Below, one piece after another: positions 1-63,803 of a stretch of DNA of 63,803 nt. The stretch comes from Fibrobacteria bacterium (GTDB lineage Bacteria; Fibrobacterota; Chitinivibrionia; Chitinivibrionales; FEN-1185), in the NCBI GenBank assembly GCA_037447435.1, contig JBBIGR010000029.1, positions 1 through 63,803 on the forward strand. The letters are read 5' to 3'. A program made the translations under genes and the position numbers. Under the pieces are notes generated by a model that saw only the letters and a list, made by a program, of their open reading frames with translations, was not told where the DNA came from and searched no databases. Numbering within the stretch: position 1 is the stretch's first letter; each line of letters opens with the position of its first letter.

Positions 1-37
1 GTTACCTCCGTTTGGGCTAGATAACCGGTTCGATTAT

Positions 38-355
38 TTAAACGGACAAGATCACAACTTGTCTCACAAACTCCACAAGCCCGTTCTTTGCAAACATTAA
101 TCTTCTGCATAATTGCTTGAGCTCACGCTTGTTCGGTTTAATTTGGGCGCCGGTAAATCTGAATACGGTCTCAGCCTCATCCGGGCCTTTATAAGAAACA
201 ACACGCGGCTCCATTTCGTGATACGTTTTATTATCCGGCAAATAAATAATGATATCCATCACCGGCAAGCCGACAAATTTCCAAGGCTTATCGCCCGGAA
301 CAATATCATAAACCCGTGTTTTAAATTTTGGTAATTTCTTAACGTTCGTCGTCAT
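38..355 (-). CDS. Hypothetical protein, first gene of a leftward operon divergent from an XRE regulator
   Basis: 105-aa ORF with an AGGAG RBS just upstream of the ATG. A further GGAGG on the minus strand at 5-9 suggests another gene starts just outside the window. Confidence 0.65.
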   Translation of the reverse strand: MTTNVKKLPKFKTRVYDIVPGDKPWKFVGLPVMDIIIYLPDNKTYHEMEPRVVSYKGPDEAETVFRFTGAQIKPNKRELKQLCRRLMFAKNGLVEFVRQVVILSV

Positions 356-452
356 GGTTCTCCTAAAAAAGAATTATAAGTTCTATTGAACGAGAAACCG
401 AAATTTGTTCGATTTTGAAATCATGTCAAGTGAAATAATATTATTCAAACAA

Positions 453-565
453 AGTGTACACTAAACATTATTTAATGTACATCTTTTGAAACATTTTAAG
501 CAAGCAAATAAAAGACCATTAACATTTATTTTAGAATGTACTTAAATGACATTGCAATGTACACT
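453..565. promoter_or_regulatory. Two pairs of TGTAC-core operator-like boxes between divergent genes
   Basis: AGTGTACACT 453-462, AATGTACATC 474-483, AATGTACTTA 535-544, AATGTACACT 556-565; 21-bp spacing within each pair. Confidence 0.65.
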
Positions 566-628
566 TATTGAAACATGATAAATGCATGGAATAGAAGGTG
601 TTACAAAAAGGTCGATTATTTTATTATT

Positions 629-982
629 ATGCAAAAAATTAGACCCGCTTTTCTTGGGGATAAACTAAAATCGATAAGACTTGAATCCGGTTTAACGCAA
701 ACCGAGCTGGGCAAGCGCGTTGGCCTCAGCCGCCGAATGGTATTGCATTATGAAAAGTACGCAACAAATCCTCCAGCAGATAAGGTTGCCCTGATCGCAG
801 CAGCGCTTGGTGTGAAGATTGAAGCTTTGCTGAAGGAAATTCCTGCAAGTAAAAAGACCAACATAGATCCCAAATTCGCCCGCAAATTGGAAAAAGCCAA
901 ATCCCTCCCTTTGAGCGATAGGCAATTATTGGAAACGATGATTGATAGTTTGCTCAAGAAGAATAAAAAAAGCCGACAATGA
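629..982 (+). CDS. XRE/Cro-CI family helix-turn-helix transcriptional regulator
   Basis: LKSIRLESGLTQTELGKRVGLSRRMVLHYE...P...IAAALGV is a classic HTH_3 pattern. Start placed at ATG 629; the frame is open from 575. Confidence 0.9.
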   Translation: MQKIRPAFLGDKLKSIRLESGLTQTELGKRVGLSRRMVLHYEKYATNPPADKVALIAAALGVKIEALLKEIPASKKTNIDPKFARKLEKAKSLPLSDRQLLETMIDSLLKKNKKSRQ

Positions 983-996
983 TTCTTCACCCCTCT

Positions 997-1026
997 TTGA
1001 CATCTTTTCCATAATTATTATATTCT
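997..1026 (+). promoter_or_regulatory. Sigma70-like promoter upstream of the DUF3800 gene
   Basis: TTGACA at 997-1002 followed by TATATT (1019-1024) or TATTCT (1021-1026). Confidence 0.55.
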
Positions 1027-1082
1027 TTGTACTAGGTTCCATTCATTTTAAAATCAAGCAAATCAGAATTCTGACGCTTTTC

Positions 1083-1124
1083 TTCCAAGTTCTAATTTCC
1101 GATTTGTGACTTCCAACTTCCTTT
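1083..1124. repeat. Degenerate heptamer tandem repeat
   Basis: TTCCAAG TTCTAAT TTCCGAT TTGTGAC TTCCAAC TTCCTTT. Confidence 0.55.
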
Positions 1125-1148
1125 TCCCAAAGGAGCCCGCCTTAGCCC

Positions 1149-1310
1149 ATGTACTATGAAGAACTCGATGAAAAAACCGCGCGCTATTGGCCTGAACCCG
1201 GCAACAAAGAAGCCTTGCAAATCCTTTTCGAACCGTTTTGCCATCATGTCATTCGAAGAATAAATAAAACGATAGAAGCGAATAGGGAAGTACTAAATGG
1301 AAATAGCTGA
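1149..1310 (+). CDS. Possible 53-aa small ORF overlapping the DUF3800 start
   Basis: Hand translation MYYEELDEKTARYWPEPGNKEALQILFEPF...GNS*; AGGAG lies 13 nt upstream, a long spacing. Confidence 0.3.
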   Translation: MYYEELDEKTARYWPEPGNKEALQILFEPFCHHVIRRINKTIEANREVLNGNS

Positions 1311-2181
1311 AACAATAACCCATAATTTTGACAAAGAATACATATTGTTTTGTGATGAATCGGACAAATACGGAAAGTATTATTCCAATTTTTACGGAGG
1401 CATTTTAGTTGCCTCTTCTCAATATGAAAAAGTGACTAATCTTTTAAATGCAAAAAAAAGAGAACTAAATCTTTTTGGAGAAGTCAAATGGGAAAAAATT
1501 ACTGAACGATATCTTGAAAAATATATCGAATTAGTAAAAATCTTTTTTCAAGAAGTTTTTGCAGGTAATGTCAAACTAAGAATAATGTTCCGGCAAAATG
1601 CTCACATTTCTAAAACACTTACTAATCAACACAACCAGGATCAGTATTATCTGCTATATTACCAATTTATTAAAAATGCGTTTGGCTTTGAATGTTTGCG
1701 ATCTGACCCATCCAATAGACCGATTCGGGTCAGGATTTACGTTGATCAAATCGGCGATACCTACGAACGAATTGACCGATTCAGGGGTTATCTTCATGCC
1801 TTACCGCGAAGCAAACGTTTTCGATATGCAAGATTCGAATTTCCCTTTGATGAGATTACAGAAGTGCGATCGCACGATCATGTACTTATGCAATGCTTGG
1901 ATATAGTGCTTGGTTCAATAACCTTTCGTTTAAATGATAAGCACTTAGAAAAACTTCCTGGGACACAAATCCGTGGAAAGCGGACAAAAGCTAAAGAAAA
2001 GGTTTATAAAGCAATTCTAGAGCAAATCCGTAATATTCATAAAAATTTCAATATTGGTATTTCAACAGGAATTATGAATTCCGCAGAGGGAAGGTGGTCT
2101 ACTTCATATGCTCATTGGAACTTCATTGCGAAAGGGGCGGAGTATCAAAAAGAACTGACTAAAACAGGTTGCCATAAATAA
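1297..2181 (+). CDS. DUF3800 family protein (predicted RNase H-like fold)
   Basis: N-terminal YILFCDES, central IYVDQ and C-terminal SHDHVLMQCLDIVLG match the DE / D / QxxD pattern of DUF3800. AT-rich gene. Confidence 0.8.
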   Translation: MEIAETITHNFDKEYILFCDESDKYGKYYSNFYGGILVASSQYEKVTNLLNAKKRELNLFGEVKWEKITERYLEKYIELVKIFFQEVFAGNVKLRIMFRQNAHISKTLTNQHNQDQYYLLYYQFIKNAFGFECLRSDPSNRPIRVRIYVDQIGDTYERIDRFRGYLHALPRSKRFRYARFEFPFDEITEVRSHDHVLMQCLDIVLGSITFRLNDKHLEKLPGTQIRGKRTKAKEKVYKAILEQIRNIHKNFNIGISTGIMNSAEGRWSTSYAHWNFIAKGAEYQKELTKTGCHK

Positions 2182-2250
2182 AAAACCCCATCTGGCCTAC
2201 ATAAGTTTCTGACGCATGACGTCAGGGTTCGACCAGACAGGGATATCTTC
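2181..2250 (-). ncRNA. Candidate DUF3800-associated structured RNA (~70 nt), convergent with the gene
   Basis: Nested stems AUCCC/GGGGU, UCUGGUC/GGCCAGA and CUGACG/CGUCAG, a 3' U-tract, and an upstream promoter on the same strand. Confidence 0.7.
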
Positions 2251-2256
2251 ATATTA

Positions 2257-2286
2257 ATAATACGATAAACCCTTGATAAAAGTCAA
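2257..2286 (-). promoter_or_regulatory. Sigma70-like promoter for the candidate ncRNA
   Basis: Minus strand TTGACT (2286-2281), 18-nt spacer, TATTAT (2262-2257). Confidence 0.6.
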
Positions 2287-2505
2287 ACATTTTATTTACT
2301 CTGGGCAGGAATCCTTTGCCGGTATACCTGTCGGCTTTGCAAACGTCCCGGCCATTATTCATGCCAAGCCTATTTGCTTAACGTGATAACCAAAGATATC
2401 GGCGAGTCCAGAGGCCCGCTTAGTGTCAGTGTTCCGGTCAGGCTGTTGCCGCTCAACGTTCCGTTTGAAAATGCCACTGTCCGATTATGGAACTCATTGT
2501 GGGAT

Positions 2506-3150
2506 TCAGGCGAATTTTGCCGGCCACTGCAAACGGATCTGATGCAAAATCCCGGAGTCGATTTCCGTTTTGCAAAACGATCTCACTGTGCCAAGGTCGG
2601 CTTTACGAAAATGGGCATCCCGGAGATTTGCTCCGGTAAGGTCAGCATCCTTAAGGTTCGCGCCACGAAGGTCGGCGTTTCGAAGATTTGCGTCGACAAG
2701 ATTGGCGCCTTCGAGGTTGGCTCCTCGAAGATCGGCATCGGTAAGATTGGCTTCCCGCAAGCTTGCTCCGGCAATATTCGAGCACTGCAAATTTGCGCCG
2801 GTTAAGTTGGCTTCCCAAAGACTTGCACCCCAAAGGCATGCATCAAAAAGGTCGGCCCTCGATAAATCCGCCTTCCAAAGGCTGGCTTCCATGAAATTGG
2901 CATTCGAAAGATCCGCACCCCAAAGAATCGAACCCTCAAGATTGGCTCCCGCAAAATTTGCTTTCCTAAGGTAAGCACATGAAAGATCGGCACTTAGAAG
3001 ATTCGCACCGGAAAAATCCGCTTCATGCAAGTCTGCAACAGAGAGTATAACACGCTCAAAATCAGGCGCGCTTATTTTTACTCTTTTTCTATGGTCATTC
3101 CAATTTTCGACACCGGATTTCAAAATTTCAAGATGAGTATGTGAAGTCAT
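2506..3150 (-). CDS. Pentapeptide repeat protein
   Basis: Long run of A(D/N)LxG/A pentapeptides (ANLEG, ADLSN, ADLRG); N-terminal HLEILKSGVENWN typical of the family; AGGAG RBS. Confidence 0.92.
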   Translation of the reverse strand: MTSHTHLEILKSGVENWNDHRKRVKISAPDFERVILSVADLHEADFSGANLLSADLSCAYLRKANFAGANLEGSILWGADLSNANFMEASLWKADLSRADLFDACLWGASLWEANLTGANLQCSNIAGASLREANLTDADLRGANLEGANLVDANLRNADLRGANLKDADLTGANLRDAHFRKADLGTVRSFCKTEIDSGILHQIRLQWPAKFA

Positions 3151-3492
3151 TGTGCAATTTCTCCTGTCTAAAAAGACGCCTTGGGTTGCGGATTTATTTG
3201 ACCCGATGCTATTGTTTATCGGACAGTCTTGAAATGTGCTTAAATTTTCTCATTTTGATTGTGTCTTTCAACTTTCGACATTTTTTCTACCCAGTTCTTA
3301 TCAATTTACTATTTTGTATTTTATAATAGTATTGCAGCACTTTTGTAAAAAGACGATGTCAATAAAATTGTTTTCAAATGGCACATGATCACCAGGTGAA
3401 ACTGTTCAGGATGGATTCAACTTCTAACTTCTAGCTCTCTTAAACGCAGTGTGTTGTATATTATTGATAGAGCCGGGTATGAGGAGATTAAT

Positions 3493-3804
3493 ATGAAATC
3501 AATCTTGTTGGAAAAAGTTAAGAGTGCCATAAAACAAATCGAGCCTTCTGCAGAAATCATTCTTTTTGGTTCTCGGGCGCGTAATGATTTCCGGGAATAT
3601 TCCGATTGGGATTTTCTAGTTCTTCTGGATGGACCTGTAAACACTGCTCGCACAGACCAGATTCGCCATGTTCTGTTTGAAATTGAGTTGGATTCCGATC
3701 AAGTTATTAGTTCTATTATTCGAAGCCGCCAAGAGTGGAACAGTCCAAAATATTCAGTTGTACCTCTTCATAAGAATGTTGTGAGAGAGGGAATTCGGAT
3801 ATGA
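3493..3804 (+). CDS. Minimal nucleotidyltransferase (MNT) antitoxin-like protein
   Basis: ILFGSRARNDFREYSDWDFLV fits the GS-x10-DxD motif; GAGGAG RBS at 3481-3486. Confidence 0.88.
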   Translation: MKSILLEKVKSAIKQIEPSAEIILFGSRARNDFREYSDWDFLVLLDGPVNTARTDQIRHVLFEIELDSDQVISSIIRSRQEWNSPKYSVVPLHKNVVREGIRI

Positions 3805-4013
3805 ACGAAGATCTGAAAGATCTTATAACTCGTTATGTATCCAGGGCAAAAGAATCTCTTGATGAAGCAGTAATCCTTGCTAACGCAGGGCATTGGAATG
3901 CCTGTGTTAACCGGCTGTATTATTCTTGTTTTTATGTTGTGTCTGCATTGTTGAGCAAACACGATCAAGGTTCTTCCAAACAATACCGATACTATATAAT
4001 AATGGGTATGTAA
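3801..4013 (+). pseudogene. HEPN domain protein, C-terminally truncated
   Basis: RAKESLDEA...NRLYYSCFY..SALL...SSK is a HEPN N-terminal half. Similarity stops near 3980 and the ORF ends at 70 aa. ATGA overlap with the MNT gene. Confidence 0.75.
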
Positions 4014-4125
4014 CCCTCTATTATTTCTATTCCGTTGCTCCGCAACCGGATAGTTGTAGCTGTGATTATTATCCCTCGCGAAAAGCGTAGATAATCTTTA
4101 TATAGTCACTAATCCTAGGAAAACC

Positions 4126-4887
4126 ATGATCAGTGTCATTGTCTGTTGCCGCCAGCCCGAGTCATGGGATTTCCATAAACGCAATGTCGAGAAAACAATC
4201 GGCTGCGAATACGAATATATCCGCGTCGATAATACGCAAAACCGATACGGAATTTGCGCAGCCTACAACGAAGGCGTAAAACGCGCCAAAGGCGATCTTT
4301 GCGTTTTTGTGCATGAAGACTGCTTTTTCATGGAAGTCGGCTGGGGAAATATTTTAAACGCCAAATTTACAGCAGATAAAAATCTCGGCCTCGTCGGCGT
4401 CGCCGGCACGCAATACCTGTTTGCCGATTCGCCTGCCTGGATCAGCGCAGGCATGCCGTTTATCCGCGGCAGGGTGGTGCATGAAATAAACAACGGTGAA
4501 ATGTTTGTTTTAACCGTTTTCTCATGGGATAAAGCCGATGCCGAAGTCGTTGCCGTCGACGGATTGTTTTTTGCGATTCCAACGAAACTGTTCGAAACCG
4601 TAAGTTTCGACGAAGTCACATTTCCGGGCTTCCATTTTTACGATCTCGACATATGCATGCAGGTTCGAAAAACGCATAAACTCCTCGTCACGTGGGACAT
4701 TTTATTGAAACATTTTTCGGGCGGCAATATGAACCAGGTGTGGCTCGATTACGGAAACAAATTCTTGGCAAAATATAAAAACGAATTACCCGCCACATGT
4801 ACCGCACTCGTTCCGGACCCTGCAAAAAACATCAAATGCCAAAGCTTCGATTTGCGTGGAAAAGCGCAATTAGGCGTTGTCGTGTAA
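4126..4887 (+). CDS. Glycosyltransferase, GT2-like
   Basis: MISVIVC, AYNEG, FVHED (DxD-like), VDGLF and FHFYDLDIC motifs. Confidence 0.85.
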   Translation: MISVIVCCRQPESWDFHKRNVEKTIGCEYEYIRVDNTQNRYGICAAYNEGVKRAKGDLCVFVHEDCFFMEVGWGNILNAKFTADKNLGLVGVAGTQYLFADSPAWISAGMPFIRGRVVHEINNGEMFVLTVFSWDKADAEVVAVDGLFFAIPTKLFETVSFDEVTFPGFHFYDLDICMQVRKTHKLLVTWDILLKHFSGGNMNQVWLDYGNKFLAKYKNELPATCTALVPDPAKNIKCQSFDLRGKAQLGVVV

Positions 4888-4944
4888 TAAGTCCAGTAGG
4901 TTTTAGGACTATACATTTTACTTTTAAGTACCTATAAAGTAAAC

Positions 4945-6174
4945 TTATCCCGGGCGAAGCATGGGGTTAGCCATTTTTAACCGTTGAATCATGGGGTCGA
5001 TTCTGGTGAGATTTTCGGTATCTGGCTGAAAAGATCTATGCTTGTCGTAATAGGCCAAGGCATTTGCGAGTTGATTACTTTCCAGGAGTTTTGTCAGGGT
5101 TTGTATGAATTCGCTATGGCCGGGCGATGGCGGAAGAGCGTCGGGCGCTTTAATAGTTTCAAACGATTCGATCTCTTTAAAATCAATAACTCGTTCATAG
5201 GGATCGCCTTGTTTGCAATACGGTAATAATAAGGCCGAAAATGCGGTAAGCAGGTTTTCTCCTGCGGAAGGCGACAAACCGTTTTCCTCGGATCTTACAA
5301 ACCGCACGATTCCGGGATTTTCCGAAAGAATGACATTGCGCCAATCAGGATTTTTAAGGCTTATTATTTCCAAAACATCCGAAAGAATGATTCGTTTTAG
5401 TGGTGGGGAAATATTGGCGTTGACAATAGTACGCATGAGATTGATAGTCAAAATCGTATAGGGCTTTGTCGGGTGGTCTTTGCTCAGAGAATTACAAACA
5501 GATTCCATTTGTTCTTTGGCGGTTCGCCCGTTTAGCCGGTAATAAAAGAGCTTTTCGGGTATAAAGTGTACGGAGCCCAAAAACATGAGCTGCATGAGCA
5601 TCACCACATCGCCGCCGTAACAATCGAGCTCCACATTCATATCGAGCAATGCCTGACGCCGGTACAATCCGTATGAATTATAACCGACATTGGTTTCATT
5701 GAAAATTGCCGCGACCCGTGAACGAAGACCCATGCCTACCGTGTGTAAGGGCGGATAGGGAAAATCGGTCGGCATAAGGTCGGGCGTGAGGAACTGCACG
5801 GCGGGTACCGCCAGCATTATTTCAGGATCGGATTCAAGAATTTTCACGCATTCGAAAAGAAACCGGGGATGCCATTGATCGTCATGAGACGACATGAGAT
5901 AATACTTGCCGGTGCCGCGATAAAAAGCGTGTCTGCCGTTATTGTTTGATCCGTAATTCTGGTCTCGGCGAATATATTGAATCCTGGAATCGCGCGACGC
6001 ATAGTCGCGGCAAAGCTGTTCGGTGCCGTCGGTTGAGGCATTGTCTGAAATGTTAAGCTCAAAGTCGCAAAATTCCTGTGCAAGCAGGGAATCGAGCGCA
6101 AGCTTCAGAAGGTCACCGCCGTTGTAAACAGGCATGCCGATGCTGACAAGCGGAGGCTTTTTTAAAGTTTCCAT
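4945..6174 (-). CDS. GT2 glycosyltransferase with C-terminal helical extension
   Basis: PLVSIGMPVYNG, ISDNASTDGT, SHDD; TGATG overlap with the upstream gene. Confidence 0.9.
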   Translation of the reverse strand: METLKKPPLVSIGMPVYNGGDLLKLALDSLLAQEFCDFELNISDNASTDGTEQLCRDYASRDSRIQYIRRDQNYGSNNNGRHAFYRGTGKYYLMSSHDDQWHPRFLFECVKILESDPEIMLAVPAVQFLTPDLMPTDFPYPPLHTVGMGLRSRVAAIFNETNVGYNSYGLYRRQALLDMNVELDCYGGDVVMLMQLMFLGSVHFIPEKLFYYRLNGRTAKEQMESVCNSLSKDHPTKPYTILTINLMRTIVNANISPPLKRIILSDVLEIISLKNPDWRNVILSENPGIVRFVRSEENGLSPSAGENLLTAFSALLLPYCKQGDPYERVIDFKEIESFETIKAPDALPPSPGHSEFIQTLTKLLESNQLANALAYYDKHRSFQPDTENLTRIDPMIQRLKMANPMLRPG

Positions 6175-7235
6175 CAGCAAATTTTTCCCCAGCGCAACGC
6201 GCAGATTTTACAATAATCGTACCCCGTTTCATCTTCAAAATCAACGTCTTTTTTCAATTCCGTATAGGACTTTGAAGCGTTCAGGGAATTGTAAATTGCG
6301 TTGCGTGCACCGCAAATCCGCGGTTCATTCCAGATTTTATACACGTCATCTTCGAAGATGTTGCCGAGTTTATATTGCTTTACGCAAACGCGGTCCAATT
6401 TGCCGTCGGCCATATACTCGATGTGATGTTCCTGCGGTTTTTCTTTGTTCAGGCTGCCGTACATGAAACAGCACGGGTAAATCTCGCCGTTGATTCCGAC
6501 CATGAGCGACGAAAACGGTTCCTGACACGGACGGGGCGACGTGATGATTTTTAAAGGATGCTGTTGATCGGGATAGTGTTCGTTAAAAGATTCGACGGTG
6601 CCGGTTCCCGGATACAAACCATTAAAACTGAATTGAAATTCTTCGCAAAATTTTGCTATTTCACCGATATACGGATATGTTTTTTTTGTTATGATACTTT
6701 GTATACCGATGCGAATATCGGCCCGCATGGATGCGAGGAGCTGAAGGTTTCTTAATACTTTGGAAACGTCTCCGCCCGGTCGCATGGCCTTATAAATTTC
6801 AGGCCTAAAGGAATCGATTGAAAACTGCACAATTGCGTTTTGCGGAAAAGCCCGGATGTTTTCCTCATTTAAAACCATGCCGTTGGTGACGATATGCAAT
6901 TGCAAACCGAGGGTCCGGACAAGAGCCATTATTTTGAACCATTCAGGATGTAAAAGAGGTTCGCCCTGCCCAATGACCACAAACCGTTGAAGCGTAGGCA
7001 CTTTGTTTAAAATGGCCTCGATCTTTTCATAGGGCATATTGTACTTCGTTAATTTGTAAACATTGCAAAGGGTGCATTTAAGGTTGCAACCCCAAAGGAT
7101 TTCCAACGACAAGGAAATCAGGTTGGGACGCGGGAGCGGTGCAATGGTTTTGAGCTGCGGCAACGGATTTGGGGCAATTCTCGTTGCACTGAGGCCTGTT
7201 GAAACAGGCGTTGATTCGCAGGTTGTGTTTTCCAT
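6174..7235 (-). CDS. Radical SAM / SPASM domain protein
   Basis: CNLKCTLC, GQGEPLLHP, VTNG, CQEPF...GEIYPCC and C-terminal CKIC. Start ATG 7235; GTG 7247 is an alternative. Confidence 0.9.
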   Translation of the reverse strand: MENTTCESTPVSTGLSATRIAPNPLPQLKTIAPLPRPNLISLSLEILWGCNLKCTLCNVYKLTKYNMPYEKIEAILNKVPTLQRFVVIGQGEPLLHPEWFKIMALVRTLGLQLHIVTNGMVLNEENIRAFPQNAIVQFSIDSFRPEIYKAMRPGGDVSKVLRNLQLLASMRADIRIGIQSIITKKTYPYIGEIAKFCEEFQFSFNGLYPGTGTVESFNEHYPDQQHPLKIITSPRPCQEPFSSLMVGINGEIYPCCFMYGSLNKEKPQEHHIEYMADGKLDRVCVKQYKLGNIFEDDVYKIWNEPRICGARNAIYNSLNASKSYTELKKDVDFEDETGYDYCKICALRWGKIC

Positions 7236-7359
7236 TTTTATGACCACCTTATAGGGTAGTTTGAAAGTTTAAAACAAGGTAACTTTACCAATGAAGTACC
7301 TATACTATTTAAATTATCGGATATCGATTAAAAAAACATAAGGAATATTTATAAGTGTA

Positions 7360-8415
7360 CTATTTCGTAATCACCAATGTCCCGTTATTATCGGCTAGCG
7401 GGACTTTCCGTAAAAAACCGCATTCCTGTTCGAATCGATGCACAGCTTTTTTGACTCCAGGCCATTGCCCATGATTGTATTCGTGGATAAAAAGGTAGCC
7501 GCCTTGTACCAATCGAGGATAAAAATAAACAAGAGACTCGTAAATCGATTCGTGAAGATCGACGTCGATGGAGACAAAAGCGAAAGTCGTTTTGTCCAGG
7601 CCTTTTGCCGATTCGGGAAAATAACCTTTCCGAATAATGCACTGTTCGGGGAAAGGCATTTTCTTAAGAACCAGTTCCACGCTGGTGTCCCGGAAACAGT
7701 TTACGTGTTCCGCGACAACGCCTTCCTTGATTTTTTCCTCGGCATATTCCTTGGTGTCGAATCCGTCGAAGGTATCGAACAGGTATAATTTTTTATCAGT
7801 AAATTTCGTATTGATAAGTGAGGCAAAATCACCACGAAATACGCCCACTTCGGCCACGGACGCCAAACGCATCTCATTTGTCGTATTGCGCAGGATCTCG
7901 TCTCCGCACAATTCGAAGGTCCGAAACCTGGTATAGTCGGATTGCATCAAACGGCGCTGCGCATCGTTTTTAGGAGGGGCATACGAGTCCCATTCCATTT
8001 TTCTATGCATGATGAAATGCGACGGATGAATGGAAAATTCGTCCCCGCCGTTTTCGTCGCAAGCGAGAATTTCATGGACGATCCGATAATTTTCGGCAAG
8101 CCCGGGCGAATCCCAGCTCAGGCCGAGCGTGAGAATTTTTTTACGGTCGATATGAAGCTGCATGGTCAGCTGTTCGTATACGTCCTGGGCATAGGGATGA
8201 ATGGTCACGAGTATGTAGTCGCAAGAATCAATAATGTCCCTGTTTCCCGGACTGTAAACCATTCGGCCGTGAAAGAGCGAACCGTGCCGCGCTGCGTCGT
8301 TGTCGAAAAGCCCGACGATCTTCACCTGCGGTTTGATCATCGTAAGTATCCGTTCGGCATTTCTGCCGCATCCCCATAGGGCAACCGTCACCATTGTCGT
8401 TTTTCCTTTCGGCAT
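7360..8415 (-). CDS. TylF/MycF family O-methyltransferase with N-terminal Rossmann-like module
   Basis: AEVGVFRG, LYLFDTFDGF, KGYFPES, FVSIDVDL; N-terminal VALWGCG...FDND. Confidence 0.88.
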   Translation of the reverse strand: MPKGKTTMVTVALWGCGRNAERILTMIKPQVKIVGLFDNDAARHGSLFHGRMVYSPGNRDIIDSCDYILVTIHPYAQDVYEQLTMQLHIDRKKILTLGLSWDSPGLAENYRIVHEILACDENGGDEFSIHPSHFIMHRKMEWDSYAPPKNDAQRRLMQSDYTRFRTFELCGDEILRNTTNEMRLASVAEVGVFRGDFASLINTKFTDKKLYLFDTFDGFDTKEYAEEKIKEGVVAEHVNCFRDTSVELVLKKMPFPEQCIIRKGYFPESAKGLDKTTFAFVSIDVDLHESIYESLVYFYPRLVQGGYLFIHEYNHGQWPGVKKAVHRFEQECGFLRKVPLADNNGTLVITK

Positions 8416-9662
8416 TATACCTTTACGATTGTTCGAACGCCGTCGACGTCCTGAATTTTACTATTCACATAAAACAACTGTTGCAGTCCGTTTTTCGCGC
8501 ACGCGGCGCAATGATCGCATGTTTCGAATCTTTTTATCAGTTCGGCAAGGGGCACATCCAAATAATTCTCCGCAATGGTCCCGCCTTCCATGTTGCAACA
8601 GGGTATGACCGATCCGTCCCATCGGACCGTGGGGAACCCTTTTTTGTTCTGGCATTTTTTAGTTGCGCGCTGGCTGTAGTTTATTTGGTCTTCGATCGAG
8701 TAGACCATATGTTCGCTGATGGCCCGCATGTTTTCCGGTATCGGTATCCCTTTGACAATAAAATTGTAAATACTTTCGGGAAAAATGTTTGCGATGATCG
8801 GAAGGAACATGAATCCCAACTCCTCAGCAATTCCCTTGACAATATCATACTCTTTTTCCATGTTGTCTTTGTAGACATGGTACACGAGCGCGATCTTGGT
8901 CGTTGCGCGATATTTGTCTATGTAGGATTTAAGGAGATACAGGTTTTCATGGAACGTTTTCCAGTTGCCGCCGGTATGATTCCGTTCATAGTGCTCGCCG
9001 GTTCCCGAACAGGGAACGCGGATGAACGCGGGCGAGGCTTCGATGACCTGTTCCAATGTCTTGACATAGTTTAAATTTGTGGAAAGTTCAACAGCGACGC
9101 CGCAGTCCTGGGCATACCGGATCATCGCAGGCAAGTCCCTGTTTAGCAGCGGTTCCCCCCAACAAAACAGCGATAAACTGGGGAAAATGGGAATTTCCGC
9201 ACGCATTTTATCGAAAATTTCTTTAAAACCGTCGAATTTCATCATGCCGGTTTTTCTCGGAACTCCCATAAATGATCCGAGATTGCATGATGCGCATTTC
9301 AGATTGCAGACCCCAGCGATTTCGATGGTCGGGTAAAGATCGCAAAACTCCAAGCCGTTGATGAAATCCACGTCTTTGACATAACCGGCATTGCCCAGAA
9401 ATGTCATGATTTCACCCATGTACTTGGACTGCGCCGCGATGATTATCAGCGGTTTTATAAAAGCGGCCTTCTCCGTAACGATGTCGGGCCTATAAATATT
9501 CGGGCCTGTTTTGCTTTTGTCAATAAAGCCGGTGACCGAAAAACCGTTTTTATTCAGATAGTCGAACCAAACGTTTCCCCGCGGCCCAGCACCGTAAATG
9601 AAAAATTCCCGGCCGTGAGACATTTCGCGCACACGGTCAAGGGTATAGGTGAATTCCTTCAT
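8415..9662 (-). CDS. Radical SAM protein (Rossmann-like + rSAM + SPASM/twitch), paralogue 1
   Basis: FIYGAG, CNLKCASC, FCWGEP, HTGGNW, C-terminal Cys set; ATGA overlap at 9659-9662. Confidence 0.88.
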   Translation of the reverse strand: MKEFTYTLDRVREMSHGREFFIYGAGPRGNVWFDYLNKNGFSVTGFIDKSKTGPNIYRPDIVTEKAAFIKPLIIIAAQSKYMGEIMTFLGNAGYVKDVDFINGLEFCDLYPTIEIAGVCNLKCASCNLGSFMGVPRKTGMMKFDGFKEIFDKMRAEIPIFPSLSLFCWGEPLLNRDLPAMIRYAQDCGVAVELSTNLNYVKTLEQVIEASPAFIRVPCSGTGEHYERNHTGGNWKTFHENLYLLKSYIDKYRATTKIALVYHVYKDNMEKEYDIVKGIAEELGFMFLPIIANIFPESIYNFIVKGIPIPENMRAISEHMVYSIEDQINYSQRATKKCQNKKGFPTVRWDGSVIPCCNMEGGTIAENYLDVPLAELIKRFETCDHCAACAKNGLQQLFYVNSKIQDVDGVRTIVKV

Positions 9663-10903
9663 AGTGGTTTCTCTTTTCTTCGCATTAGTACATCGACGTC
9701 CAGTCTGTGCAGCCCATTTTCCTGACATTCCCGACATTGCCCGGCGCTATGCCGCACCGTAAGAAGGTCGGGCCAGGAAATTGTCAGATAGCTTTCGGCA
9801 ATCACCGGTCCGAAATAGGTATGGCAAAGCGACACGGAAGTGTCCCAATTTATTATCGGAAAAATCCTTTGACATAAACAGGGATTTTCCCTGTCTTTTT
9901 TGGCCAAATCCAGCATTTCATCAAGATCCCAATCCTGCTTTTTCATTTCACTTTGTACTATTTCCGAAACATTACATTTGCGCGTGTATTGTAAATAATG
10001 CTCGTACGGGTTAACATATCCGTGGCCAAAACAAACTTCGAAACCCAATTGTGATGCAATTTGCTTTAACTGATTAATTTCATTGGAGTTAGCGACATAA
10101 TCGTATGCAATTATCCGAATAGTTGTTTTGCTTTGGCATCTATCTCTTTGTAGGGCAAGTTCATACAAATTTTTTTCGAATATATCCCAAGAAGCGCCTT
10201 TCATATTGATTTCATACGATTTTTTAAAACCGTTGACCGTAATATGCAATTGGCTGGGATTAGCCTGAATAACAGGGGAAATCATTTCGGTAATCTGCAG
10301 GTTCGTAGAAACCGTACACGGTATTTTTCTTTCCGTAACTCTAATTATTTCAGGAAGTTGCGGATTACAGAAAGGTTCACCCCATGTATATAATTCAATA
10401 TGAGTGAGATTTGGAATATCACTTTGTAATTTATCGAATACTTTGATATATGTCTCTAACGACATATTTCCGCCGGATTTTACCCCGTTAAAATTTCCTC
10501 TGGGGCAGCTGAGGCAGGAAATAGTACACATTCCCGAAACATCAATTGCGGCAGCAGGCCGTGAAATTTGAAAATGCGTTATATAAGAAACCATTTTTTC
10601 TTTGCCGTATGCTTGACACATTGCAACGGCGGCATCCCGAACCGAAAGGTTTGCGATTATTATAAATGAAGATGGGTCTTTTACAATTTGCTCGGCAAAT
10701 AAAACAGGGAGATTGCCAACGCATGTTCCAGCCTGGGAAATTCTTCCGTCCAAAAAGCCGGTTACGGGTATTCCGGATTTTTTCAAACTAAGGAGTACGC
10801 TGCATCCGAGCGGACCGCTTCCCCAAATATACACATCACGGTGTTGAGTAATTATTGCAAGTTGTTCAGTCGATAATCCCTGCAAAGTATGTAATGGAAT
10901 CAT
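9659..10903 (-). CDS. Radical SAM protein, paralogue 2
   Basis: YIWGSG, CTISCLSC, YTWGEP, CRECQENGLHR; start ATG 10903 with AAGAGG RBS. Confidence 0.88.
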   Translation of the reverse strand: MIPLHTLQGLSTEQLAIITQHRDVYIWGSGPLGCSVLLSLKKSGIPVTGFLDGRISQAGTCVGNLPVLFAEQIVKDPSSFIIIANLSVRDAAVAMCQAYGKEKMVSYITHFQISRPAAAIDVSGMCTISCLSCPRGNFNGVKSGGNMSLETYIKVFDKLQSDIPNLTHIELYTWGEPFCNPQLPEIIRVTERKIPCTVSTNLQITEMISPVIQANPSQLHITVNGFKKSYEINMKGASWDIFEKNLYELALQRDRCQSKTTIRIIAYDYVANSNEINQLKQIASQLGFEVCFGHGYVNPYEHYLQYTRKCNVSEIVQSEMKKQDWDLDEMLDLAKKDRENPCLCQRIFPIINWDTSVSLCHTYFGPVIAESYLTISWPDLLTVRHSAGQCRECQENGLHRLDVDVLMRRKEKPL

Positions 10904-10916
10904 TACCAAAAACCTC

Positions 10917-12080
10917 TTATGCCCGTGAAAGAAGTATGGAATAAATTGCGTTTGCGGTAATATCTCTGTTTTCACCGAGCTTTGGCTGATTTTCGGATTC
11001 ATACGATTTCGCAATAAAGCGGGCCGCGGTTTCGCCGTGAATGTCGTAATCCGAAAAGCGGACTCCCATGCCGATTTTTCTGAAAAAATTCTCTGTTGCC
11101 AGAATCGCATTGCGGGCGATCTCATCTTTAGTTCCGGTAAGTTGCCAAACCCGCTCACCGAATTGTGCCAATTTTTCTTTTTTCTTTTCCAACTCGTAGG
11201 ACCAAACGCCGGGAAGAACTATTGCCAGAGTTGCGGCATGATCAAGGTTATAGGCGGCAGTCAATCGATGACCGATATCGTGTGTGGACCAGTCCATTAT
11301 AACACCGCGATTTATCGCTCCGTTTAATGCTTGCGCAGCACACCACATCATGTTTGCGCGAGAATTGTAATCGTTTGGTATGGCCAAAACATTGTCGGCA
11401 ATTTCAATGATGGTCAAAAGCAATGCCTCGGCCTGTCTGTCCTGAAGCAAAGAATTATTGGGAATTGTCACGTATTGTTCAAGGACATGAACGAAAATAT
11501 CCACAAGCCCGTTTCGGAGTTGCCGTTGCGGCAAAGAATAGGTCGCTTCCGGATCAAGAACGCTGAATAAAGGATAGACGCAAAAATTTCCGCAAGTAAG
11601 CTTTTCCCGTGTTTCGGTCCGGCTAAGAACAAAGCCGTTGTTCATTTCGGAACCTGTAGCAGGAATTGTGAGAACGGTTCCGATAGGCAAGGCCTTTAAC
11701 GGAGCTTTGCGGTTGTCCTTCATCATTTCCCAAGGAGAATCGCTCTCCGGGTAAAAATAAGCAAGGGCAATAAATTTTGCAGCATCTATAACCGATCCTC
11801 CGCCCACAGCAAGAATAAAAGATATTTGGTTCTTTCGAACAAATTCCAAAGCTTCCATACATTTTTCAAAAGTCGGATTTGCCGGGATGCCGCCAAATTC
11901 CAACACACAAAACCCTGAAAGCGCCTTCATAACCTGCTCATAAACGCCGTTTGTTAAAATCGATCCGCCGCCATATAGGACCAAAATTTTGGAATCGGCA
12001 GGAATTTCGGCGCCGATTTTGGCGATCATTCCTTTACCGAAAAGGATTTTAACCGGATTTCTGAAGATAAAGTTGTTCAT
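10917..12080 (-). CDS. Iron-containing alcohol dehydrogenase (YqhD/Bdh-like)
   Basis: MNNFIFRNP..ILFGKG, YGGGS, GGGSVIDAAK, PATGSEMN, metal ligands in D...H, HDIGH and LDHA. Confidence 0.92.
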   Translation of the reverse strand: MNNFIFRNPVKILFGKGMIAKIGAEIPADSKILVLYGGGSILTNGVYEQVMKALSGFCVLEFGGIPANPTFEKCMEALEFVRKNQISFILAVGGGSVIDAAKFIALAYFYPESDSPWEMMKDNRKAPLKALPIGTVLTIPATGSEMNNGFVLSRTETREKLTCGNFCVYPLFSVLDPEATYSLPQRQLRNGLVDIFVHVLEQYVTIPNNSLLQDRQAEALLLTIIEIADNVLAIPNDYNSRANMMWCAAQALNGAINRGVIMDWSTHDIGHRLTAAYNLDHAATLAIVLPGVWSYELEKKKEKLAQFGERVWQLTGTKDEIARNAILATENFFRKIGMGVRFSDYDIHGETAARFIAKSYESENQPKLGENRDITANAIYSILLSRA

Positions 12081-12123
12081 GTTTTTGGTAAATTCCGATC
12101 ACCGGTAGTGGTGTAAGGTATAA

Positions 12124-12145
12124 AAACCACCGTATACGGTGGTTT
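12124..12145 (-). promoter_or_regulatory. Perfect 22-bp palindrome in the leader of the left operon (attenuator-like hairpin or operator)
   Basis: AAACCACCGTATACGGTGGTTT, ending in TTTTT on the minus strand about 40 nt before the ADH start. Confidence 0.5.
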
Positions 12146-12389
12146 CGTCAATCGATATGCGAGTTGTTGACTAATGATATAGACGTCGTATTTTAATGTA
12201 TCGGATTTTTATGGAAAAAACATAAGCCATATTTAAAAAATAAAAGTATCATAAGAAAAGGCATACCAACGACAAAGCTCATTTTTGTCTAAATATTTTT
12301 TTTCAATATTCCGATAGAATAAATATATATATAAAAGAAGTTGAAAATTCTCCGGCCTGTTTTTTAAAACATGCGGGAAAGGGGTTCAA

Positions 12390-13163
12390 ATGAAAGCGGT
12401 AATTTTAGCAGGAGGTCTCGGCACAAGGCTCAGCGAAGAGACCGTGCTTAAACCAAAGCCCATGGTCGAAATAGGGACCATGCCGATTTTATGGCATATC
12501 ATGAAAATTTATTCCGCGCACGGCATCAACGATTTTATCATTTGTTTAGGTTATAAAAGCTATATGGTCAAGGAGTTCTTCGTAGATTATTATCTGCACC
12601 GTTCCGACGTGACCGTCGACATCCGCAACAGGTCTTTGGCCGTGCATCACAATCATGCCGAACCCTGGATGGTGACGCTGGTCGATACCGGGGAATCGAC
12701 GGCAACCGGCGGCCGTCTCAAACGCGTGACCAAATATCTCAATAACGAAACTTTTTGTCTTACCTACGGCGACGGGTTATCTAATGTCAACATTACCAAA
12801 GAAATAGAATTTCATCGGTCGCACGGAAAGCTCGCCACGCTCACGGCCGTGCATCCGCCGGGCCGCTTCGGCGCGGTCGTACTCGACCCCAAGGCCCATG
12901 TGAAACGTTTTGAAGAAAAAACCGAAGGCGAAAACAGCTGGATCAATGCGGGATTTTTCGTGCTCGAGCCCAAGGTTCTGGACTATATTGACAATGAAGA
13001 TACGGCCTGGGAATCGTCGCCCCTGCAGCGTTTGGCGACCGAAGACCAGTTGCTGGCATTCCATCACAACGGGTTTTGGATGCCTATGGACAGCCTACGC
13101 GATAAAAACCGCCTCGACGAAATGTGGAAAAGCGGATCGGCACCGTGGAAAATATGGCAATAA
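12390..13163 (+). CDS. rfbF: Glucose-1-phosphate cytidylyltransferase
   Basis: MKAVILAGGLGTRLSEET..KPKPMVEIG, TGGRLKR, LTYGDG, GFWMPMD, APWKIW. Confidence 0.96.
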   Translation: MKAVILAGGLGTRLSEETVLKPKPMVEIGTMPILWHIMKIYSAHGINDFIICLGYKSYMVKEFFVDYYLHRSDVTVDIRNRSLAVHHNHAEPWMVTLVDTGESTATGGRLKRVTKYLNNETFCLTYGDGLSNVNITKEIEFHRSHGKLATLTAVHPPGRFGAVVLDPKAHVKRFEEKTEGENSWINAGFFVLEPKVLDYIDNEDTAWESSPLQRLATEDQLLAFHHNGFWMPMDSLRDKNRLDEMWKSGSAPWKIWQ

Positions 13164-13185
13164 AACAATAAGGGCGTTACAAAGC

Positions 13186-14244
13186 ATGGACGGTTTCAAC
13201 GGGTTTTACGCGAATAAAAAGGTCTTCGTGACGGGCAGCACCGGTTTTAAGGGTTCGTGGCTTTGCTTGTGGTTGACAATGCTTAATGCAAAAGTCATCG
13301 GATATGCATTGAAATCAACGTCGTGGCAACCGCTGTTTTCGGATTTGAAACTCGATTCCTTTATCGCCCAGTTCAACGGCGACATTACCGATGCGAGCGC
13401 GATAAAAATTGCTTTAGAAGAATCATCTCCAGAAATCGTGTTTCATTTGGCCGCGCAGCCGCTCGTGCTGGAATCGTATAAAAATCCCCAGGCAACGTTT
13501 TTCATGAACATCCAAGGCACGGTGAATGTGCTGGAAGCTTGCAGGAATGTAAAAAGCGTCAAGGCCATTGTCGTCGTCACGACAGACAAATGTTATTTGA
13601 ATACCGGCGCATTGGCGCGTTACCGGGAATCGGATCCTCTGGGCGGCCGCGATCCGTACAGCGCGAGCAAGGCCTGCGCCGAAATCGTCGCCGCCTCGTA
13701 CCGGGATTCGTTTTTTCTCGCCCAAAAAACGGGCGTGGCAACCGCGCGAGCGGGGAACGTGATCGGCGGCGGCGATTTTTCGCCCGACCGCATAGTGCCC
13801 GACAGCATTTCCCTGTTGCGGAAAAACGATCCGATCACGCTTCGTAATCCTTTGTCAATTCGTCCGTGGCAGCATGTTCTGGAACCGTTGCGCGGATACC
13901 TGATGCTCGGCGAAAAATTATTTTCGGCACCCGAAGCATTTTCATCGGCATGGAATTTTGGGCCTTCCGACGATGGACTCAGGACCGTGCAGGACCTTGC
14001 GGAAAAAATATGCTTTTTCTGGGGAAGCGGCAGCGTTGTTGCGATGTCGAACAATTCCGCGCCGCATGAAGAAAAGATATTGGCTTTAGACACGACAAAA
14101 AGTAGAATATCACTGGGATGGCATCCGTATCTTTCATTCGACGCCGCCGTACGGGAAACCGTTTTGTGGTATCGCGATGCGGCAAAGCAATCGGACATAC
14201 GGCATTATACCAAAGAGCAAATTGAACGAATTTCTCAATACTGA
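13186..14244 (+). CDS. rfbG: CDP-glucose 4,6-dehydratase
   Basis: TGSTGFKGSWL, HLAAQPLV, TTDKCY, DPYSASK, ARAGNVIGGGD, RPWQHVLEPL. Confidence 0.95.
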   Translation: MDGFNGFYANKKVFVTGSTGFKGSWLCLWLTMLNAKVIGYALKSTSWQPLFSDLKLDSFIAQFNGDITDASAIKIALEESSPEIVFHLAAQPLVLESYKNPQATFFMNIQGTVNVLEACRNVKSVKAIVVVTTDKCYLNTGALARYRESDPLGGRDPYSASKACAEIVAASYRDSFFLAQKTGVATARAGNVIGGGDFSPDRIVPDSISLLRKNDPITLRNPLSIRPWQHVLEPLRGYLMLGEKLFSAPEAFSSAWNFGPSDDGLRTVQDLAEKICFFWGSGSVVAMSNNSAPHEEKILALDTTKSRISLGWHPYLSFDAAVRETVLWYRDAAKQSDIRHYTKEQIERISQY

Positions 14245-14256
14245 CGTGGAAAACGT

Positions 14257-14832
14257 ATGCTTTTTATTCCGACGTTGATTTCCGACGTAAAAGTGATCGA
14301 AACGACGCCATTTACCGACGATAGGGGTTTTTTCGAACGCAGGTTTTGCCGCAACGAATTTTCGGCCGCGGGGATTTCGTTTTCAATGGCGCAAATAAAC
14401 CGTTCCATGTCAAAAGCATGCGGGACGATTCGCGGGCTGCATTTCCAACGCGTTCCGAAAAGCGAAATGAAAGTCGTGCAATGCCTCAAAGGAAAGGTGT
14501 TCGACGTTGCCGTCGACATTCGGGAAAATTCGCCGACGTTTTTAAAATGGCATGCGGAAATTTTAAGCCCGACCAACGGCAGATCCTTATGCATTCCCCA
14601 CGGATGCGCGCACGGGTTTCAAACGCTCGAAGAAAATTCCGAAGTTTTGTATTTTACCGACGAGTTTTATAGTCCGGACCATGAAGGGACCTTGCATTAT
14701 GCGGATCCGGCGGCCAATGTTGCCTGGCCCCTTCCGGTAACGGCGATTTCCAAAAAAGACAACGATGCTTCAACGGCCGATATGATTTTTTCTTCCCGAA
14801 AAAAGAGCCATGAAAATGCCGAGCAGCAATAA
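14257..14832 (+). CDS. rfbC: NDP-4-keto-6-deoxyhexose 3,5-epimerase family protein
   Basis: DDRGFF, RGLHFQ, DVAVDIR..SPTF, GCAHGFQTL. Confidence 0.9.
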   Translation: MLFIPTLISDVKVIETTPFTDDRGFFERRFCRNEFSAAGISFSMAQINRSMSKACGTIRGLHFQRVPKSEMKVVQCLKGKVFDVAVDIRENSPTFLKWHAEILSPTNGRSLCIPHGCAHGFQTLEENSEVLYFTDEFYSPDHEGTLHYADPAANVAWPLPVTAISKKDNDASTADMIFSSRKKSHENAEQQ

Positions 14833-15709
14833 AGCTACCACCGGTGAAACGGAATTTTCCACAGGCAAACGACCCTGCGTCGCGGTAACCGGGGCCAATG
14901 GTTTTATCGGAAAGCCGTTGATACGGGCGTTGGAAACTATCGGAACAACGGTCGTTGCAACCGCGCGAACTCCCCAAAAGGCGGAACAACCGAAAGTCGA
15001 TATTGGCGATAAAGCCTCCTGGCCTTCTCTTTTTGCGCAAGGAACTCCGACGCGCCTCATCCATTGTGCCTGGAGCGATTTGAACGATTTCGAATCCCCG
15101 GTTCATTACACGGAACATTTTGCCCGCCATCTGGATTTTTTATTATGGTGCATCGGCAATGGGATTTTGGACATCACCGTAGCCGGCACCTGCTACGAAT
15201 ACGGCTGCGTCGACGGCCAGCTGCATGAAGACATGCCCGCTCAACCGGAGGCAGCCTATGCAATTGCAAAAGACGCTCTGCGAAGGGCGCTCATGCATTA
15301 TGCAAAAAGCAAAGCTTTTACCCTGAAATGGGCAAGGATATTTTACGTAAGCGGAGACGCGGAACAGGAAAAAGGCGTTTTTAAATATGTGAAAGAGGCT
15401 GGAGAAAAAGGACAGTCATCGATCGATCTTTCCTGGGGAGAACAACTGCGGGATTATATTTCACGTACCGATGCAGCGAAGTTTCTGGCACATTTTTGTC
15501 TGCAAAACGATATTTCCGGCATTGTCAACTGCTGCAGCGGGGAACCGAAGGCAATGCGACGGTTGATCGAATCGTATGCGCGGACCTGGCCTTCACTCAA
15601 GCTCAATTTCGGAAAACTTGCGTATAGGGATTACGAGCCGATGGCGTTTTGGGGAAGCACGAACAGAATGAAAGCCGTATTGGCAAGCGGCATGGAGTTT
15701 TTGCAATAA
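14810..15709 (+). CDS. NAD-dependent epimerase/4-reductase (extended SDR)
   Basis: VTGANGFIG, GTCYEYG, YAIAK (YxxxK), GEQLRDY. Confidence 0.88.
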   Translation: MKMPSSNKATTGETEFSTGKRPCVAVTGANGFIGKPLIRALETIGTTVVATARTPQKAEQPKVDIGDKASWPSLFAQGTPTRLIHCAWSDLNDFESPVHYTEHFARHLDFLLWCIGNGILDITVAGTCYEYGCVDGQLHEDMPAQPEAAYAIAKDALRRALMHYAKSKAFTLKWARIFYVSGDAEQEKGVFKYVKEAGEKGQSSIDLSWGEQLRDYISRTDAAKFLAHFCLQNDISGIVNCCSGEPKAMRRLIESYARTWPSLKLNFGKLAYRDYEPMAFWGSTNRMKAVLASGMEFLQ

Positions 15710-15729
15710 GGGGCGAACAAGGAACAATT

Positions 15730-17004
15730 ATGAACAAAACCGATATTTCAAAATTGTGTGATCCGGCAATACTTAAAAAAACTATTGGGAACCGTGACTT
15801 GTACTTCTGGGGCGCCCGGCATGGGTACGGTATGTGCAGGGTCTTTCAACGATTGGGTTTTTCACCCAAGGGCTTCATCGATTCGAGTACGGCCCTTATC
15901 GGAAAACACATTCTCGGCTTTCCTGTATATCAACCGACGCAGATCATTACCGGAAAAACCCCAAAGCCCTATATCGTCATCACGTCGTCCTTTTTCGCAG
16001 ATGAAATATCCGACGAGTGCCGGCGATTGGGGCTTATTGACGAAGTGGATTTCATTCCGTTTACAAAAATCCAGCGTTTCGATTACCAGGTCGATATATC
16101 CGGGCTTTGCAATCTTCGTTGCATTTCCTGTCCCCGCGGAAATATGCCGAATCAGCCCACGGCGGGTTTCATGAAAGTTGATCAATATGAAAAAGTGCTG
16201 GACAAAATTTTACGTGAAGACCCGTTTACCGGGGTCGTGACATTGTACAATTGGGGGGAACCGCTTTTAAACCCGGACCTCGCCGATATCGTGAAAATTT
16301 CAAATGAACGCAGCGTACTGACGGCCATATCGAGCAATTTGAATATCAAACGGGATTTCTCGGATGTTATCAAGCAAAAACCCATGTGGTTCCGTATATC
16401 CGTATCCGGGTTCGGGAAAACCTACGAAACGACGCATACGGGCGGCGATTGGAATTTGCTGCTTAAAAATATGAATCTGTTAAAGCAATGGCGCGAAGAA
16501 TTCCACCCTGACATGGTTGTGGAAATGTTTTACCACATTTACAATCATAATAATACCGACGATTTTAAAAAAATGAAAACGCTGTGCGAAGATCTGGGAT
16601 TTACTTTCAGGTATCGCCATGCCGCCTTGGCGCCGCTGGACAACATACAGTCGGTTATGCAGGGAAAACCCGTGAGCGACCAGGCGAAGCGGGCAATGGA
16701 ACTCCAGATCCTGCCGGTGCATGAGGCAATGGCAATTGCAAAAACGCAAAAAGACAGGGAATGCTCTTATGAACGCTGCATGTGGATAACCTGGGATACA
16801 AGCGTTTCGCAATGCATGGAATGGTATGCCGACGGCGCCAAGCTCGTGCCGAAAAGTTTTCTGGAAACACCGCTTGCAGAAATCATAGAAGCGCGAAGCG
16901 TAAACGCATTTTGCGACAAGTGCAAAGAACAGGCGATACACCGGTGCTATGTCGTATACGGTGATGAAGCCTTGATACGAAGCAGAAAAAGCGTCGAGGA
17001 ATAA
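15730..17004 (+). CDS. Radical SAM protein, paralogue 3
   Basis: YFWGA, CNLRCISC, YNWGEP, HTGGDW, CDKCKEQAIHR. Confidence 0.9.
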   Translation: MNKTDISKLCDPAILKKTIGNRDLYFWGARHGYGMCRVFQRLGFSPKGFIDSSTALIGKHILGFPVYQPTQIITGKTPKPYIVITSSFFADEISDECRRLGLIDEVDFIPFTKIQRFDYQVDISGLCNLRCISCPRGNMPNQPTAGFMKVDQYEKVLDKILREDPFTGVVTLYNWGEPLLNPDLADIVKISNERSVLTAISSNLNIKRDFSDVIKQKPMWFRISVSGFGKTYETTHTGGDWNLLLKNMNLLKQWREEFHPDMVVEMFYHIYNHNNTDDFKKMKTLCEDLGFTFRYRHAALAPLDNIQSVMQGKPVSDQAKRAMELQILPVHEAMAIAKTQKDRECSYERCMWITWDTSVSQCMEWYADGAKLVPKSFLETPLAEIIEARSVNAFCDKCKEQAIHRCYVVYGDEALIRSRKSVEE

Positions 17005-17010
17005 TAGAGT

Positions 17011-18261
17011 ATGTCGTTTTCGCAAACCGTCCAAACGTTTATGGCGAATATCCGCAACAGGCCGCTGTATTTATGGGGAGCGGCGCAAACCGGAATCGGT
17101 ATTGTGCATGCGCTGTCGCGATTGGGCATTACGCCGGCCGGGTTTATTGATAAACGGAAAGAAACACTGAAGGGTTCGGTGTACGGCCTGCCGGTATTTT
17201 TGCCGTCGGAAATCCTTCCGACGTTTGCTAAAGATAACCGCTTTTTCATCGTAGACACCACGACGCTTCATGCGGACCAAATAGCAAACGACTGCCGGGC
17301 CGCAGGGCTTACGCATACCGAAGATTTCATTTCGTACGAACAGATTTGTCCCTACGATTTTCAGGTCATTGTTTCCTCAGTTTGCAATCTGCGATGCATT
17401 TCATGCCCGGTGGGAAACAGGCAAAGCGGCATGCATTCCGGGTTCATGAGTGCCGCCGATTACGAAAAGGTACTCGACAAAATACTCGCCGAAAGCCCGC
17501 TTATCAGCATGATCCAGCTCTTTAATTGGGGTGAACCGATGCTAAATGCCGACCTGGCGAAAATCGTCGAAATCACGAATAGCCGTTTTGTCATGTGTTC
17601 CTTGTCGAGCAATATGAACCGTATACAGGGCCTTGAATCCGTCATTGCGGCAAAACCCGCGTTTTTCAGGGTATCGATGTCGGGGAACGAGAAAACATAT
17701 CCGGTTTCCCATACCGGCGGCTCGTGGCGAAAACTTCTTGACAATCTCAAAGTTTTGTCCGGTTTGCGAAAATCCGTTAACCCGGACATGGTTGTCGAAG
17801 TTGCGTATCATGTGTACGCAAACACGACAAGACAGGATATTGATGCGGCAAAAAAACTATGCGAATCCATGGATTTTGTGTTCAGACCTCATCTGGCCGC
17901 GTTATTACCGCTTGACAATGTATTGGACTATAAAAACAAAACAACGATAAGCCCCGAGGCAAACACAACCATTTCCATGGTCAGACTGTCCATCGACGAG
18001 GCGCTTGCCCGGGCCGATGCCCAGAAAGATCGTGCCTGCAGTTTCGAACGCACGCTTTCAATAGAATCGGATCGTTCGGTTAAGCAATGCGGCTTATGGA
18101 CAAGACCGGAACAAAACGAAGTTGCCCGCGATTTTTTGACAATGCCGCTCGATAAAATCATGGAAAAAAGGCGGGAACACGGGCTATGCAAATTATGCAA
18201 GGCGCACGGCCTTCATCGCTTCTGTTCGATTTATACCGACGATGCATCGAATTTGGCCTAA
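17011..18261 (+). CDS. Radical SAM protein, paralogue 4
   Basis: YLWGAA, CNLRCISC, FNWGEP, HTGGSW, CKLCKAHGLHR. Confidence 0.9.
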   Translation: MSFSQTVQTFMANIRNRPLYLWGAAQTGIGIVHALSRLGITPAGFIDKRKETLKGSVYGLPVFLPSEILPTFAKDNRFFIVDTTTLHADQIANDCRAAGLTHTEDFISYEQICPYDFQVIVSSVCNLRCISCPVGNRQSGMHSGFMSAADYEKVLDKILAESPLISMIQLFNWGEPMLNADLAKIVEITNSRFVMCSLSSNMNRIQGLESVIAAKPAFFRVSMSGNEKTYPVSHTGGSWRKLLDNLKVLSGLRKSVNPDMVVEVAYHVYANTTRQDIDAAKKLCESMDFVFRPHLAALLPLDNVLDYKNKTTISPEANTTISMVRLSIDEALARADAQKDRACSFERTLSIESDRSVKQCGLWTRPEQNEVARDFLTMPLDKIMEKRREHGLCKLCKAHGLHRFCSIYTDDASNLA

Positions 18262-18270
18262 GGAACATAT

Positions 18271-19533
18271 ATGGTTAATTTGACATTCAAGAGTCCGGAG
18301 GAATTAAAAGCGCTCATCGGCGACAGGCCCGTTTACTTATGGGGCGCCTCGATTGTCGGTTTCGGCATATGCCGTTCGCTCGAGCGAAACGACATCATCC
18401 CCAAAGGCTTTCTGGACATAAGCAAGCGATTGCAAAAAACAAGTTCGCTCGGATATCCGGTGTTTGTACCGTCCGATATTCTCGACGCCGCGCAAACGAT
18501 TAAGCCGTTTATCGTGATTACGTCGGGGCATTACGAAGATGAAATCACGCAGACCTGTACAAAAGCAGGGCTGTTGGCCGGGGCCGATTTTATTTCGGCC
18601 CGCTCTATTTGTCCGCTCGATCCGAGTGTCGACATTTCGGGAATATGCAATCTGCATTGCATGTCGTGCCCGCGGGGAAACATGTCGCAACAGCCGCCTA
18701 AAGGTTTCATGAAACCCGATGTGTATGCGCAAGTGCTTAAAAAATTGCTGGGGGAATTGCCGTTTATCGGTAACGTGCAGCTTTACGCTTGGGGAGAGCC
18801 GTTTTTGAATCCGGATGTCGCGGAAATCATACGAATGACCGTGGATCATCGCGTGCTGTGCGCCATTTCCACAAATTTAAATATTAGAAAAGATTTTTCG
18901 GAAGCAATCAAGGCCCGGCCCGACTGGATAAAGGTGTCGGTTTCCGGCTACGGCAAGAATTACGAGGAAACGCATACCGGCGGAAGCTGGCCGCTCTTGC
19001 TGGAAAATTTGCATAAGCTCAAACAATACAAAGACGCCTACAATCCGGACATGTATGTCGAGATAAATTATCATTTATATAAAAGAAACACCGGCGACGA
19101 ATTCGATAAAATGAAAGAACTGAGCGAAACGCTGGGTTTTGCGTTCAGGCCCAATCCCGCGTATCTGTATTCGCTCGACAACCTGCTTGCGTACCGGCAG
19201 GGGAAGGAGCTTTCTTCACAGGCGAATAAAACGCTCGACATGCTTTTATTGCCCATCGACGAAGGCATAGCCAGGGCCGAAAAACAAAAGCATTTGCCCT
19301 GCGCCGAGGAACGTTGCTTTCCCATTAACTGGAATTTGAACGTTCGATTTTGCGGGGCATATTTTGAGCCCGTCATCGTCGATAATTTTTTGGAAACGCC
19401 GCTTTCCGAAATCATTCGTTTGCGCAATGCAAGCCCGTTTTGCGGCGTATGCAAATCGAACGCATTGCACCGGTTTACCAGCGTGTATGTCGAAGAAAAG
19501 AGAGAAGCCAATGGCGCAGATACAAAACAATAA
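18271..19533 (+). CDS. Radical SAM protein, paralogue 5
   Basis: YLWGAS, CNLHCMSC, YAWGEP, HTGGSW, CGVCKSNALHR. Confidence 0.9.
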   Translation: MVNLTFKSPEELKALIGDRPVYLWGASIVGFGICRSLERNDIIPKGFLDISKRLQKTSSLGYPVFVPSDILDAAQTIKPFIVITSGHYEDEITQTCTKAGLLAGADFISARSICPLDPSVDISGICNLHCMSCPRGNMSQQPPKGFMKPDVYAQVLKKLLGELPFIGNVQLYAWGEPFLNPDVAEIIRMTVDHRVLCAISTNLNIRKDFSEAIKARPDWIKVSVSGYGKNYEETHTGGSWPLLLENLHKLKQYKDAYNPDMYVEINYHLYKRNTGDEFDKMKELSETLGFAFRPNPAYLYSLDNLLAYRQGKELSSQANKTLDMLLLPIDEGIARAEKQKHLPCAEERCFPINWNLNVRFCGAYFEPVIVDNFLETPLSEIIRLRNASPFCGVCKSNALHRFTSVYVEEKREANGADTKQ

Positions 19534-20788
19534 GGTCAATACCCTGCAGATCATTCAGGATGCGGTATCGAGCAGGGCCTTATACATTTGGGGTGCGGGA
19601 AACCAGGGAAGAGGGTTGTGCCACGCGCTTATCCGCCAAGGAATTAAACCGTTCGGCTTTATAGATAAAAGCGCCGAAATGCAAAAAATGGAGCCGTTGG
19701 GAGTGCGGGTGTTTTCGCCGGATTCCGTTTTGTCGGCAATAACAAATGATGCCAAACCGTTTATTATAATCGCTTCGTTTTTCTTTGAAAACGAAATAGC
19801 CCAACAATGCAACAAGGCCGGCCTCGAACAATTTACGGATTATATTCCCTATACCGAAATAAAACCTTTCGATTATGCGGTGGATATTTCAGGTACCTGT
19901 AATCTGAGATGCATGTCGTGCCCTCGGGCGCAGCGCAGCGAATCCCGTCCCAAAGAGGGATTCATGACGTATGAAACGTTCACCCGCGTGCTCGATAAAA
20001 TAATCGTCGAAGATCCGTTCGCCGGAAGCGTACAACTGTATCAATGGGGCGAGCCATTGCTCAACGAAAATGTCGCGGCGATGATCGCCTATGCAAACGG
20101 CAAAGGGATTCAATGCGCGGTGTCGAGCAATCTCAACAGCAACAAAAACCTCGAAGCGGCTGTCAAGGCGCAGCCGAGCTGGTTCAGGATTTCGGTATCG
20201 GGTGTCGGCGCACAATACGAAAAAACCCATACCGGCGGGTCGTGGGAAAAATTCCGCAGCAATTTTTCCCTTTTGTCCAAACTGCGAAAACAATATAATC
20301 CGACCATGAAAACGGAAGTGTATTATCATCTCTATAAACACAATCAGGGTGAGGATCTCCAAACGGTCGCAACCATGTGCAAAGAAGCGGGGTTTGAATT
20401 TCATCCGGTGTTCGCCTATGTCATTTCACTCGACGACGTCCTTGCGCATCTGGAAGGCGCCGCGCTTCCCAAAGAAGCGGCCGAGGTTGCCGGCATGCTC
20501 GCCTTAAGCCTCGATGAGGGTATGGCGATTGCGAAAGCGGAACGGGAGAAGGAATGCCAGACACTCCGATGCATACATGTCAACTGGGACCTGTCGGTAA
20601 GCGGTTGCATGATGTTTTATTATGCGCAGAACAACAGGGCCGCCGATAATTTTCTCGCGACACCGCTTTCGACTATTGTCGATAAAAGAAATTCCAATGC
20701 GCTGTGCCCCCGGTGCAAGAAACAGGGATTACATCGATACTGCAGCGTGTATGCGACAAAAAAAACGCCCGTATCGTTCGAACCATGA
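19511..20788 (+). CDS. Radical SAM protein, paralogue 6
   Basis: YIWGAG, CNLRCMSC, YQWGEP, HTGGSW, CPRCKKQGLHR. Confidence 0.9.
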   Translation: MAQIQNNKVNTLQIIQDAVSSRALYIWGAGNQGRGLCHALIRQGIKPFGFIDKSAEMQKMEPLGVRVFSPDSVLSAITNDAKPFIIIASFFFENEIAQQCNKAGLEQFTDYIPYTEIKPFDYAVDISGTCNLRCMSCPRAQRSESRPKEGFMTYETFTRVLDKIIVEDPFAGSVQLYQWGEPLLNENVAAMIAYANGKGIQCAVSSNLNSNKNLEAAVKAQPSWFRISVSGVGAQYEKTHTGGSWEKFRSNFSLLSKLRKQYNPTMKTEVYYHLYKHNQGEDLQTVATMCKEAGFEFHPVFAYVISLDDVLAHLEGAALPKEAAEVAGMLALSLDEGMAIAKAEREKECQTLRCIHVNWDLSVSGCMMFYYAQNNRAADNFLATPLSTIVDKRNSNALCPRCKKQGLHRYCSVYATKKTPVSFEP

Positions 20789-22284
20789 ACATAGTACATA
20801 TTACCCCGCATTTAGGCGGCGGCGTGGGCCGCGTACTGCTCAGCTGGTGTACAAAAGCGAAAGTACTGTACCCCAAAACGCTCCATTCCATCCTGAGCCT
20901 CGAAGATGCAAATGATGCGGCAAAGCAATGGGCCGCGAAGGAAGGCATCCCGCTTGCGGATGAAATCGGACAAAAACCCCAAACGATGTTTGCGTCGATC
21001 GAAACGGCCGACATCGTGGTCGTCCATTGGTGGAACCATCCGTTGCTGTATAAACTATTTGTCAATATACCTTTGCCGCGATGCCGGCTTATCGTGTGGT
21101 CACATGTTTCGGGCCATACCATGCCCCATATTTTCACGCAGCGCCTGATTCATTTTCCCGATTGTTTCGTCGTTTCCACGCCGTACAGTTTCGATGCGCA
21201 TGAAATTCGAACCCTGGACCAACAAACAAAACTCGAAAAGGTACGATTGGTTTTCACCTGTGCGGGCACCGAACGGGTGGAAACGGTCGAAAAAACCCCC
21301 CATGACGGTTTTAACGTCGGGTATGTGGGAACCGTTGATTATTGCAAACTCCATCCGCACTTTTTACGCATGAGCATGGCCGCCGGACTCCGTGACGCGC
21401 ATTTCATCGTTTGCGGGGGCGAAAAGCAGGACGAGATCCGCGCCGAAGCGACGAAATTGGGAATAGGCGGGCATTTCGAATTTACTGGCAAGGTTTCAAA
21501 CGTCAACTCCTACCTGAGCGTTTTCGACGTTTTCGGGTATCCTCTTTGCAAAGAGCATTACGGCACCGGCGAGCAGGCGCTTATCGAGGCAATGGCCGTG
21601 GGTCTGCCGGTGGTGGTGTTCGACAACGGCAGCGAACGCGCCCTTGTCGAACATGAAAAAACCGGTTTGGTCGTCGGTTCCGAAATGGAATATTCGGCGG
21701 CGTTGCAACGATTACAAAACGACAACGCGTTCAGAAAAAAACTGGGATCGCAGGCGAAACAGACCGCGAGGCAGCGATTTTCCTTGGATACGATGGTCAG
21801 TTCATGGGAAAATGTTTTCCGCGAAATTTTCCAAAATGCCAAAACCGGTCACCAGTGGAACAATGGTGCACCCATTGATGACGGTGCTCAATTATTCGTT
21901 GAATCCCTCGGAATTGCCGGCGGGCTTTTCAAAAAAAGCATGCAACCCAAGCAAGAACCTCTTTGCATCGAGGCCGATGGGGAAATTTCGAAACTGGGCG
22001 GGTCGTTTCGCTCGCAAACCCGCGGCAGTACATTTCATTATCGATCTTTTTTTCCCGATAATGCATACTTAAACATGTGGTGCGGTTGCATCGAAATGTC
22101 TCAGCGGCAATTCGAAAAAGCATTGCTTTCTTTTATCGCGGCCAAAAGTCTTGGACAGTGGCGCGTCGCATGTTATGCAGGTTGCGCGTTGCAAGCGCTC
22201 GGACGCGGCGACGAAGCCGCGTGGTATTTCTCATTGGCAAAGCAACTGGGCCAAACCGCGGAAATCGGCGATTTGTTTAAGTAA
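20785..22284 (+). CDS. GT4 (GT-B) glycosyltransferase with TPR-like C-terminus
   Basis: HITPHLGGGVG, EQALIEAMAVGLPVV, TGLVV; C-terminal helices FEKALLSF and GCALQALGRGDEA. Confidence 0.88.
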   Translation: MNIVHITPHLGGGVGRVLLSWCTKAKVLYPKTLHSILSLEDANDAAKQWAAKEGIPLADEIGQKPQTMFASIETADIVVVHWWNHPLLYKLFVNIPLPRCRLIVWSHVSGHTMPHIFTQRLIHFPDCFVVSTPYSFDAHEIRTLDQQTKLEKVRLVFTCAGTERVETVEKTPHDGFNVGYVGTVDYCKLHPHFLRMSMAAGLRDAHFIVCGGEKQDEIRAEATKLGIGGHFEFTGKVSNVNSYLSVFDVFGYPLCKEHYGTGEQALIEAMAVGLPVVVFDNGSERALVEHEKTGLVVGSEMEYSAALQRLQNDNAFRKKLGSQAKQTARQRFSLDTMVSSWENVFREIFQNAKTGHQWNNGAPIDDGAQLFVESLGIAGGLFKKSMQPKQEPLCIEADGEISKLGGSFRSQTRGSTFHYRSFFPDNAYLNMWCGCIEMSQRQFEKALLSFIAAKSLGQWRVACYAGCALQALGRGDEAAWYFSLAKQLGQTAEIGDLFK

Positions 22285-22317
22285 ACGATATAAAAAGTGT
22301 GAAAAAGGATCCTTGTC

Positions 22318-23739
22318 ATGCGAATACTGTTGATTTCATCGTATACCTTGTCCGATGTTTCACGCGTGGACATCGCGCCGCCGCTATCGCTACTGTATAT
22401 ATCGGCCGCGTTGCGAAAGGGCGGACACGAGCCCATCCTTTGCGACCTGACGCCGCTTATCGTTCCGCACGGCATGGACCGCGAAACGTTTTACCACGAC
22501 CATATCATGAAAATGTTTTCCGACATTAAGCCCGATGCGGTGGGACAAAATTGCTTTTTGTCGGTACATTTCGGTTTTGTCAGGAAAATCGCCAAGTCGG
22601 TCAAGGCGATTTCGCCGGATATTCCGTTTATCATCGGCGGCATCCATCCGACCCTGTTCGCGCAGGATATTATCGCCCATTGCCCTGAAATAGATTTCAT
22701 CATCGTGGGAGAGGGCGAAAAACAATCGCTTATGCTGGTGAATGCGTTGGCGCAAAATAAACCGCGAAAATTCGATTCGATTCCGTCCATCGCGTTTCGG
22801 GATGAAAATAATACACCGGTACTGACCGCGCGAAGCGGCTACGAAGAACGGCTCGACGATTGCGCTCCGCCGGCATGGGATCTTGTGAATGTCAAAGCCT
22901 ATTATACCGACCATTCGAAATGGTATAACCCGAAAAACCTCGATATCAAAATGTCGGTTCCCATTCTCACGAGCCGAAGCTGTCCGTACGATTGCAATTT
23001 CTGTTCCGCCCATTCCATGATGGGTCGGGGTTTGCGAATGCATAGCCCGCAGCGCGTCGTGGATGAAATGGAACTGTTGTATAACGAATACGGCCTCAAC
23101 TATTTCGGCTTTGTCGACGATAATTTGACCCTGAACAAAAAGCACATTCTTGCCATTTGCGACGGCATAGTCAAACGGGGATTGAACATTCAATTCGAAT
23201 CGTTCAACGGGTATAACATCGCTTCCATGGACGAGGAAATCGTGAGCGCCATGTGCGCGGCAGGCTGCGTATACGTCATCATGCCGATCGAACACGGGTC
23301 CGATTACATGCGCAATAAAATCATCGGCAAGCATTTGCCGCGGGAAAAAATTTACAGCCTCGCGCAAATTTACAAAAAGCATAATCTGCTCACGCGCGGC
23401 GTTTTCATCATGGGTTTTCCCGAAGACACGAAAGAGACCTTGAACGACACCTACCGGATGATGCTGGATTTGCAGCTTGATTTATACAACGTTTTTACCC
23501 TTATTCCGTTTCCCGGCACAAAGGTATTTGATCAGGCGATGAGAGACAAGCTCCTTATCAATGAGGTTGCGAAAGAAAAATTATGGGAAGGAACGCTTGA
23601 ACTCAATGCCCTACATGCGCAGGTGTTTTTGAAACCGTACAACTTGTCGCTTGAAGAAATGGCGCAGTTCAGGGAAACGTTCGATGCCATGCGGATCTTT
23701 TCGGATCGTGCCAAAAAGCTCCAGGGAAAAAACGCATGA
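22318..23739 (+). CDS. Cobalamin-binding radical SAM protein (class B methyltransferase-like)
   Basis: PPLSLLYISA, GGIHPT, GEGE, TSRSCPYDCNFC, FVDDN, FIMGFP, PFPGT. Confidence 0.92.
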   Translation: MRILLISSYTLSDVSRVDIAPPLSLLYISAALRKGGHEPILCDLTPLIVPHGMDRETFYHDHIMKMFSDIKPDAVGQNCFLSVHFGFVRKIAKSVKAISPDIPFIIGGIHPTLFAQDIIAHCPEIDFIIVGEGEKQSLMLVNALAQNKPRKFDSIPSIAFRDENNTPVLTARSGYEERLDDCAPPAWDLVNVKAYYTDHSKWYNPKNLDIKMSVPILTSRSCPYDCNFCSAHSMMGRGLRMHSPQRVVDEMELLYNEYGLNYFGFVDDNLTLNKKHILAICDGIVKRGLNIQFESFNGYNIASMDEEIVSAMCAAGCVYVIMPIEHGSDYMRNKIIGKHLPREKIYSLAQIYKKHNLLTRGVFIMGFPEDTKETLNDTYRMMLDLQLDLYNVFTLIPFPGTKVFDQAMRDKLLINEVAKEKLWEGTLELNALHAQVFLKPYNLSLEEMAQFRETFDAMRIFSDRAKKLQGKNA

Positions 23740-24932
23740 GCAACCCAAACCCGGATCGCCGTAATTGCCCGCTGTGCGGAAAACAGGATAAGGTTACCAT
23801 TCTTAACTTGCGGTATTCGCTGTTCGACGATAATCCGCTCACCAGAGAATTCGCTTTGGTTGCGTGCGGGAATTGCGGTTTTGCCTATGCCGACACGCCG
23901 TCTCAAGAGGCCGAATTCGAAGCGTATTATGCGCAAAACGCCTACTACTTTACCGCTGTAACAACGGGTTCCGGCGGAAGCAGTGACGCCGATAAAAAGC
24001 GCTTTACCGAAACAGCCGACTGCATTGCCGCGCATGTAGGAAATAAAACCGTATCCGTTTTCGATATCGGAAGCGGAAAAGGCGGGCTTCTTGCGACATT
24101 AAGGGAAAAAGGCTTTTCACATGTTTACGCTATAGATCCTTTGAAGGCGTGCGTTGATTACATGGAAAAAAATCTGGCGATTCCCGCACAATGCGGAAAG
24201 GCGAACTGCCTTGGTTTTAAGAACATTGTTGCTGGTTGTTGCATATATTCGCATGTTTTGGAACATGTACTCGATCCCAGAGCGGTTTTGGAAGAAGCCT
24301 GGCGCAGGCTTGACGAACAAGGGTTGGTGTACGTCGAGGTTCCTAACGCATCGCAGTACGGCAGCAATACGAATGTCCCGTATGCCGAACTGTACGTGGA
24401 ACACATAAATCATTTCGATATGGCTCATTTAAAAAGCCTTTTGTCAGCCTGCGGATTTGCACCGATCGAAACGGGTAATAAACTCATTGATATCGGCGAA
24501 GGCGGACAAACCGCATGCCTGTACGGCGTTTTCGGAAAAGTGGCAAAAAAAGATACGGTACCGGCGTATAACGGGGATTTGTATGCTACTTTAAAAACCT
24601 ATGCGTCGCGATGCGAGGCAAGCCCGATGCACGAAAAAATCCGGGCCGCATGGGAAAGTTCTCAACCGTTGTATGTGTGGGGTCTGTCGCAATTCGGGCA
24701 ACTATTGCTTGGCCAGACAAATCTCGGAAAATGCAATATCAAAGCTTTTGTCGACGGCGATTCGTATAAGCAAACTAAGACCATCGGAAAAAAGGCCATT
24801 GTATCGCCGGAGGCTCTTCGCGATGCGACCGCCAGCGACGGTATTGTCCTTACGGGAATCAATTACCAAAAGCAGATGCGCGATTTTTTAAAACAAATCA
24901 ATTTTAAAGGTAAAGAAATTATTTTAGTGTGA
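23736..24932 (+). CDS. Class I SAM methyltransferase, sugar C-methyltransferase-like architecture
   Basis: CPLC...CGNCG zinc site, DIGSGKG, HVLEH, EVPN, EHINHF, C-terminal YVWG module. Confidence 0.85.
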   Translation: MSNPNPDRRNCPLCGKQDKVTILNLRYSLFDDNPLTREFALVACGNCGFAYADTPSQEAEFEAYYAQNAYYFTAVTTGSGGSSDADKKRFTETADCIAAHVGNKTVSVFDIGSGKGGLLATLREKGFSHVYAIDPLKACVDYMEKNLAIPAQCGKANCLGFKNIVAGCCIYSHVLEHVLDPRAVLEEAWRRLDEQGLVYVEVPNASQYGSNTNVPYAELYVEHINHFDMAHLKSLLSACGFAPIETGNKLIDIGEGGQTACLYGVFGKVAKKDTVPAYNGDLYATLKTYASRCEASPMHEKIRAAWESSQPLYVWGLSQFGQLLLGQTNLGKCNIKAFVDGDSYKQTKTIGKKAIVSPEALRDATASDGIVLTGINYQKQMRDFLKQINFKGKEIILV

Positions 24933-25062
24933 AATGAGCGCCACCAATTCACCCAAAATGGCGCAATAAGTTTAAAAAAAGATATATTAATATAATCACT
25001 CCAAGACCGGGCCAAAGTCCAAAAGAGCAATGGGTGTTGAATATTTCGGCGGAACGGATTTT

Positions 25063-25356
25063 ATGAAAAAGCTATCTGAAATAATTGAAATTTTACATAC
25101 ACACTCAGATGAAATGCGTAAACGTTATGGTATTGTAAACCTTGCGGTTTTTGGATCCGTAGCTCGAGGTGAGGCCACTGAGGGTAGCGATGTTGATGTG
25201 TTAGCCACTATCGAAAAATCAATAAGCTTATTGGATATTATTGATGCAGAATACTATCTCGGGGAATTGTTAGGTGCAAAAGTTGACCTTGTACCTGCAA
25301 GGAGTGTACGACCGGAGTTAAGAAAACAAATATTTAATGAGGCCGTGCCAGTATGA
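25063..25356 (+). CDS. MntA-like nucleotidyltransferase antitoxin
   Basis: FGSVARGEATEGSDVDVL, LGAKVDLV. Confidence 0.9.
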   Translation: MKKLSEIIEILHTHSDEMRKRYGIVNLAVFGSVARGEATEGSDVDVLATIEKSISLLDIIDAEYYLGELLGAKVDLVPARSVRPELRKQIFNEAVPV

Positions 25357-25697
25357 AACGTGATGTAACTCTCTACTTGGCGGATATTTTAGAGAACATG
25401 GACGATGCGGTTACTTTTATTGAAGCAATTTCATTTGATACTTTTGTAAATGACAAGAAAACAATAAATGCGGTCGTTCGATCACTGGAAATAATTGGTG
25501 AAGCATCGAAACATGTTCCTGAAGAAATAAGATTAAAGAAGCCAGATGTTCCCTGGAAAAACATGGCCGGATTGCGGGATAGATGCATTCACGGTTACAT
25601 CGGAATAGATTATGAAATGATATGGAATGTAATAAAAATCGATATTCCTAGAATCCGTTTATCAATCCAATCACTGCTCATTGAATTGCGAGGATAG
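25353..25697 (+). CDS. HepT-like (DUF86) ribonuclease toxin
   Basis: AVVRSLEIIGEA, PWKNMAGLRDRCIHGY (RX4HXY); ATGA overlap with the MNT gene. Confidence 0.92.
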   Translation: MKRDVTLYLADILENMDDAVTFIEAISFDTFVNDKKTINAVVRSLEIIGEASKHVPEEIRLKKPDVPWKNMAGLRDRCIHGYIGIDYEMIWNVIKIDIPRIRLSIQSLLIELRG

Positions 25698-25768
25698 CGT
25701 ATAATGCTACTCTTGCCCGTATCAATTCCGTAATAATTTATTTCTGTCTTAATGTTTGGAAAAAGGTA

Positions 25769-26974
25769 ATGAACATCACAACCAAACGTAAATGTCCCTT
25801 ATGCGGCAAAACCGGCGCAATACTTTACAAATCCATGAAAATCGCGGATTTTGACGGCGAAAACCCGTTATGCGATTTCTCGGTTGTCGGCTGCAACTGC
25901 GGGTTTATTTTCAACGATTTGGCCGCAACGCGCAGCGATATAGAAAATTTTTACAATAAGAACGAATTATATCCATCGGAAATGGGCGTTGGATCGGGCG
26001 GCTCTTCGATGCTCGATAAGGAACGCTATGCCGAGGCGCTTGAATTTATTGCCCCGTATTTACCGAAAGGCAAACAATCGGTTTTGGCCGATGTCGGCTG
26101 TGCAAAGGGCGGTTTTTTAAGCTATTTAAAGGACAACGGTTTTACCGATCTGGGTGCCGTTGATTTGAGCCCGGTCATGATAGAATCTATTGTAAATAAC
26201 ATCGGGATACGGGGAAATCAGGGTTCTGCGGATTCGCTCGGTTTGCCTTCCGAATCTGCGGAGGTTTTAGTGTACAGTAATATCCTGGAACATTTGTACG
26301 ATCTGGATCCGGTTGTCGTTGAAGCCAAGCGGGCGATTTCGAAAACCGGTATCGTTGTGGTCGAAGTGCCGGATGCGAGCAGGTACGCAGAATCGCGCAT
26401 TGCGGATTTTTACTGGTTCAGCCAATGCGAACATATAAATCATTTCGATGCGCATTCATTACAACGGCTTTTTAGCAAACACGGTTTTTCGCTTATAGCA
26501 ATACAGTCCACATTCATGCGTTTGGGCATAGAGGCGAAAATGCCGGTAATACGCGCGGTTTTTGCCTTCGGTGAAAATAACCGGATTTTGGAAATGAACC
26601 CGGGAAAAAACAAAGCGCTGACGGCATATATAGATCAGGAAGAGAAAAGCCTGTTTGGCCACAAACAGCAAATAAAATCGCTCAAAGAAAACAGGACCCC
26701 CGTTTATATTTGGGGCCGCGGCCTCGAGCTGCAATGCCTTTATTCGGAAGGGGGCTTGCGCGATTGTTTTATACGATGTATTATCGATAAGAACCCGGTA
26801 AAACAGGGACCGACCATAGACGGACTCATGGTTTCGTCGCCGTCATGCCTTGCAAACGCGGATGCGGGAACTGCCGTCGCAATCACGTCCGCGTTGCATC
26901 ATAAGAGTATGACCGAGCATTTGCAAACTATACAATATCCGGGCCAGATTGTGTATTTAGTGCCTATACTATAA
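25769..26974 (+). CDS. Class I SAM methyltransferase, paralogue of 23736-24932
   Basis: CPLC...CNCG, GSGGSS, DVGCAKG, NILEH, EVPD, EHINHFD, C-terminal YIWG module. Confidence 0.85.
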   Translation: MNITTKRKCPLCGKTGAILYKSMKIADFDGENPLCDFSVVGCNCGFIFNDLAATRSDIENFYNKNELYPSEMGVGSGGSSMLDKERYAEALEFIAPYLPKGKQSVLADVGCAKGGFLSYLKDNGFTDLGAVDLSPVMIESIVNNIGIRGNQGSADSLGLPSESAEVLVYSNILEHLYDLDPVVVEAKRAISKTGIVVVEVPDASRYAESRIADFYWFSQCEHINHFDAHSLQRLFSKHGFSLIAIQSTFMRLGIEAKMPVIRAVFAFGENNRILEMNPGKNKALTAYIDQEEKSLFGHKQQIKSLKENRTPVYIWGRGLELQCLYSEGGLRDCFIRCIIDKNPVKQGPTIDGLMVSSPSCLANADAGTAVAITSALHHKSMTEHLQTIQYPGQIVYLVPIL

Positions 26975-27013
26975 AGTACCTACGCTTTTTGCGACCTATT
27001 GAAAGGTTATTTC

Positions 27014-27748
27014 ATGGATCCAATTGCCGAATTTAAACAGGAATGCAAAGACCGCATTGCTTCGTATCCGTCCGATAAACCGTTGCAAGCGTCCGGAAAA
27101 AGCTTTTTGTCCGAAACGTTGCGAACGAAATACAGTTACAATTTTACCTGGATGGGACGGCCTATCATCCAATATCCGCAGGACATGGTGGCAATGCAGG
27201 AAATCATCTGGAAAGTAAAGCCTGATTGCATCATCGAAATCGGCATTGCGCACGGCGGATCGCTGATTTTTTCGGCGTCGATGCTTGAACTTTTGGGAAA
27301 CGATGGTCGCGTCATCGGGGTCGACGTTGACATACGCAAACACAACCGCGCGGAAATAGAAAAACACCCGATGTTCAAACGCATTTCCATGATCGAAGGG
27401 TCGAGTGTCGACGATGCCGTTGCCGCACAGGTGCGAAATCTTGCGAAAACGCATAAAACGATTCTGGTGAGCCTCGATTCCGACCATACGCATGCGCATG
27501 TTTTGCGCGAACTCCAATTGTATGCGCCGCTCGTCTCGGTCGGCAGTTATTGCGTGGTATTCGACGGTATCATCGAAGATATGCCCGACGGCTTTTATGC
27601 CGATCGCCGCTGGGGACCGGGCAACAATCCGAAAACGGCGGTTTGGGAATACATGAAGACCAACGATTCGTTTGAAATCGATACGGAAATCGAGGCTAAG
27701 CTCGTTGTCACGGCTGCGCCGTCGGGATATTTGAAACGGATAAAATGA
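27014..27748 (+). CDS. CmcI/cephalosporin hydroxylase family methyltransferase
   Basis: YSYNFTWMGRPIIQYPQD, IIEIGIAHGGS, LDSDHTHAHVLREL, WGPGNNPKTAV. Confidence 0.92.
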   Translation: MDPIAEFKQECKDRIASYPSDKPLQASGKSFLSETLRTKYSYNFTWMGRPIIQYPQDMVAMQEIIWKVKPDCIIEIGIAHGGSLIFSASMLELLGNDGRVIGVDVDIRKHNRAEIEKHPMFKRISMIEGSSVDDAVAAQVRNLAKTHKTILVSLDSDHTHAHVLRELQLYAPLVSVGSYCVVFDGIIEDMPDGFYADRRWGPGNNPKTAVWEYMKTNDSFEIDTEIEAKLVVTAAPSGYLKRIK

Positions 27749-27760
27749 AAAGGACTCACT

Positions 27761-28495
27761 ATGTCGTACATCGATCCCAATGCAGAAGAAAGTTTTTTCG
27801 TCCGTCAAAAGGAAATCCTGTCCCGGCTTGGCATAAAAGAATCGCCTAACATTTTTGACGTCGGCGGAAACATCGGACAAAGCATCGATGCGTATAGAAA
27901 ATTATTTCCCGCAGCCGCGATCACGACATTCGAGCCGTTGCCCGACTGTTTTTCGACATTGCGGCAAAATTACGGATCGGTGCCGGGAATAAAACTCGAA
28001 AATTGCGCGCTCTCGAAACAAAACGGAAGCATGCCGTTTTATTCGACGAAATGCCGCGCGGCGTCGTCGTTGTTTCCGCCGGATGAAGCGGTTCAAAAGA
28101 AAAGCGTCAAAGGCAATTACGATTACGACCGCATTACGGTTTGCGTTGAAACGCTCGACGATTATTGCCTTGCGAAAAAAACGGGAATGATAGATATATT
28201 GAAAATAGATGTCCAGGGTGCGGAACTCGATGTTTTGATCGGCGCGAGAAAATTATTGACGGAAAACAGAATCCGTTTCATATATGTCGAGGTGATTTTC
28301 GCCGACAATTACAAAGGACAAAGCGACGTGTTTGCGCTGGCCGCATTCCTTGCGCAGTACAAATATATCCTGTGGGACATCCGGCCGTTTTTATTCACCA
28401 AAAGCGGCAGGCTGTGGACGGCCAATGCGATGTTTGCCTCGGACCCGACAAGGGAAACTTTGGAAAATTGCACGGAAGAATTTCCCGTCACCTAA
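27761..28495 (+). CDS. FkbM family methyltransferase
   Basis: IFDVGGNIG, FEP, TLDDY, LKIDVQGAELDVL. Confidence 0.92.
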   Translation: MSYIDPNAEESFFVRQKEILSRLGIKESPNIFDVGGNIGQSIDAYRKLFPAAAITTFEPLPDCFSTLRQNYGSVPGIKLENCALSKQNGSMPFYSTKCRAASSLFPPDEAVQKKSVKGNYDYDRITVCVETLDDYCLAKKTGMIDILKIDVQGAELDVLIGARKLLTENRIRFIYVEVIFADNYKGQSDVFALAAFLAQYKYILWDIRPFLFTKSGRLWTANAMFASDPTRETLENCTEEFPVT

Positions 28496-28507
28496 GAAAA
28501 GAAATCG

Positions 28508-29827
28508 ATGACAATACAAACAAAGCCCTCGTCGCTTCGCGTGCTGTTTCAAAACAGGCCGGGACTTAAACAGCAGCCGGGCGGTGACACGGTTGTCATG
28601 GACAACCATCAAAAATATTTGGAATCGCAAGGACATATAGTCGATGTCAATTCCGATCCCCGGTGCGACCTGAGTTCATACGATATCGTGCATCTGTACA
28701 ATCTCACGCTGCCCGCGCTTACCGATCCGTTTGCAAAAAATACGGTACTGCAAACAAAACCGTTTGTCGTGACCTCGCTGCAGGAAGATTTTCCCTTGTA
28801 TATTAACAAATGCATCGTCGTGATGCAATTGTTCCAAATGTATTTGCAAAACGGGCAGAGAAAAGACGTGTGGCAAAAAGGCATGGATTTTATTGCGCAA
28901 TCGCCCCCCGCCCCCTGCGAACTCACCACGTCGCCGTTTGCCGTGGAATATGCCGACCGCCTGTTGACTTGCGGCGATACCGAGGCGAAATTCATTAAAA
29001 GCCGCTTTCCGAAGGCAAAATGCGAGACGGTTTTTTTCGGGTCCACGATTAAAGAATCGACCGTCGGCCCGGAATTGTTCCAAGAGCAATTCGGCGTGCG
29101 CGACTTCGTGTTGTGCGTGGGCAGGATCGAAATGCGCAAAAATCAACTTATGCTTCTTAAGGCCCTGGAGGACGACGACGTCCCGCTCGTGTTCGCGGAC
29201 GGCGGTTTTTCTTATCAGCCGGGTTATGTCGATTTGTGCAGGAATTTCAAACGCAAGGGCAAAACGATTTTTACCGGCCGTTTATCGCACGATGCGCTGA
29301 TATCGGCATTTAGGGCCGCCTCGGTCCATTGCCTTCCGTCATGGTATGAATTGCCCGGTCTGGTTACGCTTGAAGCCGCCCGCTACGGCAGCCGCATCGT
29401 GGCTTCGTCGTGGGGTGCGATCGGCGATTATATGAAAGATACGATAACCTATTGTCAACCTGACAGCAGCGAATCGATACGCAATGCGATTTTTAATGCC
29501 ATGGCTTTGCCAAACGATGCGAAACAAAAGGATTTGGGCTCCAGTTATACGTGGGAAAAAAGCGGAGAACATTTGGTTTCGGTGTATACCAATGCGATCG
29601 ACGCTTACGACGCGTCGGCGATAAAAGCCCTTGGCCAAAGCGGAATATTCGATTCGCCGCTCAATGCCGTGGATTTTTTACAAAGGGTGACCGGTCTTGT
29701 GGAAGCGGGGAAAAATAAAGACGCAATAGCGTTTTTCGACGCCTACCGGAAAACATTTCAAAATATGCCCGATTTGGAGAGATTCGACGCCTTAATCGCC
29801 CGGTTAAAAACAACCGTCCGTTATTAA
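28508..29827 (+). CDS. GT4 glycosyltransferase with C-terminal helical extension
   Basis: PGGDTV, VGRIEMRKNQ, LPSWYELPGLVTLEAA, YTWEK. Confidence 0.9.
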   Translation: MTIQTKPSSLRVLFQNRPGLKQQPGGDTVVMDNHQKYLESQGHIVDVNSDPRCDLSSYDIVHLYNLTLPALTDPFAKNTVLQTKPFVVTSLQEDFPLYINKCIVVMQLFQMYLQNGQRKDVWQKGMDFIAQSPPAPCELTTSPFAVEYADRLLTCGDTEAKFIKSRFPKAKCETVFFGSTIKESTVGPELFQEQFGVRDFVLCVGRIEMRKNQLMLLKALEDDDVPLVFADGGFSYQPGYVDLCRNFKRKGKTIFTGRLSHDALISAFRAASVHCLPSWYELPGLVTLEAARYGSRIVASSWGAIGDYMKDTITYCQPDSSESIRNAIFNAMALPNDAKQKDLGSSYTWEKSGEHLVSVYTNAIDAYDASAIKALGQSGIFDSPLNAVDFLQRVTGLVEAGKNKDAIAFFDAYRKTFQNMPDLERFDALIARLKTTVRY

Positions 29828-29834
29828 AACACGC

Positions 29835-30761
29835 TTATTTGTCTTTGTCGTCGTCAAAAAGATCCAGGAAGCGGTTCTCGTACAGCGTATACAGGTTCCA
29901 TTTGTCCAATTCGCGTTTCAGTTCCGACGCCGCCGAATGGTCGAGCTTGACTTTATCAAAAAGCTTTTCGATTTTTTCCATGATATAGTGGGGGACTTTC
30001 TCGTCTTCGATGTCGGGCATTTCCTGGTCTTGTTCTTTTTCCGCAGGGAACAATTGCTTTATGCGTTCCTCGATAGCCGAGAGCTGTTGGTTCATTTCTT
30101 CGGCGTTGGACCGCAGCTCGTCAAGATCGACTTCGACGTTTAAAAGCGTGGAGAACAATTTGACAATTTCAACCGACGCTTTCGGATACGGAATGTTCGC
30201 CGCATATGACGGCATGGTAGAAAGCAGACAGGCTGCCTCAAGGCCGCGCGAAGCGGCAACGCCCAGCAGCAGTCCGTTTAATCCCGCGATATATCCATCG
30301 GGCATGGGAACAATTCCGGTAGGACGGATTTTTTCAAGATATTCGGAACTCGAACAGGCAACAAGCACGTCGGAATTCGACAAATAACTCATAGGCTGCG
30401 CCATGGCTGCGGCGGTGTAGATTTGCGAAACATTGAATTTGATCGCCGTATCGAGAATGGTCTTGATAATTGCGATTCCGTCTTTTCCCGTTATCTGAGC
30501 GTTGCTTTCGAAAATGATGATATCCGGGTCCTGCGAATAATGAAAAATACTCGACGGGATTTCGGGCAACTGGGCAATGCCGTCTTTAACGATGATCGAA
30601 TCAGGGATGAAATACGGGCTCATGTCTATTTCGGCAAGCGGTTGCGAAAGAAGCTTTCTTCGTAAATAATCCATCGCAATCAGGCCGACATTACCCATGC
30701 CCGGCCATGCGGCAAGGAGAACCGGGGATTTTGAAAATTTAATGTCTTTAAACGATTTCAT
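29835..30761 (-). CDS. PAC2 (proteasome assembly chaperone) family protein
   Basis: AAWPGMGNVG, GYIAGLNGLLLG, CLL...P...PYPKAS, VDLDEL. Confidence 0.8.
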   Translation of the reverse strand: MKSFKDIKFSKSPVLLAAWPGMGNVGLIAMDYLRRKLLSQPLAEIDMSPYFIPDSIIVKDGIAQLPEIPSSIFHYSQDPDIIIFESNAQITGKDGIAIIKTILDTAIKFNVSQIYTAAAMAQPMSYLSNSDVLVACSSSEYLEKIRPTGIVPMPDGYIAGLNGLLLGVAASRGLEAACLLSTMPSYAANIPYPKASVEIVKLFSTLLNVEVDLDELRSNAEEMNQQLSAIEERIKQLFPAEKEQDQEMPDIEDEKVPHYIMEKIEKLFDKVKLDHSAASELKRELDKWNLYTLYENRFLDLFDDDKDK

Positions 30762-30950
30762 GTCTTAATGTCTCCTAAGGTATTTGGGCTAGCATCGATA
30801 TTTATTGTATAATAAATATACTTGTTTCAGAAAATAAAATTCTTCTTCTTAACCCGAGCCTTTATTTCGTCAGAGAGAGCGTCGCCGCTCACGAAAAGCG
30901 CGATACCAGAAGTGTCGCTTACACCGGTAATTATTCTTGATTTCCCGATT

Positions 30951-31011
30951 GCGAGTAATTTATACTATAGTGTAAATTACTCGCGAGTATTTCACACTAT
31001 AGTGTAAATAC
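30951..31011. promoter_or_regulatory. Tandem palindromic operator upstream of the AAA-DUF4143 gene
   Basis: GCGAGTAATTTATACTATAGTGTAAATTACTCGC (30951-30984, one mismatched pair), with a degenerate second copy starting at 30983. Confidence 0.7.
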
Positions 31012-31024
31012 AAAGGACGTCTTC

Positions 31025-32146
31025 ATGTTGTACGAAAGATACCTGTATCATCAGATACAGAGGGACCTTAAGAAAAAAATGGTCTTTCTGGGTGGGCCTC
31101 GCCAAGTCGGTAAAACCACCTTGGCCAAAAGCATCCTTGGCAAAGAAAATAAAAACGGGTATTTAAATTGGGACATAGACGAGCATCGCGAACGCATCCT
31201 AAAAAAAGAACTGCCTTCCGGTTCAACCTGGGTTTTTGATGAGCTCCATAAATATCGCGCGTGGCGAAGGTTGCTGAAAGGGTTGTATGATGGAAAGGAA
31301 GACGGTCAGAAAATCCTTGTTACCGGCAGTGCACGGCTGGATTATTACCGTCAAGGTGGCGATTCATTGCAGGGCCGATATTTTTACTGGCGTTTACATC
31401 CGCTATCTGTCGCAGAACTCAACATTACCACTCAAAAAGATTTCAAAGACCTTCTGACTCTGGGAGGCTTTCCGGAACCTTTTTTCAGCACCTCGGAAAT
31501 CGATGCAAAACGCTGGTCACGCGAATACAGGAACAGGCTTATCTACGACGATATCGAAGGACTCGAACATGTCAAGGACATCGGTACGTTGGAGTTGCTG
31601 ATCATGAGGCTGCCCGACTTGGTGGGTTCGCCGCTTTCGGTAAATGCCATTCGTGAAGACCTTCAAATAAACCATCTCACTGCCGAGCGTTGGATCATGA
31701 TGCTGGAACGGATGTACGCAATTTTCAGACTGCCGCCTTTTGGATCGCCTCAAATCAGAGCGGTAAAAAAAGAGCAGAAACACTATCATTTAGACTGGAC
31801 CCTGGTGAAAGACCAAGCGCTTCGTTTTGAAAATATGGTTGCCTGTCATCTGTTGAAATGGGCGCATTTTCAGCAGGATAGTGCCGGCCGGGATGTGGAA
31901 CTGCGGTATTTCAGGGATGTGGATAAAAGAGAAATAGACTTCGTCGTTGTTGAAAATAAAAAGCCGCTTTGGTGCATAGAGTGCAAATGGGATAAAAGTA
32001 CCGTACATCCCGCTTTACGGTATTTCAAGGAACGGTTTCCTTCATGTGAAGCAATACAGATTTCGGCAGAAGGAAAAGATGACTTCGTGACACCGGAAAA
32101 AATCCGGGTCATGCCAGCAAAAGAGTTTCTCAAGACTCTTGTGTAA
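31025..32146 (+). CDS. AAA_14 ATPase with DUF4143 (restriction-like) C-terminal domain
   Basis: GPRQVGKTT, VFDE, VTGSA, SLQGR, GGFPEP, FENMVA, EIDFVV...IECK. Confidence 0.9.
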   Translation: MLYERYLYHQIQRDLKKKMVFLGGPRQVGKTTLAKSILGKENKNGYLNWDIDEHRERILKKELPSGSTWVFDELHKYRAWRRLLKGLYDGKEDGQKILVTGSARLDYYRQGGDSLQGRYFYWRLHPLSVAELNITTQKDFKDLLTLGGFPEPFFSTSEIDAKRWSREYRNRLIYDDIEGLEHVKDIGTLELLIMRLPDLVGSPLSVNAIREDLQINHLTAERWIMMLERMYAIFRLPPFGSPQIRAVKKEQKHYHLDWTLVKDQALRFENMVACHLLKWAHFQQDSAGRDVELRYFRDVDKREIDFVVVENKKPLWCIECKWDKSTVHPALRYFKERFPSCEAIQISAEGKDDFVTPEKIRVMPAKEFLKTLV

Positions 32147-32250
32147 ACATTAAAATTTGCCCGCATGCACGAGGCAAGCATAGGCGTATTGTATATTTAA
32201 CCGTTCCAAATCCTCGGAAGCAACAATTTCAGCAGCGGAGAATTTTTTTA

Positions 32251-34914
32251 ATGGAAAAACAGTATAATCCGGTTTCGGTGGAAGACAAATGGTATGCCAT
32301 TTGGACGGAAAAAAAGCTTTTTCACGGCGATGAGTTTTCAAAGAAACCTAAATATTCCATCGTAATACCTCCGCCGAACGTGACCGGAATTTTGCATATG
32401 GGGCATGCGCTCAACAATACCATTCAGGACATTCTCATCCGGTTCAAGCGCATGACGGGTTATGAGGCAATGTGGATGCCCGGCACCGACCATGCGGGAA
32501 TCGCGACGCAAAACGTCGTTGAAAAGAAACTTGCCAAGGAAAACAAAACCCGTCACGATCTCGGACGTGAAGCGTTTTTAAAGGAAGTTTGGAAATGGAA
32601 AGAACAATATCATGCCACCATAACCAATCAGCTTAAAAAACTCGGTTCGTCCTGCGATTGGGACCGGGAACGTTTCACCATGGACGAAGGCCTATCCAAA
32701 GCGGTACGCAAGGTATTCGTGCAGCTTTACAATGAAGGACTCATTTACCGCGGCAAATACATCATCAACTGGTGTCCGCGCTGCCAAACGGCCTTGTCCG
32801 ACGAAGAGGCCGAACATAAGGAATCCAACGGAAAACTGTATCATTTCAAATATCCGTTTAAAAACAAAGAAGGCTTCGTTATCGTGGCGACGACCCGTCC
32901 GGAAACGATGCTCGGCGATACCGCTGTAGCGGTGAATCCTTCCGACGAGCGCTACAAGGACCTCATCGGCCAAATGCTCGTACTCCCTCTTGTCAACAGG
33001 GAAATCCCCATCATTGCCGACGATTTCGTGGACAAGGAATTCGGGACCGGCGCGGTCAAAGTGACGCCCGCGCATGATCCGAACGATTTCCAGATGGGAC
33101 TGCGTCACAAAATGACTCCCATCGTGATCATGGACGAAACCGCGCATATGACCGGCCCGATTCCGCAGCAGTACATCGGCACCGACCGGTTCGCATGCCG
33201 CAAGCAAATCGTCGCCGATCTCGAAGCGCTGGGACTTGTCGAAAAAATCGAAGACCATACCCACGCGGTCGGTCAGTGTTACCGCTGCGCTACCGTGGTG
33301 GAACCGTATTATTCGAATCAGTGGTTCGTGAAAATGAAACCGCTTGCGGAAGGCGCGCTTGCCGCCGCGGTCGACGGTAAAATCACCATTTATCCGGAAC
33401 GTTGGAAAAAAACATACATTGACTGGATGGAAAACATCCGCGACTGGTGCATTTCGCGGCAAATTTGGTGGGGACATCGCATACCGGTTTGGTATTGCAA
33501 GGAATGCGGCAAGACAATCGTTGCCGAAGAAACGCCGAGCGAATGCCCGTATTGCAGAAGTTTCGACATGACGCAGGACGAGGATGTTCTTGACACATGG
33601 TTTTCGTCGTGGCTGTGGCCGTTTTCCACCCTCGGGTGGCCGCAGGACAAAAAAGCTTTGCAGAAATTTTATCCGACCGATGTGCTGGTTACCGCACCGG
33701 AAATCCTGTTTTTCTGGGTTGCTCGCATGATCATGGCTGGGCTGCATTTTACCGATACGCTTCCGTTTACCGATGTTATTTTGCACGGCACGGTGCGCGA
33801 CAAAACCGGACGGAAAATGAGCAAATCGCTCGGCAATTCCATCGATCCTCTGGAAATAATTTCCGTGTCGGGCGCCGATGCATTGCGTTTTTCGCTTATC
33901 GTGATAACCGCCCAGGGCGCGGACGTGTTTTTGTCCAAAGACACGTTCGACATCGGAAGAAACTTCGGCAATAAGCTGTGGAACGCTTCCCGGTTCTTAT
34001 TGGAAAACATCAAAACCAAGCATGTGTTTACGGGTTTGCCGTCAAGCGCTTCGCTGTCCGCTTTTGACAAATGGATATTGTCCCGTCTCAATACCACGGT
34101 CGCCGAGGTGTCCAAAGCGATCGAAGCGTATCGGTTCAATGAGGCTGCGCATTTGTTGTACGATTTCACCTGGCGCGATTTCTGCGACTGGTATATTGAA
34201 GCGAAAAAAGCAGATTTGTATCAGACCGAAGACAATGCCCGCATGGAAAACGCGCTCAATACCTGTTCATGGGTACTGGGTAACATACTCAAACTGCTGC
34301 ATCCGATCATGCCGTTTATCACCGAGGAAATTTACAGCACGCTCAGGGAAAAAATCGACTATTCTTCCCTGCTCGACAGCGAATATATCATGACCTCGTC
34401 GTATCCCAAGGCGAACGAATCGTTGGTCAATCCGGTCATCGAAAAGGAATTCTCATTGTTGAAAGACGTGATTACCGCGATCCGCACCATTCGGTCCGAA
34501 AACAATATTCCGCCGGATAAAAAAGGCCGCGCGATCATTGTTCCGTCGTCGCAGGAAAACGCGGACCTGTTGTGCCCGCATATCACGGAAATCAATATGT
34601 TTTGCCGGTTGAACGAAACGATAATAGACCTGAAAGCGCAAGGACCAAAATTCAGCGGCCAGGCAGTTGTCATGGGAAACCAGGTGTACCTGGAACTTGC
34701 TGGGCTTATCGATATTTCGGTCGAGAAAGACAGGATCAAAAAAGAAATTGCCAAAACGGAAAAGTTCGTGGAAAGCACAAAAGCCCGCTTGTCAAATCCG
34801 AGCTTTGCCGACAAAGCGCCTGCCGACGTGGTTGCCAAGGAAAAAGAAAAACTTGCGGGAATTATCGAGAATCTGGAAAAATTGAAATTGAGTTTGAAGG
34901 CTTTAGAAGAATAG
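32251..34914 (+). CDS. valS: Valine--tRNA ligase
   Basis: PPPNVTGILHMGH, DHAGIATQ, TTRPET, DWCISRQIWWGHRIP, KMSKS, C-terminal coiled coil. Confidence 0.98.
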   Translation: MEKQYNPVSVEDKWYAIWTEKKLFHGDEFSKKPKYSIVIPPPNVTGILHMGHALNNTIQDILIRFKRMTGYEAMWMPGTDHAGIATQNVVEKKLAKENKTRHDLGREAFLKEVWKWKEQYHATITNQLKKLGSSCDWDRERFTMDEGLSKAVRKVFVQLYNEGLIYRGKYIINWCPRCQTALSDEEAEHKESNGKLYHFKYPFKNKEGFVIVATTRPETMLGDTAVAVNPSDERYKDLIGQMLVLPLVNREIPIIADDFVDKEFGTGAVKVTPAHDPNDFQMGLRHKMTPIVIMDETAHMTGPIPQQYIGTDRFACRKQIVADLEALGLVEKIEDHTHAVGQCYRCATVVEPYYSNQWFVKMKPLAEGALAAAVDGKITIYPERWKKTYIDWMENIRDWCISRQIWWGHRIPVWYCKECGKTIVAEETPSECPYCRSFDMTQDEDVLDTWFSSWLWPFSTLGWPQDKKALQKFYPTDVLVTAPEILFFWVARMIMAGLHFTDTLPFTDVILHGTVRDKTGRKMSKSLGNSIDPLEIISVSGADALRFSLIVITAQGADVFLSKDTFDIGRNFGNKLWNASRFLLENIKTKHVFTGLPSSASLSAFDKWILSRLNTTVAEVSKAIEAYRFNEAAHLLYDFTWRDFCDWYIEAKKADLYQTEDNARMENALNTCSWVLGNILKLLHPIMPFITEEIYSTLREKIDYSSLLDSEYIMTSSYPKANESLVNPVIEKEFSLLKDVITAIRTIRSENNIPPDKKGRAIIVPSSQENADLLCPHITEINMFCRLNETIIDLKAQGPKFSGQAVVMGNQVYLELAGLIDISVEKDRIKKEIAKTEKFVESTKARLSNPSFADKAPADVVAKEKEKLAGIIENLEKLKLSLKALEE

Positions 34915-34952
34915 AAAAACACCGAAACTATATGAGCGATTTTTATACTGTC

Positions 34953-34985
34953 GCGTGTCTTATTAATTAAGACACGCATCTTTTT
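34953..34985 (+). terminator. Probable intrinsic terminator after valS
   Basis: GCGTGTCTTA-TTAAT-TAAGACACGC followed by ATCTTTTT. Confidence 0.55.
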
Positions 34986-34998
34986 ATAAGGAGGCAGT

Positions 34999-35385
34999 AT
35001 GCAATCGAAACATTTTTTCTCCGCACTGATTTTTCCACTGGTGTCGTTTGTCGGGTTATCATCCTGCAGCTCCTCAATCAACGATCCTAAACCACAAACA
35101 TTGACCTATAGTATAGAAAAAGCGCAATGGGTCAATGACACCGCGGGGTTTAGTTCGGTAAGCCTCTATTTAAAAGGAAAAACAAACGCCAAAAAAATGG
35201 CTGTCACCACCCGCGGCGATGGAGTGGTAGGAGACCAGGCGATAAACCTCAATGTATTGGGAGAATTTGATGATTCCATTCCCATAGCATTTAGTCATGT
35301 TGGGGGAATAATTCTTCAAACCAGTACGAATGTAAAGTTTTACGGCAGCAATAACGATTCGCAGTACGTTCTTTTAGGAAATTGA
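34999..35385 (+). CDS. Hypothetical lipoprotein
   Basis: Signal peptide with LSSC lipobox; strong AAGGAGG RBS. Confidence 0.75.
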   Translation: MQSKHFFSALIFPLVSFVGLSSCSSSINDPKPQTLTYSIEKAQWVNDTAGFSSVSLYLKGKTNAKKMAVTTRGDGVVGDQAINLNVLGEFDDSIPIAFSHVGGIILQTSTNVKFYGSNNDSQYVLLGN

Positions 35386-35508
35386 TAAACAGTTCACAGA
35401 TAAAATCACAGTACATGTTCGAATTCACACCGCCCTCATTTGAGTCCCGAGGACCCAAGTTAGGGAAGTACGAAAGCTGTAACAGAAGCAGCCTCTGTGC
35501 GTTTACAA

Positions 35509-36279
35509 TTATTGTTTCATGCTTCCGATATTTATCATGGGAATATTCCCGCTCGAAACCTGCGGTAAATGGCCGTCCCATTTTTCTATCCAGCGCAATT
35601 GCAGTACAGCCGGCGTGACCTGTTCTTTTTGCATTTTTAAAGAGGCTGCTTCGGCTTGGGCGGATGCGACTTTTTGTTCGGCTTCGATTTTTATTCTTTC
35701 GAGGTCGCGTTGCGCTTTAAAAGCGTTTTGTTCGGCGGTTTGTTTTGCCTCGATGGCGGCTTCGAACTGATCGGAGAATTTGAAATTGACTATCGAAAAG
35801 TTGTCGACGACGATATTGTAAGAAAAAAGTTTATCTTTCAGCAAGTCCTGAATTTCGGCGCGGATCTTTTCGCGCATAGTAATGAGCTCCACGGCATTGT
35901 ATTTCGCCGTTACCGCCTTGACGATTTCCTGAATCGACGGATGGATAATGACTTCATCGTACGAAATCCCGATCGACTGATATACGACATTTACTTTTTC
36001 GGGTATAATGTGATAATTCAACACGATTTTGGAATCCGTCTGCTGCAGGTCTTTGCTTGCGGCAAGAGCATCGGCCTCGGTTTTTTGAATTTGTACCGAC
36101 ATTTTCGCAACGGTTTGCATAAACGGTATCTTGAAATGAATTCCCTCGCTCCATACAGCCCCGACTTTTCCCCAGGTTAAAACAATGCCGCGCTGGCCAG
36201 GACCGACAATGACGACAAGCATAGACAGAACGATAATAATGACAAGCAGGATTGCTGCAGAGCTAAAAACTTTTTTCAT
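35509..36279 (-). CDS. Prohibitin/SPFH family membrane protein
   Basis: N-terminal TM helix, EGIHFKIPF, SKDLQ, AIEAKQTAEQ, IEKWDG.LP; GGAGG RBS. Confidence 0.92.
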   Translation of the reverse strand: MKKVFSSAAILLVIIIVLSMLVVIVGPGQRGIVLTWGKVGAVWSEGIHFKIPFMQTVAKMSVQIQKTEADALAASKDLQQTDSKIVLNYHIIPEKVNVVYQSIGISYDEVIIHPSIQEIVKAVTAKYNAVELITMREKIRAEIQDLLKDKLFSYNIVVDNFSIVNFKFSDQFEAAIEAKQTAEQNAFKAQRDLERIKIEAEQKVASAQAEAASLKMQKEQVTPAVLQLRWIEKWDGHLPQVSSGNIPMINIGSMKQ

Positions 36280-36419
36280 GATCGCCTCCGAAGGTTTGCT
36301 GTTTCTTTCACCCATATTCAGTGCCTCTTATGAGATGATTTCAGTAAATGAGGAAAATCGTAAATTGACAGAAAAAAAGCACGTAATTTCAAGATTTGGG
36401 AGCGTGGCGTTGGTTTGCT

Positions 36420-36749
36420 CTACTTTGTATCCAGTTTAGCCAACGCGGATTCCGCCTCTTCCAGTAATTCTTCGATGGCATTTATTTTTTTTACCTGGGC
36501 AGGGCTTGGATTATTGGTCCGGAAAATGGAACGAGGCTGGATAATGGCATTCATTTGACCGAACATTTCCCGTATTTGGTGTTTGTGGCGGGGCGTAATC
36601 AGGTTTTTCTGCGCAACAGAGGACAGAAACTTGATCATTTTCTGCAAGGCGGTTACCGTTATCGTAGCATAGGCCGATTCGGGCGATTCCTGCCAAAAAC
36701 GTGAGGCAGCTTCAAGACAATCACATATCGGTTTAACATCCGCAATCAT
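36420..36749 (-). CDS. Hypothetical helical protein
   Basis: 109-aa ORF with AAGGGA RBS and no competing long ORF. Confidence 0.55.
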   Translation of the reverse strand: MIADVKPICDCLEAASRFWQESPESAYATITVTALQKMIKFLSSVAQKNLITPRHKHQIREMFGQMNAIIQPRSIFRTNNPSPAQVKKINAIEELLEEAESALAKLDTK

Positions 36750-36840
36750 TTATGTTCCCTTAAGTTAATTGAAATTGTAATCAAGACATGGTTGCATTGC
36801 CCAACAATAAAATACAACCTGGTAATCATCCGTGTGATAG

Positions 36841-36871
36841 TCCATGCGATTATAAAACAGAATCGCATGGA
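36841..36871. promoter_or_regulatory. Inverted repeat in the divergent region upstream of the N-ATPase operon
   Basis: TCCATGCGATT-N9-AATCGCATGGA, an 11-bp perfect stem. Confidence 0.45.
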
Positions 36872-37053
36872 AGGCATTTTTCCTTTATTATTGAATTATC
36901 GTTTTTAAGAAACTAACCACTCCATATTTTTAAATTTTGCATTTTTGCAAAAATCTTTTGCAATATTTGTAAAGCACATTCATAAAACTTCCACCGATTC
37001 CCTATAATGAGAAAGGCGGCACGATTATTGCGATTTATCATTATATACAATAA

Positions 37054-38920
<1,867 letters not shown>

Positions 38921-38924
<4 letters not shown>

Positions 38925-39208
38925 CGGATAAAGTGAATAAAAACCGTTCGTTTGCGTTAATGACCCAGCGGGAAAGAAAACGCATCGATTCGCAAAAGCC
39001 CCGGCGGTCGCCGCTTTCGTGGGTAGCGGTTGTGGGCGGTGCAGGCTGGCTAATCGTGGTCCCGCTGGTTGGTTTTACCGTAAGCGGCCTATGGCTCGAT
39101 CGCCGGTTTCCCGTATCTTTTTCATGGACATTGTCGCTTCTTATTGCGGGGACGGTTATTGGTTGTCTACTGGCGTGGAGATGGATAAACCGGATACCGA
39201 AACAGTAA
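38921..39208 (+). CDS. atpQ: N-ATPase AtpQ (AtpZ/AtpI-like two-TM protein)
   Basis: GWLIVVP...GLWLD...SWTLSLL..G...GC..AW.W. Confidence 0.82.
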
Positions 39209-39262
39209 ATAAAAATGTTTGTGCCCCAACCGTGACGAAATGGGCAAAAAGAGGAGGCTTCG

Positions 39263-39556
39263 ATGAAAGACAGTTCCGTGATCATGCTGGCGATCGCCTT
39301 TTTATCCGGGCTTTGCTTCGGCCTTTACTTTTTTAACGGACTTTCGAGGACAATCAGGGGATTGCTTGAACGGAAAGGGGGACCGGCCTTCGTATGGCTG
39401 TCGTATCCGTTCCGGCTTTTCGTCGCGGCCGCGGTTTTCGGCATATTTGCCCACAACGGCGGAACCGCGGCCGTTTTAGCGGTACTGGTTGGGTTTACCT
39501 GTGTACAAACGGTATGTATCGTCAAGGCAAAAACGAAAAGTTCAATCGGGCGATGA
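39263..39556 (+). CDS. atpR: N-ATPase-specific subunit AtpR
   Basis: G...GLYFFNGL..T, S..FR, three hydrophobic helices; canonical position in the operon. Confidence 0.82.
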   Translation: MKDSSVIMLAIAFLSGLCFGLYFFNGLSRTIRGLLERKGGPAFVWLSYPFRLFVAAAVFGIFAHNGGTAAVLAVLVGFTCVQTVCIVKAKTKSSIGR

Positions 39557-39577
39557 CGCCGTAGATTGGCGGGCATC

Positions 39578-40264
39578 ATGCGTATCACTCCGGATTCGAT
39601 CGTTATTTTCACCTGGCATGGAATCCATTTCAATGCGACCATCCTTTTTACCTGGATCGTCATGGCCATACTTACTTTCGGCTCATTGATTGTGACAAGA
39701 GGGATTTCTTCACAAAAGCCGACGCGGATACAATCGGTACTCGAAGCGGTTATCACGGTAATTCGCAATGAAATCCGGAATGTAACTCATCATGAACCCG
39801 ATATTTTTTTGCCGTATCTGGGAACGCTGTTTCTGTTTATTTCCCTGTCGAACCTGCTTGCCGCGGTCCCGTTATACCATCCGCCCACAGGTTCTCTTTC
39901 GACAACGGCGGCCCTGGCCTGTTGCGCATTTGCGGCCGGGCCTTGGTACGGTATACGGCATAAAGGATTGATCGGGTACCTGAAAACATTTAGCCGTCCG
40001 TCGGTGCTCCTGATTCCGTTCAATGTGACCGGGGAACTTACGCGAGTGCTTTCCATGTCGGTCCGCTTGTTCGGTAATGTACTGTCCGGTACAATGGTCG
40101 GTGCGATTCTGATTTCCCTTGTTCCGTTGTTTGTCCCTGTTGCCATGAGCGCTCTCGAACTTCTCATCGGTCAAATCCAGGCGTATATATTCACCATTCT
40201 GGCTGCGATTTTCATCGCCTCCGCCACCCAGGCGGCACACGACGGTACCGCAGCCGATTTATAA
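39578..40264 (+). CDS. atpB: N-type ATPase subunit a
   Basis: PPTGSLSTTAALA, SVRLFGN, GQIQAYIF..LA. Confidence 0.94.
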   Translation: MRITPDSIVIFTWHGIHFNATILFTWIVMAILTFGSLIVTRGISSQKPTRIQSVLEAVITVIRNEIRNVTHHEPDIFLPYLGTLFLFISLSNLLAAVPLYHPPTGSLSTTAALACCAFAAGPWYGIRHKGLIGYLKTFSRPSVLLIPFNVTGELTRVLSMSVRLFGNVLSGTMVGAILISLVPLFVPVAMSALELLIGQIQAYIFTILAAIFIASATQAAHDGTAADL

Positions 40265-40274
40265 AGGAGTATCT

Positions 40275-40553
40275 ATGGACAATCAAACCCTTATAGCCGC
40301 ATCGTCGATCATCGGTGCTGCGGTATGCATGGGTATCGGTTCACTCGGACCGGGATTGGGTGAAGGCCGGGCCGTTGCGCAGGCGCTTATCGCCATTGCG
40401 CAACAGCCCGACGAGGCGAACACGATTTCACGAACCCTGTTCGTGGGCCTTGCCTTGATAGAATCGCTGGCAATTTATTGTCTGGTCATATCGATAATAC
40501 TTCTCTTTGCCAATCCGTTCGTATCGGCGGCGGCAAAGCGCGCCGGCGGGTGA
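40275..40553 (+). CDS. atpE: N-type ATPase subunit c
   Basis: GSLGPGLGEG, AQQPD, LFVGLALIESLAIY, LFANPF. Confidence 0.96.
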   Translation: MDNQTLIAASSIIGAAVCMGIGSLGPGLGEGRAVAQALIAIAQQPDEANTISRTLFVGLALIESLAIYCLVISIILLFANPFVSAAAKRAGG

Positions 40554-40573
40554 CGCAACGCAGAGGAACATCC

Positions 40574-41311
40574 ATGGGCATCGATCTCTTTACTTTCGCG
40601 GCACAAGTCGTAAATTTCATCGTCCTGCTGTTTCTTTTGAAAAAGTTTCTGTTCAAAAGAATCACGGCGGCAATGGACGAACGGGAGCAACGAATTGCCG
40701 CGTCAATTGAAACGGCGAAGGAAAATGAAAGAGCCACTGCGGCGGAAGCCGAGGCAGCCCGGGCGATACGCCGCGAAATCGAACAAAAGCGAATTGCCGA
40801 CGCGGCCGCGCTCGAGGCCGAAATCCAAGCGCTGCGTATGCGTTTGGAAAACGAAGCGAGGGCATTGGTGGAGAGAGAACGGGACCGGTGGTTCGAACAG
40901 CTGACAAATGAGGAAAAAAGCCTGACCGAAGAAATCGCCAAACGAAGCGGCGACATCATGCTGTTGCTTCTGAGAAAAGCGCTTGCCGATTTGGCCGACG
41001 AAACCCTGGAAGACCGTATGATTAGCCTTTTCATGAAAAAGATGGCTGCGCAAAAGGCAGGGTGGTTTGTACCGGGGGCAGCCTATACCGTGTCAAGCAC
41101 GTTTGAATTGAGCGAGGTGCAAAAATCCCGGCTGAAGGAATTATCGGAAGCGCTCGGCGGAAAGACGGCATCGGTCAGTTTCATCCAAAAACCCGACACG
41201 CTGTGCGGCATAGAACTGCGGGGCGGCGGGGGACGATTGTCGTGGAACCTCGACGAGTACATTGACAAATTGAAGGAATCGATTTCATTTCCCGAAAAGG
41301 CGAAATCATGA
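40574..41311 (+). CDS. atpF: N-type ATPase subunit b (b-delta fusion)
   Basis: IDLFTFAAQVVNFIVLLFLLKKFLF, coiled coil, C-terminal CGIEL...SWNLDEY. Confidence 0.9.
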   Translation: MGIDLFTFAAQVVNFIVLLFLLKKFLFKRITAAMDEREQRIAASIETAKENERATAAEAEAARAIRREIEQKRIADAAALEAEIQALRMRLENEARALVERERDRWFEQLTNEEKSLTEEIAKRSGDIMLLLLRKALADLADETLEDRMISLFMKKMAAQKAGWFVPGAAYTVSSTFELSEVQKSRLKELSEALGGKTASVSFIQKPDTLCGIELRGGGGRLSWNLDEYIDKLKESISFPEKAKS

Positions 41312-42849
41312 CCATAAACCGTGAACCCATTCAAGCGGCATTCGACGGCCTCAAGGAACACGTTCTTGCGTACCAGCCTCAGGCAGCGGCCGTGGAAATC
41401 GGAGAAGTTTGTTCCGCGGCAAGCGGCATCGTTATGGTCCAGGGTCTGTATGGCGCCGGCTATCAGGAGCTGGTGCATATCCATGATGAAGCTGGAAATT
41501 CGCATCCCGCAATGGTCGTCGATCTTGGGCCCGACATTCTGTCGGTCGCGTTGCTCGACGACGCTACCGGCATCGGCGCCGGGTGGGAGGTGAGACGGAC
41601 CGGGCGCATTCTCGGGGTTCCGGTTGGTAAAGCACTTCTCGGTCGCGTGGTAAACCCGCTCGGCCTTGTGCTCGACGGCGGGCAAAGCATAGAATCGTCC
41701 GAAAGCATGCCGGTGGAACGGCCTTCGGCTCCGATCATGGATAGAGCGGCCGTCGATACGCCGCTCCAAACGGGAATCCTGGCCATCGACACGCTCATTC
41801 CAATCGGTCGCGGTCAGCGCGAGCTTATCATCGGCGACCGGCAAACCGGCAAGAGCGCCCTCGCGATCGATACGATACTCAATCAGGCAAACAAGAACTG
41901 CTTGGCCGTGTACTGTGCGATAGGTATTCCCTTGTCGACGGTGATGGGAGTCGTGGAGGACCTTCGCGCGGGCGGAGCGCTTGACTATACGGTAATCGTG
42001 GTGGCTTCGGGCAACGATACGCCGGGGCTCAATTACATCGCCCCGTTTTCGGCAACGACGATCGGAGAATATTTCATGGAACAAGGACGCGACGTTCTGG
42101 TCGTGTACGACGACCTTACCCGGCATGCCCGTTCCTATCGCGAACTTGCTTTGCTATTGCGGCGGCCGCCGGCACGGGAGGCATTTCCCGGGGACATTTT
42201 TTATTTACATTCAAGACTTCTGGAGCGGGCGACTCACCTTTGTAAGGAACGCGGAAACGGGTCCTTGACCGCATTGCCCATTGCCGAAACCGAGGCGCAG
42301 AATATTTCCGCCTACATCCCGACCAATCTGATTTCCATTACCGACGGTCAAATTTATTTGTCGTCCAAGCTTTTTGTTTCCGGACAATTGCCCGCCATCG
42401 ATGTCATGCGTTCGGTTTCCCGGGTAGGCGGGCTTGCCCAGCTTCCGGCATTCCGCGCAGCCTCGGGCGAGTTGCGGCTTTCATATGCCCAATTCGAGGA
42501 ACTGGAGGCTTTTTCCCGTCTCGACACGTCGCTTGACACTGCGACACGGGAAACTCTTGAGCGGGGCAAACGCGTTAGGGCGATTTTATCCCAGCCGCAA
42601 CTTGCGCCGATGCAGGTTCATGAACAAATCATCCTGCTCATTGCGCTGAATGCGGGCGTGTTCGACAGCGTTCCTCTTGGGTCAATAAAAGAGATGAAAA
42701 TGCGGGTGGTCAATTCGGTTTCGGCCCTGATGCCGCAATTCCGGGTTTCGGTCGAAACCGGAAACCCGATTTCCGAAAATGACAAAAAAGAAATCGCCGA
42801 TGCCGCAAAAAAGGCAGTAACGGAAGGTGCGGGTCATGCCGAAACTTGA
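41308..42849 (+). CDS. atpA: N-type ATPase subunit alpha
   Basis: PIGRGQRELIIGDRQTGKS, YDDLT, PGDIFYLHSRLLER, SITDGQI, SVSRVGG. Confidence 0.96.
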   Translation: MTINREPIQAAFDGLKEHVLAYQPQAAAVEIGEVCSAASGIVMVQGLYGAGYQELVHIHDEAGNSHPAMVVDLGPDILSVALLDDATGIGAGWEVRRTGRILGVPVGKALLGRVVNPLGLVLDGGQSIESSESMPVERPSAPIMDRAAVDTPLQTGILAIDTLIPIGRGQRELIIGDRQTGKSALAIDTILNQANKNCLAVYCAIGIPLSTVMGVVEDLRAGGALDYTVIVVASGNDTPGLNYIAPFSATTIGEYFMEQGRDVLVVYDDLTRHARSYRELALLLRRPPAREAFPGDIFYLHSRLLERATHLCKERGNGSLTALPIAETEAQNISAYIPTNLISITDGQIYLSSKLFVSGQLPAIDVMRSVSRVGGLAQLPAFRAASGELRLSYAQFEELEAFSRLDTSLDTATRETLERGKRVRAILSQPQLAPMQVHEQIILLIALNAGVFDSVPLGSIKEMKMRVVNSVSALMPQFRVSVETGNPISENDKKEIADAAKKAVTEGAGHAET

Positions 42850-43723
42850 AAGCATCAAAGATCAGCTGAAAGGCGCAGGCGACATACAAAACATTGTCAG
42901 GACGATGAAGAGTTTTGCCGCGGTTCATATACGGCATTACCGGAAAGCCGAACAGTCTCTCTTTCGATATCGCGAGACGGTGGAAGATGCGCTCGGGGCC
43001 ATTATGCGGCATCAAACGCCGGCCGGATCTTTACATAAGCGGAAAAATCCGCAAAAATGCGTCACCGGGATTGTTGCTATGGGTTCCGATCAGGGTCTGG
43101 TTGGTCAGTTCAACGACAAAGCGGCGCGAGTGGTAAAGGATATGCTCGCAGACGGTAATAAGGAACCGTCGCAAGTCTGCGTTTTGGGAAAACGGCTCGC
43201 CGGAAAGCTCGACGGATACGGAGTTTTTGTCCGCGAGCGCCTTGCGATGCCGGTTTCGGTACAGTCGATTCCGATTGTGTTGGAGCAACTCCTGACGATA
43301 CTTGACCAATGGAAAATCGAACATTGTGTCGAGGCTATTTTCATGGTGAACAACCGCATGAAATCGACGATTGTTTCAGAACCGGTTTGCCGTTCGATAC
43401 TGCCGCCCGATCCGCTTTGGCTCGAGGCCTTGTCGAAAAGGGAAAAGAAAAAAAATATCGTGCCGCTGGTGACGATCACGCCGGTGGAATTACGAAAGGC
43501 GCTGGTGTCGCATTATCTCTATGCGGAATTGTTCGGCGGCCTGATAGAATCGCTGTTCAGCGAGAATACCATGCGGCTCATTGCCATGGAAATTGCCGAA
43601 AAACACATTGCCGACCACCTTGAGGCGCTCACGGGTGAATTCAACCAGGAACGCCAGTCGGGAATAACCGAGGAAATACTGGATATCATGGCCGGCGTTT
43701 CGGCATTGGAAAAGGGCCGGTAA
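42836..43723 (+). CDS. atpG: N-type ATPase subunit gamma
   Basis: IVRTMK, GSDQGLVGQFN, SEN..RL.AM, RQSGITEEILDI. Confidence 0.93.
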   Translation: MPKLESIKDQLKGAGDIQNIVRTMKSFAAVHIRHYRKAEQSLFRYRETVEDALGAIMRHQTPAGSLHKRKNPQKCVTGIVAMGSDQGLVGQFNDKAARVVKDMLADGNKEPSQVCVLGKRLAGKLDGYGVFVRERLAMPVSVQSIPIVLEQLLTILDQWKIEHCVEAIFMVNNRMKSTIVSEPVCRSILPPDPLWLEALSKREKKKNIVPLVTITPVELRKALVSHYLYAELFGGLIESLFSENTMRLIAMEIAEKHIADHLEALTGEFNQERQSGITEEILDIMAGVSALEKGR

Positions 43724-43848
43724 AAGTAGGACATCAGGAATATTTTCAACTTTCTTGCACTAACCGCGCCTTTCCACTTATTACCGATCAAGCGCATGCA
43801 TCAGAATGTTTGAACATTATTTATTGCCCATATCGTATTTAAATAGTA

Positions 43849-43881
43849 TATTCCATATTCGCGATTCGCGAATATGGAATA
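43849..43881. promoter_or_regulatory. Perfect 33-bp palindromic operator
   Basis: TATTCCATATTCGCGA-T-TCGCGAATATGGAATA, 21 nt before the ATG at 43903. Confidence 0.75.
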
Positions 43882-43902
43882 CTTGGAAAGGAATGACCCT
43901 GT

Positions 43903-44442
43903 ATGTTGAAATCGCAAGACATTCTTGTTGGGTTGAAAATATTTATTTATAGGAATAGGGACTGGACAATAGCTGCGGTCGCGCATGCTGTAGGATTAAG
44001 CGCTTCGGAAGTCCATGCCGCTTTGAAACGTTTAGCCCTTAGCCGGCTTTATGATCCAACGCAGAGAAAAATTGTTGTATTAGCTATGGAGGAATTTCTT
44101 ACTCACGGTTTTAAATATGTTTTTCCTGCAGAATTTCAGGGATTGGATCGCGGTCTTCCTACTGGTGTAGGAGGCCCGGTACTCTCATTAAAATTTTCCT
44201 TACTTCCAGGAGAAATGCCTGTTTGGGCATGTGTTGATGGGCCCGAACGCGGATTAGCGCTCAAACCGCTCCATCCAAACGTGCCAATTATTGCTTTGAA
44301 AGACGCGCAATGGTATGCCATTATATCTCTATTGGATGCATTAAGAACTGGGAAGATTCGAGAGCAAGCAGCAGCAGTCGAACAAATCAGAAATTTTCTT
44401 AAAGGAAAGGAGAATTTCTTGAGTGAATCACCCAAGCATTGA
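43903..44442 (+). CDS. HTH protein, putative type IV TA antitoxin-like
   Basis: LKSQDILV.LK...W....A..VGLSASEVH.ALKR (wHTH), HGFKYVFP, DALRTG..RE; overlaps the downstream NTase-like ORF. Confidence 0.7.
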   Translation: MLKSQDILVGLKIFIYRNRDWTIAAVAHAVGLSASEVHAALKRLALSRLYDPTQRKIVVLAMEEFLTHGFKYVFPAEFQGLDRGLPTGVGGPVLSLKFSLLPGEMPVWACVDGPERGLALKPLHPNVPIIALKDAQWYAIISLLDALRTGKIREQAAAVEQIRNFLKGKENFLSESPKH

Positions 44443-44656
44443 TATGATAGAGACCGTCGCCACAGTCTTCGAAAAAATTGGTGAGGAGATTCTCTTTGTC
44501 GGCGGATGTGTTGTCCCTTTATATGTGCCAAAACATCTTTGGAATTGGGTACGCCCAACAAACGATGTCGATGGTGTTGTGGAAGTGGCTAGCCATAGAG
44601 AATTTGCAAAACTTGAGCGGAAACTTGAGGCGCAAGGATTTCTTCGGTGCCGATAA
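44423..44656 (+). pseudogene. Truncated nucleotidyltransferase (AbiEii-like) toxin remnant
   Basis: FVGG...LY...RPTNDVD...L...GF is an NTase N-terminus; the ORF stops at 77 aa. Confidence 0.7.
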
Positions 44657-44784
44657 AAGGATAATGAAATCCAAACCTGAAAACAGTTCAGCAGCATATC
44701 TTCCTTAATCGCACTCCCATATTCATCCATATTGTAATTTTTCAAACAAGGGTTTTATGCTCACATTTTCATAAAGATATAAAT

Positions 44785-46260
44785 ATGATAACACCATCGC
44801 TTGAACAAGTGAAAAAACTGGCGGAAAAAGGCAATGTCATACCCGTTTGTACGAGGATTTTGGCAGATACGGAAACGCCGGTTTCCGTATGGCTTAAACT
44901 TTTTAAAGACGAACCGTACAGCTTTCTGCTCGAAAGCGTGAGCGGGGGAGACAAGGTCGCCCGATATTCGTTTATCGGCGCCAAGCCTTTTTTAACCTTT
45001 AAAAGCAATAAAAACGATTGGGAAATAAGCGGCAGGATTTCGGAAAAAGGGACGGGAAATTCTATCGGAAAACTCCGGAATTTGCTTTCGAAATATAAAG
45101 CGGTACACAGTGACGATTTACCGCGGTTGTGCGGCGGCGCGGTTGGATATTTTTCCTACGATTCCGTGCGTCTATTTGAAACCATTCCGGACAAAAACCC
45201 GGAGTCGGGACTGCTTGACGAAATATTTTTCGGGTTTTACAAAGACATCATTGCCTTCGATAATAAAGAACATAAGCTGCTTTTGATAACGACGATACAT
45301 ACCGACGAAGACGGCCCCATAGAACAGGCGTACAAAAATGCCTGCCACTCACTGGGGAGTTTACAAGACAAACTCGCGGTCCGGCTCGCATCCAATGCGC
45401 TTCATGTAAACGACGTCACGAACACAACCTCGACATTCACCAGGCAGCAATATGAGGCCGCGGTTGAAAAATCCAAGGAATATATTCTTGCCGGCGATAT
45501 TTTCCAAATCGTTCTTTCGCAGCGCATGAGCGTTTCGGTGGACATGAATCCCTTCGATTTATACCGTATTTTGCGGACGGTCAACCCGTCGCCGTATATG
45601 TATTATTTGTCTATAAACGGCACCAAGGTCGTCGGCGCTTCACCCGAAATGATGGTCAGGGTCGAGAACAAAATCGTCGAAGTCCGCCCCATTGCGGGAA
45701 CAAGACCGCGCGGAAAAACCGAAGCCGACGACGAAAAGCTCATTGCGGATTTATTGAAAGACCCAAAGGAAATTGCCGAACATATCATGCTTGTTGATTT
45801 GGGAAGAAACGACGTGGGCCGCGTATGCGAAAGCGGCACGGTGAAGGTCGAAGAGATGATGCATGTGGAAAAATATTCGCATGTCATCCACCTGGTATCG
45901 AACGTTTCTGGCAAGCTCAAAGAAGGGCTTGACAGTTTGGATGCGTTGTTTTCGTGCTTTCCCGCAGGGACCCTCAGCGGCGCGCCGAAAATTCGGGCCA
46001 TGGAAATAATAGACGAACTCGAACCCGTGCGGCGCGGCATTTACGGCGGCGCGCTCGGCTATATCGATTTTTCGGGATCGCTGGACACGTGCATCGTGAT
46101 ACGCACGGTCGTTTGCAAAGACAATATGGCCTATATCCAGGCCGGCGCAGGGCTCGTCGCCGATTCCGTACCGTCGAAGGAATACGACGAAACTATGAAC
46201 AAGGCCGGCGCGATGCTTAGCGCCATTAACGACGCGAAAAAAATTATCGGAAGGGACTGA
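44785..46260 (+). CDS. trpE: Anthranilate synthase component I
   Basis: DTETPVS, LLESV, GDIFQIVLSQR, NPSPYMY, PIAGT, EHIMLVDLGRND, GTLSGAPK. Confidence 0.95.
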   Translation: MITPSLEQVKKLAEKGNVIPVCTRILADTETPVSVWLKLFKDEPYSFLLESVSGGDKVARYSFIGAKPFLTFKSNKNDWEISGRISEKGTGNSIGKLRNLLSKYKAVHSDDLPRLCGGAVGYFSYDSVRLFETIPDKNPESGLLDEIFFGFYKDIIAFDNKEHKLLLITTIHTDEDGPIEQAYKNACHSLGSLQDKLAVRLASNALHVNDVTNTTSTFTRQQYEAAVEKSKEYILAGDIFQIVLSQRMSVSVDMNPFDLYRILRTVNPSPYMYYLSINGTKVVGASPEMMVRVENKIVEVRPIAGTRPRGKTEADDEKLIADLLKDPKEIAEHIMLVDLGRNDVGRVCESGTVKVEEMMHVEKYSHVIHLVSNVSGKLKEGLDSLDALFSCFPAGTLSGAPKIRAMEIIDELEPVRRGIYGGALGYIDFSGSLDTCIVIRTVVCKDNMAYIQAGAGLVADSVPSKEYDETMNKAGAMLSAINDAKKIIGRD

Positions 46261-46267
46261 TGTTGCC

Positions 46268-46837
46268 GTGATATTGATAATAGATAATTACGATTCGTTT
46301 ACCTTCAATCTGGTGCAATACTTCGGCGAACTGTATACGGGAAAACTGCAGGTCGCTCGCAACGATAAAATTTCCCTTGAGCAAATCAAGGAATTGTCCC
46401 CGCATGCAATCGTTATTTCCCCCGGCCCCTGCACGCCCAAAGAAGCGGGGATTTCGGTCGAGGCGATAAAAACGTTCGGGCCAACGGTCCCGATTCTGGG
46501 CGTATGTCTTGGCCACCAGTCTATAGGCTACGCTTTCGGCGGCAAAGTCATTCGGGCCCCGTATCTCATGCACGGCAAGGTCTCACAAATCCATCATAAC
46601 GGGAAAACGATTTACAAAGGAATGCCAAATCCGTTTACCGCAACGCGGTATCACAGTCTTATTATAGAGAAAGCTTCTTGTCCCGATTGTCTTGAAATAA
46701 CAAGCACCACGGAAGACGGACTCATCATGGGCGTTCGCCATAAAAGCTTTCCCATAGAAGGCGTACAATTTCATCCTGAGGCTATTTTGACGCAAGACGG
46801 AAAAAAACTGATTAAAAATTTCATCGCAGGACTATAA
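46268..46837 (+). CDS. trpG: Anthranilate synthase component II
   Basis: IDNYDSFT, SPGP, GVCLGHQ, RYHSL, GVQFHPE. Confidence 0.93.
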   Translation: MILIIDNYDSFTFNLVQYFGELYTGKLQVARNDKISLEQIKELSPHAIVISPGPCTPKEAGISVEAIKTFGPTVPILGVCLGHQSIGYAFGGKVIRAPYLMHGKVSQIHHNGKTIYKGMPNPFTATRYHSLIIEKASCPDCLEITSTTEDGLIMGVRHKSFPIEGVQFHPEAILTQDGKKLIKNFIAGL

Positions 46838-46842
46838 GCAGC

Positions 46843-47613
46843 ATGCAGTCCATTCTCGATACCATTATTGCCGCAAAAAAGGAAGAAGTTGCGCTTCTTA
46901 AAAAGAATAAAGCTTCCCTGGTTCCCCGTTCCTTGGAAAAACGGCCGTTCATAGCGAATTTAAAACGCGAGAATGCCGTTTCGATTATTGCCGAAATCAA
47001 GAAAGCATCGCCGAGCAAAGGGCTTATTGCCCCTAATTTCGACCATAAAAAAACCGCCGCGGCATATGAAAAAGGCGGCGCCGCAGCAATGTCCGTATTA
47101 ACCGATGAGAAATTTTTCCAAGGATCGCAACGCTATCTCGAAGAGGCCCGCGACACCGTAGCCCTTCCGGTCATACGCAAGGATTTTATCATCGATCCGC
47201 TGCAAGTCGAACAAACCGCATCGATGAACGCCGATGCCATGCTGCTTATCGCGGCATGTTTGTCGGATATGCAAATGCAGGAACTTTTTTGCGCGGCACG
47301 GGAATTCGGTCTTGACGTGCTGCTGGAAATACACGATACTAAGGAAATGGATAGGGCGTTCAAACTTTCGCCGCTGCCGCAATGCATCGGGGTGAACAAC
47401 AGAAATCTCAATTCGTTTAAAACCGATATCGAGACCACGATGAAAATCGCGCCCCATATACCGAAAGAAATCATCCTGGTATCGGAAAGCGGCATCGAAA
47501 ACGGCGAACAGGCGAAAAAGCTTTACAAAGTAGGAGTATCGGCCTTGCTTGTGGGAGAGACCCTGATGCGTGCAAAAGACCCGAAAGCGGCAATTAAGGA
47601 ATTATTGAGCTAA
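46843..47613 (+). CDS. trpC: Indole-3-glycerol phosphate synthase
   Basis: IAEIKKASPSKG, SVLTD, RKDFI, GVNNRNL, SESGI. Confidence 0.96.
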   Translation: MQSILDTIIAAKKEEVALLKKNKASLVPRSLEKRPFIANLKRENAVSIIAEIKKASPSKGLIAPNFDHKKTAAAYEKGGAAAMSVLTDEKFFQGSQRYLEEARDTVALPVIRKDFIIDPLQVEQTASMNADAMLLIAACLSDMQMQELFCAAREFGLDVLLEIHDTKEMDRAFKLSPLPQCIGVNNRNLNSFKTDIETTMKIAPHIPKEIILVSESGIENGEQAKKLYKVGVSALLVGETLMRAKDPKAAIKELLS

Positions 47614-47620
47614 TGATTTT

Positions 47621-48253
47621 ATGCCGATAAAAATTAAAATCTGCGGGATAACGAATTACGAAGACGCCAAAATAGCGGTGAGCCTCGGCGTTGACGCATT
47701 GGGATTTATTTTTTATCCCAAAAGCCCGCGCTACATTCCGCCCGCGACCGCCCGGGAAATAATTAAACGGCTTCCGCCGTTTGTGACCAAAGTCGGCGTG
47801 TTTGTCGACGAAGACGAAACGTTCATTCAAAGCGCGTTCGCCCAAAGCGGAATCGACACGGTACAATTGCACGGGAACGAAACGCCGGAATTCGCCCACA
47901 GCATATCGTGCGCTGTTGTCAAGGCGTTTGCGGTAAGCCCGAAATTCGATTTGAATACCCTGTCGAAGTATAAGGTTGCGGGATACCTGCTGGATACCTG
48001 GAGTGAAACGTACGGCGGCAGCGGCAAGACTTTTGACTGGAACATAGCCCGTGAAGCGGCAAACGTCTATCCGAATATCATTCTTGCAGGAGGTTTGAGC
48101 CCGACCAATATCCGCGACGCTTTGCAAAATGTGGCGCCGTATGCCGTCGAATTCAATAGCGGCGTCGAAATAAAACCGGGTGTCAAGAACCATTACAAAA
48201 TGCGCGACGCCATTGCTATTGTAAGAAATTGGAATTCCGTTTCGGGAAAATGA
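47621..48253 (+). CDS. trpF: Phosphoribosylanthranilate isomerase
   Basis: KICGIT, SPRY, VGVFV, QLHGNE, GGSGKTFDW, LAGGL, SGVE. Confidence 0.96.
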   Translation: MPIKIKICGITNYEDAKIAVSLGVDALGFIFYPKSPRYIPPATAREIIKRLPPFVTKVGVFVDEDETFIQSAFAQSGIDTVQLHGNETPEFAHSISCAVVKAFAVSPKFDLNTLSKYKVAGYLLDTWSETYGGSGKTFDWNIAREAANVYPNIILAGGLSPTNIRDALQNVAPYAVEFNSGVEIKPGVKNHYKMRDAIAIVRNWNSVSGK

Positions 48254-49506
48254 ATACAAAAAAGCAATGGGGATTATTTTTCTTTGCGAGCGCGTTTTTG
48301 ACCTGCGTTGTGGCACTTTACTTCGGCATCACCTATCCGTATCCCTCGAATAAAGAACTCTACTGTTCCATATTGCCGTTGCTCGGTTTGATTTTTTCGG
48401 TCACGGCTTTTTTTGCCGGGCATTTTTCCTATCCGCGTGTCCATAACCTTAAAGTGTATCTGCTCGGATACCTTACCGGTCTTTTCGGCATCGCCTATTT
48501 CGTATTCGTGCGGTTCGTTTATCCGCTGCCCTTGCCTTTTGTCGGGCGCACATATACCCTTGCATTGTATTGTCTCATGTTTATCAATACTCTCGGCATC
48601 CTTTTCGTTCCTTCTTTTGTCAAATACCGCATCGTTCGCACCGTCACCTTGAGCATCATAACCGTGGAAGGAATTTTATTGATTGTCGGCAGGACATCGG
48701 CGCTTGTGACCTCGTGGGCGCTGGTGTTGCAGCCAGACACGATTTGGGATATCCGGTTCTTTCTCGGCTGCATCGTTTTCATCTTGGTACTGCTGTTCAG
48801 CGTCTGGCGTGTGCGCAAGGAATTTTTCTTGGGCGGTCTTCTGGCCGGATGGGCGCTTTTTTTCGCCTGCGCCTGGACATCCCGTATATTTTATCATGGC
48901 GTCAATCCGGTAGAACTCCTTCTTTTTACCGCCATGCCGTTGTATTGTACCGCAGCAGTGCTCGTGCATTGGTTTTTGCGCATGGAACAAAGAATCGCCT
49001 ACGATCCGCTCCTGCATATTTACAATAGGGATTATTGTTCGAAGATCATTTCCGAGCAAAGCAATTTGAACGTGGCGCCGCCGTTCGGGATCGCCATGGT
49101 GGACATCGATCATTTTAAAAAAGTAAACGACACCTACGGGCATCAGGCCGGCGACCAGGTCCTGTATGCCGTTGCGCAGGCGATACAAAACGAAGTGGTA
49201 CCGAGCGGAACGGTTTGCAGGTACGGCGGCGAGGAAATGATCGTGTTTTTTCCGCAAAAAACAATTCGAAACGTTGAGCCGATTGCCGAAAATATCCGCG
49301 CAGCAATAGAAAAAATGAGAACAAAAACCAGAAAAAAAGCATTAAGCGTTACCGTTTCCATCGGAGTTTCGTGCAAGGAGCAGTCCGGGGTTTCGATAAT
49401 GGATGTGATAAACTCCGCAGACAAGGCCCTTTATAAGGCAAAGGAAGGCGGGAGAAACCAGGTTAAAACGGCAAAAACAGCAGGCGATAATGGAAAAAAG
49501 AAATAG
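48250..49506 (+). CDS. Multi-TM membrane diguanylate cyclase (GGDEF domain)
   Basis: Hydrophobic N-terminal region; DIDHFKKVNDTYGHQAGD, RYGGEEM, SIGV, ADKALYKAK..GRN. Confidence 0.9.
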   Translation: MNTKKQWGLFFFASAFLTCVVALYFGITYPYPSNKELYCSILPLLGLIFSVTAFFAGHFSYPRVHNLKVYLLGYLTGLFGIAYFVFVRFVYPLPLPFVGRTYTLALYCLMFINTLGILFVPSFVKYRIVRTVTLSIITVEGILLIVGRTSALVTSWALVLQPDTIWDIRFFLGCIVFILVLLFSVWRVRKEFFLGGLLAGWALFFACAWTSRIFYHGVNPVELLLFTAMPLYCTAAVLVHWFLRMEQRIAYDPLLHIYNRDYCSKIISEQSNLNVAPPFGIAMVDIDHFKKVNDTYGHQAGDQVLYAVAQAIQNEVVPSGTVCRYGGEEMIVFFPQKTIRNVEPIAENIRAAIEKMRTKTRKKALSVTVSIGVSCKEQSGVSIMDVINSADKALYKAKEGGRNQVKTAKTAGDNGKKK

Positions 49507-49523
49507 AAAAGGCAAATAATGAC

Positions 49524-49602
49524 GATTCAAGATTAAAGATTGAAAAGTAAAAATTGTAAAAATCTCTAATTTTGAATCTTTAATATTCAATTTAGAATTT
49601 CT
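49524..49602. repeat. Inverted pair of heptamer tandem arrays
   Basis: GATTCAA GATTAAA GATTGAA AAGTAAA AATTGTA, then AATCTCT AATTTTG AATCTTT AATATTC AATTTAG AATTTCT. Confidence 0.65.
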
Positions 49603-49698
49603 TATACCCCGGCAGGAAGTTATTTTTTGGTTTATAATAGTATGGAAGACCTTTGAAGTCCCTGTAAAGTCTTAGCCCTTTTTTAAGGAGATCGAATA

Positions 49699-50913
49699 AT
49701 GCTGGATGTGCTGTGGGGTCCTCATCTTTGGACCCGTCTTTTGTTTATTTTAGCAGCTTGTGCCGCAGTCGGAACGTTCATATGCACCTTTTTTACCGTG
49801 CTGTATCAGCGTGTCATTTATTTCAAAACCCTGAGACCTAGATTCGACCCGTCGTTTCGTCCTCGCTGCAGCGTCATTGTCCCCTGCAAGGGAACCACCA
49901 AAGGGTTTGAAACGAACCTCCGATCTTTCTGCAAACTCGATTACAGCGATTACGAAGTGATTTACACGGTAGAAAGCGAAACCGACGGTGCCGTTGAAAC
50001 CATAAAAGCCGTTTTGAAGGACAATCCTCGCGCTTCGCTTGTCGTGGCCGGTCTTACGAAAGGATGCGCGCAGAAAAACTGGAACCAGATCGAGGCGGTA
50101 AAAAAAGCGAAAAATCCGGAAATCTATGTGTTTGCAGATGCGGATATTTCCCCGAAACCCGAGTGGTTGTCGGAACTCGTTTTGCCGCTTTCCGACCCGA
50201 AATTGTCGGTAACGACGGGGTTTCGATGGCTGCATGCCGAAGGACGGTCGCTCGGACAACAAACCCATTTTTATATGAATTCATTTTTGTATACCTTGTA
50301 TTGCTTTGCATCGTTTTCGGGGAGCGTCGGCATTTGGGGCGGCTCGATGGCGATCCGGCGCAAGGATTTCGACGATATCGGCGTTGCGGCCCGCTGGGGC
50401 GAAACCGTGGTGGACGACAGCAGTCTTTCGCAACTTGTCAAGAAACACAAAAAACGGTCAATTTTGGTGCCCACCTGCATAACCCATTCCGATGATCTTA
50501 TCACCAGCGTGCGGGCTGCAACGCGATGGTTTGAGCGGCAGATGATGTTCTTAAAAGCGTATCAAAAACCGTTGTGGTGCGTCGCAATCCCGATTATCGC
50601 CGTAGCACTGGTGACCCTCTTGTGGTTGCCGATAGCGTTGATAATGGGGCTCACTACCAAATATTCATTTTTCGCAATGGGCGGCGGCGCAGGACTCATG
50701 CTGTGGCTGGGCAAATTCGCTTCGGATTTGATGTACCCGTTACTCGGGACAATGCCCCGGTTCGGGACGTTCATGCTTTTGCATCCCGTGACCTTATGGA
50801 TATTTTTACTCAGCTGTATGAGAACGGCATTTACCAATACGGTGACCTGGAGCGGATACAAATACAAAGTTTCTTTTGCCACGGGTAAAGTCACCAACGT
50901 CGAACGGATTTAG
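49699..50913 (+). CDS. Membrane GT2 glycosyltransferase (ceramide glucosyltransferase/HpnI-like)
   Basis: N- and C-terminal TM helices, SVIVPCKG, FADAD, WGGSMA, VDD, RWFERQ, TVTWSGYKY. Confidence 0.82.
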   Translation: MLDVLWGPHLWTRLLFILAACAAVGTFICTFFTVLYQRVIYFKTLRPRFDPSFRPRCSVIVPCKGTTKGFETNLRSFCKLDYSDYEVIYTVESETDGAVETIKAVLKDNPRASLVVAGLTKGCAQKNWNQIEAVKKAKNPEIYVFADADISPKPEWLSELVLPLSDPKLSVTTGFRWLHAEGRSLGQQTHFYMNSFLYTLYCFASFSGSVGIWGGSMAIRRKDFDDIGVAARWGETVVDDSSLSQLVKKHKKRSILVPTCITHSDDLITSVRAATRWFERQMMFLKAYQKPLWCVAIPIIAVALVTLLWLPIALIMGLTTKYSFFAMGGGAGLMLWLGKFASDLMYPLLGTMPRFGTFMLLHPVTLWIFLLSCMRTAFTNTVTWSGYKYKVSFATGKVTNVERI

Positions 50914-50918
50914 GCACC

Positions 50919-51536
50919 ATGAATATCGCGGTATTTGCTTCGGGAGGCGGATCGAATTTCCAGGCGCTCATAGACAAAGTAAAGAGCGGGGAATTGGATG
51001 CGACATTATGCGTTTGCATCGGCAACAACGGTAGCGCCGCGGCGTTTGAACGTGCAAAAAAAAACGGCATTCCGGTCAGGCATATTTCACCGTCCCATTT
51101 TTCAACGGAACAGGCTTATGTCGACGAATTGCTCGGCGAGCTTTCCAAATACGATACGGACCTGATCGTGCTCGCGGGCTATATGAAAAAAATCCCTTCG
51201 CCAATCATAGCCGCTTACAGGAACCGCATCGTCAATATCCATCCCGGTCTTTTGCCGTCGTTCGGCGGAAAAGGCATGTACGGTGAAAAAGTGCATCAGG
51301 CGGTCCTCGATTACGGTGCAAAAATTTCGGGAATTACGGTTCATTTTGTGGATGAGGAATACGATCACGGCCCAATTATTCTTCAGGCAAGCACCGATGT
51401 TTTGGACACCGACGACGCGCATACGCTGGCGCAACGCGTATTGCAACTCGAGCATGCGAATTTGTGGAAAGTATGCCGCGCAATCGGCAAGGGCGCAATA
51501 ACGGTGAAGGGCCGGAAAGTATATGGCCAAGTCTGA
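50919..51536 (+). CDS. purN: Phosphoribosylglycinamide formyltransferase
   Basis: ASGGGSNFQA, LAGYMK, NIHPGLLP, TVHFVDEEYDHGPII. Confidence 0.96.
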   Translation: MNIAVFASGGGSNFQALIDKVKSGELDATLCVCIGNNGSAAAFERAKKNGIPVRHISPSHFSTEQAYVDELLGELSKYDTDLIVLAGYMKKIPSPIIAAYRNRIVNIHPGLLPSFGGKGMYGEKVHQAVLDYGAKISGITVHFVDEEYDHGPIILQASTDVLDTDDAHTLAQRVLQLEHANLWKVCRAIGKGAITVKGRKVYGQV

Positions 51537-52164
51537 CAATACGCAAGCCCTGTATTCCTTCGACCGGGAAATTGTACAAAAGCAAGGCCATTGCATAGCC
51601 GGCGTCGACGAGGCCGGCCGAGGTCCGCTTGCAGGGCCGGTCGTTGCCGCTGCGGCGATACTCGATTTGGATGAGCGGATCATCGGCGTCGATGATTCAA
51701 AAAAACTTTCTGAAAAAAAACGGGAAGCCTTATATTCGGAAATTACGACAAAAGTCAAATGGGCGGTCGGCATTGCCACGCCTCAGGAAATCGACAAAAT
51801 CAATATTTTGCATGCAAGCCTGCTGGCAATGCAACGCGCGCTAAACGGCCTGAACGCGCCATGGACATTGGCTCTGATAGACGGTAACGTTTTCATATCG
51901 ACTTTGGATCGCAGCAAGCAGCAGACCGTGGTCCAGGGAGACGCAAAAAGCGCTTCCATCGCGGCCGCATCGATTATCGCCAAGGTGACGCGCGACAGGA
52001 TCATGATGGAATATCACGATGCATTTCCCGAATACGGTTTTGCCCTTCACAAAGGATATCCGACGGAATTGCATCGTAAAAAGGTGCGGGAATTGGGAAT
52101 TTGCAGTATTCATCGGAAAAGCTTTTGCGAATCGATTTTAACGCAAACGACAATGAATTTATAA
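51523..52164 (+). CDS. rnhB: Ribonuclease HII
   Basis: GVDEAGRGPLAGPV, DSKKL, IDGN, SIAAASIIAKVTRD, HKGY. Confidence 0.97.
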   Translation: MAKSDNTQALYSFDREIVQKQGHCIAGVDEAGRGPLAGPVVAAAAILDLDERIIGVDDSKKLSEKKREALYSEITTKVKWAVGIATPQEIDKINILHASLLAMQRALNGLNAPWTLALIDGNVFISTLDRSKQQTVVQGDAKSASIAAASIIAKVTRDRIMMEYHDAFPEYGFALHKGYPTELHRKKVRELGICSIHRKSFCESILTQTTMNL

Positions 52165-52228
52165 TTACAATACAGCACGCTGCGTTTAGCCTTGCAAAAG
52201 AGACATCTCTTCGAACCGGGAAAAAAAT

Positions 52229-52588
52229 ATGAATTTAGAAATATCGGAAACCGGCGGGTGGTACAGATATTCCATGCAATTCCAGGACCGGTGGACGCCG
52301 TCCACGTTTTTCCCGGAGCTCGACAGCGTCATGGCGCGTATCAAGGAACATTTGACCGGAAAAATAAAACCGTCCGTCGTATTCGATTTGTCGCAACTCG
52401 ATAGTATAGACAGTTCCATGATCACGGTGATCGTGCAAACGGTCAGGATTGTGGGCGAACGGAAAATAAGCATTATCGCACCGAATAACGATGTTTACAC
52501 ATGGCTTAGTCTGCTGGGAATAGACCGGCTTTCCGATTTGTTCGAATCGGAAGATGAGTGGCGTGTAAAGAACAATATCATATCATAA
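52229..52588 (+). CDS. STAS domain protein (anti-sigma antagonist-like)
   Basis: VVFDLSQLDSIDSS...L.LLGID. Confidence 0.78.
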   Translation: MNLEISETGGWYRYSMQFQDRWTPSTFFPELDSVMARIKEHLTGKIKPSVVFDLSQLDSIDSSMITVIVQTVRIVGERKISIIAPNNDVYTWLSLLGIDRLSDLFESEDEWRVKNNIIS

Positions 52589-52605
52589 TTATAGCAGGAG
52601 AAAAA

Positions 52606-53922
52606 GTGGCAGACATTCAACCCTTCCGCGGTTATCGGTTTAACGTAGAAAAATCAGAGGACCTTTCCCGTTATATTGCGCCGCCGTACGACATGATCGA
52701 CGGAGCCATGATCGACGCGTTATACGCAAAAGACGAGCATAACGTAGTGCGCGTCATCCAGAACAAAAAGGAATCTTTTGACAAGGAAAACAAAGATCGC
52801 CACGGCCGCGCCGCGAAATTTCTTGACTCGTGGATCGAATCCGGAGTATTGAAGCAGGACGAGTTGCCGACTTTGTATGCATATACGCAGGATTTTTCGA
52901 TCGGATCGGGCGATAATGCGAAATCGTATCGGCGGACCGCGATAATATCTCTTGTCAAACTGGTAGACTACGACCAGGGCATCGTGCACCCGCATGAATA
53001 CACCCTGACAGGACCGAAAGCAGACCGCTATGAGCTTTTCCAGGCAACGGCCACGCAATCGGAACTCATTTTCGGCATAGTACCCGATGAGAACGGTTCG
53101 TTGTATTCGACGATCGCCTCCTGCGTCCAAAGCAAGCCGGTGGGCACTTTTGAGTCCGAAGGCGGCGTAAAGCATTCACTCTATACGACCCAGGACACCC
53201 GGGCGATCGCATCATTGACAAGTGCAATGAAAGACAAATCGATACTGATTGCCGACGGCCACCATCGATATGAGACATGTCTGAAATATTTCCGCGACAC
53301 CAATAACCCCGCCGCAGGGTATGCGGTCATGGCGCTGGTATCGATGGCCGATCCAGGGCTCGTGATACGGCCCTTTCACCGGCTCGTCAGGACGTCGCCA
53401 GGAGCCTTGGCGACCCCTATGCCGCAAGCACTTTCGACGTTCTTTACAGTTAAGAGTTTAGGAAAGCCCGATTTTTCTCAGGTAAAAACGTTCATGGCAT
53501 CGGATTCCGGATACGATATGTTGTTCTGCGATGCGGCACAAAAAGAGATGTTCGGCCTCGTTCTGAACAATGCCGGCGAAAGATATTTGGCCGACAATCC
53601 GCACGAGATGTCGGCCGTGTGGAACAAGCTCAATGTTTCGACGATAAATTCGATCGTTGTCAATCGATTGCTCGGCCTGCCGCTCGACGGCACGGTATTG
53701 CACGATCTTATTGATTATGTCAACGATCCACTGGCCGCTTTCGAACGGGTGACCGGCCCCAGGGCAAACGCGGAATTCCGCGGCGGATTTTTCATTCGTC
53801 CCCTCGACATTGCAACAATCAACACGATCGTGTCGGGCGGCGAGCGGATGCCGCAAAAGTCGACGAATTTCTTTCCCAAGTGTTTTTCGGGACTTGTGTT
53901 TTACCGTATGGGTAACGAATGA
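52606..53922 (+). CDS. DUF1015 family protein
   Basis: I.PFRGYRF, APPYD, PHEYT, IADGHHRYET, MPQKSTNFFPK; GTG start with AGGAG RBS. Confidence 0.9.
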   Translation: MADIQPFRGYRFNVEKSEDLSRYIAPPYDMIDGAMIDALYAKDEHNVVRVIQNKKESFDKENKDRHGRAAKFLDSWIESGVLKQDELPTLYAYTQDFSIGSGDNAKSYRRTAIISLVKLVDYDQGIVHPHEYTLTGPKADRYELFQATATQSELIFGIVPDENGSLYSTIASCVQSKPVGTFESEGGVKHSLYTTQDTRAIASLTSAMKDKSILIADGHHRYETCLKYFRDTNNPAAGYAVMALVSMADPGLVIRPFHRLVRTSPGALATPMPQALSTFFTVKSLGKPDFSQVKTFMASDSGYDMLFCDAAQKEMFGLVLNNAGERYLADNPHEMSAVWNKLNVSTINSIVVNRLLGLPLDGTVLHDLIDYVNDPLAAFERVTGPRANAEFRGGFFIRPLDIATINTIVSGGERMPQKSTNFFPKCFSGLVFYRMGNE

Positions 53923-54938
53923 AAATAAAGCCGGTACTCCAATGGGTCGCCGGCATCGTTCTTGCGGCGGGGGGGTTCTATGTGTTTTTCACCATGGTTA
54001 ATCCCCACCGCTTATTGTCTCAAGTCATGCATACGAGTCCGCTGGTCATTGCGGCTGTCGCGGTTTTGGCACTCATGTCGATTTGGTTGCGCTCGGTTCG
54101 CGCTTCGCTGCTTTTGCCAACCTGCTCCAAAGAGCAGCGGAAAAAATTGTTCCCCATCATTATCATTGCTTTTATGATAAACAACATTTTGCCTGCCCGG
54201 CTTGGGGAAGTCGCCCGCGCAATGTTGTTATGGAAAAACGCCGGCTATGGCGGTGCCGTGAGTGTCGGGTCGGTCATTCTTGAACGGATTCTCGATACCC
54301 TGGTCTTTTTGGCCTGTTTTTTTGTGCCTGTTTTTACGCTGCCGTCGCTCGCTCATTCGAGCGTTGCGGCCGCAAATGTCAAGACCTATACCATGGACAC
54401 CTTTGCGATATTGTTTTGCATTTTATTCTGCGCTGGGATTTTTTCCCTTGTCGCATACGCATTATATCCGAAATGGGCTAAACAAACTGGAAAAAAAATC
54501 CTCGGTATCCGCCTGATACCGGAAAAAATCAGGGCGCGGCTTTTACGGATTGGCGGAGAAATCATCTCCAATTTGGATTGGACGTTTTCCTGGCAAAAAA
54601 GCCTCGCGATCATAGTATTATCGTTTTGCATCATTGCCTGTTACGCATACAGTATAGTGATACTCGTCCGCAGTTCGGCCTTTACACTTTCGCACGGCGT
54701 ATTTTCACAAGCTTTTGCCGCGTTCGGCGCCGCCATTCCGCTGTCGCCCGGCTATGTCGGCACGTTGCACGCGGTGTTTTTACAGGGGCTAATGCTTTGC
54801 GGTGTTTCGCGCGATACCGCAGGGGCAGTCACGGTTTTAAGCCATGCGGTCGCTTACATTACCGTCACGCTGGTAGGGCTGTTTTATTATTTTAGAATGC
54901 ATGTCAGTTTAAAGGAAATTTCAAAACAAAAACAATAA
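53919..54938 (+). CDS. Lysylphosphatidylglycerol synthase TM-domain / flippase-like protein
   Basis: NNILPARLGEVAR, ERILD, PLSPGYVGT, multiple TM helices. Confidence 0.85.
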   Translation: MKIKPVLQWVAGIVLAAGGFYVFFTMVNPHRLLSQVMHTSPLVIAAVAVLALMSIWLRSVRASLLLPTCSKEQRKKLFPIIIIAFMINNILPARLGEVARAMLLWKNAGYGGAVSVGSVILERILDTLVFLACFFVPVFTLPSLAHSSVAAANVKTYTMDTFAILFCILFCAGIFSLVAYALYPKWAKQTGKKILGIRLIPEKIRARLLRIGGEIISNLDWTFSWQKSLAIIVLSFCIIACYAYSIVILVRSSAFTLSHGVFSQAFAAFGAAIPLSPGYVGTLHAVFLQGLMLCGVSRDTAGAVTVLSHAVAYITVTLVGLFYYFRMHVSLKEISKQKQ

Positions 54939-54945
54939 GGCTTAT

Positions 54946-55929
54946 ATGAACGACAGGGAATTGCTTGCCGAAGTCGGTGTAAAAGTAAAGGATATAAAAG
55001 CGGAATTGTCGAAGCAGGTTATCGGCCAGATCGCCGTTGTCGATGATTTGTTGGCATGCCTTTTATGCGGCGGCCACGGGCTGCTCATCGGAGTGCCCGG
55101 TCTTGCGAAAACCACATTGATACGCAGCCTTGCGCAATGCTTGTCGCTTTCGTTCAACCGTATCCAATTCACCCCCGATCTCATGCCATCGGATATTACC
55201 GGATCGGAAATCCTGTTCGAAGACCATGCCGCGGGAAACAGGGAATTTAAATTTGTCAACGGCCCGATTTTTTCGAATATCGTTCTGGCCGACGAAATTA
55301 ACCGGACGCCGCCTAAAACCCAGTCTGCCTTATTGCAGGCGATGCAGGAACACGAAGTTACTTCGTCGGGTACCACATACAAATTACCCGCACCGTTCTG
55401 GGTGCTGGCGACCCAAAATCCCATAGAGCAAGAAGGAACGTATCCGCTGCCCGAAGCCCAGCAGGACCGTTTCATGTTTTCAATGGAAATGGGTTATCCG
55501 TCGTTCGAGGATGAAAAGGCGATCGCGTCGCTGACGACGTCGGATCATCAGCAATCCATCAACCATGTTTTAGACGGACAAAAGATTGCGGCGTTTTGCG
55601 AATTGGTGCGACGGGTCCCGGTTGCGGATTCGGTCATTGATTATGCGGTACGGCTGGCACGGTCTACTCGTCCTTCGGACGAAGCTTGTCCCAAAGATAT
55701 CCAACAGTTAATAACCTGGGGAGCGGGTCCTCGCGCTTCGCAAAGCCTGGTACTTGCAGCCAAGGCGTTTGCGGTGCTCGACATGCGGCCCACGCCCGAC
55801 ATCGACGACATAAAACGCGCGGCAGGTAATGTTTTGCGCCACAGGATAGTCAGATCATTTCATGCCGAAACTGAAGGTGTTTCCGCCAATGATATTGTAG
55901 ACAGGCTAACGGAAAAAAACAGCCGATAA
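54946..55929 (+). CDS. MoxR family AAA+ ATPase
   Basis: GVPGLAKT, RIQFTPDLMPSD, DEINRTPPKTQSALL, ATQNPIEQEGTYPLPEAQ.DRF. Confidence 0.95.
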   Translation: MNDRELLAEVGVKVKDIKAELSKQVIGQIAVVDDLLACLLCGGHGLLIGVPGLAKTTLIRSLAQCLSLSFNRIQFTPDLMPSDITGSEILFEDHAAGNREFKFVNGPIFSNIVLADEINRTPPKTQSALLQAMQEHEVTSSGTTYKLPAPFWVLATQNPIEQEGTYPLPEAQQDRFMFSMEMGYPSFEDEKAIASLTTSDHQQSINHVLDGQKIAAFCELVRRVPVADSVIDYAVRLARSTRPSDEACPKDIQQLITWGAGPRASQSLVLAAKAFAVLDMRPTPDIDDIKRAAGNVLRHRIVRSFHAETEGVSANDIVDRLTEKNSR

Positions 55930-55930
55930 A

Positions 55931-55972
55931 AAAATGACGGCCATTCAAATCCTTTAGAATTGCCGTCATTTT
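55931..55972. terminator. Bidirectional intrinsic terminator between convergent genes
   Basis: AAAATGACGGC...GCCGTCATTTT inverted repeat. Confidence 0.75.
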
Positions 55973-56014
55973 CAGAAGAATAATCGCCTCGTAGGCTCTC
56001 TATTAACTACCGTA

Positions 56015-57715
56015 TTATTCCGAAAATCCTTTGGGCAACTCTTCCGCGGCCGGCGCCGGAGCAACCGGTGCGGATTGTTTCGGGGACGACGAAGCCGAGA
56101 AACCTGCTTGACCGGGTGCGGATTCGCCCCCGGAGCCCATTTGGTCCGCATTGTATGATGCCTCGTGCATGTCGTGGACTTCCCTGATTTTCTTTTTACT
56201 TTCGGTAATATAGGACCCCGTGTTTTTCCGTTCTTCACCGATGGAATAAATTTCTATGGCTCCTCGTCCGTAAACGGGACACGCTTTTTCGCAATACCCG
56301 CATCCGGTGCATTTGTCTTCGAGTACAAAGGGCCGTTTGAAATTACCGGTGAAATTATCGACAATACGGGTTTCGATGGCGTTAAACGGACAAATTTCGC
56401 CGCAAATGAGGCAAAGCTTGTCCTGTTCCCAGGCTATACAACGGGAACGGTCTATGACCGCGGTACCCATTTTTACGAATTTTTTTTCTTCAATATCAAG
56501 CTTTCGTATCGCCTGGGTCGGGCACACATGGCCGCACATATTGCATTCTTTTTCGCACGGCGCGTGTCGCATAACATTATGTGGGGTCCAGAGCCCTTCG
56601 AATCCGATTTCAAGGCTTGCCGGTTGAAGCGTGTTGGTCTTGCATACTTTCATACATTCGCCACAACGTATGCATCGGGCCAAAAATTCGTTTTCGGGCA
56701 AAGACCCGGGTGGTCGGATAAAGCGGCCCTGAATATTTTTAATGCTGTTGATTCCTGCGCGTACCGTTGCGGCAAGGGCAAGTCCCGCGGCCGAAGCTTG
56801 AATGAAACCGCGACGCTGAACATTGAGCTTTGCGTCATTTCCCGAAAATCCGAATAGGCCGAAACCTACCGAAATGCTTTTCTTTTTGCATGCGTCAACG
56901 CAATCGCCGCATACCGTACATTCGGATAAAATGGTGGTTTTAGCAGTGTTGCCGATTGCACGCATGTCGCATTTGCTATTGCAAAGCTTGCAATCGGTAC
57001 AGGTTTCCTGATTTACTTTTCGTTTAAAAATGCCGAAACGGGAAAAAATGGAAATAAACGCGCCCGTGGGGCATATATATCGGCACCAGAACCGTTTTCT
57101 CCAATAATTTGCCGCAATAATGAATACGAAAAACACGAGCGTCGCTATTCCGGTTGCAAAGAAAACCCTGCCGAAATCGAGTTGTGTGAAATTGTCGAGC
57201 CCCATACCCACCAGTGCGGGTCGCAATAAATCGATTGTCGCGGTGACCAGCCATAAAAGCGGCGGAAAAATGACCAAGGTGAATATTCGCGGTGCGATGG
57301 ACATAGGACTGAAAAATCCGAGGAAATTCGCGCCGAGCAATGAAGCGAGGATAACGCCGGTCAAAATGTAATATTTGACGCGGCGATTGGGTTTTGGTTC
57401 GCCGGATTCTTTTTTGTGCTTTTTCCCCAAAACAATGAAATCCGAAAAATCAATAAGCGTGCCGAGCGGGCAAATATACCCGCAAAAAAACCGCCCGAAC
57501 ACCACGGTGAGACCGAGCAAAACGACGGACCAAAGCATGGTGGCTATGATCGCCCGCGAACCTGCCATTGCGACAAAAGCGACCAGAGGATCGAAACGAA
57601 GGAAAATATCCAATGGAAATTTCGTCGCGTTCGGATAAGTGGTAAATAGAAAAATAACGATAAAAAGAAGAAAAGATACGGCCTGCGTCAAGCGGCGGAA
57701 TGTTGACAACCTCAT
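56015..57715 (-). CDS. Membrane polyferredoxin (NapH-like TM domain fused to NapG/MauM-like domain)
   Basis: RFFCGYICPLG, RFWCRYICPTG, six further Cys clusters of CxxCxxCxxxC type, IRPPG, internal RRGF. Confidence 0.9.
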   Translation of the reverse strand: MRLSTFRRLTQAVSFLLFIVIFLFTTYPNATKFPLDIFLRFDPLVAFVAMAGSRAIIATMLWSVVLLGLTVVFGRFFCGYICPLGTLIDFSDFIVLGKKHKKESGEPKPNRRVKYYILTGVILASLLGANFLGFFSPMSIAPRIFTLVIFPPLLWLVTATIDLLRPALVGMGLDNFTQLDFGRVFFATGIATLVFFVFIIAANYWRKRFWCRYICPTGAFISIFSRFGIFKRKVNQETCTDCKLCNSKCDMRAIGNTAKTTILSECTVCGDCVDACKKKSISVGFGLFGFSGNDAKLNVQRRGFIQASAAGLALAATVRAGINSIKNIQGRFIRPPGSLPENEFLARCIRCGECMKVCKTNTLQPASLEIGFEGLWTPHNVMRHAPCEKECNMCGHVCPTQAIRKLDIEEKKFVKMGTAVIDRSRCIAWEQDKLCLICGEICPFNAIETRIVDNFTGNFKRPFVLEDKCTGCGYCEKACPVYGRGAIEIYSIGEERKNTGSYITESKKKIREVHDMHEASYNADQMGSGGESAPGQAGFSASSSPKQSAPVAPAPAAEELPKGFSE

Positions 57716-57763
57716 TATTGGAAAATCCTCTTTTAGTAGTAATGAATAGGTCTTGGAATTAGT

Positions 57764-57785
57764 GGGGCGGTTTGGGGGCCGCCCC
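57764..57785 (-). other. GC-rich intergenic hairpin (mRNA stability element or weak terminator)
   Basis: GGGGCGG-N8-CCGCCCC with no U-tract on the coding strand. Confidence 0.35.
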
Positions 57786-57819
57786 GAAAATCATGCATCG
57801 AATAAAATCGAAAATTTCA

Positions 57820-58725
57820 TCAAACTATTTTTACATCCATTTTATCGACATCGATCTGACCGAGTCCCATGTCGTAGGCGTTTTTAATGTGCTTTACCTG
57901 TGCGCCTTTGAATTCCCGGTTATACCAACGGGCAACACCGACGGTATATGAATCCGCCGCGACAGGGTCCGCGCTTGCGACAACCATGTTCAATTCTTCG
58001 GTTTTTCCGGGACCTCCCGGCCCGTTTGTCAGCAAGGCATACACGCAGTCAACAATTGTCAAGGTCGGTTTAATGACCAGTAAAAGGTCTGCAATCGCCT
58101 GGTTCAATTCCATTTGCTCGTGCATAACCTTGCGGTCCCATATAAGGCCCATAAGGTTCTTTATGCCGAGGCTGACGCCGGTTGCGGAATGGGATTTTGC
58201 AGTTGGAACGTTGATGATGCAATTTGCACGGAGAACTTCTTTTGCAATCGAGGTCGTTTTAAGCTGTTTGCCGCCGGGAATCGGGGTGTCTTGATAAAAT
58301 TTTGGATCTTCAAGCAAAGCGATGACCACGCCTTTCATTCCTTCGACAGCGGCCCCGATTCCGCTTTTTTCCTTACACACTTTTCCGTCGCGGAGCGGAT
58401 TGTCGATAACGATCACGCGTTGGGCGCCGGCTTCGAGACAAAGCTCGGCAGCTGTTTTTACGATGACGGGATGCGTTGTCGTTCCCCATTCGGGAGGGTT
58501 TGGAAAACCCATATTTGCTTTCAAAACGACGCGGTCTCCTTTTTTGACGAAATTCTGCATGCCACCGAGGGCGGTAATCGCCTTTTTTACCAATTCCTCG
58601 GGCTTTCCTTTAGCAACGGCAACAACGGGTTTTTTCACATCTTCGGCCAAAACATTGACGGACGTAAATGCTGCGGTAGCAGCTGCGGCGCTCCCTGTTT
58701 TTAGAAAGTCTCTTCTGGTAACCAC
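57820..58725 (-). CDS. Tat-exported DUF362 domain protein
   Basis: VTRRDFLK, LGGM..FVKKGDRVVLK.N, TTHP, INVPTAKSH, KNLMG, DPVAAD. Confidence 0.9.
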   Translation of the reverse strand: MVTRRDFLKTGSAAAATAAFTSVNVLAEDVKKPVVAVAKGKPEELVKKAITALGGMQNFVKKGDRVVLKANMGFPNPPEWGTTTHPVIVKTAAELCLEAGAQRVIVIDNPLRDGKVCKEKSGIGAAVEGMKGVVIALLEDPKFYQDTPIPGGKQLKTTSIAKEVLRANCIINVPTAKSHSATGVSLGIKNLMGLIWDRKVMHEQMELNQAIADLLLVIKPTLTIVDCVYALLTNGPGGPGKTEELNMVVASADPVAADSYTVGVARWYNREFKGAQVKHIKNAYDMGLGQIDVDKMDVKIV

Positions 58726-58789
58726 TATAAAGCTCCTTTTTTAGTAAGGAAAAAGTCGTTTAAAATGAAAATAATTGGTTTTCGTGATT

Positions 58790-59338
58790 TTATCCGCCAA
58801 TACCGATTTTTTTGTCTATGTTCCAATAAAATTGTTTTGCCATGTTTAAGGCGAAATCGGATTTCTCGGTTGTGGAAATCCTGAGAAAAATATTCTTTTT
58901 TACGTACAATATTTGATAACCGCTGGCAAGGGAATGATCGATAACGACGATGGGGTTTTTCTGACTGATAAGCTCGGGAGATGTTGGATAAAACCGTTCG
59001 AAAAGATTTTGGGCATTTGTTTCATCCCCCTGATTAAATAATTGTATATCAATATCGACGCTTCCATTGCTATAAAGCTGTTTTACGCCTTCCATGAAAC
59101 CGTAATCGATATAACGTTGGGCTTCCCCGTTAATGGCATTGAAAATCGATTGTTGATCGGTCATGACCGAAGTTGATCCTTTTTTTAAAAACCCGCTTAT
59201 ATCATTATCAATAGGGAGCAAATCTGCAGGATCCGCAGCAGCTTCGGGATTCTGACTCACCCTACAAGAGCCGAAAATAAGGCAAGTCAATAAAAATGAT
59301 GTCAGAGCAACGTATTTAAAATTCCGGAAAACGGTCAC
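58790..59338 (-). CDS. Hypothetical lipoprotein (DUF6599-like)
   Basis: FGSC lipobox; IF..INGEA..YIDYGF motif. Confidence 0.65.
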   Translation of the reverse strand: MTVFRNFKYVALTSFLLTCLIFGSCRVSQNPEAAADPADLLPIDNDISGFLKKGSTSVMTDQQSIFNAINGEAQRYIDYGFMEGVKQLYSNGSVDIDIQLFNQGDETNAQNLFERFYPTSPELISQKNPIVVIDHSLASGYQILYVKKNIFLRISTTEKSDFALNMAKQFYWNIDKKIGIGG

Positions 59339-60777
59339 AAGACCTCCTGGACTTTATAATTTGTCGAACCCAATGAGTAAGGAGGCAATGATGCGACGAA
59401 AACATGGCGGGCATCTTTGTCAGGACCAAATGCGATTTGCGCTTTTGCGCTGCGATTCGCATTGATCGTATCTAACGCCCATTTGTCCATTGCAACTGGA
59501 TCGGTGCCGATGATAATCGTGTTTACATATTTACTGGGGGCGCCGGTCGGCCCGCCGGTAAAACAGGCAAGTAATGCATCGCCGACAATAAGCCGGATTT
59601 TGTCTTTAACAGTCGCGCCGTTCACCGGAGTATTGTATAAAGCCGGAATAAATGGACAGCACATATTGTCGTGCATTGCCTGCGGAGCGTTAACAATACC
59701 GTATAGGTTTTTCATGGAAAACGTTATGCCGGCCTGAATATGGTCCTTTAAAACAGGGACATTAATGAGATAATCAACGGCATCGACAATTTTACTGAAT
59801 TGTTGCGTGATGCCCGCAACACTGAATGTCGTGCCCCACAACTGAGAGCTCGGCTGTTTTGTTGTTACCGGCACCGAACTGTCGAGGGTGGTGTTGTAGT
59901 TGGTACTTGCGATCCGATAGGTTCCGGGAACATTTCTGAGAATGTAACCGGCACTTTTCATTTGGTCGGTAGGGCTGCGGTCGTCAAAAACAATGATGTT
60001 ATATGCGGGAAAGGTCCCGCCGAGCATTTGCGTAAGCCCGTATACGATGGCGTCGACGACCACGGGCTGGGTATTGACGCCGCCCATTCCCGCAAGCGTG
60101 TTGATTTTAATACCGACGAGCTTATCGGCTGTCAAATTTGGAAACAACGATTCCCAGGCCGATGCAACGGTTATCTGATTTGTCATTTTCATCAAAGCGG
60201 AATTGAGCATCGATTTTGCGACTTCGGGTTGAAAAGCCATTTTTCCATCTGCATTTTTCCCATAAATTTCCGGTTTTGTCACGACAAAAACATCCACAAA
60301 GGGTTTTATGGGAATGGATAAAACAACCGAATAGTCACTTTCGTTTCCCGAGACGTCCACAGCGGAAATTTTATATTGAAACACAATGTTCGGGTTGTCG
60401 TTTAACCGTTGGAATGCGGATTGGACTTCGGCGGAAATATCCGAATAGCCAGTCGATTGCAGATGGGCTGCAAGCGGATTAATGTCAAATGACAATTGCA
60501 AATCGGTTTTCCGATAAATATTGTACGTGACGGCGGTTTCCGATTTTGCGCCTGTATTATCCGTCAAGTCATGAGCGTTCCACGACAAGTCGATGCTGTA
60601 TGCCGACGCGCCTGCGAGAAAACTTAATTTTTGAGAAAGTCCGGTGGGTGCGGACGGCGAACGGACATCCGGGCCAACGATGCTGCGCTTGTCGCAGCCC
60701 GCAATGACGCCGATTCCTGCCGCGCTTTGCAGCGATGCGATCAAAAATTTTCTTCTGTCGATTTTTTTCTGCTTCAT
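59335..60777 (-). CDS. Tat lipoprotein with fibronectin-III-like domain and DUF362 domain
   Basis: IDRRKFL and IAGC; PSAPTGL...LSW...YNIYR...YKISAVD.SGNES; VGIKIN, INVPVLKDH..AGIT.SMKNLYG, DPVAMD. Confidence 0.85.
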   Translation of the reverse strand: MKQKKIDRRKFLIASLQSAAGIGVIAGCDKRSIVGPDVRSPSAPTGLSQKLSFLAGASAYSIDLSWNAHDLTDNTGAKSETAVTYNIYRKTDLQLSFDINPLAAHLQSTGYSDISAEVQSAFQRLNDNPNIVFQYKISAVDVSGNESDYSVVLSIPIKPFVDVFVVTKPEIYGKNADGKMAFQPEVAKSMLNSALMKMTNQITVASAWESLFPNLTADKLVGIKINTLAGMGGVNTQPVVVDAIVYGLTQMLGGTFPAYNIIVFDDRSPTDQMKSAGYILRNVPGTYRIASTNYNTTLDSSVPVTTKQPSSQLWGTTFSVAGITQQFSKIVDAVDYLINVPVLKDHIQAGITFSMKNLYGIVNAPQAMHDNMCCPFIPALYNTPVNGATVKDKIRLIVGDALLACFTGGPTGAPSKYVNTIIIGTDPVAMDKWALDTINANRSAKAQIAFGPDKDARHVFVASLPPYSLGSTNYKVQEVL

Positions 60778-60892
60778 AAAATCCTCAAAGTAAAATGGAT
60801 CCGAAACAAAGCATAATAGCCCATTATTATACGAATATCCATACGCCGGAATTTTCCAATTTATTCCATAGCACTAATAAATGCCGATATCT

Positions 60893-63803
60893 TTAAAATA
60901 AAGCCGTAGCCTTTAATTCTGCCAAATTATACAGCATTTTCTTTTGGTCGAATAAATAATCAACATCTAAGAGCATGCGAATAAAAAAGTTAGCACCTGC
61001 TTTCACTTGAATGTCCAACTTGTTTTGCTCCGCTTTATCATATGAGCTGTATGTATAATTACTTCCATTCGCAAGTACAGCTCCGATATAGAGTTGCGTC
61101 CTAAATTCTCGAATCCATTTTCCCTGAATTCTCCAATCGAATAAGACGCCGGGGGTAATGGAATTTAAATACCCTGTGGAAGTGTCGGCGAGCCTTGTTG
61201 GTGTAATTATACTGGAATCAATGTTTTGCCAGCTTAAAATAATAGGAATTTCTGTACGGAAATTAGGAACCCAGCGCTCGGTCCATTTAAACCTAAATTC
61301 ATAAGTATTTGATTTTGCGGTTATTGAATCGATTTTCGTGCCTAAATCAGGTGAATACAATGCTGCGTCGAAATAATTTAAATCAAAATCCAGCCTTGTC
61401 TTTCTTTCCCTAAATGCGAGTCTAGCTTCATTATACAGTTTGATCCCGCTTTGGGTAAGCAATGAAAAGTTAGTGGTGTTTGAAAGTTCCAACCTCGAAG
61501 CAAAATGCAAATCTTCGGAAAAATCGAGCATCGGTTTGATCGATGCGGTCAATGTGTATCCGTCAATAGCCTTTATCGTGTCGGGTTGTGAAGTGGATGC
61601 GTTTTTTATCGAATCGCATTGCGTTGTCGTAAAAGAATATCCGGCGTTCACCTGCAACGGATTGAGCGGACTCCAATAAATTCCGGGAACAATGAGCAAA
61701 CTGCTGTTGAGCGAATGATCCGAGCTTTGGAACGTCAGGTCTTGGCTAAGTATATCTTCGTTTCCTTCGTAAATATAATCTCCGAAAAGCGTTATGCCGG
61801 GAATAAGCTCCTGTGTAAATAGTTTTATCTCGGGCCTAAACCTGTTGCCCGAATACTGCATGGATTTGGCGTTCGTATCAAGGCTTTGGAAATACCGCCA
61901 GATGCCTTTTAATTCCAGTTGTAGTTTTTTTACAGGAGATAATCTGATCCATGTAAAAATGTTTTGATTGAGTTTTTGCTCGAAAACGGGTTGAAGAATA
62001 TTTGCACCGGTAAACTGGTTTGCAACGACCGTGTCGACCGTATCGGAAATAAGATTGATTGAATACGAAGCATTGTACCAGACCCGGTCGAAATGCTCGA
62101 ACGATTTTCCCCACTCCGATTCTATTTCGCCATTCCAGCGTGTTGATTTTAAGGAATCCCTGGGAAGCGAATCGCGCAGGACCTTGGTGTAGTTTTTCAT
62201 TTCCTGATACATGCCGAACAAACGAAGCGAAGGAAGATCTGGCGCTGAAACAAGATATTGAAAATATTCCCGGGATTCATTGCCTGCAGCTGCATCGATT
62301 GTGCTGGCACCAAGGGTTATCGGCATATACTGTTGCCATACATCGTAGACAAATTCTCCCGACGCCTGATGATTAATACGCCCGTAAATCGAATTTTGAT
62401 CTGCAATTGTAACAAAATCAGGGGTTTGCAGCATTGCCGATGCTTTTATTTTCGCATTGTACATAACCGAATACAAATCCAATTTTCCCGCATTTCCCTG
62501 TTTTGTCACTAATATTGAATCATTATAACTACCTGATATTTCGGGGACTGCACGAAGAAATAGTTTGCTGTCCGATGATTTTAATTCGACCTTGCTGTTA
62601 ACGCTTCCAACATACGCGCGGTTGGTATCAAGAGCCTTTCCCGTGGCATTTGGCTCTTTAATTCCGCGATATGCGCCGTTAGCTCCTAGTGAAACTTTAT
62701 CGTTAAGCACAACGACATTTTCAGCTGCTGCCATTTCATTAGTATATTCGCCGATAACCGGTTGGTATTGACAGGATATTTCTATGCGCGAATCGGGATT
62801 TGCCAAACCTTCGTTTTTAAAGGTTAAAAGCCCCATTGTCCTTTCGATGCTATAATCGGCAGGGTCGATCGTTTTGCCGTCTACCGTTATTTCGACGCTT
62901 TCGGTAATTATGTTCTGGACCCCGAGTTCGTAAAAATTGTCTTCACGAAAAGCAACCAACTTGCGCATGTATTCGGCTTTTCCCCAGCCTGCCCAAAATC
63001 CGGAATTTACACGACGCAATTTTTTATCGCCTACCCGGTCGCCGAATTCCCCTCGTATGCCGGCACCTTCCAAATACGTGGGATTAATGAGTGTGCTTTG
63101 GAAATAATCGGTTTTCTGATCGGTACGCCATCCGAGCCTGCGCAAATTGTCGTCCCCGAACCCGCGATATTCCGCACTATACCGCAAATCGCCCAAAGGA
63201 TCGGTATTGTCGAATGTCCCGCGGAACGTTCTGCCGTTATTCAAATCCGCATTGAGGTTGAGCTGGGCTTTCGCGTTTCCGTAGAGCATATCTTTGTATC
63301 GGGGAATGAGCGAGATCGTGGTGTCGGACTTTCCGGTCGAATCGATCTTGACCGTTGTGACAACGGAATCGAGGTCTTTGTCGGTTATGTAATTGCCGAT
63401 GCTTTGGGAAAGCGGCTCGGGGAAGGTCGCCTTATTTGTCAATTTATAATAGGCGCGTCCGAGCAAATTCACGCTTTGCCCGCCGGGAGCATTGACACCG
63501 AGCCCGGTTTCATCCATATGCGCTTTCCAGTTCTGCTTTCCGGACCCGTTACCGCTGACTTTGATTTCCGTAGGATACCAAACGTCTTCCGTGGGCTTAA
63601 GGTAGGAGAAGGTATTTCCTTTTTTGCACAGGGTTGTCTGACCTGTGGTGAAAACCTGCTCCTGCACATCGTCGCTCAGACCGTCAACGGCAGTATAGGT
63701 TTTCCATCTGCGCTGGTCTTCGTCGAACGAATAGACGCCGTTTGAGGTGGTGAACCAGGACGTCGTTCCCGAAGTGGAAATACTCAGCACCGTTGTTTTT
63801 TCT
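60893..63803 (-). CDS. Large predicted outer-membrane protein (5' end outside the window)
   Basis: Frame is open to the window edge. Propeller-like WKTYTAVDGL repeat, NII.ESVEITVDG...DYSIE...GLLTF module, amphipathic beta strands, terminal Phe. Confidence 0.72.
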   Translation of the reverse strand, partial: EKTTVLSISTSGTTSWFTTSNGVYSFDEDQRRWKTYTAVDGLSDDVQEQVFTTGQTTLCKKGNTFSYLKPTEDVWYPTEIKVSGNGSGKQNWKAHMDETGLGVNAPGGQSVNLLGRAYYKLTNKATFPEPLSQSIGNYITDKDLDSVVTTVKIDSTGKSDTTISLIPRYKDMLYGNAKAQLNLNADLNNGRTFRGTFDNTDPLGDLRYSAEYRGFGDDNLRRLGWRTDQKTDYFQSTLINPTYLEGAGIRGEFGDRVGDKKLRRVNSGFWAGWGKAEYMRKLVAFREDNFYELGVQNIITESVEITVDGKTIDPADYSIERTMGLLTFKNEGLANPDSRIEISCQYQPVIGEYTNEMAAAENVVVLNDKVSLGANGAYRGIKEPNATGKALDTNRAYVGSVNSKVELKSSDSKLFLRAVPEISGSYNDSILVTKQGNAGKLDLYSVMYNAKIKASAMLQTPDFVTIADQNSIYGRINHQASGEFVYDVWQQYMPITLGASTIDAAAGNESREYFQYLVSAPDLPSLRLFGMYQEMKNYTKVLRDSLPRDSLKSTRWNGEIESEWGKSFEHFDRVWYNASYSINLISDTVDTVVANQFTGANILQPVFEQKLNQNIFTWIRLSPVKKLQLELKGIWRYFQSLDTNAKSMQYSGNRFRPEIKLFTQELIPGITLFGDYIYEGNEDILSQDLTFQSSDHSLNSSLLIVPGIYWSPLNPLQVNAGYSFTTTQCDSIKNASTSQPDTIKAIDGYTLTASIKPMLDFSEDLHFASRLELSNTTNFSLLTQSGIKLYNEARLAFRERKTRLDFDLNYFDAALYSPDLGTKIDSITAKSNTYEFRFKWTERWVPNFRTEIPIILSWQNIDSSIITPTRLADTSTGYLNSITPGVLFDWRIQGKWIREFRTQLYIGAVLANGSNYTYSSYDKAEQNKLDIQVKAGANFFIRMLLDVDYLFDQKKMLYNLAELKATALF

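Follow-up and report, generated by a model that had tools for sequence, protein, structure and literature searches.

A composite, probably glycan-related Fibrobacteria locus built around a horizontally mobile cassette of serial radical SAM paralogs

The window, a 63,803-nucleotide stretch of contig JBBIGR010000029.1 (assembly GCA_037447435.1, Fibrobacteria bacterium), contains at positions 4126-29827 a locus with eight radical SAM (rSAM), five methyltransferase and four glycosyltransferase (GT) genes; the enzymes tested are soluble, none of the 22 displaying a hydrophobic stretch above the transmembrane threshold. The original prediction read these 26 kb as encoding a so far undescribed pathway to a CDP-derived sugar or glycan with very heavy modification, and its inventory stands: all eight CxxxCxxC proteins are present and matched by PF04055 (seven pass the cut-off, RS5 falling short at 26.9 versus 29.5 bits), family profiles confirm the TylF, CmcI, FkbM and two Zn-finger methyltransferases as well as RfbF/RfbG/RfbC/SDR and an Fe-containing alcohol dehydrogenase (Fe-ADH), and the four glycosyltransferases are two GT2 and two GT4 enzymes. 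The genes are tightly packed as described, with overlaps at 8 of 23 junctions once starts are corrected; the corrected starts, inferred from alignments and junctions, lie later than those of the longest ORF for RS2 (9662), RS3 (10903), RfbG (13186), RS4 (15730), RS7 (19511) and GT4a (20785). The absence of export and assembly families was likewise borne out, as no ORF between 4126 and 29827 was matched by a family profile for a flippase, polymerase, ABC protein, initiating transferase, aminotransferase, PKS/NRPS or PEP-mutase. Glycosylation of flagellin or another protein in the cytoplasm, a likely destination that the original prediction did not propose, would explain why these genes are missing. 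Among the 84 genome ORFs of at least 250 aa carrying CxxxCxxC, eight are gathered within 18 kb here, the maximum of the genome, the runner-up stretch having four. The locus is a composite, made of a core cassette, an accessory 4.8-kb block and an inserted toxin-antitoxin pair. The predicted route is supported for the right operon and not for the 26 kb as a single eight-rSAM pathway, since RS5 is optional and the block of ADH, RS3, RS2 and TylF was added to the core as an accessory.

The core cassette runs in the order rfbF-rfbG-rfbC-reductase-RS4-(RS5)-RS6-RS7-GT4a, followed by a B12-type rSAM gene and C- and O-methyltransferases, all on the forward strand. Its entry enzymes are RfbF (12390-13163), a glucose-1-phosphate cytidylyltransferase (TIGR02623, 433 bits, cut-off 300), and RfbG (13186-14244), a CDP-glucose 4,6-dehydratase (TIGR02622, 441 bits, cut-off 278); they are followed by an RfbC/RmlC-like epimerase (14257-14832; TIGR01221, 174 bits, cut-off 156) and by an SDR (14810-15709; PF01370), likely a 4-ketoreductase, whose ortholog recurs in 25 of 30 core loci. 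GT4a (20785-22284) is the signature GT4 of the cassette family, and an rSAM gene lies within 7 kb of 74 of the 81 GT4a-family genes. Co-conservation, set beforehand as a refuting test, is found for the right operon, whose order is kept across phyla: RS4-RS6-RS7-GT4a are collinear in 45 of the 46 loci having all four, in at least five phyla (25/26 genome or plasmid loci, 20/20 metagenome loci). Full flanks are available for 12 genome loci: RS4, RS6, RS7, GT4a and MT each occur in all 12, FkbM in 11, RS8, rfbC and SDR each in ten, and rfbF, rfbG and CmcI each in nine. The GT4a family is found in 11 of 296 genomes of the phylum and in none of five congeners, and is also plasmid-borne; the right operon is best read as a cassette spread by horizontal transfer.

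Downstream of GT4a, RS8 (22318-23739, +) is a B12-binding rSAM protein (PF02310 and PF04055) and likely a C-methyltransferase; its closest solved sequence is AprD4, a dehydratase, and it scores 86 bits against NF033070 (cut-off 500). It is followed by MT1 (23736-24932, +), a divergent NDP-sugar C3-type C-methyltransferase, and by its paralog MT2 (25769-26974, +; 32%). Both Zn-methyltransferases, whose sugar C-methyltransferase fold the original prediction did not mention, are predicted to fold as NDP-sugar C3-methyltransferases: the best 17 matches of the MT1 model in a fold search are all MtmC, KijD1 or TcaB9 (TM about 0.7, E ≤ 2.4e-19), the next falling to 1e-10, and the His and Glu-His motifs align. 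MT1 shares with these enzymes a fold of three domains (Zn, SAM and Rossmann), but at 15-19% identity and in a CDP rather than a dTDP context. As a canonical C3-methyltransferase adjoins MT1 in some loci (L011, L029, L128), and as MT1, like MT2, falls below the cut-off of the Pfam C-methyltransferase family (Methyltransf_14), the position attacked by MT1 is putative. Two O-methyltransferases, of the CmcI/rhamnosyl (PF04989; 27014-27748, +) and FkbM (27761-28495, +) families, follow MT2. An MntA/HepT-like toxin-antitoxin pair (25030-25697, +), on which the original prediction was silent, interrupts the operon; this pair lies outside the pathway, is not found in the close relative L072 and has a GC3 of 0.28-0.33 versus 0.5-0.6 in its neighbours.

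The 4.8-kb accessory block comprises four genes on the reverse strand: a TylF-family O-methyltransferase with an N-terminal Rossmann-like module (7360-8415), RS2 (8415-9662) and RS3 (9659-10903), both of the Rossmann, rSAM and twitch family, and a YqhD-like Fe-ADH scoring below the equivalog cut-off (10917-12080). It is bordered by promoter-region direct repeats, an imperfect left copy of about 110 bp in an upstream region (7240-7350) and a right copy (12120-12235) enclosing a perfect 22-bp palindrome (12124-12145). The block, TylF included, is missing from L072, and it accompanies the core in none of 30 genome loci and in a single metagenome locus (L085); it is thus considered an accessory insertion. 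The Fe-ADH travels with RS3, the two being neighbours in L035, L041 and L175, and the SAM-cleaving motif of RS3, intact here, is gone from 16 of the 33 members of its clade after at least four losses. Of the flanking genes, the accessory PF13712-type GT2a (4126-4887, +) has a 45% ortholog adjoining rfbF in L002 and shares 28% identity with the GT immediately upstream of fliC in L060; GT2b (4945-6174, -) has a C-terminal helical domain in common with GT4b; RS1 (6174-7235, -), an rSAM-SPASM/twitch protein distant from RS2-RS7, has a 91% ortholog abutting rfbF in L072; and the accessory GT4b (28508-29827, +) is 82% identical to its L072 counterpart and 53% to the C-terminal part of a fusion protein in L173.

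The eight rSAM proteins are not eight unrelated enzymes, as the original count might suggest, since RS2-RS7 are paralogs of one family (pairwise identity 27-48%) that combines a Rossmann domain, an rSAM domain and a four-Cys twitch. The core harbors RS4 (15730-17004, +), RS6 (18271-19533, +; AF2 pLDDT 96) and RS7 (19511-20788, +), together with the optional RS5 (17011-18261, +), present in 5 of 30 core loci. The tree groups these paralogs by position and not by genome (support 99 for RS4, 99 for RS5 as a clade of its own, 88 for RS6, 86 for RS7), median identity is 45-51% inside clades versus 35-39% between them, and each of the RS4, RS6 and RS7 alignments has its own polar residues; RS4, RS6 and RS7 are thus distinct, ancient clades within a single unnamed family and probably have separate jobs. 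That the six paralogs represent a redundant or decaying expansion with no pathway is scarcely credible: RS5 is optional, one locus (L024) has three RS4-like copies and RS3 relatives are losing their catalytic motif, but the core clades span phyla in fixed order with distinct conserved residues and retain CxxxCxxC throughout (RS4 51/51, RS6 50/50, RS7 53/53). The four twitch cysteines are invariant in 128 of 128 sequences. RS6 and RS7 each carry an extra clade-specific cysteine, Cys349 (47/50) and Cys411 (48/53) respectively; an extra cysteine also occurs in 28 of 51 RS4 members, and a role of the RS6 and RS7 residues in the active site is putative and of low certainty. The N-domain, also found on O-methyltransferases, has its matches among Rossmann domains that bind nucleotides (3nkl, Rex, VioB, WbaP, Pcryo_0637), including both Rex, which binds NAD(H), and VioB, which binds NDP-sugars.

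RfbF and RfbG activities yield CDP-4-keto-6-deoxyglucose, with which, given the family assignments observed, the pathway would begin. It is given an even chance that the cassette makes a C-methylated CDP-6-deoxyhexose, reshaped by the rSAM enzymes and passed via GT4a to a protein O-glycan built in the cytoplasm; the chemistry is best read, from sequences and models, as probable radical redox or epimerisation of CDP-C-methyl-6-deoxyhexose. The keto sugar would be C-methylated by MT1 (and MT2), reduced at C4 by the SDR and epimerised by RfbC, the fold and motif being observed and the position and order of the reactions presumed. RS4, RS6 and RS7, with RS5 where present, may then act serially, once each, on the CDP-linked sugar held by their N-terminal Rossmann domain, a fully Cys-ligated auxiliary cluster serving as electron relay as in BtrN; from the domains, cysteines and clades observed, RS4 would be, with low certainty, a dehydrogenase, and RS6 and RS7, each with its extra cysteine, epimerases like NeoN. 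GT4a would place the product on a glycan started by the GT2 enzymes, with a C-methyl group contributed by RS8 through radical chemistry and O-methyl groups by CmcI and FkbM. The accessory insert could contribute a further radical-then-reduce step, like that of AprD4/AprD3, in which RS3 would be an Fe-S partner without radical activity, a role suggested by the observed co-occurrence and motif loss.

The same sugar could also be modified after transfer, GT4a placing a plain C-methyl-6-deoxyhexose and RS4, RS6 and RS7 oxidising, epimerising or cross-linking the attached glycan; the N-domain would then serve for docking or for sensing NAD(H). Rsam activity on glycans already linked to protein would fit the fusions of long family relatives (TPR domains on 6 and GT domains on 2 of the 15 scanned, picked from 150) and the single 1127-aa protein of L173, in which a family rSAM is fused with GT2b- and GT4b-like domains, a coupling of rSAM and GT that speaks for the preferred reading as well. 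NeoN and AprD4 work on glycosides, according to PMC13707489, and GT4a stays recognisable though its rSAM partners swap among three subfamilies, a pattern simpler to account for if GT4a keeps the same donor. This alternative is nevertheless judged unlikely, as the rSAM genes are flanked by nucleotide-sugar genes on one side and by GT4a on the other in 45/46 loci and the N-domain resembles NDP-sugar-binding domains.

As to the destination of the preferred CDP-linked product, a protein O-glycan with flagellin as the main target is predicted. A flagellin-family gene (six FliC, one FlgL) lies within about 16 kb of the cassette in 7 of 27 genomes versus 0.35 expected, about 20 times a crude expectation, the seven not being independent as two are Competibacteraceae; in several of these loci cassette and flagellin gene are separated by genes for large GT2 or GT41-type enzymes, and RS3-RS2 and another family member also occur in fliC islands (L174, L176). 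The studied genome has 11 flagellin-family matches, one followed after about 1 kb by a GT2, and none on the studied contig; six of the 27 cassette genomes have no flagellin match, and in two large single-contig assemblies (G054, G055) flagellin lies megabases from the cassette. The cassette of the studied genome might instead feed a modified sugar or cap to an LPS O-antigen or capsule built by a cluster elsewhere. The contig without flagellin, Wzx flippases adjoining the cassette in L003, L026 and L138, an ABC-type export ATPase near it in L145, and the LOS or protein glycosylation suggested by La et al. for a related Brachyspira block (PMC4267127) are consistent with this destination, which is distinctly unlikely in view of the flagellin linkage, the four soluble GTs in a locus without membrane protein, and the fusions of GT4a relatives to TPR and GT2 domains. 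That the locus makes a small free glycoside, or a metabolite resembling a nucleoside, is more improbable still: the characterised look-alikes BtrN, BlsE, DesII, AbmM, SpeY and AprD4 all come from antibiotic pathways and the cassette is patchy and plasmid-borne, but aglycone, exporter and resistance families were not found in the locus, and flagellar, protein-GT and Wzx genes are among the neighbours scanned around related loci.

Sequence, fold and literature comparisons revealed no already characterised pathway to which the cassette maps, nor did the literature searched contain a route matching its chemistry. Salmonella and Yersinia rfbFGHI make CDP 3,6-dideoxyhexoses, while the CDP-cereose operon of Bacillus cereus combines RfbF and RfbG with an epimerase, a reductase and a C3-methyltransferase and decorates protein. 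The cassette shares with CDP-deoxysugar pathways this entry followed by epimerase and reductase; family profiles did not find E1/E3 (RfbH/RfbI) in the studied locus, and we know of no rSAM use in the rfbFGHI or CDP-cereose pathways.

The best sequence and fold neighbours of the rSAM family are twitch rSAM sugar enzymes (BtrN, NeoN, HygY, SpeY, BlsE, AbmM, DesII), of which BtrN is a dehydrogenase and NeoN and HygY are epimerases. They share the rSAM core and one C-terminal auxiliary-cluster motif with the cassette enzymes, which differ by only 11-19% identity, an added N-terminal Rossmann domain, a serial arrangement of three to six paralogs and a surface-glycan rather than antibiotic context. 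RiPP/protein maturases and viperin match equally well (Z 17-19), and the reaction can therefore not be read from the fold. The radical dehydratase AprD4 with its reductase AprD3 is a possible model for RS2 and the Fe-ADH (PMC13707489), although neither RS2 nor RS3 is homologous to AprD4.

Flagellar glycosylation islands generally carry soluble sugar enzymes near fliC. The seven flagellin-linked relatives resemble them in their soluble nucleotide-sugar enzymes and methyltransferases and in large GT2/TPR or GT41 enzymes beside fliC-fliD; the studied copy differs in not being beside fliC, and the literature searched yielded no such island that contains a series of rSAM genes.

The Brachyspira hyodysenteriae plasmid pBHWA1 block (BHWA1_02676-02683, NC_012226) comprises orthologs of rfbF (53%), rfbC (43%), the SDR (26%) and GT4a (34% over 432 aa), with a run of five rSAM paralogs beside the sugar genes. 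These rSAMs belong to another subfamily (about 335 aa, without N-domain, 18-31% local identity), one of them occupying the place of rfbG, and the plasmid has no ortholog of rfbG, the C-methyltransferase, the B12-rSAM or the O-methyltransferases. Low-virulence strains lack four genes of the block, those for the GT, the epimerase, rfbC and one rSAM (La et al. 2014, PMC4267127), and the block genes are lineage-restricted according to a 251-genome study (PMC12131820). The GT of this virulence-linked block nests among type-B cassettes; the block is a sister version of the cassette with different rSAMs.

The two divergent operons at 4126–29827 lie on a complete contig of a 5.05-Mb genome (99.6% complete), and an ORF listing combined with Pfam and NCBIfam scans bears out the original prediction of eight radical SAM (rSAM), five methyltransferase and four glycosyltransferase genes, accompanied by RfbF, RfbG, RfbC, an SDR and an Fe-ADH. 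The predicted absence of export, initiating and aminotransferase genes likewise holds; with no flippase, polymerase, ABC exporter or initiating transferase within it, the locus does not constitute a Wzx/Wzy- or ABC-type O-antigen cluster, and none of the 22 locus enzymes tested displays a membrane-like segment. Eight CxxxCxxC-bearing ORFs fall within 18 kb here, twice as many as in the second-densest region of the genome. RfbF and RfbG of the CDP-3,6-dideoxyhexose pathway are both present; its E1 (RfbH) and E3 (RfbI) components were not found in the locus by Pfam and NCBIfam scans. The SDR has no solved relative at E≤1e-10, and a promoter scan of the divergent gap returns 3 sites against 1.8 ± 1.5 in shuffled sequences. 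Pfam also annotates two regions elsewhere on the contig. At 37054–43723 lies an N-ATPase-type operon that is complete (beta, AtpI-like, AtpR, a, c, b, alpha, gamma). A minus-strand run at 56015–63790 encodes a 965-aa protein that Pfam does not match, a pair of DUF362 proteins of which one bears a Tat signal, a 182-aa protein likewise unmatched, and a membrane polyferredoxin.

All eight rSAM proteins (RS1 to RS8) carry the CxxxCxxC motif; seven of them pass the PF04055 cut-off and RS5 falls just below it. RS2 to RS7 are full-length paralogs sharing 27–48% identity, with no further full-length copy elsewhere in the genome, and RS1 is related to them only distantly. Their common layout consists of an N-terminal Rossmann-like domain of ~110 residues, which resembles 3nkl, Rex, VioB, WbaP, Pcryo_0637 and one FkbM N-domain, followed by the rSAM core and four C-terminal cysteines (C344, C361, C391, C394) that are invariant in 128 of 128 aligned relatives. 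By reference to the auxiliary-cluster ligand pattern of BtrN, which we take to define the twitch (BtrN-type) subclass, these cysteines would bind a single auxiliary [4Fe-4S] cluster. A search of a 50%-cluster library yields 542 proteins at E≤1e-30; PF22674 is found on 12–34% of the members of its Atlas clusters, the first two of which are named only “hypothetical protein”. The RS6 model (pLDDT 96, pTM 0.94) has the partial TIM-barrel rSAM fold, its top structural matches all being rSAM enzymes, with a best match at Z up to 18.9 (rmsd 3.6, 255 aligned). As it resembles SPASM/twitch enzymes broadly (SuiB Z 18.9, anSME 18.8, BlsE 18.1, DesII 17.1, BtrN 14.9; 12–19% identity), the fold gives no reaction name. 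No NCBIfam cut-off for a named rSAM equivalog, the tungsten-cofactor maturase among them, is reached by the locus proteins: TIGR04317 is best at 46–90 bits against a cut-off of 380, BlsE scores 26.5 against 400, AprD4 86 against 500 and BchE 193 against 481. The best NCBIfam and fold matches would make the rSAMs maturases of RiPPs or metalloenzymes; this reading was dropped because these scores, which reflect generic SPASM/twitch similarity, lie far under the cut-offs and no precursor-like context accompanies the genes. Sulfur insertion of the AbmM type requires an open site on the auxiliary cluster and was set aside, all four auxiliary cysteines being invariant. No RNA holder is listed for RS4-RS6.

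RS4, RS6 and RS7 form the core triad of a conserved cassette that reads rfbF-rfbG-rfbC-SDR-RS4-(RS5)-RS6-RS7-GT4a, where GT4a is a signature GT4 glycosyltransferase. In a scan of species-representative genomes, the best 80 of 526 matching stretches resolve into 42 loci, and 30 of these hold at least two members of the triad. Co-occurrence in genome loci was counted by tblastn; among 12 loci with full flanks, the triad, GT4a and an enzyme of the MT1 type (MT1 and MT2 being the Zn-finger methyltransferases) are present in 12/12, FkbM in 11/12, RS8, rfbC and SDR in 10/12, and rfbF, rfbG and CmcI in 9/12. An independent metagenome scan with GT4a (best 80 of 283 relatives) agrees with this picture. 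The order RS4-RS6-RS7-GT4a is kept in 25 of 26 genome or plasmid loci and in 20 of 20 metagenome loci holding all four genes, the single exception being a rearranged plasmid. In a tree of 110 proteins from Fibrobacterota, Myxococcota, Thermodesulfobacteriota, Pseudomonadota and Planctomycetota, the paralogs cluster by position (support 99 for RS4, 99 for RS5, 88 for RS6 and 86 for RS7, by a quick method without bootstrap). Each rSAM clade has conserved polar residues of its own, and extra cysteines occur at Cys349 (47/50 RS6) and Cys411 (48/53 RS7, with a Cys411-like residue in 28/51 RS4). The distribution is patchy: the GT4a family is found in 11 of 296 genomes of the phylum and in none of five congeners, the full RS4–RS7 set in one of 40 relatives, and the cassette also on plasmids. 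From the fixed order, the position-wise clades with their own residues and this patchy, partly plasmid-borne distribution, we infer that the cassette spread horizontally as one unit and that its paralogs each serve a distinct function.

The closest named cassette belongs to a Chitinispirillaceae MAG (core genes 52–74% identical); at 5226–6600 of that locus rfbF adjoins rfbC with rfbG missing between them, and rfbG lies on another contig of the same genome. A cultured gut deltaproteobacterium carries a 65-kb plasmid (CP026658.1) on which six family rSAMs, RS8, MT1, GT4a and CmcI occur in rearranged order, and all the cassette genes except CmcI are annotated as hypothetical.

The locus itself is composite. 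In a close relative, L072 (72–97% protein identity), RS1 adjoins rfbF and MT1 adjoins MT2, and a DNA alignment reveals a 4.8-kb insertion at 7351–12171 and a 0.8-kb insertion at 24934–25767 in the present locus. The larger one is bounded by an imperfect direct repeat of ~110 bp that is single-copy in L072; inside this duplicated upstream region, a 22-bp perfect palindrome (12124–12145), whose counterparts in L072 and the left copy are degenerate, is a possible operator or hairpin. The smaller insertion consists of an MntA/HepT pair of low GC content. In addition to this complete pair, a lone MntA-like nucleotidyltransferase lies at 3451–3804, immediately left of the locus; a HEPN partner for it is missing from the ORFs of at least 90 aa. 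RS3 and RS2 are neighbours in four other loci (L037, L041, L043, L085) and Fe-ADH adjoins RS3 in three (L035, L041, L175), while the accessory block occurs together with the core in none of 30 genome loci and in one metagenome locus, L085; the Fe-ADH-RS3-RS2-TylF block forms a separate module.

Within this module, RS3 stands out for the fate of its SAM motif. CxxxCxxC is absent from 16 of the 29 full-length RS3-like representatives and from none of the 67 others, and in a 33-member RS3 alignment the motif was lost in at least four events on well-supported branches. Because the four twitch cysteines (33/33) and, in most members, QRIFP/HRLD persist through these repeated losses, RS3 likely has a role independent of SAM cleavage, even though the copy in this locus retains CxxxCxxC. 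No RS3 relatives were found in viral contigs. The repeated loss of the SAM motif with retention of the auxiliary cluster constitutes a natural experiment on the function of the twitch cluster.

The methyltransferases place part of the chemistry. For MT1 and MT2 (METHYLTRANSFERASES), a profile built from 31 of their sequences matches MtmC, TcaB9 and KijD1 across positions 77–382 and brings the His and Glu-His motifs into alignment: H177 and H223 are invariant and E222 is present in at least 90%, aligned to the MtmC motifs, and the titles of TcaB9 mutant entries list H181, E224 and H225. The MT1 model (pLDDT 93) has the three-domain fold made of Zn-finger, SAM and C-terminal Rossmann domains, its 17 best matches all being MtmC, KijD1 or TcaB9 at TM about 0.7; MT2 is assigned this fold through its 32% identity to MT1. 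MT1 and MT2 are thus predicted, from profile and model, to work like NDP-sugar C-methyltransferases as non-canonical family members, and some of the tailoring, if not all, is thereby linked to the stage of the nucleotide sugar. Both miss the gathering score of Pfam Methyltransf_14 (16–17 bits against 23.5), and an MT1-type enzyme sometimes adjoins a canonical C3-methyltransferase; their activity may be methylation at C3 of an NDP-4-keto sugar. RS8 carries a B12-binding domain (PF02310, 70 bits) ahead of its rSAM domain (PF04055, 62 bits) and its domain order makes it a putative class B (cobalamin) rSAM methyltransferase; its nearest solved sequence is AprD4, a dehydratase. Sixteen further RS8 matches, B12-type rSAMs at 19–28% identity, are scattered over 12 other contigs of the genome, including C1, C16 and C23.

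The chemistry of RfbF and RfbG is established, and entry from CDP-glucose and the upstream enzymes are standard. That the cassette makes a tailored CDP-sugar for a surface glycan is very probable. C-methylation, epimerisation and reduction would yield a CDP-C-methyl-6-deoxyhexose, on which three successive radical oxidation or epimerisation steps may follow; GT4a would then transfer the modified sugar, which would undergo further C- and O-methylation on a protein O-glycan. Taken as a whole, this chain is evenly balanced between right and wrong, and the exact reaction proposed for any single rSAM deserves little weight. Comparison enzymes are available: BtrN is a two-cluster radical dehydrogenase (PMC2996862, PMC13598754), Cys249 of NeoN is the H donor (PMC10991966), and the pairs AprD4/AprD3 and GenK/GenD1 are described (PMC13707489).

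Whether the rSAMs work on the nucleotide sugar or may act only after glycosyl transfer bears on this order of events. Among 15 long relatives picked from 150, six are TPR fusions and two are glycosyltransferase fusions, which leaves room for post-transfer action; a TPR identity was sought in the C-terminal tails of the glycosyltransferases and not obtained. A genome of the same family encodes one protein fusing a family rSAM to domains like GT2b and GT4b, which ties these outer glycosyltransferases of the locus to the system.

Flagellin is the predicted main protein target. Among 27 genomes with GT4a out of 31 searched, seven carry a flagellin-family gene on the cassette's contig at a distance of no more than about 16 kb, where a crude uniform model would expect 0.35; the genomes compared are not mutually independent, and links are masked where contigs are short. 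Six of the seven genes are FliC (five with FliD seen) and one is FlgL, and large GT2 or GT41-type enzymes lie between cassette and flagellin in several of these loci. Related sets occur inside fliC islands: RS3-RS2 in L174, and a CDP/C3-methyltransferase/rSAM set in L176. A single destination is nevertheless doubtful, because six of the 27 genomes have no flagellin match, two large single-contig assemblies have flagellin far off and three loci adjoin Wzx. The copy studied here does not lie beside flagellin, its contig having no match. Other contigs of the genome hold 11 flagellin-family matches, and on one of these contigs (C38) a GT2 that is 38% identical to a fliC-adjacent glycosyltransferase follows flagellin by ~1 kb; it is a candidate for the GT2/TPR or GT41 enzyme that would prime flagellin. 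GT2a, an accessory glycosyltransferase of the locus, is 28% identical to a fliC-adjacent glycosyltransferase.

To our knowledge, sugar-acting rSAM enzymes are nearly confined to antibiotic pathways, each of which usually has one or two. Here an unnamed rSAM family forms a fixed triad in surface-glycan loci of at least five phyla, so that it likely harbours at least three sugar-directed radical reactions that are new, as well as a new monosaccharide. The components come from superfamilies already known, and their setting is of a known class; the chemistry has a real chance of being new. Beyond the Brachyspira marker genes, searches of the open full-text literature found no description of the cassette or family. 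With a standard entry substrate, standard upstream enzymes and named culture-collection strains carrying the cassette (L007, L011), the question is directly testable.

GT4a marks a class wider than the triad cassettes. With ten near-duplicate loci excluded, an rSAM lies within 7 kb of 74 of 81 GT4a-family genes; of the other seven, five are on loci of at most 5.1 kb and two on 20-kb loci where none was found. The partners are the RS4-RS6-RS7 triad (37), a second subfamily (16), a third (12), B12 enzymes only (8) and a mixed set (1). In two loci (L083, L108), GT4a is flanked by two MT1-type enzymes and by rSAMs of the B12 type, two or three in number, and the twitch triad is absent; in another family of the same phylum (L158–L162, L178, L179), fusions of GT4a to TPR and GT2 domains are common, with no neighbouring rSAM at the two such loci extended to 20 kb. 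An ambitious joint reading would make the triad a radical assembly line to an undescribed sugar skeleton (ring-contracted, carbocyclic, C-C-extended or spiro-ketal), serving anaerobes as an oxygen-free route to exotic surface glycans, with GT4a defining rSAM-plus-GT4 cassettes whose radical modules are swappable, the virulence-linked Brachyspira block included, and RS3 a repeatedly evolved SAM-independent Fe-S pseudoenzyme on the rSAM scaffold; as a whole, we regard it as rather unlikely.

The closest comparison with a described system is the 36-kb plasmid of Brachyspira hyodysenteriae, which has orthologs of the locus rfbF, rfbC, SDR and GT4a. Its rSAMs belong to the second GT4a-partner subfamily (43–67% identical orthologs in other GT4a loci) and share only 18–31% local identity with RS2 to RS7; orthology of the six paralogs with them is ruled out, and the match is confined to the frame genes. 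At 18925–20028 of the plasmid locus, an rSAM stands between rfbF and rfbC, the usual place of rfbG; none of the 39 GT4a loci with space for it holds a close homolog. By order and annotation, the four frame genes correspond to genes 14–16 and 18 of La et al. 2014, in which genes 13–16 are present in 6/6 virulent and 0/8 low-virulence strains and have no assigned function (PMC4267127). A later 251-genome study confines the plasmid genes to certain lineages, so that the link to virulence is a correlation (PMC12131820). The common GT4a-SDR-rfbC-rfbF frame offers a biochemical hypothesis for a virulence-marker block of swine dysentery that has been without a function since 2014.
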